Assembly: GCA_965240325.2 (NCBI GenBank) | Contig: OZ251247.1 | Coordinates: forward strand, 186,001 to 250,000 | Direction of reading: 5' to 3' | Source: Rebecca billardiae RCC1528 | Lineage: Eukaryota > Protista > Haptophyta | Length of the DNA stretch: 64,000 nucleotides | In this document: in pieces, positions 1-64,000 of the stretch | Layout of the letters: every line of letters begins with the position of its first letter | How positions within the stretch are numbered: the first letter of the stretch is position 1 | The notes under the pieces: generated by a model | What the model was told of the DNA's origin: nothing | Database searches by the model: none | Seen by the model: the letters and a program-made list of their open reading frames with translations, nothing else | Position numbers and translations under genes: made by a program

Positions 1-208
1 ACGGAGGCAGGCAGGCGGGCGGGGGCCCACGCTACTCAGCGGCGCGGCGCGGCGCCAGCCCCGGGGAGCGTCGCGCGCGCATGCGCGCGACGCGCGGCCG
101 TGGCGGCGGCGCGCCCGGCGCGGCGGCGCGGCGCGCGCGCCCCGCCGCCCGCGCCCGGGCGCCCGCCTGCCCCCCCTGGCCCTATCGCTCGCCCTGCCCG
201 CCGCGCAC

Positions 209-2886
209 CTGCTCGCTCATCCGCTCGAACGTGAGCTGCGCGCCGTCCGCCATCCCCCGCTCGATCTGCGCGTCCAGCGTGGTGCGCTCCTGCTTGCAAA
301 AGTCTTTGGAAGGCACCTGCGTCCGGGCAGTCCGGGGGGTCCGGGGAGTCCGGGAGTCGGAGAGGCGGCGAGTGTTGCGTCGGTGGCGAGCGGGTGGAGC
401 CGTGCGAGGGAGGCGGCGGTGCGAGCAGGTGCGAGCAGGAGGGCAGCGGCGCGCGCGCGAGCAGACAGACACACGCACACGCACACGCGCGCGCGCACAC
501 GGCCGCGCGCCGCCGCGGGGGCAGCAGGCGGGCGGGGCCAGGGTGGCGCGCGCGAGGTGGGCGCAGGAGAGGGCGAGGGCGGGGCGAAGGTGAGGAGAAC
601 GGGGCGCGGCTCGGGCGGGCAGCCCACCGGCGTGCGTGCCGGGGGCTCGCGTCCAGGCCGGCAGCCATCGTGCGGCCCTCGCGTCTTCTCTTCCGTTGGC
701 GGAAAAGTCCGGTGCTGGGCGAGGCCGCAGCGCACGCACCTGCTCCTGCTGCTGCACGACGAAGCCCGGCGCCATCTGCCGCTGCACCATCCGCACCTCC
801 GGCGGGCACCGGCTGCACGCGTTGCACCCCTGCGCACGCGCACACGCACGCGCACGCACGCGCACGCGCCGCCCCGGAGTGAGTGGCCGTGAGCGCCGCC
901 GCCGCGGCCAGCCGGCGGGCGCGCGCCCCGCGCGCCCGCGCCCGCCAAGCCGCCCGGCCGGAAAGTCCGGCGCTTGTCCGGTGCGAGCTCGGCCCGCGCG
1001 CACGGCGGCACCTTGGCGTTGAACTGCGTCGAGCCCGGGGTGAGGTCCTTGCAGCCGCGGCACACGACGCGCCGCGCGATCGACGCCTGCTTCACCGCGC
1101 CTGCGGTCGGGTGAGGGGCCCACAGCCGCGGCAGACACGGCCGCAGCAGCAGCGGTGCGCGGGGCCGGTGCGCAGCCCACCCGGGGGGTCGGCGGGTGAG
1201 ACACGCCGCCAGGCCGCGTGCGCTGCACTCGGCGGGGGCCGCACGCGGGCACGCGCACGCAGCTGCACAGACGCACGCACACGCGTCTGCATATACCCAC
1301 ACATAGAGACACTGCACACACATATGCCCACATCATATGTGCGCACTACCCACGTGGGTACGCGCGCATAGGCGCGCACCGTTGTAGATGTCCTCGAGCG
1401 TGACGCGCAGCTCGACGTTCGCGTCCGGCCCGCGCTTGCCCCCGCGCCCGCCGCCGCGCCCCCCGCCGCCACGCCCGCCGCCGCCGCCTGCATGCGCGCG
1501 GTGGGGCGCGCGCCGCGCGCCGTCAGCGGCAGCCGTGCGCGGGGCAGCAATCGACGCCCGGGTCAGCGCGCGCGTGCGCGTGTGTGCGTGCCCGCGTGCA
1601 GCGGTCCCGCTGCCGTGCCACAGCCCGCCCCGCTGTGCAGCGCTGCGCAGCGCGGTGTCACACGCACGCCGAAGACCGCCCCGAGCACGGCGCCCCCCTA
1701 CCCCTACCCCTACCCCTACCCGTACCCCTACCCGCACCCCTACCCCTAGTGCAGCGCACGCACCGAAGAACATCTCGAACGGGTCGAAGGCGTCCATGCC
1801 GCCGCCCCCCTCGCCCTCGCTCACCGCGCTCAGGCCGCCGTGGTCGTACAGGATGCGCTTGTCCTGCAGGGGGGCAGGGGGGAGGCGTGGAGACAGGGGC
1901 GGAGGTCGGGAGGCGGCGGGGTGAGCGCGGCTGCGCGCCCGACTGCTGCCGCGCTGGCACACACTGTGGCGCACGGGTGCGCACGCGTACACACACAGCG
2001 TCCCACACGCCCCACGCACGCCCCGTGGCACGCAGTGCCCCACGCACGCCGCGCTCCGCACGCGGCGCTGCACAGTGCACGCACACGCGGCGATGCGCGA
2101 GACGCCCACGTGGCGCAGCGCTGCACATGCCCTGCAGTGGCTCACACGCGTGGCACGCACCACGCCGTCACGCACACGTGGTGCTCCACACGCCGCGCAG
2201 TGCACCAACAGCGCAGCAGCGCGGTGCCACACGCCCGCACCCAAGCCCTAACCCTACCCCTGACCACAACCCACCCTAACCCTAACCCTAACCCTAACCC
2301 TACCCTACCCACAACATGCACGCACCGGGTCTGAGAGGATCTCGTACGCGTGTGCGACCTCCTGGAACTTGGAGGCGGCGGCGTCCGGGTCGCCGTCGGT
2401 GTTCTTGTCCGGGTGGTACTTCAGGCTCAGCTTGCGGTACGCGGACTTGATCTGCGCGCCGCCGGACCCACGGCGGCGCGCGGCGGCGGCGCGGCGGCGC
2501 GCGGCGGGCGGCGCGGCGGCGCGCACGCGCATGCGCGCCGGGCGCGGCGCGGGCCGGACGGCGGCGGGTGCAGCCGGCGGGCACGCGCGCGCGCATGGAC
2601 GAGGGGTCCGATGCGTGCGCCGGGTGAGCGGCGGCGGCGCGGCCTCACACCGGCGCGTGGCGACGCTCGCGGCTCGGCGGCGCGCCGGCCAGCCGGCATG
2701 CGGCCGCGTCGCCGACGGGCGCGCGGCAGCGCGCGGCCCGGGGCGCGGCGCGCGCACCTCCTTCTCGGAGGCGTCGGACGCGAGCCCGAGCACGGCGTAC
2801 AGGTCCTCCTCCGCGCCCACGCGGCCGAGCGCGCCGAGGCACGCCGCGAGGCTGAGCAGCAGCCGCGCCGCCCTTCGACGCGCCAT
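209..2886 (-). CDS. DnaJ/Hsp40 co-chaperone with signal peptide, ERdj3/DNAJB11-like; spliced, 3' part runs off the window start
   Basis: Exons (minus strand): 2886-2758, 2451-2326, 1863-1764, 1487-1380, 1100-1012, 829-740, 316-209, all with GT-AG introns in consistent phase. Hydrophobic N-terminus ([13 protein letters not shown]), J-domain DLYAVLGL...[19 protein letters not shown] region ([12 protein letters not shown]), [20 protein letters not shown], Cys-rich segment and IERGMADG C-terminal domain. Confidence 0.9.
2245..2310. repeat. Interstitial telomere-like (CCCTAA)n in DnaJ intron 2
   Basis: CCCTAACCCTAACCCTAACCCTAACCC; a related (CCCCTA)n tract lies at 1695-1748 in intron 3. Confidence 0.9.
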
Positions 2887-3989
2887 CGTCCAGACAGCAC
2901 TGGCAGCGCCCCAACGCGTGGGCGCGGATGCAAAGGCCGGACACGTCAGCGCGCCGCCCTGGCCGGTCCGGGCTGGCCGGAGGAGCTCAACTGCCGCACA
3001 TCACTGCCGGCCCGCGGCGCAGTCACTCTGACTCAGAGTCAGACGTCAAGTGACAAGTCTCAGATCAGACAGACTATCTGGTGATAGATTGATAATGATG
3101 ATATGACGCGACATCTGGCCGTCGGTTGACGGCGGCTGCCGTTGCAATCTCACTGAGCTGATGGCGCGCGCAGCTGACACTCTAGTACACAGCATCGCCT
3201 GACGCCACGAGGAGGCGGTGGCACGGCCGACACTCGACAGTCCGCACAGCGATTCGGGCGGAGCCTGCCGGCGGCGGCGCTGTTCAGGCAGCCGCGTCAG
3301 ACGGGCGACTGCGGCGGCGCGCGGCACGTCGGCGGTAGCGTGCTGCCGACGGGCGCGGGGCCATGCGCGGCTCGGCCGCCCCGAGGGCGCGCCGTCGCCC
3401 CGACAGCAGCGGCCGATCGGGCCGCCGGCCGGCAGCGCGCGCGCGCTTGCGCGGGTGAGCTGCTGCGCTGGCTCTGCGGCCGCACTGCACACGCACGCCC
3501 CGCGCCGCGCTGGGGCGACGCTGGGGCGCGCGCGCCGAGCCGGCGCACCCGACGGGGCGACGACGCGGCGGCAGCGACCCCGCGGGCGGGAGGGCACACG
3601 GCCGCGCCGGCGCCGCGCCTCCGCCCGCAGCGGCCGGGGGGCAGGCGCGCGGCTGCGCTGCTGCGCCCGCCGCCGCCTCTCGGCACCCGCTGAGCGGCAG
3701 GCTCGGCGGCGGCCATGGCTGTCAGCGTCGGCGGCCATGGGTGGCGAGCATGGCCGTGGGCCCGTGCCGCGCGCAGCCCCGCGCGCTCGCTCGGGCCATA
3801 GACGCCGGACTCTGCGCCCGGACTTGGCTGCACGGCCGCACGGCTGCTGCGCCGCGCACGCGCGCCGGTGTGCGCGCCGCGCGCTCGCACGCGCGCTCGG
3901 CCGGCATGATGGAGGGAGGAGGAGGGGAGGAGGGATGGAACACAAGTCAAAGTCGTCCGGGCACACACCGGACTCGCTCGGGCGGGCAC

Positions 3990-5266
3990 TCAGGACATGT
4001 AGCTGAAATCACTGCGGAGGCCACGCCCAGGCGCGGGCGGAGGGCACAGCGCGCGCGCGCGGGCGGGCGGGCGTGAGCGTGGGCCGCAGTGGCAGCGCGC
4101 TCGCGCGGCCATGGCGCGCGCCGGGCGCGCGCGCGGCGCGGTGTGCCGTGCCGCGGCGCGAGCGCGCGCACCTCTGCCGCAGCTGGCGCGAGACGTAGTC
4201 CTCGTGGTAGCGCGCGAACGAGTGGAATTGCTCTGCGCGGCAGAAGGAGGGGCGCACGCGCGCGCTCGTGTCAGCGCCGCCTGCAGCCGTGCCCGCGCGC
4301 CCTCGCGCAGCGCCCGCGCGCCGTGCGCACACGCGGCGGCGCGCGCACGCGCGTGTGTTCGTGCGCGTGCGCGTGTGCGCGCTGTGTGTGCGTGTGCGCT
4401 GTGTGCGCGCGTGCGCGCGCGGTTCTCTGCGCGTGCGCGTGCATGCGCGCCGCGCGCGCGCAGTGCGCAGTGCGCAGTGCGCAGTGCGCAGTGCGCAGTG
4501 CGCAGTGCGCAGTGCACGCACCCTGGAGGCGCGCCTGCAGCAAGCCATCGTACTCCGCGCGCAGCTGCGCCTCGCGCGCCTCCAGCGCCTTGGCGACGAC
4601 GGCGCGCACCTCGGCGAGGCAGAAGAGGCGCTGGGAGTACGCGCCGCCGTGCGCGCCGCCGCCGCCGCCGCCGATCCCGCCCGGGCTCGCGAGCTGCGCC
4701 GCGCCAGAGGGCGAGGCGCCGCCGCCGTGCGGCGGAGGCGGCGGCGAGGCGGTCGAGCCGTCAAAGCGGCGCACGCGCTTGGCGCCGCCCGGGCCTCCGC
4801 CGCCCGGGCCGGCGTGGTGCTGCGCCGCGCCCGCGCCCGCGGCGCCGCGGCCGGACGCGGCGCCGAGCGCGCCGAGCAGCGCGTCGTCGCACAGCGCCGC
4901 GTCCAGCTGCTGCTGCTGCCGCTGCTGCAGCTGCTGCGCCGAGCCGGCGGGCGCAAACACAGACGGACACGCGCCGGGCGGCTGGGCGTTGGCGCAGCCG
5001 GCTGCCGCGGCGTCGAGCGTGCGCATCCGCTTGGGCGGCGCCGTGCCGTGGTGCAGCAGCCCGTGCTGCTGCTGCTGCTGCTGCTGCGCGTGCTGCTGCT
5101 GCTGCTGCTGCTGCTGCTGCAGCGCGGAGTGGCCGTGCACGCCGCCGCCGCCGCCGAGCGACGGGCTCGGCGAGGCGTCGAGCGCGTGTATGCGGTGCGG
5201 GGAGCACTGCGGCGGCGACGCGCCCCACTGCTCCTCGAGCGGCCGCTTCGACGCGAGCTTGAGCAT
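3990..5266 (-). CDS. akirin: Akirin homolog (3 exons)
   Basis: Exons 5266-4522, 4232-4172, 4011-3990. N-terminal KRPLE...SP...PPKRMR and C-terminal LFCLAEVRAVVAKALEAREAQLRAEYDGLLQARLQEQFHSFARYHEDYVSRQLRQSDFSYMS*, which match the Akirin C-terminal signature ending in SYxS. Confidence 0.85.
4458..4515. repeat. (GCGCAGT)n heptamer tandem repeat, about 8 copies, in Akirin intron 1
   Basis: Directly visible tandem array. Confidence 0.9.
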
Positions 5267-6012
5267 CTCGGCGCGCGGGGCCGAGGGGGCCGCGCGGCCG
5301 CCGGTCGTCACGAGCCGAGGGCGCCGGGGCGCCGCTGCGCGTGGCGGGCCTGGCCCGGCGTGCGCGGCGAGCGCGCTCGGGCGGCTGGGGCGGTGCGAGG
5401 CGAGCTGGCGCGCGCGCGCGCCACTCGCTCGCCCGGCCTGCGCCTCGCGCCGGCCGACGCCGCTGTGCGCGACGCTCGGGGGCCGGAGGGCGAGGGAGGG
5501 CGGCGGGGCGCCCCTGTCTGTGGCTGCTGGCGGCTGCCGCGGGCCCGCACTCGCGTGCTCACTGGCTGGCGGCTGCTCGGCTCTGCCACCCGCCGCTGAT
5601 GAGAAGGCGTGTCCTGTGTTTGCGCGTCCCAGCTGGCGCCGCTTCGGCGCGCGTTCTCCTAATGAGCGACCGGGCGGTATGTGCGCCGCACCCGCATCGG
5701 TCGTACTCCTGAGCGAGCTCCTATCCGAGATTGCGAGCTCGCGCTCATTGGCGCGGCCGCCGTACCAATCGCGTCAGGGAGGCTTGAGGGAGGGTACTTT
5801 TGAAAGCCCGCCGCTCACGAGCCGTCGAGATTCGGAGGCCGTGCGCGTTCAAACAGAGAATCCGGGGCGACAGGACCCGCGCGGGCCTGAAACGGTTTTC
5901 ATCGCGCTTTCCATTTTCGTGCTTTGAGTTGTCCTCGCACGCGCCGTGAAAAGAAAAGAATTAAGAAATCCGCGCGCCGCTCTTCCCGCGTGCTTCGCCT
6001 CGCAGCTTCGCC

Positions 6013-11676
<5,664 letters not shown>

Positions 11677-12404
11677 CACGCCGCCGACGTTGACGCGCGG
11701 CCTGGCTCCGCCGCGCGACCGCCCGCCTCGCGCCGCGCGCCGCCGCCGCCGGCGCGGCCGGCCGGCGCCGCCAGCGCGGCCGCGGCACCGACACCGTCAC
11801 CGCATGACACGCGCGCGCGCGGCGCTGCAGCGCGCCGCCGTGGGCATGGCTGCGCGCGCGCGCCGGGCGGCCGGGGCCACGCCACGATGCCGCAGCGCCA
11901 GCCAGCTGGCCCCAGGCCGGCCGGCGGCAGCGCCGGTGCCGCCGCGCCCAGGCCGCCCCACACTCTGCCAGCGGGCGCCAGAGTGAGAGTGCCGCAACGG
12001 CCGCGCCCACGGCCCATCACTCATCAGCGCGGCTGCACACCATTCATTCGCAGCAGCGCAATATATATGTCGTTACTACTACTATCGTCGCGTGCATCAT
12101 GCAGAGTAGGAGCTAGCCAAGATGGACCGCTGCTCATATGATCATCGTCAATATCATATGATATGGCGGAATGCTGATGGCAGCTGGGCGCTCTGTCATC
12201 AGAGAAGTGATGATGACTGTGGTGACCGTGCCCGTATTGTCCGCGAGTAACCGAGACTCAGGACCGGGAGACGGCGCCGGGCGCCGCCAGCCGGGATCAG
12301 ACAGGAACTGTATACACGCCGGAGGGAGTGGGACTGCGGGTGGCGGCAGCGGGTAGTGGCAACTGCCGCGGCGGTGACCTCGCGATGGCGCGCGCGCGGG
12401 TCGG

Positions 12405-12821
12405 CTAGGCCGTCATCTCCGCGCCCTCCGCGCCGTCGGCGGCAGCGGCGGCGGCGCGCGGCTTGGCGGCGGCGGCGGCGGCGGCGACGGCGGCGGCGGC
12501 GAGGCTCGCGTCGACGCCACCGTCTCGCGCGCCGGCCCAGAGCGCGATTGGCCGGCGCCCCGCCTCCTTGGGCGTGCCCTTCGGCGTGCCCTTCGGCGTC
12601 GGCACCCAGCCGTCGCGCCGCGCCGCCGCCGCCGCAAACGCCGGGTCGACCTCGCTCAGCACAAAGGCGGCAAACGCCTTGGCGACGTGGGCAGCGGCGC
12701 CCGTGGCGGTGCTGCGCCGGGCGGCGCGTCGGCCGAGGCCCCCGCGCACTTGCAAGCGCGAGGCGAAGCGCGCCGGGCTCGACGGCAGCGGCTCGAAGCG
12801 GCGCGGCAGGCGCGGCGTCAT
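12405..12821 (-). CDS. Hypothetical 138-aa protein (TPKG repeat, Ala-rich)
   Basis: ATG-initiated ORF with host-like GC3-rich, Ala-run codon style. No recognisable domain. Confidence 0.35.
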   Translation of the reverse strand: MTPRLPRRFEPLPSSPARFASRLQVRGGLGRRAARRSTATGAAAHVAKAFAAFVLSEVDPAFAAAAARRDGWVPTPKGTPKGTPKEAGRRPIALWAGARDGGVDASLAAAAVAAAAAAAKPRAAAAAADGAEGAEMTA

Positions 12822-13882
12822 CGGGCAGCGCGGTGGGCCGTGAGCCGAGTCGCAGCGCCAGACGGTGAAATTGCCGGAGGTGGGTGGTTCGGCCGTTCAC
12901 GGTTTGCGGGCCAATCCGAGCGGTTCGTTTGACTCGAGCGTATCTGGAAGTGGTTAAAAAAAGGCTCTTGCGCCCTTTGGGCTACCGGCGCTAATGAAGG
13001 CAGCGGTTGCTTGATGAGCGCAGAGCATACGAGAGGCGGTGTATCTGGCTCGCATCGGTTGAGATCCTCCACCAGGCCGCATACGATCAACGAGCTGATC
13101 ACACAGGACGCTACCGTGCGCGCGATCTCCCGTACTTTCCAGGGGGGATCTGCGCTTGGGGTTGCTGGAGGCGGGTATCGCGAGTCCACTTGGTTCGTGC
13201 GCGCCTTCGAGAGCCTTTTCATTAGTGGAGCGTGCGCGGAGTGATGGGTAAAATTCAAAAGGTGTAAGTCCGTCGGGAGTCGTCGTTGGTAGATTCGACG
13301 AATCCACGAGCTGATTCGCGCCGCCGCTCGCAAATTCCGGTATTCGCCAGCTGTGAGAAACTGAGAATCATTTTTGGGGGCTCCGGTAATGAAGTGTTTT
13401 TAAAGACTCCTTGGTCGAGCGGCGTTCAAGTTTTATGATATGGGAAGACCGTATGGAAATGCGGACGCGCTCAGGCAGCGACATACCTAAGCGGTTCGGA
13501 AAAGTCCCCGGACTACGACCCGGACGTCACCGGGTCACACGCCCGCGCTGACGACGTCCGCGCCTATCCAAACCGTCCATTGATTACGACCTACCAGTAG
13601 TACGTGTCGAGGACGACAGCGCGGCGCCGCAGGGAGAGGTCCCGGGATCTAGACTCTCGACTGGTCAAGGCTCCCGTTACACCGCCGTCTGAGCATGAGC
13701 ATAGAGTTCAGCCCGGAGGCGGAGACGGCGTCCCGCGTGGCCGGTGGGCGTGAGCGGAATCCCCGACTGTGCGGCGACGCGCGCCCGGACCGTCTGAGGC
13801 AGCGTTGACGAATACAACCCTCGGATCGGGTGAAGAGTACGACACCCCGATGGCCCGGTGTGCGTGTGCCCCCCGCAGGGGC

Positions 13883-16055
13883 TTAGCCCATGTACGAGTC
13901 ACGCGAGAGGTCGATCACGCGCTTGCCCTCCTTCTCCGCCACCCACGCCGCCGTGCGCTGCGACGCGAGTGCCGCGAAGAGCGCGCGCACCACGTTGATC
14001 GGGTTGCGGCTGCCGTGCGTCTTCACCCACACGTCGGTCACGCCGAATAGCTCGAGCACCAGCTCCACCTGCGAAAGGGTAGGGTGGAGGGGTAGGGTGG
14101 AGGCGTGGGCACCGGGTGCGTGTGTGCGTGTGCGCGTGCGTGCGTGCGTGTGCGCCGCACCTTCTCCGAGGCGCGCACGCCCGCGCCGCGCGGCCGGAAG
14201 CCGATCTGCGGCAGCGCCCAGGGGCAGGTGTGAGGGGGTTCGAGTTAGGGGCAGGGTTAGGGTTGCAGCGCCCAGGGGCAGCGGCGGGGGGGAGGGCTCG
14301 GGGGGTCGGGTTGGCGGCGCGGCTCGGGCCGCCGAGCGCCGCCGGCGCGTGCCGCCCCGCGCCCAAGCGCCCAAGCAGCTGGGGGCTGCAACCCTAACCC
14401 TAACCCTAACCCAAGCGCCCATGCAGCTGGGGGCTCGGAGGCAGAGGGCTGCGGCGCACGCACGCACCAGGCAGGTGGTCGCGCCGAACTTGCCCTTGAG
14501 CGGGTGGAAGACGGTGCGGTCGTCGTACCGCTCCAGGTAGCACACGCCCTGCGCACACACACGCACACGCGCACGCGCACACGTACGCACACACACACAC
14601 GCACACACGCGCACGCGCACACACGCACACGCACGGGACGGGCAGGCGTCCACGGACCGCTGAGCGTGCGCTGCCGACGCGGCCGGGTGCGCGGCGTGCA
14701 GGCCCCGGGCCCGCGAAAAGCCACGCCCATGCCGCACACACGCGCGCACACACGTGCACGCGCACATGCAGCGCGGCCACGCAGCGCGCACACGCGCACA
14801 CACGCGCACACAGCGCGGCCGCGCAGCGCGGCCACACAGCGCGGCGCACCTTGAGCGCGTCGCGCGTCGCCTTGTCCACCGCCGCCTGCTGCTGCGCCGC
14901 GCGGCCGAGCCCGAAGCCGCACGCGCCGCGCCCGTTGCCCACCGCCACCAGCGCCGAGTAATTCTGCGCGGCACCAATACACAAAAAAGAGCGGGAAAAC
15001 AATCAACGCAGGGGAATGGATATTAAACAATTCAAAAAACACGAGCGCGGAGATAGATGGCGGTATAATGCGCGGCAGGCGGGCGAGCGCGGCGGGCGCG
15101 CGGGTGGCGGGAGAGGGGGCGTGCTCGCAGCACGCGCCGCGCCGAAGCCCGCCCTTCCCCCGCACGCGTCGGCGCGCCGCGCGGCGCTGCGCTCGACAGC
15201 CGCGGCAGTGCGCGCGCACACACGCGCGCGGTGCACACACACACGCGCACACGCGCGCGCGTGCCCCCGCGCGCACCTGCAGCTTGTGCGAGGCCGTCAC
15301 CTTCTGCACGCGCCGCACGTGCAGCACCTCGACGAAGAAGTCGTTCCCGCCGCCACTGCCGCCGCCGCCGCGCGCGCCGCCGCCGCCGCCGCCCGCGCGG
15401 TACCCGGCCAGCGAGAAGTCCGGGCGGCGGCCCGACGCGGCGCGCAGGCCGGTAAGGGCTGTGACACCGCCGCGCGCGCCGTGCGCGGCCGTCGGCAGCG
15501 CCGCCGCCGCGTGGCGCAGCGCGTCCGGCGGCACGCCCGCGCTGACGAAGTCCTCCGGCCCCACCGGCGGCGCCGTCTCCGTCCGGTCGGTCGGGTCGAG
15601 GTAGCCAAGCTCGGAGGTGCGCGCAGCGCCTGTGTGCGCGCGCGCGGGACACACATGCGCGCGCGCGCGGGGGGGCGCCAGGGGTTGGGTGCACACGCGC
15701 GCACGCAGGCCGTGCGTTTGTATCACAAGCAGTGGTCGCGCGGGGCAGAGGCGCGGGCGCGGGCCGCGGCCGCGGTGGGCGGCCACCGCCACCACCGCCA
15801 CCACCCCCAGCCCAGCGCGCAGCGCAGCGCACACACACACCGGGCGCCAGCGCCTCCGCCGAGGGCCAGAGGTGCTCGGGGAGACGCCGCCGCTGCGCCG
15901 CCGCCTTCTTCACCGCCATCTCCGCGCCGAGTCCGGGCGAGAGCGAGTCCGGGAGCGCGCTGAGCGGCGCGCTGAGCGGCGTGGCCGCCAGCACCGCCTC
16001 CACCGCGCGGTGGCGCGCGAGCGCGGCGGCGGCGGCGGCGGAGGCGCCGCCGCCC

Positions 16056-16090
<35 letters not shown>

Positions 16091-16921
16091 CGCGGGGCCG
16101 CCGCCGCCCGCAGCGCCGCCGCCGAGCGCGGCGATGGCGGCGTCGGCCGCGGCCGCGTCGGGCGCCACCGCGTTCAGCCCGCCGCTGGCATCACCGATGC
16201 CGCCGCCGCCACCACCGTCGGCGCCGCCCGCCGCTGCAACGGCCTCCTCTGCCGCCAGGGCCGCGTCTGCGCACGCGCGGGGCGGGCGGGGCGGGCGGGG
16301 CGGGCGGGGCGCGCTCAGGTGCCCCGTCCCCGGCGGAGATTGCAATCTCCCCGCGCGCGCACACAGCGCGCACGCACACAGCGCGCACGCACGCGCGGGC
16401 ACAGCGCGCGCCGGGAGATTGCAGTCTCCGCGCGCGCGCGTGAGGAACGCAACTCGTCCCAGCGCGCGCGGAGATTGCAATCTCGGGCGCGCGGGGAGAT
16501 TGCAATCTCGGGCACTCTGGGAGATTGTAATCTCGGGCGCGCTGGGAGATTGCAATCTCGGACGCACCTGCCTCGGCGAGGAAGAGGTCGCGCGTGGGCT
16601 CGTGCAGGAACGAGTCCAGCTCGGCGCGGAGCACCGCCTCCGTTGAGACGACCACGCGCTTCCGCCCGCCGCCGCCCGCCGCCGGTGGCGCCGCGCCGGC
16701 CGCGCCCTCGCCTGCGCCGCGGGCGGCGCGCGCGCGCCGCGCGCCGCGCGCGCAGGGGAGGGGCGGCGGCTCAGCCGGCGCGCTGTGCCGGGCGCGCGGA
16801 GGCGCGGCGCGCGGCGAGGACGCGCGCGCCCGCGCGCAGCCGGACGCACCGAGCCCCGCCGCGCGCAGCGCGGGCGGATCCTCCGCCGCCAGCGCCGCCA
16901 TCGCCGCCGCATGCGCGCCGC

Positions 16922-16952
<31 letters not shown>

Positions 16953-17537
16953 TCCGAGCAACGTGACAGGCGCCGCGGCGCCGTCGCCGTCCGCGCCGCC
17001 GTCGGGCGCGGCGGGGTCTTCGGCGGCGGCGGGGTCGAGGGAGGCGGCGTCGCGCGCGATGACGGGGAGCTCCTCCGCCTCCTCGAACAGCGCGCGCAGC
17101 CCCGGCGCGCGCGTCTCCGCCGAGCCGCCGGCCGCGCCGCCGTCCGCGCCGCCGTCCGCGCCGCCGGGCGCGCCGCGCCCCGCCGCGCGCTCGGCACGCT
17201 GGAGCAGGTCGGCGGCGTCGTCCGCGTCGTCGGCGATGTCGTGGATCCGGTCCAGCTTCTCCGCCGCGCCCGGGATCCCCATCGCCGCCTCCGCCTCCAG
17301 CCGCCGCCGCGCGGCCGCCGCGCGCGCGCGCACGGCCGCGATGCGCGCCAGTGCGCCGTCCGCGGCGGCGGCGGCGCGGCGCGGCGGCCCGTCGGCGCCG
17401 GCGTCGTCGTGGAGCGCGCGCGCGTGCGCGCCCGAGCGCGCGCCGGCGGCGGCGCGCCAGCGCGCAGCGCTCGCCGGCGCGCGCCGCCACGTCGCCGCGG
17501 CCGCGCCGCGCAGCCCGCCGAGCCCCATCATGGCCAT
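13883..17537 (-). CDS. Mitochondrial ribosomal protein uS5 (MRPS5-like) with long N-terminal extension (7 exons)
   Basis: Exons 17537-16568, 16266-15841, 15629-15277, 14963-14850, 14548-14468, 14205-14161, 14068-13883. Arg/Ala-rich transit-peptide-like start. S5 motifs EVLHVRRVQKVT, YSALVAVGNGRGACGFGLG, LERYDDRTVFHPLKGKFGAT, LELFGVTDVWVKTHGSRNPINVVRALF. Confidence 0.88.
16336..16559. repeat. Cluster of six GAGATTGCAATCTC palindromes (two with one mismatch; four in a 25-bp tandem) in uS5 intron 1
   Basis: Copies start at 16336, 16415, 16471, 16496, 16521 and 16546. Confidence 0.92.
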
Positions 17538-17647
17538 CGCCACGACGCGAAGGGCACGACAGTCCGGGCGGGCGGCGGGCCCGCCCGGCGCGCCCAGCGC
17601 CCCAAGCCAAGGCTCGCTCGGGGCGAACGGCAGCGCGGATCGGCGAG

Positions 17648-19099
17648 ATGGCGACCGGCGACGAGGCGCGCAGCCTCGCCGACCTGCCGCCCGAGCTGAT
17701 CCTGTGCATCGCCCACCACATCGACCGCGCGCGTGACCTCGCCGCCGCCAACGCCACCTCGCGTTTGTTCTTCCGCGGCGTGCTCGCCGGCGAGCGCTCG
17801 CCGGTCGAGCGCGCGCTTCGCGAGCGCGCGCGTGCGCGCGGGCACGAGGGCGCGCTGCCGGCATCGCTGCCCTCGGGCGTGCGCAGTTGGACGGAGGAGC
17901 TGTTCCTGCGCGAGTGCGTGCTCGAGCTCGTGCACGCGCACTCGCCTCCGGTCGCGGCCGGCAACGGCGTCAGCGCGTTTGTGGACGCGGAGGGCGGGCT
18001 GCACACGTGCGGCGAGGAGGAGGTGCGGGACGAGGACGAGCCGACGGGCGAGTGTCGAGCACACGCGGCTACTGGCCAGTCGGGCGTGCTGGAAGTGTGC
18101 GTGCCGACGCGCGTCGCCTCGCTCACCGCGGTGCGCGTGGTTGCGGTGGCCGCTGGTGACTCCCACCTGCTCGCGCTGAGCGAGGCCGGCGCCGTGTACG
18201 GCTGCGGCCACAACGGGTGCGGCCAGCTCGGGCTGGGGGACGACGACAAGAGGCATTCGTTCATGCTGGTCGACGCCTTGACAGCGGAAATCGCAGTGGC
18301 CATCGCAGCCGGCGCGTTTCACAGCCTCGCGCTCACCGCCGCTGGGTGCGCGTACAGCTGGGGCGACAACGACTTCGGCCAGCTCGGCCACGGCGACGAG
18401 GAGGACCGGTGGAAGCCGGCGCGCATCGAGGCGCTGGACGGCGTGCGTGTCGGCGGGCTGGCGGCTGGGTCTGGTCACACGTTGCTGCTCTCGATTGGCG
18501 GAGCCGTGTACTCGTGCGGCGACGGTAGCCGTGGCTGTCTCGGCCACGGCGACGAGCAGGATCAGCACACGCCAAGGCGCATCGAGGCGCTCGCGGGCGT
18601 GCGCGCCGTGCACGTGAGCGCGGGCTGGGAGCACAGCCTGGTGGTGGGCGCAGACGGGCTGGTCTACTCGTTCGGATACAATTGGGAAGGCCAGCTCGGC
18701 CACGTTGCCCGTGAGTTACTTGCCACGCCCCGACGCATCGAGGCGCTCGCTGATGTGCACGCCGTGCGCGCGTCTGCGGGCTACAACAGCAGTGCGGTGC
18801 TGGGCGCGGACGGCAGCGTGCACACGTTCGGGAGCAACAGCAACGGCGTGCTCGGGCACGAGGTGGGGACGGACATCGATCAGCCCACGCGCGTGGCTGC
18901 CCTCGCCCACGCGCGCGTGGTGCACTGTGCCATTCGCAGCTTCCACTCGCTGTTTGTGAGTGCGGACGGCCGCGTGTACGCGTGCGGCAAGCGCTCGGCT
19001 GCGCTCGGCCTCGGCACGAGCAAGGCCGAGCGAGACGAGCCCACCCGGCGTACTGGTACGCCTACGCACGTCTCGACGGCGTGGCGTGCGCTTGCCTAG
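17648..19099 (+). CDS. F-box + 7x RCC1-repeat protein, copy A (intronless)
   Basis: F-box-like LADLPPELILCIAHHI...DLAAANATSRLF, then seven RCC1 blades (VAAGxxHLLAL...VYGCGxNxxGQLG). ATG in the family leader context GCGCGGATCGGCGAGATG. Confidence 0.9.
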   Translation: MATGDEARSLADLPPELILCIAHHIDRARDLAAANATSRLFFRGVLAGERSPVERALRERARARGHEGALPASLPSGVRSWTEELFLRECVLELVHAHSPPVAAGNGVSAFVDAEGGLHTCGEEEVRDEDEPTGECRAHAATGQSGVLEVCVPTRVASLTAVRVVAVAAGDSHLLALSEAGAVYGCGHNGCGQLGLGDDDKRHSFMLVDALTAEIAVAIAAGAFHSLALTAAGCAYSWGDNDFGQLGHGDEEDRWKPARIEALDGVRVGGLAAGSGHTLLLSIGGAVYSCGDGSRGCLGHGDEQDQHTPRRIEALAGVRAVHVSAGWEHSLVVGADGLVYSFGYNWEGQLGHVARELLATPRRIEALADVHAVRASAGYNSSAVLGADGSVHTFGSNSNGVLGHEVGTDIDQPTRVAALAHARVVHCAIRSFHSLFVSADGRVYACGKRSAALGLGTSKAERDEPTRRTGTPTHVSTAWRALA

Positions 19100-19225
19100 C
19101 GCGCACGGACTAGTTGGCGCTGTCGAGGGCCGACTATGCTCCGTCGCCGGGGGCGCGTGGTCGGATGGCGGCGCAGATTGTCGTCGGACAGCTCAGACGC
19201 AGCCCGCGCAGCCGCTGCACGATGA

Positions 19226-20956
19226 TAGGGGGGCCAAACCGCCCATTTGAAAAAGAAAATCAAAGCCGCGGCGCATTTTCGCTCCACCCTCGGCCTTTTG
19301 GGGTGGCGCGGAGCCTTTTTCTCGGACCTCGCTCGAAAATCGAGCTCCGACGCCTTCGGGCGCTCAGAGCTCGGTTTCGCTCGAGCACGAGCGGCCGGAG
19401 GCAGTGGACCGCCGCGCGCTCGCGTCCCATGAGACGCCGAGATGGTCTCGGGCGCGCGCGCGCGTGACGCTGGTGGGCGCTTCTGACCCTTGCTTTTGCG
19501 CCACCAGCGGCTCACCACCCGGTTCTTGGCCACCTCGCGCCGTGCGCGGCGCGCGTCGGCCGGATTGCATTGTCGCGCTGCGTACGCCCGTCACGCTACC
19601 GCTCCTTGTGGCTCAAGATCAACTCGCCCCGGCGAGATCGATACTCGCCCCAAGTGTGCGTGTGTATCCGTGGATGCCCAGCTCGCCTAACCTGCCCTGC
19701 TGCGCCGGAATCGCCGTCAGCAGACCGGCGCGAGCTCGCGCACAACACCTCCACGGAGCCCGCAACTGTCATGTTCCGCTCGTAGGGCCCGTGTTTGCAC
19801 CTGCCGTGGCACTTGCGATGGTCAGCACGTTGGGTATGGGTCACACGTGCCCCCAGATGGCGTCGGGGCGCCTCCCATTCGCCTCTCAGGACGTCGCGGA
19901 CGTGCTCGCAGGCAGCGGATGGCTCATTCGACAGGTCCGACGTGCACTCGACCGTGCCTGCAAGCGCGCCCCTGTGACGCGCATGCCTGCAGAAGCAGAT
20001 GCAGATGGGCCCCCATGCACCCTGGTGCGCCCAAGACCGGCGGGAGCGTCAGAGACCGTCGCAATCTTGACACCTTGCACACGCCGGCGCTTGCCGTTGG
20101 GCCCCGCGCAGCCAGCCAGGAGCACCAAACAGCGCCGGATCAGCCTCTGTAGGCCGAATATCCGCCCCAAAGCCCAGAAATAGCGCGGAACAGGGTAGGG
20201 CGTACCTATATGGACCGATCCTATGCAGCCTGGTTTGGTGCAGAGACGCCAGCCACCACCTGGAGCAGGCGTTTGCTGCCGAATCGCATGCTCGGCACTG
20301 TGCCGCACTGCGACGACGACAGATTTGACCTGCCTCGTAGGTCTCGGCCAGGGAGCGGTGACGGTTGGCTCGAGTGACTTTAAACCTTGACTATGACCGA
20401 GAGTACTCCCGGGCTGAGGACATGGGGCCGGTGCTTTGAGTCCATCATGTCTGCAATACGCCGTACGCATGGCCGTATACACAGTAGTCTGAAAACGTAT
20501 CTCGCAGCTCGAGATCCGACGAGACTGTATTCATCAGCATGGCGGCTATATACACGGTGGGTATGTAACGACCAGTGGCTTCCGGGAAACTACGTGTTTG
20601 ACAGCCTGCCAGTACACAGCCTATATCGCATGTTGGGACCTGCTGCTGCTGGGGACTCAGAACAATCTTGCTGAGATGCTCTATCAAAGTGAGGTCGACA
20701 TGGTCTATATGTCACATATATGACATATAAGACGGCCGTTACATGCCGTTTCCAATAAGTTCAGGCTCATAGTCTAATAAGTAAATATGCTAGCCGTTAC
20801 GCCCTATATTCAGGGTATGTGCACCTGATATTTTTACTTGGCTGGCCCAGACCCCTCCAGAGGGCAAATGATCCAGCCCGAAATCAGCGCTAAACACTCG
20901 CTAGGACCAGCGCTCGTAGCCGTCAGTCACGTCACAGTGCCACTTTGGCCCCCCTA
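19226..20956. mobile_element. Non-autonomous DNA transposon (1.73 kb) with 13-bp terminal inverted repeats
   Basis: TAGGGGGGCCAAA (19226-19238) and TTTGGCCCCCCTA (20944-20956); lower-GC interior with no transposase. TSD is ambiguous: TA, or degenerate cacgatga/gtcgatga. Confidence 0.6.
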
Positions 20957-21316
20957 AGTCGATGAGCCGCTGCACCGTCCCGCATCATGCAACATCGATT
21001 CACGGTGCCGCCCTGCCCGGCACAGCAGGCTCACGGCAGATGGCACCTGGCGGCGCCCACCGTTCTGCGCATCTCGCTCGCGTCTCTGCTCGTCGTCACC
21101 GGCCGCGTCAGCGACTCAGCTTCCCAGTCTTGAGCAGCGGCTGTCGTATTCCGGTCGGTGGCGGTCAACATCAGTGCGCGAGACTGCGAGTGCTTGATGA
21201 TCGATGATGATGACGAATTGAATTATATTGACAGTGGGAAATTGAAACTGCAAGCTGGCATTGTACGGGCAGACGCACGCGCATGACGAACAATAATATG
21301 AGCCACAGCGCGACCA

Positions 21317-21846
21317 ATGGCGGCCACCGACGAGTTAGCCAACGCACCCGATCACCGACGCGCGCGCTCGTCGACCTGCCGTCAGAGGTGCTCGACCGCA
21401 TCATCTCGCTCCTGCTGCCGCGCGACCTCGCCAGCCTGGGCTCCACCGCGCGCCTCTTCCGCGCCGCGCCGCCCGGCGGGTGCTCGCCAGCCGAGCGCGC
21501 GCTGCGCGAGCGCGCGGACGCGCGCCGGCACGAGCGGCTACTGCCGGCGTCGCTGCCCTCCGACCGGTGCGCACGTGGACGGAGGAGCTGCTCGTGCGCG
21601 GGCGCGTACTCGAGCTCGCGAGTGCGCATGCCTCCCCAGTCTCGGCCGGCGGGGGCTTTAGCGCGCGTGTGGACGCGGAGGGTGGGCTGCACACGTGCGG
21701 CGAGGAGGCGGTGCGGGGCGCGAACGGGCTGATTAGCTGTAGCAAGGGTGGCCACCCTTGGCTGTAGTATCGAGCGCACGTGGCTACTACAGCCGCTTGA
21801 GTCTGTGTAGCCACGCCGGAACGAGTGCGGCCAGCTTGGGGCTGGA
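21317..21846 (+). pseudogene. Truncated, frameshifted F-box/RCC1 copy B
   Basis: ATGGCGGCCACCGACGAG start, F-box (LVDLPSEVLDRIISLL) and blade 1 with indels, ending in a GQLGL remnant just before copy C. Confidence 0.85.
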
Positions 21847-21856
21847 GGCCCGAGCG

Positions 21857-23368
21857 ATGGCATCCGACGACGGCGACGCGCACTCGGGAGCCAAGCGGCT
21901 GACCGACCTGCCGCCCGAGCTGATCCAGCGCATCGTCGGCCACCTCCACGGCGCGTGTGACATCGCCAGCGTGAATGCCACCGCGCGCCTCTTCCACGCC
22001 GCGCCGCCCGGTGAGCGCTCGCCGGTCGAGCACGCGCTGCGCGAGCGCGCGGACGCGCGCGGGCACGAGCGGCTACTGCCGGCGTCGCTGCCCTCCGACG
22101 TGCGCACGTGGACGGAGGAGCTGCTCGTGCGCGAGCGCTTACTCGAGTTCGCGGGCGCGCATGCGTCGCCGGTCTCGGCAAGCGGGGGCTTCAGCGCGTT
22201 CGTGGACGCGGAGGGCGGGCTGCACACGTGTGGTGAGGAGATGGTGGAGGACGAGACTGAGGAGGAGGAGGAGGAGGAGGAGGGCGTGCCAACTGACGGA
22301 GAGCCGACGGGCGCGAGTCAGCCGCTGGTGGCCATGGGCCAGTGCGAGGCGTGGCCAGTGCACGCTCCGACGCACGTCACCTCCCTCAGCGGTGTGCGCG
22401 TGGTCGCCGTGGCCGCTGGCTGCAGGCACCTGCTCGCGCTGAGCGATGCTGGGACGGTGTACGTGTGCGGCGAGAACGGGTGCGGCCAGCTCGGGCTGGG
22501 GGACGAGAAGGAGCGGAGCTCGTTTGCGCCGGTGGAAGCCTTGCGGCACGCAGCCATCGTGGGCATCGCGGCGGGCACGGCCCACAGCCTCGCGCTCAGC
22601 GCCGCCGGGTGCGCGTACAGCTGGGGCCACAACGGCTACGGCGAGCTCGGCCACGGCAACAGGGATGACCGGCGGGAGCCGACGCGCATCGAGGCGCTGG
22701 ACGGCGTGCGCGTGGGCGGCGTGGCGGCTGGGCATTCTCACACGCTGCTGCTCTCGGCCAGAGGCCGTGTCTACTCGTGTGGAGTTGGCGACAGTGGCGA
22801 GCTCGGCCACGGCGACACGCAGGATCAGCGCACGCCGAGGCGCATCGAGGCGCTCGCGGGCGTGCGCGCCGTGCACGTGAGCGCGGGCAGGGGCCACAGC
22901 CTGGTGGTGGACGCGGCGGGCGGCGTGCTCTCCTTCGGCTGTGGACGGCATATGAAGCTCGGGCACGGCGACTGGCAGCATCAGCACACGCCGAGGCGCG
23001 TCGAGGCGCTCGCGCGTGTGCGCGCCGTGCGCGCGTGCGCGGGCGTGCACGCCAGCGCGGTGCTGGGCGCGGACGGCAGCGTGCACGCGTTCGGGAGCAA
23101 CCGAGTCGGCCAGCTCGGGCTGGGGCGCGGAGAGGCGGACGTTAAAGCGCCCACGCGCGCGCTCGCCCTCGCCCAGGCGCGCGTGGTGCGCTGTGCCATG
23201 GGCTACCACCACTCGCTGTTTGTTGCTGCGGACGGCGGCGTGTACGCGTGCGGCAAGCGGTCGGCCGCGCTCGGCCTCGGCATGAGCGTGGCCGAGCGAC
23301 ACGAGCCCACCCAGCGGATTGACACGCCCGCGCGCGTCGAGACGGCGTGGCGTGCGCGTGCCTGCTGA
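21857..23368 (+). CDS. F-box + RCC1-repeat protein, copy C
   Basis: MASDDGDAHSGAKRLTDLPPELIQRIV F-box, seven RCC1 blades, poly-Glu insert in blade 1. Confidence 0.9.
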   Translation: MASDDGDAHSGAKRLTDLPPELIQRIVGHLHGACDIASVNATARLFHAAPPGERSPVEHALRERADARGHERLLPASLPSDVRTWTEELLVRERLLEFAGAHASPVSASGGFSAFVDAEGGLHTCGEEMVEDETEEEEEEEEGVPTDGEPTGASQPLVAMGQCEAWPVHAPTHVTSLSGVRVVAVAAGCRHLLALSDAGTVYVCGENGCGQLGLGDEKERSSFAPVEALRHAAIVGIAAGTAHSLALSAAGCAYSWGHNGYGELGHGNRDDRREPTRIEALDGVRVGGVAAGHSHTLLLSARGRVYSCGVGDSGELGHGDTQDQRTPRRIEALAGVRAVHVSAGRGHSLVVDAAGGVLSFGCGRHMKLGHGDWQHQHTPRRVEALARVRAVRACAGVHASAVLGADGSVHAFGSNRVGQLGLGRGEADVKAPTRALALAQARVVRCAMGYHHSLFVAADGGVYACGKRSAALGLGMSVAERHEPTQRIDTPARVETAWRARAC

Positions 23369-23655
23369 TGTCGCGCGCCGTACTGCCGACTGACGCCCCA
23401 CTGGCTCCGTTGCACTAGCGAGTGTCACTCGTCGGGCAGTGGGTACGAGCTGAGTCCGCATACTGATGCCTATTAACTATACGGTATGACTACGTAGTAC
23501 GTAATGATGCTGAATCATACGACGACTACGAGAAGATATCGGTCGAGGCGTTCGCCGGGGTTGCGCCTGCGGGCCGGGGCGTCGGTTGGGGTCTCCGGAC
23601 CCCCCCGGCCCGGACTCCCCGCCGCCGCGCGCAGCAGCGCGCGCGGATCGGCGAG

Positions 23656-25125
23656 ATGGCCACCGACGAGTTGGGCGGCACCGCGCAACCGACGCGCGCG
23701 CTCGGCGACCTGCCGCCAGAGGTGCTCGACCGCATCATCTCACTCCTGCCGCCGCGCGACCTCGCCAGCCTGAACGCCACCGCGCGCCTCTTCCACGCCG
23801 CGCCGCCCGGCGGGTGCTCGCCGGTCGAGCACGCGCTGCGCGAGCGCGCGCGCGCGCGCGGGCACGAGCGCGCGCTGCCGGCGACGCTGCCCTCCGACGC
23901 GGGCATGTGGACGGGGGAATTGTTCATGCGCGAGCGGGTCCTCGAGCTCGCATGTGCGCATGCACCACCCGTGGCGGCAGGCTCGGGCTTCAGCGCGTTT
24001 GTGGACGCGGAGGGCGGGCTGCACACGTGCGGCGAGCAGCCGGTGCTGGACGCGGACTGGCGGCCGACGGGCGAGTGGCGAGCGCACATCGCCATTGGCC
24101 ACTCGGGCGTGCGTGTAGTGCGCGTGCCGATGCACGTCACCTCCCTCAGCGGTGTGCGCGTGCGCTCTGTGGCCGCTGGCCCTCGCCACCTGCTCGCGCT
24201 CAGCGATGCCGGCGCCGTGTACGGCTGCGGCGACAACGAGCACGGCCAGCTCGGGCTGGGGGACAAGGAGGGGCGGCGCGAGTTTGAGCCGATCGTGGCG
24301 TTCGCTGGCGCCGTGGTGGTGGGCATCGCCGCTGGCCTCGTTCACAGCCTCGCGCTCACCGCCGCTGGGTGCGCGTACAGCTGGGGCCTCAACCACTGCG
24401 GCCAGCTCGGCCACGGCGACACGGAGGACCGGTGGGAGCCGACGCACATCGAGGCGCTGGACGGCGTGCGTGTCGGCGGCGTTGCAGCTGGGGGTTATCA
24501 CACGCTACTGCTCTCGGTGCAGGGCGCCGTCTACTCGTGCGGTTGGGGCTCGTCTGGCCGTCTCGGCCACGGCGACCAGGAGGATCAGCGCACGCCGAGG
24601 CGCATCGAGGCGCTTGCGGGCGTGCGCGCCGTGCACGTGAGCGCGGGCTACGCGCACAGCCTGGTGGTGGACAGCGAGGGGGGCGTGCACTCGTTTGGGG
24701 ATGGTCAGGATGGCCAGCTCGGCCACGGAGACGAGCACGAGCAGCTCACGCCGAGGCGCGTCGAGGCGCTCGCTGGTGTGCGCGCCGTGAGCGCGTCTGC
24801 GGGCTCCTCCAGCAGCGCGGTGCTGGGCGCGGACGGCAGCGTGCACACGTTCGGGGACAACACGCATGGGCAGCTCGGGCGGCGCGGGAAAGCGGCTCCC
24901 AAGACCCCCGCACGAGTGGGCCTGCTCGCCCACGCGCGTGTGGTGCGCTGTGCCATGGGCCGCTTCCACTCGCTGTTTGTGACAGCGGACGGCAGCGTGC
25001 ACGCGTGCGGCGGGCGGTCGGCTGCGCTCGGCCTCGGCATGAGCGTGACCGAGCAAGACGAGCCCACCCAGCGGATTGACACGCCCGCGCGCGTCGAGGC
25101 GGCGTGGCGTGCGCTTGCCGGCTGA
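23656..25125 (+). CDS. F-box + RCC1-repeat protein, copy D
   Basis: MATDELGGTAQPTRALGDLPPEVLDRIISLL followed by seven RCC1 blades. Confidence 0.92.
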   Translation: MATDELGGTAQPTRALGDLPPEVLDRIISLLPPRDLASLNATARLFHAAPPGGCSPVEHALRERARARGHERALPATLPSDAGMWTGELFMRERVLELACAHAPPVAAGSGFSAFVDAEGGLHTCGEQPVLDADWRPTGEWRAHIAIGHSGVRVVRVPMHVTSLSGVRVRSVAAGPRHLLALSDAGAVYGCGDNEHGQLGLGDKEGRREFEPIVAFAGAVVVGIAAGLVHSLALTAAGCAYSWGLNHCGQLGHGDTEDRWEPTHIEALDGVRVGGVAAGGYHTLLLSVQGAVYSCGWGSSGRLGHGDQEDQRTPRRIEALAGVRAVHVSAGYAHSLVVDSEGGVHSFGDGQDGQLGHGDEHEQLTPRRVEALAGVRAVSASAGSSSSAVLGADGSVHTFGDNTHGQLGRRGKAAPKTPARVGLLAHARVVRCAMGRFHSLFVTADGSVHACGGRSAALGLGMSVTEQDEPTQRIDTPARVEAAWRALAG

Positions 25126-26263
25126 TGTCGCGCGCCTCTGCCGACTGACGCCCCACTGGCTCAGTTGCACTGGCGAGTGTCACTCGTCGGGCGGTGGGTA
25201 CGAGCTGAGTCCGCATACTGCCTAATGACTGCTATGCGGACGAGAACATCGTCAGGCAACGTCAGGCGTGTTCGCGTGTTCAATGCTCGCGGTGTTGGGG
25301 TTGCTGCGGAAATCCGGAACGCGGGCCGGGTGAGGGTCCGGCCTGGGCAGGATGACCTGCTCAGGCTGGTTGGGGTCTCCCCAGACTTGGGAGTGAGTGC
25401 ACGGTGCACTGGCACTCGGAGTGAGTGCACTCGGTGCACTCACTCCCGGACTCGCACGCACTCACTCGTCGGCGGCCCCCCGCCATCCGGACTCTGCACG
25501 CACTCACTTGGTGGCTACCACCCTGTCGCACGCACTCACTCCATGAGGAGTGAGTGCGGCGCCGCCCCGCGCCGCGGGCCGCGCCGCCGGCGCCGCGCGG
25601 CGCCGGCGCCGGCGCGGGGCCGGCGCGGGCCCGGCGCACGGGGTCGGCGCGGCGGCGCGCGTTCTGCCGCTGTCAGGGAACGCGTCTCGAGGCTTGACGG
25701 TCGCGAGGTCGGTCGACGGCTTCGGCTCTTGTTTGCGGTGGTGAGCTCAGCGTGTTTTGTGTGATCGGCTCATGTTTCGTTCATTTCTAAGAAGCATCTG
25801 GAATGCTTCGAGATGTCGCCGCCAGGTCGCCGCCAGCCATGCTGTCCTGCTGTATTTTAGGATGAGGTTCAGGTCGATTTTGGAGGATTTTGTGCGAGCG
25901 CCGCCGCAGCGGTCGCGCCGCCACTGTGTGACTGCGAGTAAAATGTTGGATTGGAAATTGGAAATCACTGTAGATTGGCGATTCCTTTGACCCCCCCCTC
26001 AATCCAATATGCGCTCGTCTGTGAGGACTAAGCTTGGATTATGAGTGATTTTGGGCTTGGTATTGTTTGTGCATCTGTGTGTCAGCATGAGTGAATTGGA
26101 GTCAGTAATGCTGGTTGCCAATGCCAGGATACGGGTCATGTGCTGGGACTTCCGTGTGACGGTTTTGGGTAACCCGAGTCAGTCCTGGGCTTATTTGCAC
26201 CATATGTTCACTCTTTGGCCTTGATTTTGGACCTTGTTATTGGGTCATGCCCTGCCTTGATAG

Positions 26264-26629
26264 TTAATCATAGGCATCCGGAGCAGGAATATCCAGGAAA
26301 TGGATACGCTCCTTGGGAAATTTGTTGGCTCCCTTGTTTTTGCCTTTGTTGTAATTGTTGGCCTTGGGGCGTAGCTCTGGGTGGAGCTTCCAACACTGCT
26401 GGGCAGTATGGTTCTTGAGACCACAGTGAGTGCACCGTTTGCCGGTGTCCGAGTTATTCGGCCCGCTCTCGCCATTGGCTGGAGCCTTTTGGGCCTGAGC
26501 GGCGAAGACTTCGGCGCCCTCAAAGTCACCGCGTCGCCGCGTGCCTTGCTGATAATCAGCATTTTGGCGTATCTTGGAATAATTTTCGGTCTCTCTCCCC
26601 TTGGTATTGTTCTGATGGAGTAGCTTCAT
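26264..26629 (-). CDS. Gag C-terminal nucleocapsid fragment with CCHC zinc knuckle
   Basis: CTHCGLKNHTAQQCWKLHPELRP is a copia-type knuckle. Overlaps the ORF1 stop as ATGA (-1 frame). Confidence 0.75.
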   Translation of the reverse strand: MKLLHQNNTKGRETENYSKIRQNADYQQGTRRRGDFEGAEVFAAQAQKAPANGESGPNNSDTGKRCTHCGLKNHTAQQCWKLHPELRPKANNYNKGKNKGANKFPKERIHFLDIPAPDAYD

Positions 26630-28839
26630 TGAGCCGTGCCGTTTGTATAGGCATCTTCCATCTGGGCCATTATCTGGTCAGTGTTATCCACACATTGCTC
26701 GGGCGTGAGCGCTCCGAAGTGCGAGATAACTGACTCGTAGACTTGGGGATGGTCGTGCATGCTGTTATACAGCTTGAAGACCAACATCGTAGCATCGTCC
26801 AGATTCCCATATCGAGATGAGCGGACTTGCTCGACGGATTTCTTGATAATGTCCGATGCGCCAATGGGCGACACCTTTGTCGGGTATAACTTCAGGAATT
26901 CATCCCTGAGTTCGGACATAGTTGTGATCTTGAGCTCGCGCTCAAATATCTGTAGCAGCAGCGCCAGATCCAAGTAGTTCTTGGTCGGATCGCTGATGTG
27001 CAGCTTCGATTCCAGATAGGCGAATAACTGAGGCTCAATAGAGTCCTTCAGCTGCTTGAATATCGCTGCCGCAGATCGATCGTAGACCGATCCGATCTTG
27101 TTGGCGTCAGCGTTGTCAGCCTTGTATGGATCGATTTTGGCTGCGTCTTTCACCCATTTGTCTTTGGCAATGAGTTGAAAGCCGGATAGCTTGCTATCCT
27201 TGGGCTCCATTATGTCAGGTGTGACATCTGAGGATTTGCCCTTGTAGTAGGTGCTCACTTCTGCGAGTGCATCCCGTATCGCGCTGTGTACCGCGCGCTT
27301 GGATTTCAGAGCTGACTGTGTCAGCTTGTGTGTGGCGGGTGTATCCACTCCTGCCGAGGATTCGCGTGCCATGAACACACGTTCCTTCTTGGTTGGATTA
27401 GAGTCTGTGACTCCTCCTTCGATGACTATCCGGTCACGTTTCTTCGACTCAAGTGCATTGGTCGATGTGTCGCGCGCGCTCTGTGGCGATTCGCGCTCTA
27501 CCTTCGAGCGAGGAGTGACCCTCGTCGAGGCTGTGGTGCCTTCTTTGGGCTTCTTCACGCTCGTTCTGTCCAGCGGTGATGCATGTGCATCCGCGGCAGC
27601 TTCGGCGGAATACTCTTCCTTGCAAGAGTGTGGCGTTGTGATGGCTGACGCAGCTGATGCATGCGCACGCGCGTCGCGCTCGCCAACTTGGTTTTGCTGC
27701 GGCTTTGCCGTCAAGCAGGTGTATGATGCCCCCCCTGCATCGCATGCGCTTCCTACGTTCGACGCGAGTCGATACGTGCCAGACGAGGACTCTGCCGTCT
27801 CTGCGGCGGTCATCTCGCGGCTGCTTGTGTCGCTCGTGGCGAGCAGCTCGGCTTCGGAAGCCATCGTGAGGCTGGTAATTTTGGGGTAAACGTATTTGTT
27901 TGGGTCAGGCGCATCAATAATAAATGCGGCCGCTGACTTGATGCTTGAGCTCGCTGTGACAGAGTCACGTGTCGTAGCATCTTGGAGCATAGTTTGCTCT
28001 GCCAGACCATACAGGTCGTTTGCGTCGCACTCATCGGTGCTAATGTCCTCGTTCGATCGGTCAGACTCAGACACAGTGTCATGCGCGCGAGGCTGCAGAC
28101 TGACTGCGGCGGTGGCACGACCTGCGCTGTCACAGGCGGCGGCCAGATGGCCAGCACGCGGAGCAGCGTCGGCAGGCTCGAGGGCCTCGACGGTCGGAGC
28201 GGCATCAGCGGCAGCAGCGTCGAGCGCTACATCTGCCCCGGAACGCTCGGTGACCTCGTTCGATGACTCGGAGGCCGCAAGGCACTCCTTGAGCTGCGGG
28301 CTCTCAGCCGCGCGCTCTTGAACCGCGCTCGCGGGCGCAGAGTCCCGGGCGGTAGTTGTTGAGATCCCCTGCGCAACGACGTGCGTGCGGATGGAGTGGC
28401 GCGATGGCGGGGGATGCGAGCGGCAACGCTCCTCCTCACCGCGCTGTGCGCGAACCTCCTCCTCAAGGTGATCCTTGATGTCGGCTCGAGGCCTTGCGTG
28501 CGATGCAGCATTGCGCGCATACGACACGATGCTGCCTGAGTTCAGGTCAGCGATGTTGCCAGGCCCGGAGGCGCTGGAGATGGGCTTGCGGAGAAGCGTG
28601 AGCTTCTCGCCTTGCCGGTTCTTCTCAGCCTGCATGCCCCTCAGGGCAGCCGCGAGGTAGTCTGGCGTGCGCTTGCGCGCAACCGCCGATGAGCCGCGCG
28701 GCATTGCCGCGCGCTCGGCCACGCCTGGCTTCAACCCAATGAGGGGAGCAACTGGGGCGGGCTGATGGCCGTTCACGTCCTTGCCGCTGTTCTCGTCGTC
28801 TCCATCCTTGCCCAAGTTCTCCCAGCACCGTGCTAGCAT
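26626..28839 (-). CDS. LTR-element ORF1: long Ser/Ala-rich N-terminal region plus gag-like helical C-terminus
   Basis: 737-aa ORF between the LTRs. The C-terminal ~200 aa (AIFKQLKDSIEPQLFAYLE...LLLQIFERELK) resemble copia gag, and it abuts the zinc-knuckle ORF. Confidence 0.65.
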   Translation of the reverse strand: MLARCWENLGKDGDDENSGKDVNGHQPAPVAPLIGLKPGVAERAAMPRGSSAVARKRTPDYLAAALRGMQAEKNRQGEKLTLLRKPISSASGPGNIADLNSGSIVSYARNAASHARPRADIKDHLEEEVRAQRGEEERCRSHPPPSRHSIRTHVVAQGISTTTARDSAPASAVQERAAESPQLKECLAASESSNEVTERSGADVALDAAAADAAPTVEALEPADAAPRAGHLAAACDSAGRATAAVSLQPRAHDTVSESDRSNEDISTDECDANDLYGLAEQTMLQDATTRDSVTASSSIKSAAAFIIDAPDPNKYVYPKITSLTMASEAELLATSDTSSREMTAAETAESSSGTYRLASNVGSACDAGGASYTCLTAKPQQNQVGERDARAHASAASAITTPHSCKEEYSAEAAADAHASPLDRTSVKKPKEGTTASTRVTPRSKVERESPQSARDTSTNALESKKRDRIVIEGGVTDSNPTKKERVFMARESSAGVDTPATHKLTQSALKSKRAVHSAIRDALAEVSTYYKGKSSDVTPDIMEPKDSKLSGFQLIAKDKWVKDAAKIDPYKADNADANKIGSVYDRSAAAIFKQLKDSIEPQLFAYLESKLHISDPTKNYLDLALLLQIFERELKITTMSELRDEFLKLYPTKVSPIGASDIIKKSVEQVRSSRYGNLDDATMLVFKLYNSMHDHPQVYESVISHFGALTPEQCVDNTDQIMAQMEDAYTNGTAQ

Positions 28840-29942
28840 GTCAGGGAACGCGTCTCGAGGCTTGACGGTCGCGAGGTCGGTCGACGGCTTCGGCTCTTGT
28901 TTGCGGTGGTGAGCTCAGCGTGTTTTGTGTGATCGGCTCATGTTTCGTTCATTTCTAAGAAGCATCTGGAATGCTTCGAGATGTCGCCGCCAGGTCGCCG
29001 CCAGCCATGCTGTCCTGCTGTATTTTAGGATGAGGTTCAGGTCGATTTTGGAGGATTTTGTGCGAGCGCCGCCGCAGCGGTCGCGCCGCCACTGTGTGAC
29101 TGCGAGTAAAATGTTGGATTGGAAATTGGAAATCACTGTAGATTGGCGATTCCTTTGACAGCCGCATTAGACCCTCCGGAGCTAAGCCGCGCTGCGCGCG
29201 GCAATGAGTCAGACGGCCCTATCTACACTGCTACTGCGCTATACTCTCACTCTCTGTGAGTGTGACTGTCGCTGTCATCCAAGTTGTCACCGCACCATCC
29301 TCCTCCTCGTCCGCCGCTGCCGGCATATAGCCAGCCTCACCTCGCTCGATGCGGCACTCGAGCTCGGCCTCGATTCGCTTCCTCTTCGCACGGGAGTGAG
29401 CGCGGCGATGTCCTTGCAGTCGCCCTTGGCCTTGGTCAGCAGCGCATCCTCGTTGAGGCGGCAGAGCGCCCCATGGCCGGGCTCAGGAGCGGCGGCCACG
29501 CTTCGCATTCTGCACTGCATTGGCACAATGCGGCCTGAAAGCGGCGCTCGGGCTGTCAGATGAGAAACAGGACAAGCTGGACGACGACTGAATGCTCTCG
29601 GAATGACTTAAGACTTAGTAGCCAGGCTATTAATTTAATTGCGGCGTCACGGCGGCCGGTAATCCGATTGAATTGTTATTATTATTGAATAATTATACTA
29701 TAATCAATAATGCGGTGCACTCGAGTGCACGCACTCACTGGCCGGCGGAGCCGGCCCCGCACGCACTCACTCGTTCCTGCGGAGTCCTGGCGCCGCGCCA
29801 GCCGGACTCTGCACGCACTCACGCATGCCGGCCCTGGCACAGGCACGCACTCACTCGAAACCTGCACTCACTCCCAAGTCTGGGTCTCCCGCCCGCCGCG
29901 CGCTGAGCGCCCGCCGCGAGCAAGCAGGCGCGGATCGGCGGG

Positions 29943-31469
29943 ATGGCCACCGACGAGATGGCGGTCAACGCAACGCCGACGCGCGCGCTCGTCGACCTGC
30001 CGTCAGAGTTGCTCGACCGCATCATCTCACTCCTGCCGCCGCGCGACCTCACCCGCCTGAACGCTACCGCGCGCGTCTTCCACGCCGCGCCGCCCGGCGG
30101 GCGCTCGGCGGTCGAGCACGCGCTGCGCGAGCGCATGCGCACGCGGGGGCACGAGCGCGCGCTGCCGGCGTCGCTGCCCACGGGCGTGCGCACATGGACG
30201 GAGGAGCTGTTTTCGTGTGAGCGCTTGCTCGAGCTCGCATGCGCGCACGCATCCCCGGTCTCGCCAGGCGCTCAATTCAGCGCGTTTGTGGACGCGGACG
30301 GCGGGCTGCACACGTGCGGCGAGGAGCCGGTGTGGGCCGAGGACACCGGGGAGCCGACGGGCGAGTATCGTGAGCACGTGGCTGCTGGCCATCCGAACAC
30401 GTCGGCGGTGCGCGTGCCGACGCGCGTCGCCTCGCTCACCGCGGTGCGCGTGGTCGCGGTGGCCGCTGGAGACGCCCATCTGCTCGCGCTGAGCGACGCG
30501 GGCGCCGTGTACGGCTGCGGCGAGAACGAGCACGGCCAGGTGGGGCTGGGGGACACGCAGGAGCCACGCGCATTCGTCCCCATCAAAATACCGGCCAATG
30601 CGCCCGTCGTGGGCATCGTGGCCGGCCGCGTTCACAGCCTCGCGCTCAGCGCCGCTGGGTGCGCGTACAGCTGGGGCTACAACAGTGACGGCCAGCTCGG
30701 CCACGGCGACAAGGAGGACCGGTGGGAGCCGACGCGCATCGAGGCGCTTGGCGGCGTGCGCGTGGGCGGGATGACCGCGGGCGGTGTCCACACGCTGCTT
30801 CTCGCTGTGCATGGCGCCGTCTACTCGTGCGGCAGCTCGGACGCCGGCCAGCTCGGCCACGGCGACCAGGAGGAGCAGCCCACGCCGAAGCGCATCGAGG
30901 CGCTCGCGGGCGTGCGCGCCGTGCACGTGAGCGCGGGCTATGTGCACAGCCTGGTGGTGGACAAGGAGGGTGGCGTGCACTCGTTTGGATACACTATCAG
31001 CGGCTGTCTCGGCTACAGGGTCCGCGAAGCCGTGCAGCTATCACCCAGGCCCATTGAGGCCCTTGCGGGCGTGCACGCCGTGCGCGCCAGCTGCGCTCTC
31101 AGCAGCAGCGCGGTGCTGGGCGCGGACGGCAGCGTGTACACGTTCGGGGAAAGCCGGTGCGGCCAGCTGGGGCTGCGGCGCGATCGCAATGCCGTCCAGG
31201 CTCCCACTCGCGTAAGTGCCCTCGCACACGTGCGAGTGGTGCGCTGTGCCATGGGCGACTCACACTCGCTGTTTGTGAGTGCGGACGGCAGCGTGTACGC
31301 GTGCGGCAGGCGGTCGGCTGCGCTCGGCCTCGGCATGAGCGCGGCCGAGCGAGACGAGCCCGCCCGGCGTACTGGTACGCCTACGCACGTCTCGACGGCG
31401 TGGCGTGCGCGCCTATCTGCTGATGCGTGGTTGTGGCCACGCCCCACCGCTCCGGTGCATGACCAGTGA
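29943..31469 (+). CDS. F-box + RCC1-repeat protein, copy E
   Basis: LVDLPSELLDRIISLL F-box, seven blades, C-terminal extension RLSADAWLWPRP. Confidence 0.92.
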   Translation: MATDEMAVNATPTRALVDLPSELLDRIISLLPPRDLTRLNATARVFHAAPPGGRSAVEHALRERMRTRGHERALPASLPTGVRTWTEELFSCERLLELACAHASPVSPGAQFSAFVDADGGLHTCGEEPVWAEDTGEPTGEYREHVAAGHPNTSAVRVPTRVASLTAVRVVAVAAGDAHLLALSDAGAVYGCGENEHGQVGLGDTQEPRAFVPIKIPANAPVVGIVAGRVHSLALSAAGCAYSWGYNSDGQLGHGDKEDRWEPTRIEALGGVRVGGMTAGGVHTLLLAVHGAVYSCGSSDAGQLGHGDQEEQPTPKRIEALAGVRAVHVSAGYVHSLVVDKEGGVHSFGYTISGCLGYRVREAVQLSPRPIEALAGVHAVRASCALSSSAVLGADGSVYTFGESRCGQLGLRRDRNAVQAPTRVSALAHVRVVRCAMGDSHSLFVSADGSVYACGRRSAALGLGMSAAERDEPARRTGTPTHVSTAWRARLSADAWLWPRPTAPVHDQ

Positions 31470-31921
31470 GCAGAGGAGTGACAGGCCGCGGGTAGCCGGG
31501 GACTGCGGCTCGCCCGCCCGGCGGCTCGGCAGGCTGCACTCCGATCCCTGAGTCATCCCCGCTGCACGCGCAGCACGGACCACCATGCGGCCACCGCGCA
31601 GCCGCCGCCCAGCGAGCCAAGGCTGGTGCATGGCACCGGTCCGACGGGGTCAGCGCATTGCCTCGGCCCTCTCGGCCTGCGTCACCGGGCGTGCGGTGCC
31701 GTCGTCCCACGGCAGCCGTCTGTCTGTCACCTATACACAGTCCTAGAACGAGTCCGGGCGAGTTATCACGAGTCACGACGAGTACATTAGGCGGCTCTGA
31801 GAGGCAGCAGTTTGGCAGTCCGGGCGTGTCGCCGGCTGCCCGCTCTGGCTGGGCAAGCCGCAAGCGTCCGAGTCGCCGGCGCCGGCCGCGGGCGCGGACA
31901 GCAGGCGCGCGGATCGGCGAG

Positions 31922-33397
31922 ATGGCCACCGACGAGTTGGGCGGCACCGCGCAACCGACGCGCGCGCTCGGCGACCTGCCGCCAGAGGTGCTCGACCGCA
32001 TCATCTCGCTCCTGCCGCCGCGCGACCTTGCCAGCCTGAACGCCACCGCGCGCCTCTTCCACGCCGCGCCGCCCGGCGGCCGCTCGCCGGTCGAGCACGC
32101 GCTGCGCGAGCGTGCGCGCGCGCGCGGGCACGAGCGCGCGCTGCTGGCGACGCTGCCCTCCGACGCGGGCACGTGGACGGGGGAATTATTCGTGCGCGAG
32201 CGCGTCCTCGAGCTCGCATGTGCGCATGCACCACCCGTGGCGGCAGGCCACAACTTCAGCGCGTTTGTGGACGCGGAGGGCGGGCTGCACGCGTGCGGCG
32301 AGCAGCCGGTGGAGGACGCGCACACCCTGCAGCCGACGGGCGAGTGGCGAGCGCACATCGCCATTGGTCACTCGGGCGTGCGTGTAGTGCGCGTGCCGAC
32401 GCGCGTCGCCTCCTGCAGCGGTATGCGTGTGGCAGCGGTGGTCGCTGGCACCCACCACCTGCTCGCGCTCAGCGATGCCGGCGCCGTGTACGGCTGCGGC
32501 TACAACTACCACGGCCAGCTCGGGCTGGGGGACACGGAGGAGCGGCGCGAGTTTGAGCCGATCGTGGCGCTCGCTGGCGCCGTGGTGGTGGGCATCGCGG
32601 CTGGCTACGACCACAGCCTCGCGCTCACCGCCGCTGGGTGTGCGTACAGCTGGGGCGCCAACGACTTCGGCCAGCTCGGCCACGGCGACACAGAGGACCG
32701 GTGGGAGCCGACGCGCATCGAGGCGCTGGACGGTGTGCGCGTGGGTGGTGTGGCGGCGGGTGCTGAGCACACGTTGCTGCTATCTGCGCACGGCGGCGCC
32801 GTGTATTCGTGCGGTTATGGCCAGCTTGGCCGTCTCGGCCACGGTGACGAGCAGGATCAGCACACGCCGAGGCGCATCGAGGCGCTCGCGGGCGTGCGCG
32901 CCGTGCACGTGAGCGCGGGCTACGCGCACAGCCTGGTGGTGGACGCAGACGGGCTGGTCTACTCGTTCGGATCCAATGGGCAAGTCCAACTCGGCCACGG
33001 TTTCCGTGGGCTACTTGCCACGCCCCGGCGCATCGAGGCGCTCGCTGATGTGCGCGCTGTGCGCACGTGCGCTGGCTTCCACTGCAGCGCGGTGGTGTGC
33101 GCGGACGGCAGCGTGCACACGTTTGGGAGCAACGAGGACGGCCAGCTCGGATTGGGGCGCGGAGAGGCGGGCGTCAACGCTCCCACGCGCGCGCTCGCCC
33201 TCACCCAAGCTCGTGTGGTGCGCTGTGCCATGGGCGACTCACACTCGCTGTTTGTGACAGCGGACGGCAGCGTGCACGCGTGCGGCAGGCGGTCGGCTGC
33301 GCTCGGCCTCGGCATGAGCGCGGCCGAGCAAGACGAGCCCACCCAGCGGATTGACACGCCTGTGTGCGTCGAGACGGGGTGGCGTGCGCTTGCCTAG
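31922..33397 (+). CDS. F-box + RCC1-repeat protein, copy F
   Basis: Same N-terminus as D and G; seven blades. Confidence 0.92.
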   Translation: MATDELGGTAQPTRALGDLPPEVLDRIISLLPPRDLASLNATARLFHAAPPGGRSPVEHALRERARARGHERALLATLPSDAGTWTGELFVRERVLELACAHAPPVAAGHNFSAFVDAEGGLHACGEQPVEDAHTLQPTGEWRAHIAIGHSGVRVVRVPTRVASCSGMRVAAVVAGTHHLLALSDAGAVYGCGYNYHGQLGLGDTEERREFEPIVALAGAVVVGIAAGYDHSLALTAAGCAYSWGANDFGQLGHGDTEDRWEPTRIEALDGVRVGGVAAGAEHTLLLSAHGGAVYSCGYGQLGRLGHGDEQDQHTPRRIEALAGVRAVHVSAGYAHSLVVDADGLVYSFGSNGQVQLGHGFRGLLATPRRIEALADVRAVRTCAGFHCSAVVCADGSVHTFGSNEDGQLGLGRGEAGVNAPTRALALTQARVVRCAMGDSHSLFVTADGSVHACGRRSAALGLGMSAAEQDEPTQRIDTPVCVETGWRALA

Positions 33398-33424
33398 CGC
33401 GCACGGACTAGTTGGCGTTGGCGA

Positions 33425-34044
33425 GGGGTGCTCGACCCGCCGTAACGACCCGCCAGGCCGTTACAGGGCCATTACTCATTAGATAAGGCGGTGCGTCCAT
33501 TCACTGGAGTACGACTGCTCGGACGGCGGATTCGCGAGCAATAACTCCAGACGTCCCTCGATCGCTGCTGCGATTCGCAGCTTCCGGACAGCTTGGCAGC
33601 TAGACAGTCGGGCACGCACACGCAAGCTCGCCTTACGCGTGCCCCCACTCACACTTCTGTCACTTACGCACACGCGCACGCGCACTCATGACTCAGGGCA
33701 CCGCACCTCGAGTTCGACTGTGGTCGGTGAGGAGGAGTGTCCGAGTAGACTGGGCACCAGTCCTCGGTGACACCGTTCCACAGGAGTCGCGGGTAAGTTT
33801 CCGCATCTACCCGCACGCCACCGGCGGAGGCACGATCTCACTACTATCTCGGCAGCCCCAAGCCCCGAGCCGGGTACTCCAGCCTCTGGAGTCTGGGGCT
33901 GACTCATCAATCAGCAGTCCATGATGAATCGGACCCCGTCCGCCTGCCCTTCGGGGCCGGTCCTTAGCCCGCCTGGTCGCTTCCGGTGGACCTATCGCCC
34001 ACACGCGCGGTAGGGAGCACCCACGCTTCTTCTTCAGTCTAACA
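33425..34044. mobile_element. About 0.6-kb lower-GC insertion in the F-G spacer (possible solo LTR or TE remnant)
   Basis: Absent from the homologous C-D and D-E spacers. Ends in ...CTAACA directly before the conserved spacer block GTGGGTACGAGCTGAG. Short inverted repeat GGGTGCTC/GAGCACCC near its ends. No clean TG start or TSD. Confidence 0.35.
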
Positions 34045-34278
34045 GTGGGTACGAGCTGAGTCCGCATACTGCCAAATAGCTATGCGGACGAGAACTTCGT
34101 CAGGCTGTTGCTGGTGTGTTCATCCGGATGCTCGGTGTTGGCCTGTTGGGGTTGCTGCGGAAATCCGGAAGGCGGGCCGGGTGAGGGTCCGGCCTGGGCA
34201 GGACCTGTCATTGGGGTCTAGCTCCCGCCCGCCGCCGCGCTGAGCGCCCGCCGCGAGCAGCAGGCGCGGATTGGCGAG

Positions 34279-35826
34279 ATGGCCACCGACGAGTTGGGCG
34301 GCACCGCGCAACCGACGCGCGCGCTCGGCGACCTGCCGCCAGAGGTGCTCGACCGCATCATCTCACTCCTGCCGCTGCGCAACCTTGCCAGCCTGAACGC
34401 GAGCGCGCGCCTCTTCCACGCCGCGCCGCCCGGCGGGTGCTCGCCGGTCGAGCGCGCGCTGCGCGAGCGCGCGCGTGCACGCGGGCACGAGCGCGCGCTG
34501 CTGGCGACGCTGCCCTTCGACGCGGGCACGTGGACGGGGGAATTGTTCATGCGCGAGCGCGTCCTCGAGCTCGCATGTGCGCATGCATCTCCCGTGGCGG
34601 CCGGCTACGACTTCAGCGCGTTTGTGGACGCGGAGGGCGGGCTGCACACGTGCGGCGAGGAGGGGGTGCGGGATGATCGCTTCCAGTTGACGGGCGAGTG
34701 GCGAGCGCACATCGCCATTGGCCACTCGGGCGTGCGTGTAGTGCGCGCGCCGACGCGCGTCGCCACGCTCAGCGCGGTGCGCGTGGTCGCGGTGGCCGCC
34801 GGCAGGTCCCACCTGCTCGCGCTGAGCGAGGCCGGCGCCGTGTACGGCTGCGGCTACAACAGGTACGGCCAGCTGGGGCTGGGGGACAAGGAGGAGCGCC
34901 GCGAGTTTGAGCCGATCGTGGCGCTCGCTGGCGCCGTGGTGTTGGGCATCGCCGCTGGCGGGTCCCACAGCCTCGCGCTCACGGCCGCTGGGTGCGCGTA
35001 CAGCTGGGGCTTCAACAGTGACGGCCAGCTCGGCCACGGCGACACAAAGGAGCGGTGCGAGCCGACGCGCATCGAGGCGCTGGACGGCGTGCGCGTCGGC
35101 GGCGTTGCAGCTGGGGGTTATCACACGCTACTGCTCTCGGTGCAGGGCGCCGTCTACTCGTGCGGCATTGGCAAGGATGGCCGTCTCGGCCACGGCGACC
35201 AGGAGGTTCATAACACGCCGAGGCGCACGGCGAGGCGCACGCCGACGCGCATCGAGGCGCTCGCGGGGGTGCGCGCCGTGCACGTGAGCGCGGGCTGGGA
35301 GCACAGCCTGGTCGTGGACGCGGAGGGTGGCGCGCACTCGTTTGGGGGTGGCTCGTCCGGCAGGCTTGGCCACGGAGGCAAGCGCGACCAGCGCACGCCG
35401 AGGCGGATTGACGCCCTCGCCGGTGTGCGCGCAGTGCGCGCGTGCGCTGGCGACAACAGCAGCGCGGTGCTGGGCGCGGACGGCAGCGTGCACACGTTCG
35501 GGGGCAACGAGTACGGCCTGCTCGGACTGGGGTCCCAAAAGATGCGGCATGCCGTTCCGTCGCACGTGGCTGCCCTCGCTCCTCTCCGCGTGGTGCGCTG
35601 TGCCATGGGCCACTCCCACTCGCTGTTTGTGAGTGCGGACGGCAGCGTGTACGCGTGCGGCAGGCGCTCGGCTGCGCTCGGCCTCGGCATGAGCGAGGAT
35701 GATGAGCAAGACGAGCCCACCCATCGGGCTGCCACGCCCGCGTGCGTCGAGACGGCGTGGCGCGTGCGCCTGTCTGCCGATACGTGGGTATGGCGACGCC
35801 CCGCCGCGCCGTTGCAGGGCCAGTGA
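34279..35826 (+). CDS. F-box + RCC1-repeat protein, copy G
   Basis: Seven blades, short internal duplication (TPRRTARRTPTR), E-like C-terminal extension. Confidence 0.92.
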   Translation: MATDELGGTAQPTRALGDLPPEVLDRIISLLPLRNLASLNASARLFHAAPPGGCSPVERALRERARARGHERALLATLPFDAGTWTGELFMRERVLELACAHASPVAAGYDFSAFVDAEGGLHTCGEEGVRDDRFQLTGEWRAHIAIGHSGVRVVRAPTRVATLSAVRVVAVAAGRSHLLALSEAGAVYGCGYNRYGQLGLGDKEERREFEPIVALAGAVVLGIAAGGSHSLALTAAGCAYSWGFNSDGQLGHGDTKERCEPTRIEALDGVRVGGVAAGGYHTLLLSVQGAVYSCGIGKDGRLGHGDQEVHNTPRRTARRTPTRIEALAGVRAVHVSAGWEHSLVVDAEGGAHSFGGGSSGRLGHGGKRDQRTPRRIDALAGVRAVRACAGDNSSAVLGADGSVHTFGGNEYGLLGLGSQKMRHAVPSHVAALAPLRVVRCAMGHSHSLFVSADGSVYACGRRSAALGLGMSEDDEQDEPTHRAATPACVETAWRVRLSADTWVWRRPAAPLQGQ

Positions 35827-36024
35827 GCAGTGGCGACAGCACTGTGACATAGCAGCTGCATGATGCCGATACGCGCTGCAGCCGCCGCTGCACGGGCCAC
35901 CGGACGAGGCCACCTGATGGCAGGCCGAATGACGGTGGCGCACGGACGGCGGTGATGTGGCCGCCGAGTGTGCGTCCGGACTCCGTGAGTAGTCCGTGCG
36001 TCACGAGCGTACTGACTCACTGCT

Positions 36025-36934
36025 GGCCTGTTTTATTTCTACCAGATTCCATTTACTATGTCACGGCGACAAACCCGTGCCCGCCAGTGGGAATCGGTGT
36101 CACGCCCCGTTCAGTGTACCTCTCACGGCCGATGGCGGCCCCGGCGTGCGCGAGGAATGCGATTCCTGCACTCCTCGGTGACCGGTGAGTGCAGGAATCC
36201 AGTTGTGGCGCTCGTCCGCCTCGTCGTCGTCGCACACGAGGTACACTGAAGAGCACGGGTCAGAAGCCAGATCTCTCTGCGCGCTCGCACCCGCGCGGCG
36301 AGGCACTGGCAGGCTTGTTCTGGCATCATCTTGGCCAAGACTGCAGCCTGCCAGATGCGCGAGGACGCGTGTGCACGCCTTTCCCGCGTCATGGGTGCGC
36401 GTGGCACGCACCCTGTCGTCATCTACGCCGAGGAGGCCTGAGCAACCAGCCCACCAACCTGCCGTGACCACGTTCAAATGCAGGCGGCAAGCTGCATGCG
36501 AGCGCACGCAACGGAAGCATCTCACGCTCGACAAGGAAGTGGCGGCGGAGCGAGTGTAGCTGGTATCGTTTGCAGCCCATCGGTTGTTCAACAATCCTGG
36601 TTCAGCAACTGACACGGGCGCGACGCAGCCAAGGCAGAGTGCTTGCAGCTCGCAGCGCGCCCGCAACTGCGGTTTGCCGCCGCGGCGCGGCGATCGTCAC
36701 ACCGCCGTGCGCTGCGAGTGACCTCTGTGTCATGGCGAAGCACCATGGCAAGGCTAAGCAGCATGCCTTGGCAACACCTTTCGCTACAGCTCAGCGCCCT
36801 AGTACGAACATGCGCCAACGACGTGCCATCCCTACTCCGCAATCGCGCCGGCACCCACCACCAGCGGGCAAGCCGCCATTTTACCCGGTTTTGGCGAATG
36901 TCGCCGTTGGGCTCTCGTAGAAATAAAACAGGCC
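36025..36934. mobile_element. MITE-like element (910 bp) with 18-bp TIRs and 4-bp TSD
   Basis: GGCCTGTTTTATTTCTAC (36025-36042) and GTAGAAATAAAACAGGCC (36917-36934), with TGCT on both flanks. Non-coding interior. Confidence 0.8.
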
Positions 36935-36947
36935 TGCTAAGCCACGC

Positions 36948-37056
36948 AACTCAGGCGAGTCCAACTACTACTAACTTCGGCGAGTCCAACTACTACCAAC
37001 TTCGGCGAGTCCAACTACTACTAACTCAGGCGAGTCCAACTACTATTAACTTCGGC
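36948..37056. repeat. 25-bp tandem repeat (GGCGAGTCCAACTACTACTAACTTC), about 4.3 copies
   Basis: Units start at 36954, 36979, 37004 and 37029. Confidence 0.92.
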
Positions 37057-37790
37057 CACAACATCACCCACCAGCTGCTGACCAAGAACAGGCTACACCA
37101 TCGTCCACCATGACCTGCCACTGACCAAGTAGGCGACGACATCATCCGCACCAGCTGCTGACCAAGTAGGGGACGGCCTGGCCGACGCCAACATGCTCAC
37201 TCGCCTTTGATTTCGTACCCATGCACTTCCTGGTGGGCCTGACGACGTCCGGACGACGACAACAACGACATCCGCCATGGGGACCAACATCAACGCGCTC
37301 ACACCACTGCCACTGCTGCAAGCTTCGACCAGTACCACTACAGACGAATCAGGAGAGCTGCGCCCTCGTGCCTGTGTCTTTAAATCATAGAATTGGTCCG
37401 GGCTGCCTGCATCTGATGCGCAGGCCAGTGCGTTGTGAACAGCGCAGGCCGGTGCATCTCCGGCCGGGGCACGCTAGTCGAGGACAGCGGCAACCTATTG
37501 AGCACAGCGCTGCCCAGAACACGCGATGCCAACCTAGCCCCCCGATGATCGGCGCTCGGCGCGCGGCCGCGCCGTAGGACAGTGCCCGCTGAAGTAAATC
37601 GCGCGGGGAGGAGCGGGCCCGTGCGGCTTGATGACCGAAGCTTCGCTCCGCTTCGAACCGGCGCGCAGCTTCTGCCGCCCCAGCGCGCTCCAGCTCTTCA
37701 GCAGCGACGAAGCGGCACCGGGCGGCGCAGCGGCGCTTGCGCAGCGCGCCGTTCGGAACCTGCGCGCGCGTTGTGCCCAGCGCCGCCAAG

Positions 37791-38736
37791 ATGCATCAGC
37801 GGCGCGCGTGCGCACCCCCGCACCACGCGCCGGGCGTGGGCGACGGCGGCATGCCGGCTGGCGCGCTCGCGGGCACCGCCCGGCACCCGCGCGCCGCGCC
37901 CGACCTCGCCGACCCCGCCGCCGCCTCCGCCGCCGCGGCCGACGTGGCCGTTGCCACCGGCGGCAGCGGCGGCGCGGCCGGCGCCGCGTGCGACGGCGGC
38001 GCCGGCGGCGCGTCGCCGATCGCGCGGCTGCCGGCGGACGTGCTGAGCGCGGTGCTCTCGCTCGACGCGTCCCCCGCGGACATGATCGCCGCGCAGCTCG
38101 TCTGCCGCGCGTGGCACGCCGCCCTCCTCTCGGACGAATCCGCATGGCAGAGCCTCGTGCTCCGCACCTGGCGGCTGGACGGCGACTCGCGCGGCGCGCG
38201 CAACCGCTACGGCGAGCGCTCGTGGCGCCGCGTGTTCCTCGCGTTCTCGCGGCGGTGGCGGCTGCCCGACACGCCGCACACCGCGCCCACGCGCACCGTC
38301 GTCTTTGGCCGCGGCGGCGGTCGGCTGGGCGGCGGCGTGGCGGCGGACGGCGCGCGCGCGCCGCGCGCGCTGGGCGGCGGCGGCGGCGGCGGCGGCAGCG
38401 CGGCGGCGGTGGCGCCGCCGCAGCCGCCGGCGCGCGTGGTGGCGTGGGTGTGCGTCGCGCACGCCGCGTCGGGCCAGCTGCCCACCAGCGCGCCCTTCGA
38501 CCCGCGCGAGGCAGCCGCGCTCGGCGGCTGGGCGGTGGAGCGCGTGGCGGCGTGGGCCGCGCAGGGGTACAGGCCCGGCGGCGGCGGTGGCGGTGGCGGC
38601 GGCGGCGCGCGCGCCTCGTCGTTCCTCCCGCTCAAGCTCGTGCTGCTCAACAACGGCGCCGCGCCCGTGCGCGTGCCGCTGCGCTCCGCCTCTCTCCTCA
38701 TGCGCTCCGCGGCCGCATCCGCATCCGCTGCTGGCA

Positions 38737-38769
<33 letters not shown>

Positions 38770-40172
38770 GTGGCGGCGGCGGCGGTGGCGGTGGGCTGCA
38801 GCCCGGTGGCGGCGATGGCGAGGACGACGCGGGTGGCGGCGGCGGTGGCGGCGGGTGCGTCGGGCGCATCCGCGTGGGCTGCGTGTGCGCGCGCATGCTC
38901 GCCTGCTACGCACCGCCGCCAAGCGACGGCGTCGGAGGGCCAAGCGCCGCCGCCGCGCACGCGGCCCACGCTCCCAACCTGCCGCATGCAGCGGCCGCGG
39001 GCGTCGCCGCGGCGGCGGCGGCGGTGCCCGGCTCAGCGGCGGCCGCGGTGGCGCAGCAGCACGAGGAGGCGGAGGAGGCGGAGGGCTGCCTGCTGTGCGG
39101 TGGCGTTGCGCTCGCGGGCGGCGGCCGCGTGCAGCCGCCGACCGCGCCCGCCGCGCCCGCGGGCGCGGACGGCGCGGCGGTGGGGGTGTGCGGCGGCTGC
39201 GTCGCCGCGGCGGAGGCGGAGGGCGGGCTGCGCATCGCGCGCCTCCCCGCGCCGCGCGCCTGGGGCGGCGATGGCGGCGGCGCGTCGGACGGCAGCGGCA
39301 GCGACCCGTGTGAGAGCGACGGCGAGGCGGGAGATTGCAATCTCCCGTGCGAGAGCGACGACGACGAGGGAGATTGCAATCTCCTGGGCGAGAGCGACGG
39401 CGACGAGCCGCGTGCCGGCGGCGACGTCGACGGCCCGGCCTTTGCAGACACGGAGCGCGCCGCGCTCTCATCCTCTGACGACGCCGACGCCGACGCCGAC
39501 GCGCCGAGCGCTCCCGCGAGCGGCGGCGGTGGCGGCGGCGGCGGCGCGCGAGTCCGCCCGCGGCGCAGCGCGCCTCTTTCGCCGCCGCACGTGCGCCGGC
39601 GGCGCGAGCCCGCGCCCTCGGCCGCGGCGCGCGCGCTCCAGCCCGGGGCGGAGATTGCAATCTCGCCGCGCCCGCCGCGCGCGCTGCGCCCCCTCGAGCC
39701 CGCCGTCCCGCCGCGCCACCTGGCGGTGATCGAGGCGTGGTTCCCCGTGTGTGACGAGGAGGAGGAGGCGGAGGCGGAGGCGGGCGGGGCGGCGCGGGCG
39801 GGCGGCTGGTGCGGCGGCGCGCCGTGCAGGTTCGAGCCGGAGGCGCTCGAGCTGTGCGAGGCGCTGGACGTGGCGCTGCGCACGCGCGCGCCGGGGAGAT
39901 TGCAATCTCCGCACGCGCCGCCCGCGCGGAGGCTGTGCGGGGCGCGCGGCCGCAGCGGCGGCGTTGGCGTTGGCGTTGGTGGCGGCGGCGTGGCGGCGTG
40001 TGGCGGCAGTCTGCGCACGGCACCGCGCGCCGCTGACGCCGCAGTCGCAGCAGCGAGCAGCAGCAGCGCCCCCAGCACGGTGCGCTGCGCCTTTGAGGGC
40101 GACGAGCGCGTGTGGGGTGCGTACGAGCGCGTCGACTCCAACTTCTGGGCACTCGCGCGGCCCACGTGGTGA
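37791..40172 (+). CDS. F-box protein with low-complexity C-terminal region (not of the RCC1 family)
   Basis: SPIARLPADVLSAVLSLDASPADMIAAQLVCRAWHAALLSDESAWQSLVLRTW is a typical F-box. One long ORF; the start could be 37791 or 37851. Confidence 0.75.
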
Positions 40173-40716
40173 GCGAACCCCAGCCCGAACCCTAGCCCTA
40201 ACCCTAACCCTAACCCTAGCCCTCGACTCCAACTCGATGGGCGCACGCGGTGACGTTACCACTGACGTCTGGCGTGGGTCTGACGTGGTGAGCTGTGACG
40301 TGCTGCCATCAAGGTGGAGAGGTGCGCGCAGCCCGCGACGGGCAGCGCGCAGCTGATGGCGCCCGGTGTCGGTGACCGGTCCGTGGATGCCAGACGATTA
40401 GAAGCTGGCAGCAGCCTGAGACTCGGCGTCCGCCCTGGCTGGTACGCTCCGCCATCGCACTCGCTTGTGCCCGCCGAGTAACGATGGCGGCGCAGTCCGG
40501 AGGAGTCCGGAGGAGAGTACCAGACAGGCGTCCGCCTTACACAGCACCTTGGCACGCCGCATGCACGCTCGGCTACTTGCAGCACGTGATGAAATCGGAA
40601 ATTGATTGTTCGTTCGATGATCGAGAAAATCCAGTAGGCAGCCCAAGATGGCGCCCGCGCGCCAGCTGGGCCGCCGCCTGGCCAAAGCTACGGCAGGCCT
40701 TCTGTGCCGGGGGTGG

Positions 40717-40887
40717 GTGGCACTGGGTTACCAATTATGAAAATCAATAGCAAACCCAGTGCCAGGCGGGTAGCAGTGGCACTGGGTCCCCATATGTCAT
40801 CATAGAAGAAGTGGCACTGGGTTCATAGAAGGGTGGCACTGGGTCACTTAGAGGTGGCACTGGGTTCGAATAGAGGTGGCACTGGGT
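40717..40887. repeat. Array of GTGGCACTGGGT motifs (6 direct, 1 inverted)
   Basis: Direct copies at 40717, 40776, 40811, 40833, 40854 and 40876; inverted copy at 40754-40764. Confidence 0.9.
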
Positions 40888-40894
40888 TCAATAG

Positions 40895-41150
40895 AGAAGC
40901 CGCTCGCTCATACCAAACACCAGTCTCCAGATATGGACGAAAGTTGCGACGGTTCGCGAAGCGCACCGGCCCTCGCCAGCGCGGCCCGGTTTGGCACGAC
41001 GCGTCAACGCATCATGTCTTTCGTCAGCCACGCTCGTGCGGGTTCCGCGGCCTGCGGGCGTTCCAGCGGCTTGATATCCCGATGCGATGCGATGCATCGT
41101 GAGCAGGGAGCTCTGCTCAACCCTTTCCGATGGCAGGATCGTCTCCTCCA
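40895..41150 (-). pseudogene. Possible decayed protein-kinase fragment
   Basis: Minus strand shows AIGKGL...HDAS.IAHRDIKPL(N) and, downstream, a D..FGMSE remnant across frameshifts. No intact ORF. Confidence 0.35.
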
Positions 41151-43267
41151 TCCGCTCCTCGCAGTGGCCACGCGGCCGGGTCGCAGCGCGCGCTCTCGCA
41201 CGGGCGGGTGACGATGATTCGGGTGTTCCGACACCCCCATCGTCTGGCGTCTTCGCGAGTCAGGCGAGCGCTCGCCACTCTCGCATACATTTCACGTCTT
41301 GCATCGAGCTCGCCGTGTGTGGGTCGCCTGAAGCTGCGAGCGATCTTGTGGCCACTGCTACGCTCACGCCGCCAATCTGCATCGTTGTGCGGTGGTCGAG
41401 GTGCGGCCGAGCGCGCTTCAACGAGGTCAATCATCTCAACATCACAACGCCCCGCCGGGATATGCTGCCTGGGCATAACGGCGAAACGCAATCGGCTGCT
41501 GCGCACCGTCAGCTGCTGCTGCCATTTGGCGCTCACCTGCGTAGTTGTTCTCCATCTCATTGTCGTCGCGACGTAGCAGTGCAGAGTGCTGCAGTGCTCC
41601 CAAGTCCTGCTTTGCCGGCGCCGTGTTATCGTCGTCATCACGCTTCAGCTTCTGATCGGCTGATCGGCATCATGTGCCACATGGCACGGCGCCGACTGGC
41701 GACTGCGCCGCAGCGCCGGCAGCATCGAGACTCGAGTGAGCACGCTCCAGACTCACTGATAGAATCATACTCAGTCTGATTGAATTTACTCAGAAGTACG
41801 GATAGAGATTAGTCATTAGAGGGCCGCACGTCACGGCCGGAGCCGCTGCTTCATGTGCACCTCTCGACAGTTTGGCAGTGACAGTGATGGCACTGCCGAT
41901 GACAGCAGCCAATGCAAGTTCTAAGTCTCAGGACAGGGCAGTGCATGCTGGCAGTGCGGCGTGAGTCGCTGTGCTAATGGCGCAGCGGATGGCACTGCGT
42001 GAGCGGAGCGCGGCCGGGACGCTGTCGCTTACAGCAACCCGCCTGCATCGCCCCCTCACGCCGTCTGTCGCCATGACGGTGCCAGTCCAAGCGATGCGGC
42101 TGGTGGCGGTGGGTCGAGTGTTACAGCCGATGACTGCGCTGGCGGCGGCGCTCCTCGCCAACACCTCGGCGACGCTCAACCTGGATTATGTGTGCCCACG
42201 GCGCACGGGCGCAGCGACGCGTGCTGCGCGCGGTGTGTATCATCGCGGCGGAGGGGGAGAGAGCCGCGCGCGCGGAGCAGCACCCGCGTGCGGCGCCGCA
42301 GCAGTGGCGCCACAGCAGTGGCCGTCGCGCGAGGTTGCGGCCGTGGCCGGCGCGTGTGCCCGGCCGCGCGCACCGCCCCACTGCTGACAGTGCGTGTGGC
42401 AGGTGTGGCCGGGTGCGTGGCCGTGTGCCGCGTGGGCGAGTGGGCGCGCGCGCAATCAGGCAGGCCGCAGGGACTGTGCTGGCGTAGCAGTGGTAAGCAG
42501 CGGTGACTGCGGTGAGGCGCGCGGTAAGTACCGTTGTGGCGTGGGCTGACGGTGAGTGACACCTCCGCCGACCGCCGGTGCGGCCCGCGTGAGAGTGATA
42601 ACCGCATATTCACATCCTCCGATTCCTCCCTCTCTCTTTCCTTTCTCCCTCTTTTTCCCTCCCTCTTCTCCCCCTGTCAAAGGGTGAAGAGAGCGACAGG
42701 GCCGTGAGGCCCGAGAGCGTGACGAGGGGGGCGAGGATGCCCCGAGAGACGGAGGTTCGACTGATGCAACGCGAAGCGGTACGAACTGAACGAGCCGGTC
42801 ACTAGGGGGGCATCCGACAGTCCTAGGACCGTGTAGGAGGCACTGATAGCCATCAACGGGTAAGTCGTGAAATGAACCATGATGGGAGTAAGAGTGATGC
42901 CGACCTGATAACGAGAGTCGGCGTATGTGGTGTCCAGTGACGGTTGGTGATCCGGGTGTGTACGCACAGGAGAGCGAGTCCGGTAACGTTGGATCTTGAC
43001 ACCCCCACCCAATCGCAGCGGTGGTCGTACGAAACCTGGTCGACCCGAAGGGACTGGGTGTAGACGTGTGACCGTCGTGTGATTGTAGATGATGCGATGT
43101 TGCCGTATGGGATGCATGCGTCGGAGCGGTTGTCCGAGTAGACGATGTAGAAGTCGGGCGAGTCGGTGCCGGCAGCGTCTCCGTTCAGAAGAGACAGCGC
43201 GAGGTCAATGTGCGTCCGACGAGCGGCGACCGATGTAGCACTGGGACTTCGTGTGTGCGGCGAGGCC

Positions 43268-45643
43268 TTACATGCCCAGGATCTGAGCACGAAGTTTGAG
43301 GAAGGCGGCCGGGCCGAGCGGCTTGGTCATGATGTCGGCCGGGTTCTCGGTGCCGGGGATCAAGAAGAGCTTGACGGTGCCGGCGCGGGCGTGCTGACGG
43401 TTCCAGTGGTACTGGACGTCGATGTGCTTGGTGCGGTTGTGGTACTTCTCGTTGTCCGTGAGGTCCACCACAGCCTTGTTGTCCTCGAAGAGCTTGGTCG
43501 GCGCTAGCTGCGGGTAGCCGAGGTCGGTGAGCAGCTTGCGCATGAAGATGATCTCCTTGCCGGCGGAGGTGACGGCCATGTACTCAGCTTCGGTCGAGCT
43601 CAGAGCCGTCGTGCGCTGCTTCTCGCGGCGGCCGCTCACCGTCGAGCCGCAGAGGTGCATCACGTAGCCGGTGACAGACTTGCGCTCGTCGTGGAGGTCG
43701 TTGGCGTAGTCGGCGTCCACGTACGCGATGAGCGTGACGTCCGAGCCCGAGCGGAAGAAGAGGCCGAGGTTCGGCGTGCCGGCGAGGTAGCGGATGACGC
43801 GCTTGGCAGCCTCGAGGTGCTTCTTGCCCGGCTTGGACATGAAGTGGGTGAGCGTGCCGACGGCGTAGGCGATGTCCGGGCGAAACTGCGTGATGTGGAT
43901 GAGCGAGCCGACCACGGAGCGGAAGAACGTCGTCGTCTCCGCGTCGAGCGCGTCTGACTCGGAGCACGGGCCGAGCTTGAGGCCCTCGGTCATCGGCGTG
44001 TCGGACGTGTTGCAGTTCATGAAGCCCGTCTTCTCGAGGAGCTCGAGGATGTTCTTGGTGACGGTCACCATGATGCCGTCCTTGGAGCGCGTGAGCGTGG
44101 CCGACAGGTAGCCGTCGATGTCGGCCGTGATGGTCATCTTGTACGAGGATGTGATCTTCGAGATGAAGTGGTCGCAGGCGGTCGGGTCGTCGCTGTCGTC
44201 GAGGATGAGCATGTCGTCCACGTAGATGCACACGGCGATGATGCCCGACTGCGTGTTGAGGACATAGAGGCACGGGTCGGCCTGGCTCTGCGCGAACCCG
44301 TACTCCTTCATCCAGTCGTCGATCATGAGACGCCAGTTGCGGCCGGACTGCTTGAGACCGTAGAGGCTCTTGAGGAGGCGCAGCACGACGTCGCCCTTCG
44401 TCTTCGGCTTGTACCCGAGCGGCAGCTCGAGGTAGATCTCGTAGTCGATCGGCGCGTTGAGGTACGCCGTCGTGAAGTCGCCGTGGAAGAGGCGGCGCTG
44501 CTTGGCCGCGGCGATGGCGATGATCATCTTGAGGGTCTCGTAGCGGACGACCGAGGAGAAGGTCTCGTCGTAGTCGATGCCCTCGATCTGCGTGAAGCCC
44601 TTGCCCACGACGCGGGCCTTGAACCGCTTGATGTTGCCCTTCTTGTCGCGCTTGATGTTGAACACGGGCGCCGCCTTCAGCGTGCGCATCCCCGGCTTGC
44701 GCGGCACCTCCACCCACGTGTCGTTGGCCAGGATGGAGGCGTACTCGGCGTCGAGAGCGGCGGCGAACTGCGTCGCATGCGGGCCGTTGAGTGCTTGCAC
44801 CGCCGTCGGCGTGTCCGAGAGTCCGATGGCGAGCAGGAGCGCGTAGATGCGCGGCAGCTTGGAGTAAGTCGGCGACGCGACCGAGTTGACGTGTGCGCGC
44901 GCGCGCGTGCGAGATGAGGGCGGGTCGTCGTCGTTGAGCGCGTTGTCGACATCGAGGGAGTCCTCGGCGCCGGCGGCGTCGTCGTCAGCGTCTCCGACGT
45001 AGGCGTGCGGTGCGTCCCCCACCCGCTCAGCGTGTCCGAATGCGCCAGCGCCATCGCGGCGCCGGACGGCGCCGTGGGAACTTCCCCCATTACCCACATC
45101 GGCAGCATGGAGGTCGAGCGGCGGCGGCGTCGGCGGCAGCTGCGGCGCGGCGGCGAGCGGGTCGCGCGCGATGTGAGCGGCGTCGGGGTGGTCGACGTAG
45201 AGCGTGTCCTCGTCGAAGCGCACGTGGTGCGAGATGATGAACATGTCCGGGACGATCTGGCCGTCGCCGGGCACGCGCACGATGATCGCCTTCGTGTAGC
45301 GCGTGCGGTTCTTGGGCGGGACGTTCACCATGTGGCCGTCGTCGCCGTGGCCGACGTAGACGCCCATGACGGCGCGCGGGTCGAGCTTCTTGAAGTGCGT
45401 GTTCGGCGGCACGACGTAGGCGACGCAGCCGAAGACACGCAGCTGAGCGAGATCTGGCGGGAAGCCGCGCAGCAGCTCGAACGGCGTCTTGTCGAACGTC
45501 ACCGGCGTGGCGATGCGGCGGATGATGTACGCGGCGTGGCGCAGCGCGTCCTTGGCGTAGGCGTCGATGCGCAGCTTGGAGTGGAACAGGATCGAGCGCG
45601 CCGCGTTGAAGAGCATCAGTCGAACCTCCGTCTCTCGGGGCAT
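43268..45643 (-). CDS. Copia pol remnant: integrase C-terminal part, reverse transcriptase and RNase H
   Basis: LFNAARSILFHS...KTPFELL...LRVFGCVAYV...KKLDPRA (IN tail), RFKARVVGKGFTQIEGIDYDETFS, LLKSLYGLKQSGRNW, IYVDDMLI, YVDADYAND..RKSVTGY, ALSSTEAEYMA, NPADIMTKPL. Confidence 0.95.
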   Translation of the reverse strand: MPRETEVRLMLFNAARSILFHSKLRIDAYAKDALRHAAYIIRRIATPVTFDKTPFELLRGFPPDLAQLRVFGCVAYVVPPNTHFKKLDPRAVMGVYVGHGDDGHMVNVPPKNRTRYTKAIIVRVPGDGQIVPDMFIISHHVRFDEDTLYVDHPDAAHIARDPLAAAPQLPPTPPPLDLHAADVGNGGSSHGAVRRRDGAGAFGHAERVGDAPHAYVGDADDDAAGAEDSLDVDNALNDDDPPSSRTRARAHVNSVASPTYSKLPRIYALLLAIGLSDTPTAVQALNGPHATQFAAALDAEYASILANDTWVEVPRKPGMRTLKAAPVFNIKRDKKGNIKRFKARVVGKGFTQIEGIDYDETFSSVVRYETLKMIIAIAAAKQRRLFHGDFTTAYLNAPIDYEIYLELPLGYKPKTKGDVVLRLLKSLYGLKQSGRNWRLMIDDWMKEYGFAQSQADPCLYVLNTQSGIIAVCIYVDDMLILDDSDDPTACDHFISKITSSYKMTITADIDGYLSATLTRSKDGIMVTVTKNILELLEKTGFMNCNTSDTPMTEGLKLGPCSESDALDAETTTFFRSVVGSLIHITQFRPDIAYAVGTLTHFMSKPGKKHLEAAKRVIRYLAGTPNLGLFFRSGSDVTLIAYVDADYANDLHDERKSVTGYVMHLCGSTVSGRREKQRTTALSSTEAEYMAVTSAGKEIIFMRKLLTDLGYPQLAPTKLFEDNKAVVDLTDNEKYHNRTKHIDVQYHWNRQHARAGTVKLFLIPGTENPADIMTKPLGPAAFLKLRAQILGM

Positions 45644-45648
45644 CCTCG

Positions 45649-47606
45649 TACCGGACGATCAGGTCATCGATGTAGGCGCCGGCGTCACCGAAAGACCGTG
45701 CGCGATGGATCTCGGCCTCGGCCGCGGCGGCTGCGGCGAGGAACTCGTACGGGCTGAGCGTGAGCGGCTCTCCGGCGAGCTGGCCGAGGTGGCCGAGCGG
45801 GTAGGTGTGGTTGCCCGCGATGGAGACGTCGTCCAGGCTGGGGCAGTCGTCGGACGTGTCCGAGGTCGCGTCCGAAGCCGAGGTCGTGGGCGAGGGAGTG
45901 CACGGGACAAGGTCCGGCAGCTCATCGTCCGTCTCCGAGGCCGAGTCGGAGGCGGAGTCGTCGCGGTCGTCCGGGGGGTTGGCGAGACGGAACGGCTTGA
46001 GGTGGAACGGCTCGTAGGAGGCGGGCTTGCGGATGGACTGGCGCAACGCCATGATGATCACATTCTGGCCGCGCTCGAGCTCGGCCGCCGTCGCGAGCTG
46101 GATCGGGGAGCCGGCCTCAGACGCCGGCGGCGACGGCGAGTCGACCTGCGTCGGCGGCGACGGCGGGCCGAAGGGCGGCGGCGGCGAGCTGGCCTGCGTC
46201 GGCGGGTCGAACAGTGGCGGCGGCGGCGAGTAGAGCGCCGGCTGCTGGTCGATGAGCGACAGCGCCGGCTGCTGCGAGTCGGCGGGCGGCGGCAGCGGCG
46301 GCGTGTTGGTGAGCGCCGGCTGCGAGTTGGAGTGCGCCCGCGACAGCTGCGGGTCGGCGGGCGGCGGCGAGTTGGCGGGCGCCGGCGGCGGCGGCGGCGC
46401 GCCGGCGGGCTGCCGCGACGACGGCGTGAGGACGAGCGTCGGCAGCGAGTTGAAGCGCGCCCGCGACAGCGGCGAGTCGGCGGGCGGCTGCGAGTTGGCG
46501 GGCGGCGGCGGCGGCGCGTCGGCGTCGGTCGCCGCCGGCTGCGAGTTGGGGCCTGACGCCGAGCCCGAGATGGAGATGGCGTTGAGCGTCGGCGTGCCGT
46601 CCTGGATGAGCCGCACGCGCGTCGTGGTCGCCGACGGCTTCGCCCGCTGCGGCGTCGGCTGCGGCTGCGACTGCGAGGGCGCGGAGGGCACGCGCTGGAG
46701 CTTGTTGGACTTGTGAGTCGGGCGGCGCGCGCCGCCGGAGCGAGCGTCGGCTGCGGGCGTCGCGCCCGAGGAGCGCGAGGTGGACGTCTGGGGGCGGTTC
46801 GGGCAGTCGCGGTTCCAGTGCATGCCGCCGCAGTACTTGCACGGGGTAGGAGGCATGGATGCGCCGGGCTGGCCCTTGGAGGTGAGCGCGTTGACGGCCT
46901 GGCGGTTGGGGTTCGTGCCGTTGGCGGCGGCGGCGACGCGGTCGAGATCGTGCACGCGCTCGATGAGATCCTCCACAGAGATGGGCTGGTCGTTCATCGT
47001 CGCGATCACCGAGCTGACGAAGGACGGGTTGCGGCCGTAGAGGTTCACGAGGATGACGACGAGCGTGAAGATGTCGTCCTTGATCTCGACGCCGCGCAGC
47101 TCCGTGGCGTTGGACATCACACGAGCAGCAAAGGTGTGGAAGCTCTCGCTCGGCGACAGCTTGATCGAGAGCAGGGCGTACAGCTTGGCGACGAGCGAGG
47201 AGGGGCGGGAGCTGTTGCAGCGCACGTTGAGCGCGTTGACGAGATGAGACAGCTCGAGCCCGAGACCCGAGTGCTGCAACTGCGCGATGATCGGGTCGAG
47301 GATGCGAGGAGCGACCGCCTTGAGAAGCAACTGCACGATGAAAGCCTGCGTGCGCAGCTGCTTGGCCTGGATGGTGGCGGCGGCGGTGGACGGGGGGCAG
47401 ACGATGGGCTTGTCCGCGCCGGTATCGTCCTTGCCCGGCTCGAGGGGCGAGGACGGGTTGGAGAACGCGAGCGCGACGTCCATGTCCGGCTTCGACGTGA
47501 CCATGACCACAAGAACGGAGATGGCCGTGCGGAGGTCCTGCGGCTTGAGGACGAGAGCTCGCGGCGGGAGCTGGTCACGCATGTCGCCACCCGGCGGCTC
47601 CGCCAT
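45649..47606 (-). CDS. Copia gag with CCHC knuckle and Pro-rich repeats (frame reads on to a stop at 45090, past the deletion junction)
   Basis: LYALLSIKLSPSESFHTFAARV gag helix, CKYCGGMHWNRDC knuckle, and duplicated PPPPANSQPPADSPLSRA units. Confidence 0.85.
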
Positions 47607-48102
47607 GTCAAAGGGTGAAGAGAGCGACAGGGCCGTGAGGCCCGAGAGCGTGACGAGGGGGGCGAGGATGCCCCGAGAGACGGAGGTTCGACTGATGCAA
47701 CGCGAAGCGGTACGAACTGAACGAGCCGGTCACTAGGGGGGCATCCGACAGTCCTAGGACCGTGTAGGAGGCACTGATAGCCATCAACGGGTAAGTCGTG
47801 AAATGAACCATGATGGGAGTAAGAGTGATGCCGACCTGATAATGAGAGTCGGCGTATGTGGTGTCCAGTGACGGTTGGTGATCCGGGTGTGTACGCACAG
47901 GAGAGCGAGTCCGGTAACGTTGGATCTTGACACCCCCTTCTTCCTCCCTCTTCCTCCCTCTCTCTTTCCCTTTTCGCGCCGTCGCAAAGTTAAAAATGGA
48001 GTCCACCCCCGTTATAAGGGGCCTGCCAAAGCTACACGCCAGCGCGCAAGCACCGCCCGCCACGCGCGAGCAGGGCGACACAGCGGTGCACCGCCTCGCG
48101 CG

Positions 48103-51100
48103 ATGGCGGCGCCCGGCGGCGGCGGCGCTGGTGGCGGTAGCGCCGGCGGTGGCGGCGCCGCGCCGCGCATGCGCTTCGGCGGCGGCGCGCTCGGACGCCT
48201 CGCCGACTGGGACGGCGCGGGCGAGGCGGCGGCGCCCGCGCGCGCGCCCGGCGGCGGCGGCGGCGGCGGCGGCGCGCTCGGCGCGTGCACGCCCGAGCGC
48301 GGCGCGTGCGTCCCGGGGCACGCCGAGCGCGCGTGCGCCGGGCTGCCGGCCAAGCGCCCCGCCGACTCGCCCGCAAGCGCCACGCCCGCCGCGCCAGCCG
48401 CGCCGCTGCCCCACGGCGGCGGCGGCGGCGGCGGCGGCGCGGGCGGCGCGGGCGGCGGCGGCGGCGGCGCGCCGCCGGCCGACAGTTGGTTGGGGTTTGC
48501 GCGCGCCGCGGCGGCGGGCGCGGCCGAGCCGGGCGCTCCGCTCGGCGCGTGCGCGCAGCACGCGCACGCGCACACGCCGCGCACGCCGCCGCCGCGCGCG
48601 CTGCCCCCGCAGCCGGCGAGCGCGCCGCCGCCCTCCGGCGGTTGTGGCGGCGGCGGCGCGGCCGCGTGCGCAGCCGCGCCGCACGCGCCGCCGCCCGGCT
48701 CGGCGCGCGCGCTCGGTGGCGGCGGCGGCGTGGAGCTTTGCGCCGGCGGCGCGCACGCCGCGGGCGCGCCCGGCCCCGCGCTCGGCTGCGCGCGCACGCC
48801 CGCCGCCCGGCGCGGCAGTGGCGGCGGCGGCGGCGAGGAGGCGGCGGCGGCGGCGGCGGCGCGGCCGGCGCAGCCGCCGCCGGCGGGCGGCGGCGCGGCG
48901 GCGCTGGCGGCTGGGTGGGCGGCGGGCGGCGCGGTGCTCGGGGGCGCGTGCGCCGGCGCAGAGCACGTGGCCGCCGGCGCCCGCGCCGACGCGCCGCCGC
49001 CGCCGCCGCCCGGCGCGTCGGCGGCGCCCGCCCTGCCGCCGGAGGCGGCGGCGGCGGCGGCGGCGGCGGCCGGCGGCGCGGCCGGCGGCGCGGCCGGCGG
49101 CGCGTGTTGCTGCGGGGCGCTCGCGCGGCCGCCGCCGCCGGAGCGCGAGCCGTGGCCGCCCGGCCACGCTTCGCGCGCGGCGGGCCCGGCGCCGCCGTCG
49201 CCGCGCTCGCCGCGCGCGGGCGCGGCGGACGCGGACGACGACGCGGACGACGAGGATGAGGAGGAGGACGGCGCCGACGGCGGCCGTTACGCCGACCGTT
49301 ACGCCGGCCGTTACGCCGACCGTGACGTCGATGGCGGCAGCGGTCGCGGCGAAGGCGGCGGCGGCGGGTGCGGCGGCGGCGGCGGGTGCGTGGGGGCAAG
49401 GCGAGGGAGCCTTGGCGCGGGCGCGGGCGCGCTGGGCTGGGCGGCGGGCGGGCTGCGCGCGCGCGCTGGCGCCGCGGCGCGCGGCTGCGGCGCTGGCGCA
49501 CGTGGCTCTGCCTGCAGCGCGCTGCCGCAGATTGCCCCGCCGCCGCAGACGCAGACGCCGCCGCAGCCGCAGCCGCAGCCGCAGCCGGCGGGCGCTGCCG
49601 CGGCGGCCGGTGCGGTGGCCGACTGGGCGTCCGCGCAGCGGCGCGGTGCCGGCGGCGGTGGGCCGGCGGCGCAGCCCGCGGCGGCCGGCGGCGCGGCCGG
49701 CGCCGACGCGCCGCTCGGCTGCGGCTGGTACGCGCTCGGCGCGCTGCAGGCCGCGCCGGGCGGCGGGTGCGGGTGCGGGTGCGCGGACGCAGGCGGCGGG
49801 TGCGGCGGGAGCGGGCTGTGCGGGGGCTGCGGCCTCTCGCGCCCCGCCCGGTCCCTCTCCTGCTCGAGTGCGCACAGCGGCGTGTCGCTCAGCTCAGCCT
49901 ACTCGCCCTCCTCCGCCTCCGACGCCGACCGTTACGCCGACCGTTACGCCGACCGCTGCGCCGACGGGTACGCGTCGGGCTGCTCCGCGCCCGGCGGCCG
50001 CGCCTCGAGCAGCGGCGCCGGCACCGCCTCCGAGCGCGGCGGGTGCGGCGGCGCGTCACTGTCGGCTTCGCTCTCGGTCGTCTCGCTGTCGGAGGTGCTG
50101 TCTGAGGCGCTCTCCGAGGTGCGCGCCTTTTTTTGGTTCTGTTTAGTATTGTCTTTTTTTGACATTGTTTGTGAATGTGCCTGCTTTGCAGCGCGCGGCG
50201 CGGCGCGCGCGCGCGCGGGGGCTCGGCGCGCGCCCGCCGTCGCCCCCGCCCGCACGCCTGCCTGCCGGCCGCGCGCCGCCCCGTCGCGCCGTGTGCCCGC
50301 CACTGCGCACGCCTCCTCACATATACTCACGTCTACTCACATCTACTCACATCTACTCACGTCTACCGCAAAATGCCCGTGCGGCCGCGTCCCTCCACGC
50401 CCACGCGCCCGCCCGCACGCGCCGCCGCCCCCGGCCGCACACGCACGGCCGCAACTCCCGCCGCTGTGTGCCGCGCCGCTCGGCGGCTCCTCATTTCTGC
50501 CCTTGCATTTTGTGAATACATACGCTGATGTTTTTCTTTCTGCAGCCGGGCTCGGAGGACCTGGAGGAGGCGCTCACCGGCACGCGCGCGCACGGCTGGG
50601 CGGGCGCGGGCGGGCAGGGGCGGATGAGCGTCGCGCAGGAGGCGCTCAACGCGGCCACGATGCTCGGGCCGAGCGCGGTGGCGGTGTGGCATTGGTGCGG
50701 CGCTGCGGCTGCTGCCGCTGCTGCGCGCCCGAGCCCGGACCGTAGCCCTCCCCACCCGGACCGGAGCCCTACCCACCCGGACCGGAGCCCTACCCACCCG
50801 GACCGGAGCGCGGCGCGGCGCGGGCACGGGCGCACGCGCACGCGCACGCGCCCGCCCGCCACCGCCGCTGCCCCCGGTGCTGCGCGCGTGGCCGCCGCGC
50901 CGCGCTGGGCGCCTGGCGCCGCCACCGGCACGGCGCCTCAACCCTACCCCCAACCCTACCCCCAACCCTACCCCCCCAACCCTACCCCCCGTCCGGGCGC
51001 AGGCGGTACGTGTACGGGCACGACGGCGGCGAGCCCTCGCCCGACGACCCGCCGCCGCCGCTGCTGCCGCTGCCGCTGGACGGCGCCGCGCAGCTGCAGC

Positions 51101-52099
51101 CGCAGCAGCCGTGGGCAGTCCCCAGCGGCGGCGGCGGCGGTGCCGAGGGCGCCGACGCCTGGCCCGTGCCCGGCGGCGGTGCGCCCTCCAACGTGCACTA
51201 CGCGGACAATTCCAACCCCAACCCTAACGTGCACTACGCGGACGCGCCCACCAGCTGGGCGGCACGCGCTGGCGGCGGCGGCGGTGGCGGCGGCGGCTCG
51301 GCCGGGCCCACCCTCGTCGGCGGCCGCGCCGCCACGCCCTCGGCCGCGGCGGTGCGCGCGGCGGCGGCCGCCGGCCGCGCCGCGGGCTCGGCCGCCGCGC
51401 GCAGCACCGGGCCCGGGCCATCCTCCGGACCGTCCGGACCGCTGCTCTCCTCCGCCGTGGCCGAGGCGGCGCTCGCCGCGTCGCACGGCGGCCTCACCGA
51501 CCTGCCGCTGGCGCCGGTGCAGCGGCGGCCGAGTGGCGGCGGCGCGGCGGCGCGCGCGGCGGCGCGGCCCGCGCGCGGCGCATCGCCGCGCGCGCGCCGC
51601 CCACGCCGCGCGAGCGGCGGCGGCGAGGCGGCGCCGCTCCGCCGGCTGCGCGCCGCGGCGGACGCGGCGGCCGCGCGGCGCGGCCGCGCGCTGCGCGCCG
51701 CGGCGGACGGCGGCGCGGCCGCGCGGCGCGCGCGGCCGCGCGTGCGCGGCGCGGGCCGCGCGCGCACGCCGCCGGCGCGCGGCAGCGGCGCCGTGGCCGG
51801 CGACGGCGGCGGCGGCGGCTGGGCGGCGGCGCTCGCCGCCGCGGCCGGCGCCGGCGGCGACGGCGGCGCGCGCGCCGCGCTCGCGCGCGCCGCGCACGCC
51901 ACGGTGCAGCGCGCCGCCTCGCTCGGCGCCGGCGCGGCCGCGGCCGCGGCCGCGGCGGCGACGGGCGCGGCCGCGGACGGTGGTGCCCTGCCTGCCGCCC
52001 TCTCCGCGCGCCTGGGCGAGCTGCGCGCCGCGGCGGGCTCGGGCGCGGCGGCGGGCTGGGCGGCGGGCGCGCCGTCGGCGCTCGGCGCCGGCGCGGCGC

Positions 52100-52133
<34 letters not shown>

Positions 52134-55100
52134 GGGCCTCGCGCTCGGCGGCGGCGGCGCCGACGAAGGCGGCGGCGGCGCGTCTGCGGCGCTGCTCCCG
52201 CCCTCCGCCGCGCTCTACGCCGCCGCCTCTGCGGCGGTGGGCTGGTGGCCGCCCGTGGAGCTGCTGCTGGTGTGGGCGTGGCTGCTGCACCTCCCGTTCA
52301 GCGTCGCCTACCACGCGGCGTGCGCGCTCCACACGCTCGGTGCGCGCTGACGCCTGCCCCGGCGTGCTGCGCCCAGAGGGTAGGGTAGGGCAGCTCCTGA
52401 GGGGCCGGGGTGTTAGGGTTGGGGGTGGGGTAGGGTAGGGCTGCTCAGGGGCTAGGGGGTGCGCGTAGGGTAGGGTTGGGCGCCGCGGGCCGTAGCGCGC
52501 GCGCGCGCACTCGCCGCTGACGCCGCGCCTGCCCCGACGCCCCCTCGCCGCCGGCTGCCGCCGCGCTCGCGCGCCCCCGCGCCGTGCCCCGCCGCGCGCG
52601 GCCGCAGCGCACGAGCGCGCGGTGCACCGCGCGCGCGCGGGCGCGGCGGCGCGCGCCGCGTCGGCGCACGGCGGCGGGTGGGAAGGCGGCGCCGCGGCGG
52701 GTGGCGGCAGCGAGCGGCGGCGGCGGCGCAGGCGCCGCCGCGCCGCCGCCGCGGCGCTCGAGGCGCTCGCAGCCGGCGGCGGCGGCGGCGGCGCGGCGCA
52801 CGCGGCCGCGCTCGGCGGCCGCGCCGACAGCGGCGGCGGCGGCTCGCGGCCAGCGACGCCGAGCGGCGGCGCGGCCGCGCGCGGCGGCGGCGCGCGGCGC
52901 GGCCGCGGCGCCGCGGCGCCCGCGGCGGCGGCGGCGGCTCGCGGCGGGCTCGGCGCCGACGTGGGCGCGCCGGCGCTCGCCGGCGCGGCCGACGGCACGG
53001 TCGACGCGGCCGCTGCGGCCCTGGACGCGGCGGAGCGCGGCGGCGGCGGCGGCCGCGGCCGCGGCCGCGGCGCGTGTGGGTGCGCGGGCGCGGGCGGTAA
53101 GCGTGGCACCGCGCATGCCGACGCCGACGCCGACGCGACGGGTGGCGCGGCCGCTGCCGCCGCCGACGGCAGCGCCGCCGCGGCCGGCGGCGGCGGCGGC
53201 GGCGGTGGCAGCGGCGGCGGGCTGCTGGCGGCGCTGGCGGCGCCGCTGGCCGCGCTGCGGCGGCGCGGCGGCGGCGCGGCCGCCGCCGCCGCCGCGGCGG
53301 CGCAGCTGGGGTGCGGCAGTGGCGCCGCGGGCGGGTGCGCCGGCGGCGGCGGCGCCACCGCCGCCGCCGAGCGCGCGCCCACCGCCGCCGCCGCCTCCAC
53401 CGCCGCCGCCGACGACGACGACGACGGCGCCATCGTGCTCGAGGCGGGCAGCCGGCCACTCGGCGGCGCGCGCGCGCGCGGCGCCGCGGCGGCGGCGCGC
53501 CCCGCCGCGGCCGCGGCGGCGCTGCCGCCGTGCGTCGGCCGCGCGGGCGGTGGTGGCGCCGCCGCCGCGTGCGCACGGCTCGCCGAAGCGGACGCGCCGC
53601 CGCCCTTTGGCGCCGCCCAGCTGCCGCAGGCGGCGGCGGCCGCCGCCGCGCCGGGCGGCGGCGGCGCGGCCCGGGGCGCGGCGGCGCGCGGCGCGCCCGG
53701 CGCGTGCGGCGGCGGCACGGGCGGAGCGGCCGCGCCGCCGCACGCGCTGCGCTCGCCCGGCGGCGGGCGCGGCGCGTGCGCCGGCGGCGGCGAGTCGCCG
53801 CGCGCCGGCGGCGGCGGCGCGGCGGCCGGCGGCGCGCGCGCCGGCGGGCAGCGGCGGCGCGGCGGGCGGTGGCGCGGCGGCGCGCGCGGCGCGAGCGGCG
53901 GCGGCGCCGCCGCCGCCGCGTCCGCCGCCGAGCTCGGCGCGGCCAACCGGTACGCCGACCGTTACGCCGACCGTTACGCCGGCTCGGGCGACGCCGACTC
54001 GCGCTACCTCGCCGCGCGCCGCGGCGACGACCCGTACGACCGTTACGTCGACGGTTACGGCTACGGCGGCTACTACGCCGGGCTGGCGCTCGGCTCGCAC
54101 GCGCTGGGCGCGCCCGCGCGAAGGCTAGCCAACGCCCTCAGCGGGGCGGGGCTGCGCGTCGGTGCGCGCGCGCCCGCAGTGGGGATGCGCGCGCGCCGGG
54201 GCGCGCTCGGCGCGCCGCCGCGCGCGCGCGCCCCTCCGCCCGCCCATCGCGCGCGCCCGCCGCCCCGCCCCGCCCCGCGCCCGCCCCCGGCGGTCGCGCG
54301 TGCGCGCGCGCAGGCGCGCGGCTCGGCTGCGGCCTGGGCTGGGACCCGCACGACAACGCGTACCGCCGGCTCGACCAGACGCTCATCCACACCGGCTCGG
54401 TGCGCGCGCGCGCGCAAACCCTCACCCGATGCCGAGCCCGAACCCGAGCCCTACGCGCGCGCGCGCGCACGCGCGCGCCGTCCACCGACCGTGTGCCGCC
54501 CGTTACCCCTCCTACCCGCATTACCCCTCCTACCCGCATTACCCCTCCTACCCGCATTACCCCTCCTACCCGCATTACCCCTCCTACCCGCATTCCCCCG
54601 CTCCATGTGCCGTGCAGGCGCTGACGGCGTACGCCCTCTCCGCCTCGCTGCCCTTCGCCTCCGCCGTGGGCGCGCTCGCGCTGTTCGCCGTGTACTGCCT
54701 GTGGCGCTACCCGCACCAGCGGTGCGCAGCGCGCCACCGGCACCACCCGCCGCCGCGCGGCCGCGCCCGGCCCTGCGCCCGCCGCCCGCCGCGCGCGGCG
54801 CGGCCGAGCGCGCGCGGCCGCGCACCGACCTCCCACCCCCCTCGCCCGTGCCCCTGGCCGCGCCGTGCGCACGCGCGGCGCAGCCCGGTGTACCGGCAGC
54901 TGTGCATCGTGGTGGCCGTGCTCTCGTCCTCGTGCGCCATGGCCTACCGGTGCGCAGCGGCGGCGGCGGAGGCGCGCGGCGGCGCGCGGCGGCGCGCGCG
55001 GGCGCGGCGCGTGCATGCATGCGTGCACAGCGCGCGCGCACAGCCACGCCTGCGCCGCTGCCGCCGGCCCCGGACGCGCCGCCGCGCCCGCGCCGCCCGA

Positions 55101-55535
55101 GTCCGCGCGCGCGGCGCGGCTGGCGCTCTCGTGCGGCGCGCGCTGAGGCCTGCGCACTCACCCCCCCCACGCCCCCTGCCGCCGCGCGCGCCCGCACGCC
55201 CGCGCCACGCGCGCACGCGCCCGCGCGCGCACCCCACGCGCAACCGACGCCGCGCGCGCGTGCGCCCCTCCAGCCGCGACACGCTCAACTTCCTCGCGGC
55301 CGTGACCGCGTTCGCGGCGGGCGGCGCGTGCTTCGCCGTCAACCGCACGCTGCTGCGCGGCTGGGGCCACTCGCTCTTCCACTGCTTCCTCTGCGTGTAC
55401 GTGTACCATGCGCTCAGCAGCGCGCACGCGCTCGCGGTCGGGCTGCACAGGGCGGAGGTGGCCGGGCTGGTCGCGCGCGCGCTCGACGCGGGCGTGCTGC
55501 CGCCCGGCGCCGAGGCGGAGCCGCGCTGGTCCTGA
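48103..55535 (+). CDS. PAQR/hemolysin-III-like (CREST superfamily) multi-pass membrane protein with very long Gly/Ala-rich insertions (8 exons)
   Basis: Exons 48103-50118, 50546-50694, 51003-52339, 52608-54161, 54314-54399, 54618-54721, 54884-54949, 55274-55535, with phases consistent. CREST motifs in order: QEALNAATM, FSVAYH (SxxxH), RRLDQTLIH, GHSLFH (HxxxH), with hydrophobic helices. Confidence 0.75.
54503..54592. repeat. 18-bp tandem repeat TTACCCCTCCTACCCGCA x5, intronic
   Basis: Five exact copies. Confidence 0.95.
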
Positions 55536-56694
55536 CGGACAGGCCGGGGGCCGCACCGGCACTCGACGGGCGGCAGCGCCGGCTCGCAGGCCGCCGAGCA
55601 CGCCATCGCAGCAGCAGCAGTACGGTTTACTCGGCCTGGATGTAAGCGCGAGCACTATCAGCGGAGCTGACAGTCGACACAGTCGTCTGTCGTGGCGCGC
55701 GGACTGAAGCCACTGACGATGATGAATAAGGCTCGTCGGAATAATCCGGACGAGTATATCCGCCGCCGGAGTCCGCGTCCTGACTGCGCTGCTGATGACG
55801 ATATCGATATGACGGATGACCGCGCCACTGATGATCCGCACTAGCTGCTGTGCGAACATGTATGCGCGCGCGCGCTGATATGCGGCGCCGCGAGTCCCGC
55901 CAGGCGGCGCGCCAGGCCCGGGATCGGCGCAGCGGCCCGCCGCCGGGACGACCGCTGCGACGACTGACTGATGACGACGACCCGCGGCGCCCGTTACCGA
56001 GTAGAGTCGCGTACTCATCCCGGTATTGGCTCGCGCGCGGGCCGTGCGCCCGCATATCGGACCGGCGGCTACGGCTGCTGCTCACTCTGACCGGAGCGGG
56101 CCCCGCGGCGCCGTGCTGCGCCTCTGTCTCGTCAAGCGCTATATATAATGCGCCGGCTGACCTGTCGACTACCGGCCGTGCCGCCCCGCGGCCTGATCAC
56201 CCGGCCGCGGTGGGATTGAGTCTGACGGACTCGCCCGTCCGCGTAGTAATTTAAAGGGCGTCGCGGCTCGATCGTCATTATACGACCGCTGATCACTGAT
56301 CAGGCTGATGCGCGCTCTGTCGGAGCCAGTGACGCGTAGAGTAACGTCGTACTATGATGATATATGATGACGATGATATCAGTCAGCTAGCAGATATCGT
56401 AGTCGATATATGACGATGATGATGACGCGTGAATTAAATGACGCAGCGACTGATGGCAACGGGCACCCGCCGTCCCGCGGCCGCGCCGACGACGGGCGGA
56501 CGACTGCATCAGCAGCAATGCTGGGCACGCAATGGCGCACTGCTACTGGCTCAAGCAGTCCGATCGATTGATTGCACTTTGCAGCGACTCACTCAGCAGC
56601 AGGGCGACCGCCGGAGCATTGGCAGTAATAGCCTGATCGCCGCCGACGACACGGCACTGTGAGCCGCAGTGCGGGCAGCGCAGCAGGCTGCTGC

Positions 56695-58188
56695 TCAGCG
56701 GAACGCAGTCCGCAGGGACCCGACCAATGCAGGCGTGGCCACGTGGCTTGGCTCGTCGTCGTCCACAGCCGTGCGGAGGCCGAGGCCGAGCGCGGCTGAG
56801 TGCACTCCACACGCGTACACGCTTCCATCCACCGTCTCAAACAGCGAGTGGCGTATGCCCTTGGCACAGCGCACCACGCGCATGTGCGACAGGGCAGTCA
56901 CGCGTGCAGGCGCCAGATGACCTTCATCCGTGCGCCCAGTGCCCAGCATGGCGGGGAAGTTGCTCCCGAACGTGTGCACGCTGCCGTCCGCGTCCAGCAC
57001 CGCGCTGCAGTCGTTGCCGGAGTACGCGCGCACGGCGCGCACGCCTGCAAGGGCCTTGATGCGCTTGGGCACGGCGCCGGCTGGGCGGTCGCCACGCCCG
57101 GGCTTGCCCATGGCCCCAAAGCCAAACGAGCGCACGCCACCATCCGCGCCCACCACCAGGCTGTGGTCACCGCCCGCGCTCACGTGCACGGCGCGCACGC
57201 CCGCTAGCGCCTCGATGCGCCTCGGCGTGTGCTGATGCTGCGTGTCGCCGTGGCCGAGACGGCCGTCCGAGCCAGTGCCGCACGAGTAGACGGCGCCAGG
57301 CGCAGATACGAACAGCGTGTGGAAACAACCTGCAGCAACGCCACCCAAGCGCACGCCGTCCAGCGCCTCGATGCGCGTCGGCTCCCACCGGTCCTTCGTG
57401 TCGCCGTGGCCGAGCTGGCCGAAGTAGTTGCGGCCCCAGCTGTACGCGCAGCCCGCGGCGGTGAGTGTGAGGCTGTGGTAGTGGCCGGCCGAGATGGCGA
57501 CGACGGGCTCGCTCGCGGGTAGCTCGGTGAGTGCGAACGAGTGCCGCTCCTCCGTGTCCCCCAGCCCCAGCTGGCCACTCAAGTTGTCGCCGCAGCCGTA
57601 CACGGCGCCGGCCTCAGTCAGCGCGAGCAGGTGGCCGCAGCCAGCGGCCACAGCGACCACGCGCACCGCGGAGAGCGAGGGCACGCGCGTGGGCACCACG
57701 ACAGCGGTCGCATCCACGTGTCCAATCGCGGGCGGGGCAACGACCTCGTCCGTCGGCTGCCAGTGCGCGTCCTCCACCGCCTGCTCGCCGCACGTGTGCA
57801 GCCCGCCCTCCGTGTCCACGAACGCGCTGAAGCTGTCGCCGCCGCACGCGATCGGGCTCGCGTGCGCGCACGCCAGCTGGTACACGCACTCCAACTGGAA
57901 GAGCTTATCAGACCACGTGCGCACGCCTGCGGGCAGCTCGGCGGGCAGCGCGCGCTCGTGCCCGCGCGCGCGCGCGCGCGCACGAAGCGCGTGCTCGACC
58001 GGCGAGCGGCCACCGGGCGCGCCGCGGAAGAGGCGCGAGGCGGCGTTCGTGGCGGCGAGATCGCGCGGAGCGTCAAGATGGTGCAGGATGCGCTCGATCA
58101 GCTCCGATGGCAGGCCGGCCAGTGGAGGCTGCGACGGTGAGCTCGCGAGGGCGCGCGCCGCGCCGCTGCTCTGTCGCGTCCGAACCAT
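56695..58188 (-). CDS. F-box + RCC1-repeat protein, copy H
   Basis: First ATG at 58188; LAGLPSELIERILHHL F-box plus seven blades. Confidence 0.9.
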   Translation of the reverse strand: MVRTRQSSGAARALASSPSQPPLAGLPSELIERILHHLDAPRDLAATNAASRLFRGAPGGRSPVEHALRARARARGHERALPAELPAGVRTWSDKLFQLECVYQLACAHASPIACGGDSFSAFVDTEGGLHTCGEQAVEDAHWQPTDEVVAPPAIGHVDATAVVVPTRVPSLSAVRVVAVAAGCGHLLALTEAGAVYGCGDNLSGQLGLGDTEERHSFALTELPASEPVVAISAGHYHSLTLTAAGCAYSWGRNYFGQLGHGDTKDRWEPTRIEALDGVRLGGVAAGCFHTLFVSAPGAVYSCGTGSDGRLGHGDTQHQHTPRRIEALAGVRAVHVSAGGDHSLVVGADGGVRSFGFGAMGKPGRGDRPAGAVPKRIKALAGVRAVRAYSGNDCSAVLDADGSVHTFGSNFPAMLGTGRTDEGHLAPARVTALSHMRVVRCAKGIRHSLFETVDGSVYACGVHSAALGLGLRTAVDDDEPSHVATPALVGSLRTAFR

Positions 58189-58544
58189 CGCTGGTACACG
58201 GCCGCTCCGCCGTCGCGCGTCACTCGCGTCTCGCGCCGTCGCTTCGGGCAAACCGTCGCCCTCTCTTGGCCAGTCGCGGCGGCGGGCGGCGGCCGTTGGC
58301 GGAGAGGGCGGCCGTTGGCCACTCGTCGTCCGTCCAATATGGCGCCAGCACTTTGCTAGTTTGCTTTTCCCAGCACTTTGCTTTTCCCGCGCCCCGTTTC
58401 TTATGCGCCCCGTTTCTTATTACAGCTAGTGCTACAGTGCTATCATCAATGGCCGGCACCGACCGCACTTCGCAGGCAGTCGGCATCGCGGATCGCCGTC
58501 TGGCGGAGGGTCGACAGCACCGTCACAGGCTCGCAGGCCCAGCC

Positions 58545-60071
58545 TCACACCGATGCAGAGTAGGCGGCATGCACGCACGGCAGGTGCGCGATGCGCGTGA
58601 TCGAGTGGAGGACGTCCGGCGGCCCCCCATCCTCGTCGGGCAAGTGGGGCCCGTCGGCGTCGGCGGCGGGGCTCTCGTCCACGCCGAGGCCGAGCGCAGC
58701 CGACCGCTTGCCGCACGAGTACACGCCGCCGTCCGCAGCGACGTACAGCGCGTGGTGCGCACCGAATGCGCAGCTGAGCACACGCGCGTGTGCGAGGGCA
58801 GCCACGCGTGTGGGCTGATCGACGTCCATCTCCGGGGTGTCGAGCCCCAGCTGGCCGTTGCGGTTGTTCCCGAACGTGTGCACGCTGCCGTCCGCGCCCA
58901 GCACAGCGCTGCAGTGGGTGCCAGCGCACGCGCGCGCAGCGGTGACGCCAGCCAGGGCGTCGATGTGCTCGGGCAGAAGCTGCGAGCCGGTGCCATGACG
59001 GCCGAGGCAGCCGTGACTTCCTCCCCCTCCAAACGCGTGCACGCCACCCGCCGCGTCTACCACCAGGCTGTGGTCTTGGCCCGCGCTCACGTGCACGGCG
59101 CGCACGCCGGCCAGCGCCTCGATGCGCCTCGGCGTGTGCTGATTCTGCGTGTCGCCGTGGCCGAGCTGGCCGAACTGTCCCCAGCCGCACGAGTAGACGG
59201 CGCCTTGTGCAGAGAGCAGTAGCGTGTGAGAATACCCAGCTGCCAGCCCGCCCACGCGCAAGCCATCCAGCGCCTCGATGCGCGTCGGCTCCCACCGGTC
59301 CTCCTCGTCGCCGTGGCCGAGCTCGCAGTCCCTGTTGCAGCCCCAGCTGTACGCACAGCCAGCCGCGCTGAGCGCGAGGCTGTGGAAGCCGCCAGCAGCG
59401 ATGCACACGGCGGGCTCACTCACGGGCAGCTTGGCGAGAGCGAACGCTCGCCGCTCCTCCGTGTCGCCCAGCCCGAGCTGGCCGCAGCGGTTGTTGCCGC
59501 AGCCGTACACGGCGCCGGCCTCGCTCAGCGCGAGCAGGTGGTCCCACCCAGCAGCCACCGCGACCACGCGCACATCGCTGAAGGAGGCGACGTGCGTCGG
59601 CACGCGCACAATCGGCGCATCCGAGAGGCCAGTGGCCGCGTGCACTCGAGCCGCCTCGCCCGTCGGTTCCCCGGTGTCCTCGTCCCGCACCTCCTCCTCG
59701 CCGCACGTATGCAGCCCGCCTTCCACGTCCACAAACGCGCTGAAGCCACCGCCGGCAGCTGCCGCGGCGGCGTGTGCGTGAGCCACTGCGAGCACGCCCT
59801 CACGGGCGAAGAGCTCTTCCACCCACGTGTGCACGCCCGCGGGTAGCGTCGCCGGCAGCGCGCGCTCGTGGCTGCGCGTGCGCGTGCGCTTGAGCAGCGC
59901 GCGCTCGACCGCCGAGCGGCCGCCGGGCGCGCCGCGGAAGAGGCGCGAGGTGGCGTTGGCGGCGGCAAGCTCGCACGCGCGATCGAGATGGTCGACGATG
60001 CGCTGGATCAGCTCGGGTGGCAGGTCGGTCAGCCGCTTTGCTCCCGAGTGCGCGTCGTCGTCGGCTGCCAT
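58545..60071 (-). CDS. F-box + RCC1-repeat protein, copy I
   Basis: MAADDDAHSGAKRLTDLPPELIQRIV plus seven blades. Confidence 0.9.
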   Translation of the reverse strand: MAADDDAHSGAKRLTDLPPELIQRIVDHLDRACELAAANATSRLFRGAPGGRSAVERALLKRTRTRSHERALPATLPAGVHTWVEELFAREGVLAVAHAHAAAAAAGGGFSAFVDVEGGLHTCGEEEVRDEDTGEPTGEAARVHAATGLSDAPIVRVPTHVASFSDVRVVAVAAGWDHLLALSEAGAVYGCGNNRCGQLGLGDTEERRAFALAKLPVSEPAVCIAAGGFHSLALSAAGCAYSWGCNRDCELGHGDEEDRWEPTRIEALDGLRVGGLAAGYSHTLLLSAQGAVYSCGWGQFGQLGHGDTQNQHTPRRIEALAGVRAVHVSAGQDHSLVVDAAGGVHAFGGGGSHGCLGRHGTGSQLLPEHIDALAGVTAARACAGTHCSAVLGADGSVHTFGNNRNGQLGLDTPEMDVDQPTRVAALAHARVLSCAFGAHHALYVAADGGVYSCGKRSAALGLGVDESPAADADGPHLPDEDGGPPDVLHSITRIAHLPCVHAAYSASV

Positions 60072-60201
60072 CTCGTTGGAGCCGGCAGGCGCGGTGGCCG
60101 TAAACTGCCCACGGTACAGCAACGATGGCAGCCGTCGCACGAGCCCCCGCGTGGGCATGGCTGCCACTACCACACGTCGCTACTCGCTACGCGCGGTGCT
60201 A

Positions 60202-60440
60202 GTCTACTCGTGCGGCTGGGGCCTCGTCTTCGGCCGTCTCGGCCACGGCTATACGAGCAGTCTCAGCGCACGCCGAGGCGCACAGAGGCGCTCGCGGGTG
60301 TGCGCGCCGTGCACGTGAGCGCGGCGGGCGGCAGGCACAGCCCTGGTCACTGGTGGTGGACGTCAGGGCGTGGATGGAGGGTGGCGACTGGCGTGCACTC
60401 CTTCGGCCGCGGATCGGGCGGTGGGTAGCTCGACCATGGC
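60202..60440 (+). pseudogene. Inverted, decayed RCC1 blade 4-5 fragment
   Basis: GTCTACTCGTGCGGCTGGGGC...GCGCGCCGTGCACGTGAGCGCG...GTGCACTCCTTCGGC aligns to family blades 4-5 with many small insertions. Opposite strand to the flanking copies. Confidence 0.85.
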
Positions 60441-60882
60441 GCCCCCGACCGACGCTCGCTACCAGGGCGCATGGCGGCGCTGGCGCGGGTGTGCCATCGG
60501 CTGCCATGCAGCCGTGCCGGTGCGCGCGTCGGTGCAGGGCGATGACAGCAGCGCAGCATGGTAGCAGTGGCGTTTGCAGTAGTGCGCCCCGCGCCGCTCT
60601 TGCCGTCAGCATTCACCGACGGCACTGCTGGCGCATCACGTAAGAGTCGTAAGACAGGGACCATCCGCGCAGGGACGTGGCGAGCAGCACGCGCGCCACT
60701 CTGCCGCCGCTACGCGGTTACACTGGCGATGACAAGAGCGCAGCGGGGCGCAGTGCACATGCCATCGTAGATGTCGTCGTAGTAGATGGATCATCGTAGA
60801 TGGCCGGTCCCCGGGTCCCACCGCAGGCAGTCGGCATCGTCGTGGCGGCGGGTCGGCCTCAGCGCCGCCGCAGCCCCCTGCA

Positions 60883-62409
60883 TTATTGCTTCAGCAATGT
60901 GGCTGCATGCACGCGAGGCAGGTGCACGATGCGCGTGATCGAGTGGGGGGCGTTCGGCGGCCCCACATCCTCATCGGGCAAGTAGGGCCCGTCATCGTCG
61001 GCGGCGCGGCTCTCGTCCACGCCGAGGCCGAGCGCAGCCGACCGCTTGCCGCACGAGTACACGCAGCCGTCCGCATCGACGTACAGCGCGTGGTGCGCAC
61101 CGAATGCGCAGCTGAGCACGCGCGCGTGTGCGAGGGCAGCCACGCGAGTGGGCTTAACGACGTCCATCCCTGGCGTGTCGAGCCCCAGCTGGCCGTAGCT
61201 GTTGATCCCAAACGTGTACACGCTGCCGTCCGCGCCCAGCACCGCGCTGCTGTAGGAGCCAGCGCACGCGCGCACGATGCGCACAGCGGCGAGGGAGTCG
61301 ATCCGCCTCGGCGTGCGCTACTCGTGTGTGTGTCCGTGGCCGATCACGCCATGCCCACCGCGCCCGAATGAGTACACCGCCCCGTCGCTGTCTACCACCA
61401 GGCTGTGCGCATCGCCCGCGCTCACGTGCACAGCGCGCACGCCAGCAAGCGCCTCGATGCGCCTCGGCATGTGCTGATCCCGCTGGTCGCCGTGGCCGAG
61501 CTGGCCGTAGTAGCCCCAGCCGCACGAGTACACGGCACCGTGCGCAGAGAGCAGTAGCGTGTGCGATTCGCCCGCGGAGATGCCGCCCACGCGCACGCCG
61601 TCCAGCGCCACGATGCGCGCCGGCTCGCACCGGCGCTCCGCGTCGCCGTGGCCGAGCTGGCCGCTGCTGTTGATGCCCCAGCTGTACGCCCAGCCAGCTG
61701 CGGTGAGCGCGACGCTGTGCCACCCACCAGCAGCGATGCACACGGCGGGCTCACTCGCGGGCAGCCTGACGAGAGCAAACGACCGCCGCCCCACCCTGTC
61801 CCCCAGCCCAAGCTGGCCGCAGCGGTTGTTGCCGCAGCCGTACACGGCGCCGGCCTCGCTCAGCGCGAGCAGGTGGTCCCACCCAGCAGCCACCGCGACC
61901 ACGCGCACATCGCTGAAGGAGGCGACGTGCGTCGGCACGCGCACAATCGGCGCATCCGAGAGGCCAGTGGCCGCGTGCACTCGCGCCGCCTCGCCCGTCG
62001 GTTCCCCGGTGTCCTCGTCCAGCACCTGCTCCTGGCCGCACGTGTGCAGCCCGCCCTCCGCGTCCACAAACGCGCTGAAGCCACCGCCGGCAGCTGCGGC
62101 GGCGGCGTGTGCGCGAGCCACTGCGAGCACGCCCTCGCGGGCGAAGAGCTCTTCTACCCACGTGTGCACGCCCGCGGGCAGCGTCCGCGGCAGCGCACGC
62201 TCGTGCCCTCGCGCGCGCGCGCGCTCACGCAGCGCGCGCTCGACGGCCGAGCACCCGCCGGGCGGCGCGGCGTGGAAAAGGCGCGAGGTGGCGTTGGCGG
62301 CGGCAAGCTCGCACGCGCGGTCGAGGTGGTCGACGATGCGCTGGATCAGCTCGGGCGGCAGGTCGGTCAGCCGCTTTGCTCCCGAGTGCGCGTCGTCGCC
62401 GGATGCCAT
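60883..62409 (-). pseudogene. F-box + RCC1 copy J, full length with a single in-frame TAG (61318-61320)
   Basis: ORFs 61318-62409 and 60883-61284 are in the same frame: GHGHTHE*RTPRRI, where paralogs have Q (CAG). Confidence 0.85.
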
Positions 62410-62875
62410 CCCGCTTGGAGCCGGCCCGCCCGGCCGGCGTGGTGGCCGTATTGTAGTACTGTGGCGGTGATGACAGTTGGCGGGCCGGTCAATCTCGCCT
62501 GCCTACAGTCATGATCAGCTGTAGTGTGCGTCTCTTATTCTTAATAGTTACAAACTGTAGTCGGTCTAGCTAACGATGGCAGCCGTCGGCGCCTCTGCGG
62601 GCGTCGCCCCACACTCTGGATCAGTGGATGACTCAGTCTCATGGCCGCGCAGCAATCGCGCATATGCCTCATGATCGCCGACATACTGTCAGTCGATCAG
62701 ACAGTAGTCAGGAAGATGAATGTTTAGTGCAGCTAGTCCTTGCCCAATCCCATGGACGGCGTCCGGGCTGCCGGGCGTCGGCCGTGGCACAGCGTGCTGG
62801 CAGCGTCTGCCTCTGGGCATACGCAGTCAGGAAAGGTGGCTGACAATCGAGGCGCACTGGCACGCGCGCGCGTAC

Positions 62876-64000
62876 TCAGCGCAGCGTGCCTGCAAGGGGC
62901 GGCAGCTGCGCCACGCGCTCCAGCTCCGGCCGCATCTCCTCCGTGCCGTGCACGTCGAGGCCGAGCGCGGCCACCTCCATGCCGCACGCGTACACACTGC
63001 CGTCAGCGGTCACAAACAGCGCGTGGTAGGGGCTCATTGAGCACCCCAGCACGCGCTCACCTGCGAGGGCGTGCACCGGCTCGGGCAGACCAGACTCGTC
63101 GGGCCACCGGCCGAGCTGGCCGGAACCGTCCTCCCCGAACGTGTGCACGCTGCCGTCGGCGCCCAGCACCGCGCTGCTGTCATCACATGCACACGCGCGC
63201 ACCGCACGCACACCCGCCAGCGCCTCGATGCGCCCTGGCAGCAGGCGGCTGTAGGGGGCACCTTGGCCGAGCTGCAACGCGATCCCTGATCCGAACGAGT
63301 ACACCGCCCCCTCGCTGTCCACCACCAGGCTGTGCATGTGGCCAGCGCTCACGTGCACGGCGCACACGCCCCTGAGCTCCTCGATGCGCCTCGGCGTGGG
63401 GTGAGAATGCTGGTCGCCGTGGCCGAGACGGCCAAACTCGCCATGGCCGCACGAGTAGACAGCGCCGTGCGTAGACAGAAGCAGCGTATGCTTCTCGCCA
63501 GCTGCCATCCCGCCCACGCGCACGCCGTCCAGTGCCTCGATGCGCGTCGGCTCACACCGGTCCTCCTCGTCGCCGTGGCCGAGCTGGCCCCAGCTGTTGC
63601 GGCCCCAGCTGTACGCGCGCCCAGCGGCGGTGAGCGCGAGGCTGTGAACCCCGCCAGCAGCGATGCCCACGAGCATTTCGTCGGCCAGCGCGTGCAGACG
63701 GGCGAACGAGCGGCGCACGGCAGTGTCTCCCAGCCCGAGCTGGCCATACCCGTTGCTGCCGCAGCCGTACACGGCGCCGGCCTCGCTCAGCGCGAGCAGG
63801 TGCAAGCTGCCAGCGGCCACCGCGATCACACACACCGCGTTGAGGGAGGTGACGTGCGTCGGCACGCGCGCCACCTGCACGCCCGAATGACCAACAGCCA
63901 TGTGCGCTTGATACGCCCGCCCGTGCTCGTCCCGCACCTCCTCCTCGCCGCACGTGTGCAGCCCGCCCTCCGCGTCCACAAACGCGCTAAAGCAAGCGCC
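62876..64000 (-). CDS. RCC1-repeat protein of the same family, copy K (5' end outside the window)
   Basis: Open frame from the window end through blades 1-7. Confidence 0.88.
   Translation of the reverse strand, partial: GACFSAFVDAEGGLHTCGEEEVRDEHGRAYQAHMAVGHSGVQVARVPTHVTSLNAVCVIAVAAGSLHLLALSEAGAVYGCGSNGYGQLGLGDTAVRRSFARLHALADEMLVGIAAGGVHSLALTAAGRAYSWGRNSWGQLGHGDEEDRCEPTRIEALDGVRVGGMAAGEKHTLLLSTHGAVYSCGHGEFGRLGHGDQHSHPTPRRIEELRGVCAVHVSAGHMHSLVVDSEGAVYSFGSGIALQLGQGAPYSRLLPGRIEALAGVRAVRACACDDSSAVLGADGSVHTFGEDGSGQLGRWPDESGLPEPVHALAGERVLGCSMSPYHALFVTADGSVYACGMEVAALGLDVHGTEEMRPELERVAQLPPLAGTLR

Follow-up and report, generated by a model that had tools for sequence, protein, structure and literature searches.

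Tandem F-box-like/RCC1 propeller genes of a haptophyte-like alga, with hypervariable loops that map to one propeller face

A 64-kb window, the whole stretch of DNA analysed here, carries a tandem gene family that is best explained, with a probability of roughly 0.6, as a birth-and-death family of SCF-type receptors: a conserved F-box-like motif would be joined to a propeller whose face is diversified by selection, and whose segments are shuffled. Purifying selection acts on the propeller scaffold and on the N-terminus. At about 30 codons amino-acid replacement outpaces silent change; almost all of these codons lie in the S1–S2 loops or at the start of the S3–S4 loops. Segments are shuffled among the copies by gene conversion or unequal exchange. 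Fast loop change on a conserved propeller is what one would expect of a diversifying recognition repertoire. The proposed mechanism has four parts. (i) The proteins would serve SKP1-CUL1 (SCF) ubiquitin ligases as interchangeable substrate receptors. (ii) The F-box and linker would dock to SKP1. (iii) From paralogue to paralogue, the variable propeller face would bind another target or another variant of a target. (iv) More speculatively, the targets may be fast-evolving or non-self proteins: viral, transposon or genetic-conflict products.

Ecologically dominant haptophytes such as Emiliania are engaged in arms races with giant viruses. To our knowledge, little is known of the intracellular recognition of intruders in these organisms. 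The family supplies a large set of concrete candidates for ubiquitin-ligase adaptors in which the docking end is conserved and the variable face, rich in Tyr, Trp, Ser and Asp, is under selection. With it, the theme of the fast-evolving F-box receptor, known from nematodes and plants, would reach a third eukaryotic supergroup and a new scaffold. Were the repertoire directed at foreign proteins, a major lineage of marine phytoplankton would possess a new class of innate immune receptor that works inside the cell. Protein engineers may also find the RCC1 propeller of interest, as a natural scaffold for displaying loops.

Organization and turnover of the array

A six-frame motif search and tblastn across the window recovered ten copies (A and C–K) and two relics of a single gene (table 1), the same inventory as in an earlier note on this DNA. 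The coding sequence of every copy is continuous and hence intronless, which the note had also claimed. The copies sit in two arrays, A–G on the forward strand and H–K on the reverse strand. Copies A and C–I are intact open reading frames of 483–515 aa, and copy J is probably a pseudogene. Tandem expansion and pseudogenes, the signature of birth-and-death evolution in nematode and plant F-box repertoires, are both found here: two arrays, the J stop codon and two relics. The genome, probably that of a haptophyte alga, is very GC-rich, and the surroundings of the array are rich in transposons. A search for sequencing runs listed no RNA run; the one run listed, X1, contained only fragments of relatives, 90–95% alike, and gives neither expression nor strain comparison. 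Searches against phage by tblastn returned only distant RCC1 matches, which are irrelevant.

Table 1. Positions of the family members and of the F-box-like and loop features of copy D in the window.
Feature	Position	Strand	Description	Basis
Copy A	17648..19099	+	intact, 483 aa, F-box-like/RCC1	ORF, Pfam
Relic B	21322..21729	+	N-terminal fragment alone, about aa 9-134	tblastn, blastn
Copy C	21857..23368	+	intact, 503 aa	ORF, Pfam
Copy D	23656..25125	+	intact, 489 aa; reference for structure model and residue numbering	ORF, Pfam, AF2
F-box-like motif of D	23704..23799	+	residues 17-48; Leu19-Pro20 invariant	Pfam, profile searches
G-xx-H loop of D, example	24181..24186	+	residues 176-177, S1-S2 loop; M8 posterior >0.95; aligns with UVR8 W/R of GWRHT	
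Other G-xx-H loops of D	23983-23988, 24337-24342, 24493-24498, 24649-24654, 24805-24810, 24961-24966	+		
G-x.xx-G loop of D, example	24544..24555	+	residues 297-300, start of S3-S4 loop; M8 posterior 1.00; aligns with UVR8 W94/D96	
Other G-x.xx-G loops of D	24232-24243, 24388-24399, 24700-24711, 24856-24867	+		
Copy E	29943..31469	+	intact, 508 aa	ORF, Pfam
Copy F	31922..33397	+	intact, 491 aa; mosaic of D-like, A-like and C-like segments	ORF, identical tracts
Copy G	34279..35826	+	intact, 515 aa	ORF
Copy H	56695..58188	-	intact, 497 aa	ORF, Pfam
Copy I	58545..60071	-	intact, 508 aa	ORF, Pfam
Second relic	60202..60324	+	123-nt propeller fragment, opposite orientation to I and J	blastn, 88% to D 24529-24646
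Copy J	60883..62409	-	full length; one in-frame TAG, codon 364 (61318-61320)	
Copy K	62876..64000	-	374 aa of propeller; 5' end lost at window edge	

True SCF receptors might instead have been diversified for endogenous roles: recognition of many cellular substrates, self/non-self recognition in the life cycle or in mating (as in SLF arrays), or service as antidotes in selfish toxin–antidote elements. This is a possible reading, if on the unlikely side. Housekeeping F-box/RCC1 proteins exist, mammalian FBXO24 among them (PMC10932545), F-box genes feature in papers on nematode toxin–antidote elements, and the Emiliania huxleyi homologue P0074 stands alone at its locus. Rapid turnover, pseudogenes and transposon-rich surroundings nevertheless speak more for conflict-type targets than for stable cellular substrates. 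Between endogenous and immune roles, nothing in the data separates the two. The most specific version of the receptor reading, a germline antibody-like SCF repertoire in haptophytes with a CDR-like RCC1 face, shaped by selection and gene conversion and degrading fast-evolving foreign proteins such as those of giant viruses or transposons, is rather unlikely.

Propeller loops and the evidence for their selection

The gene encodes an F-box-like motif at the N-terminus, followed by a helical linker and a propeller of the RCC1 type with seven blades. All six scanned copies matched PF25390 at 240–261 bits (cut-off 150), with a Pfam RCC1/WD40_RLD E-value of about 1e-76, and each contained six stretches matching PF00415. 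An AF2 model of copy D (pLDDT 91.8, pTM 0.90) has seven blades; 28 strands were assigned, four per blade, one being merely a two-residue bridge in DSSP. The closest solved propellers are UVR8 (TM 0.94, rmsd about 2.2 Å) and the HERC2 RLDs (TM 0.84–0.86), at about 32% identity. RCC1 itself is a distant match (E 1e-31, TM 0.73–0.77).

Mean identity at the 32 loop motif positions is 17%, against a protein identity of 61–81% between copies (tblastn, D as query against the others). The loop residues that the earlier note had tabulated blade by blade were reproduced exactly. Selected sites fall in the S1–S2 and S3–S4 loops in 27 of 31 cases; one of 76 sites in the opposite-face loops is selected, and none of 98 in the N-terminus (F-box and linker). 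The variable positions align with UVR8 W233/R234, W285/R286, W337/R338, W94, D96 and D107, residues that belong to the UVR8 dimer interface (PMC8748919). Strand topology and this interface mapping, rather than measured coordinates, support the placement of the two variable loop types on one shared propeller face, as the note had proposed. Tyr is enriched sixfold at loop positions, Trp 3.5-fold, and Asn, Ser, Phe and Asp two- to threefold. A surface rich in Trp, Tyr, His, Asp and Arg had been proposed; His (1.45-fold) and Arg (1.2-fold) are barely enriched. The motif codons are AT-richer than the remainder (GC1 0.54 against 0.77), so that composition runs counter to GC pressure and GC-biased gene conversion is ruled out as the driver. 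In 52 distant homologues (about 40% identity) these same alignment columns are the most variable; adjoining residues are invariant.

Selection was assessed with our own codon likelihood models, using a separate tree for each segment of about 60 codons, fixed inside the segment. Strong constraint (omega about 0.07–0.09) applies to 58–60% of codons. In the partitioned analyses M8 gained 101–112 lnL units over M8a, with a fast class of 9–10% of codons, and M2a gained 108/127 over M1a. Most of this gain is accounted for by a class that is 'hot but neutral' (alpha = beta, about 5), which fits as well as or better than M2a; for this reason the omega of 8–10 from M2a/M8 was not taken at face value. 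The hot-neutral class is in turn outperformed by one whose silent and replacement rates are both free (2dlnL 14.7–23.7), with a beta/alpha of about 3–4, the estimate used here. Silent change in the fast class runs at 2–2.5 times the rate of the remaining codons. In 28 null simulations, 20 of them recombining, 2dlnL reached at most 3.1 without recombination and 8.6 with it; the real data, on the same single tree, gave 23.7, above every simulation. Choosing variable columns and then computing dN/dS is circular; random-effects models and a motif set defined by structure were used instead. The tree-free ratio dN(motif)/dS(rest) is 1.8–7 in 10 pairs, and a conservative same-codon count gives only 1.4–1.6 (p 0.008–0.06). 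Per-site FEL with a free silent rate, underpowered at nine sequences, found eight sites at p<0.05, about chance level. Site models of the kind suggested in the note place dN/dS above 1 at the loops; omega above 1 is confined to the propeller, the putative substrate-binding domain, and the F-box is conserved, under pervasive recombination and with the lower same-codon ratio.

The suggested recombination screen was also run, and the PHI test is significant. Scaffold dS between copies is 0.17–0.53 and DNA is identical only in local tracts of 45–173 nt; the earlier description of a scaffold nearly invariant at the DNA level was overstated. On the evidence of their sequences, the copies are gene-conversion mosaics. 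Several identical tracts start or stop beside variable columns, as at alignment codons 207–222 and 346–371. Such tract ends, together with the PHI result, the good fit and large likelihood share of the hot-neutral class, the raised silent rate of the fast class and the low same-codon ratio, favour a neutral account: the loops would be old and unconstrained, and gene conversion would reset the scaffold, lower its silent divergence and stall at diverged loops, so that the loops merely look faster than silent sites. This account is improbable, given a free-rate beta/alpha of 3–4 with a 2dlnL beyond all null simulations, a skew towards Tyr, Trp, Asn, Phe, Ser and Asp despite strong GC pressure, and the variation of the same positions, beside invariant neighbours, across distant homologues.

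The F-box-like N-terminus

The F-box sequence motif with its Leu-Pro (Pfam PF12937/PF00646) is present. Against a Pfam threshold of 24.3, copy D scores 24.6 bits over its whole length, and its N-terminus scored alone reaches 27.9 bits. The other scanned copies score 15–22.5 bits, leaving five of six under the threshold, and the matches span only profile positions 2–33 of 47. PF12937 is matched (E <= 0.01) by 24 of 26 family N-termini, at best with 6.8e-9, and the L19-P20 dipeptide is invariant across 60 sequences. Of 18 matches in profile searches against the PDB, 16 were F-boxes, bound to Skp1 as in the fold matches. The model of D has helices at residues 21–29 and 33–46, plus linker helices. 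Most of the top fold matches to the N-terminal model are F-box chains in Skp1 complexes (Fbw7, FBXO31, Fbs1 and FBG3), all weak (E 0.5–1, probability <= 0.69); the best are Fbw7–Skp1 complexes (Fbw7 TM 0.50 over 91 columns, E about 0.5). No SKP1 gene was found within the 64-kb window. The note's assignment of the N-terminus as an F-box is supported as an F-box-like motif, by copy D and by the family as a whole; most single copies score under threshold. The copies are likely ubiquitin-ligase adaptors. That the propeller is instead a lone binding module or a GEF-like protein, behind a motif that is only F-box-like, is very unlikely: the sub-threshold scores, partial profile coverage and fold-search E-value point that way, but Pfam, PDB profile and fold searches agree on an F-box, the dipeptide is invariant and the order of F-box, linker and propeller resembles Fbw7.

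Comparison with known systems

Literature searches on the family, on its hypervariability and on F-box/RCC1 proteins brought up no hypervariable family of this type. 'RCC1' in Emiliania papers denotes culture-collection strain numbers. UVR8 (PDB 4D9S, 4DNW) shares the propeller fold, and its interface residues correspond to the variable positions here. A UVR8-type UV-B receptor is ruled out: the Trp triad (three GWRHT motifs) is absent, the homologous 'xx' positions are hypervariable, and no copy has W-R in three blades. The HERC2 RLDs (3KCI, 7Q40/7Q41) also share the fold, but HERC2 has a HECT domain, which the copies lack; the title of entry 7q41 records a DXDKDED peptide motif bound to HERC2 RLD2. 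Fbw7 and beta-TrCP likewise combine an F-box, a helical linker and a propeller that shows one face to the substrate. Their propeller is of the WD40 type, whereas it is RCC1 here, and the fold search links them only weakly (E about 0.5). Mammalian FBXO24 (PMC10932545) has an F-box and RCC1 repeats, and an Atlas feature search lists the FBXO24 cluster with a score of 0.94, a likeness of architecture. FBXO24 itself exists as one conserved gene, its cellular substrates are defined, and it forms no hypervariable repertoire.

The expanded and positively selected families of F-box genes in Caenorhabditis and plants (PMC8120010, PMC8665587, PMC3030570) are alike in their tandem, lineage-specific birth-and-death expansion, their pseudogenes, and their pairing of a conserved F-box with a fast substrate-binding domain. 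They have been proposed to act in defence or in genetic conflict. The parallel drawn in the earlier note, with an RCC1 scaffold as the difference, is upheld by the tandem birth-and-death pattern and by an omega above 1 that is confined to one domain. The binding domain in those families is FTH/FBA, kelch or LRR, and here it is an RCC1 propeller. Unlike in those families, variation in this haptophyte-like alga is restricted to one face, where each blade contributes two short loops.

Two arrays of one gene family

The window is extremely GC-rich (53–88% in 2-kb bins) and contains ten copies (A and C–K) of one gene family, arranged in two convergent arrays. Intact open reading frames (ORFs) of 483–515 amino acids are present in eight of them. 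Copy J has a lone in-frame TAG at codon 364, and copy K is incomplete because the window end cuts the gene. An earlier note had counted ten intronless copies and two relics; the count is borne out by a six-frame motif search, stop-to-stop frames and tblastn, and the coding sequence (CDS) of every copy is uninterrupted. DNA similarity between copies scarcely extends past the CDS: it stops within approximately 20–80 nt, and the flanks, apart from shared bits, are unrelated. About 20 nt directly 5′ of the ATG (…gcgcggatcggcgagATGGC) are common to copies A, D, E, F and G, and C and D match over 80 nt or more 3′ of the CDS (23369–23450 and 25126–25207).

The stretch that separates the arrays carries a copia-type element and a further, different F-box gene. 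After its F-box-like match, the product of this gene continues as Gly/Ala-rich low-complexity sequence and is devoid of RCC1 repeats. A 2.8 kb insert of low GC content (approx. 53%), located between copies D and E and flanked by direct repeats, looks like a young LTR-type element. The segment 48000–54000 reaches 81–88% GC, with long open frames on both strands; a Pfam search of three ORFs from it returned no match.

Features of the arrays and their surroundings (window positions, except the last row)
Feature	Position	Strand	Details
Copies A, C, D, E, F, G	17.6–35.8 kb	+	First array; reference copy D (489 aa) at 23656–25125
Relic, N-terminal fragment (B)	21322–21729		Searches of window DNA
Direct repeats	25671–25991 and 28839–29159		321 bp, 100% identical; flank insert 25992–28838
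737-aa ORF inside repeat-flanked insert	26626–28839	-	Pfam: no match
Different F-box gene, 811-aa ORF	37737–40172	+	PF12937 full-length match, 31.8 bits, residues 95–143
Copia-type polyprotein fragment	43268–45643	-	RVT_2 E 1e-51, SH3_retrovirus
Copies H, I, J, K	56.7–64.0 kb	-	Second array
Relic, inverted	60202–60324		Searches of window DNA
E. huxleyi CCMP1516 member P0074	KB864546.1, L001 10001–11464		Intronless, 1464 nt for 487 aa

Propeller, variable face and N-terminal module

Six RCC1 repeats and a WD40_RLD match (Pfam, E approx. 1e-71 to 1e-77) are found in all six copies scanned. The AF2 model of copy D, built from 60 sequences, has seven four-stranded blades (pLDDT 91.8, pTM 0.90). 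Its closest solved structure is UVR8 (TM 0.94, rmsd approx. 2.2 Å, 32% identity), followed by the RLDs of HERC2 and HERC1. The strands of each repeat occur in the order S1 (..AAG), S2 (H.L.L), S3 (.VY.CG) and S4 (P..V). Because this is an antiparallel meander, the S1–S2 loop (G-xx-H) and the start of the S3–S4 loop (G-x.xx-G) lie on the same face; the S2–S3 and S4–S1′ loops are carried by the opposite one. In HMMER alignments the ‘xx’ of G-xx-H corresponds to UVR8 W233/R234, W285/R286 and W337/R338, the x.xx loop to W94 and D96, and a third small variable patch, GHGD-xx-x, to D107. Exactly those residues provide the interfacial Trp pyramid and salt bridges of the UVR8 dimer (PMC8748919). Codons with an M8 posterior >0.95 (n = 31), referred to here as selected, fall in the S1–S2 or S3–S4 loops in 27 cases, compared with 1/76 opposite-face loop codons, 1/157 strand codons and 0/98 N-terminal codons (Fisher p = 4.6e-12 for face loops versus the rest and 7e-5 for face versus opposite face). 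The proposal that the variable loops share one propeller face is thus supported by strand topology and by homology to UVR8, not by coordinate measurements.

The loop residues tabulated in the earlier note were reproduced exactly. Mean identity at the 32 motif positions is 17%, against 61–81% protein identity between D and the other copies (tblastn). Tyr (6-fold), Trp (3.5-fold), Asn, Ser and Phe (2.3–2.8-fold) and Asp (2-fold) are enriched there, and Ala, Val, Leu, Pro and Thr are depleted. The proposed bias towards Trp, Tyr, His, Asp and Arg therefore holds for Tyr, Trp and Asp, His and Arg being barely enriched.

No protein more than 53% identical was found in a collection of 5.8 billion proteins. 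The best matches are unnamed metagenomic proteins of equal length and E. huxleyi proteins (38–41% identity) annotated ‘E3 ubiquitin ligase’ or ‘F-box domain-containing’; the nearest Atlas clusters belong to Haptophyta. The E. huxleyi member P0074 is solitary at its locus, outside any tandem array. A search with the family-specific N-terminal module brings up 601 cluster representatives (50% identity) at E ≤0.001, of which 161 reach ≤1e-10. Judged from sequence comparison, the variable face is a property of the whole family beyond this array, since G-xx-H and G-x.xx-G are again the most variable propeller columns among 52 such homologues (column entropy 2.9 versus 1.05 bits, p 3e-13; Spearman 0.53) and the consensus lacks a majority residue at exactly these positions.

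The N-terminus had been proposed to be an F-box. Family-level evidence supports this: PF12937 is matched at E ≤0.01 (best 6.8e-9) by 24 of the 26 N-termini compared, which come from window copies and homologues, and Leu19-Pro20 is invariant across the 60-sequence alignment. The curated threshold of 24.3 bits is passed by D only (24.6 bits), the other scanned copies scoring 15–22.5 bits. A search of PDB sequences with the N-terminal profile gave 18 matches, of which 16 fall on the F-boxes of F-box proteins, at marginal E-values (≥0.011); these include FBXO22, FBXO31, FBXW7, cyclin F, MAX2, FBXL2/5 and GID2. The top fold matches of the AF2-modelled N-terminal 97 residues (pLDDT 81) are Fbw7, FBXO31, Fbs1, FBG3 and FBXW11 in Skp1 complexes, although weak (E approx. 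0.5, TM 0.50). The N-terminus is read as a true, if divergent, F-box that precedes a helical linker, as in Fbw7, with putative SKP1 docking.

Recombination, and probable selection at the loops

Recombination among the copies is detected (PHI p ≤0.001, third positions likewise), and a sliding nearest-paralogue scan reveals mosaics. Copy F passes from D-like to A-like to C-like, and copies I and J have a 173-nt identical tract in common and differ elsewhere. Scaffold dS of 0.17–0.53 contradicts the idea of near-invariance at the DNA level; whole-gene dN/dS is approximately 0.6–0.8 (NG86).

Site models were fitted with a purpose-written codon-likelihood implementation (GY94, F3x4). On a single tree, M8 improves on M8a by 101–107 lnL units. 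Partitioned fits, with an independent tree per approximately 60 codons, give gains for M2a over M1a of 108 (9 sequences, 479 codons) and 127 (10 sequences, 370 codons), and for M8 over M8a of 101 or 112; omega is approximately 8–10 for 9–10% of codons under models that assume one silent rate. A neutral third class that is fast, with equal silent and replacement rates (alpha = beta, approx. 5), gives a marginally better fit than M2a does; speed alone therefore accounts for the bulk of the signal. When alpha and beta are freed in the fast class, however, they become 2.1–2.5 and 7.4–8.4 (ratio 3–4), improving on the neutral class by 2dlnL of 14.7 and 23.6. Eight simulated neutral sets on the true tree yield at most 3.1. 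Twenty sets simulated with a tree per segment and analysed on one wrong tree reach 8.6 (7.25 for beta > alpha), whereas the observed sequences, analysed on that one tree, give 23.7 (ratio 3.0). Tree-free checks point the same way. The ratio dN(motif)/dS(rest) over the 32 structurally defined codons is 1.8–7 in ten pairs (bootstrap p<0.0005 in 9/10). Same-codon motif dN/dS in five independent pairs is 1.4–1.6 (p 0.008 and 0.06), a measure that NG86 biases towards 1 at such saturation; per-site FEL is underpowered on these sequences. Replacement thus exceeds silent change at the loops by approximately 1.5 to 4-fold, depending on the model. This excess and the skewed composition, taken in combination, make diversifying selection a better explanation than neutrality by itself, and the purely neutral account, in which old loops sit in a homogenized scaffold, is unlikely. 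GC-biased gene conversion is rejected as the driver: the motif codons are AT-richer (motif versus rest: GC1 0.54 versus 0.77, GC3 0.78 versus 0.87), the reverse of what it or mutational pressure would yield in this genome.

Relation to known systems

The hypervariable F-box/RCC1 array is a real observation. Computation lends reasonable support both to the interpretation as putative SCF receptors and to the selected variable face, and a candidate immune role is an attractive hypothesis. UVR8 possesses a Trp triad that is absent from the window proteins, which are therefore not UVR8 orthologues. Within the literature searched, no description of a hypervariable F-box/RCC1 family was found, in haptophytes or elsewhere. 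Mammalian FBXO24 already combines an F-box with RCC1 repeats in the same layout (PMC10932545). Tandemly expanded, fast-evolving F-box families are described from Caenorhabditis and plants (PMC8120010, PMC8665587, PMC3030570).
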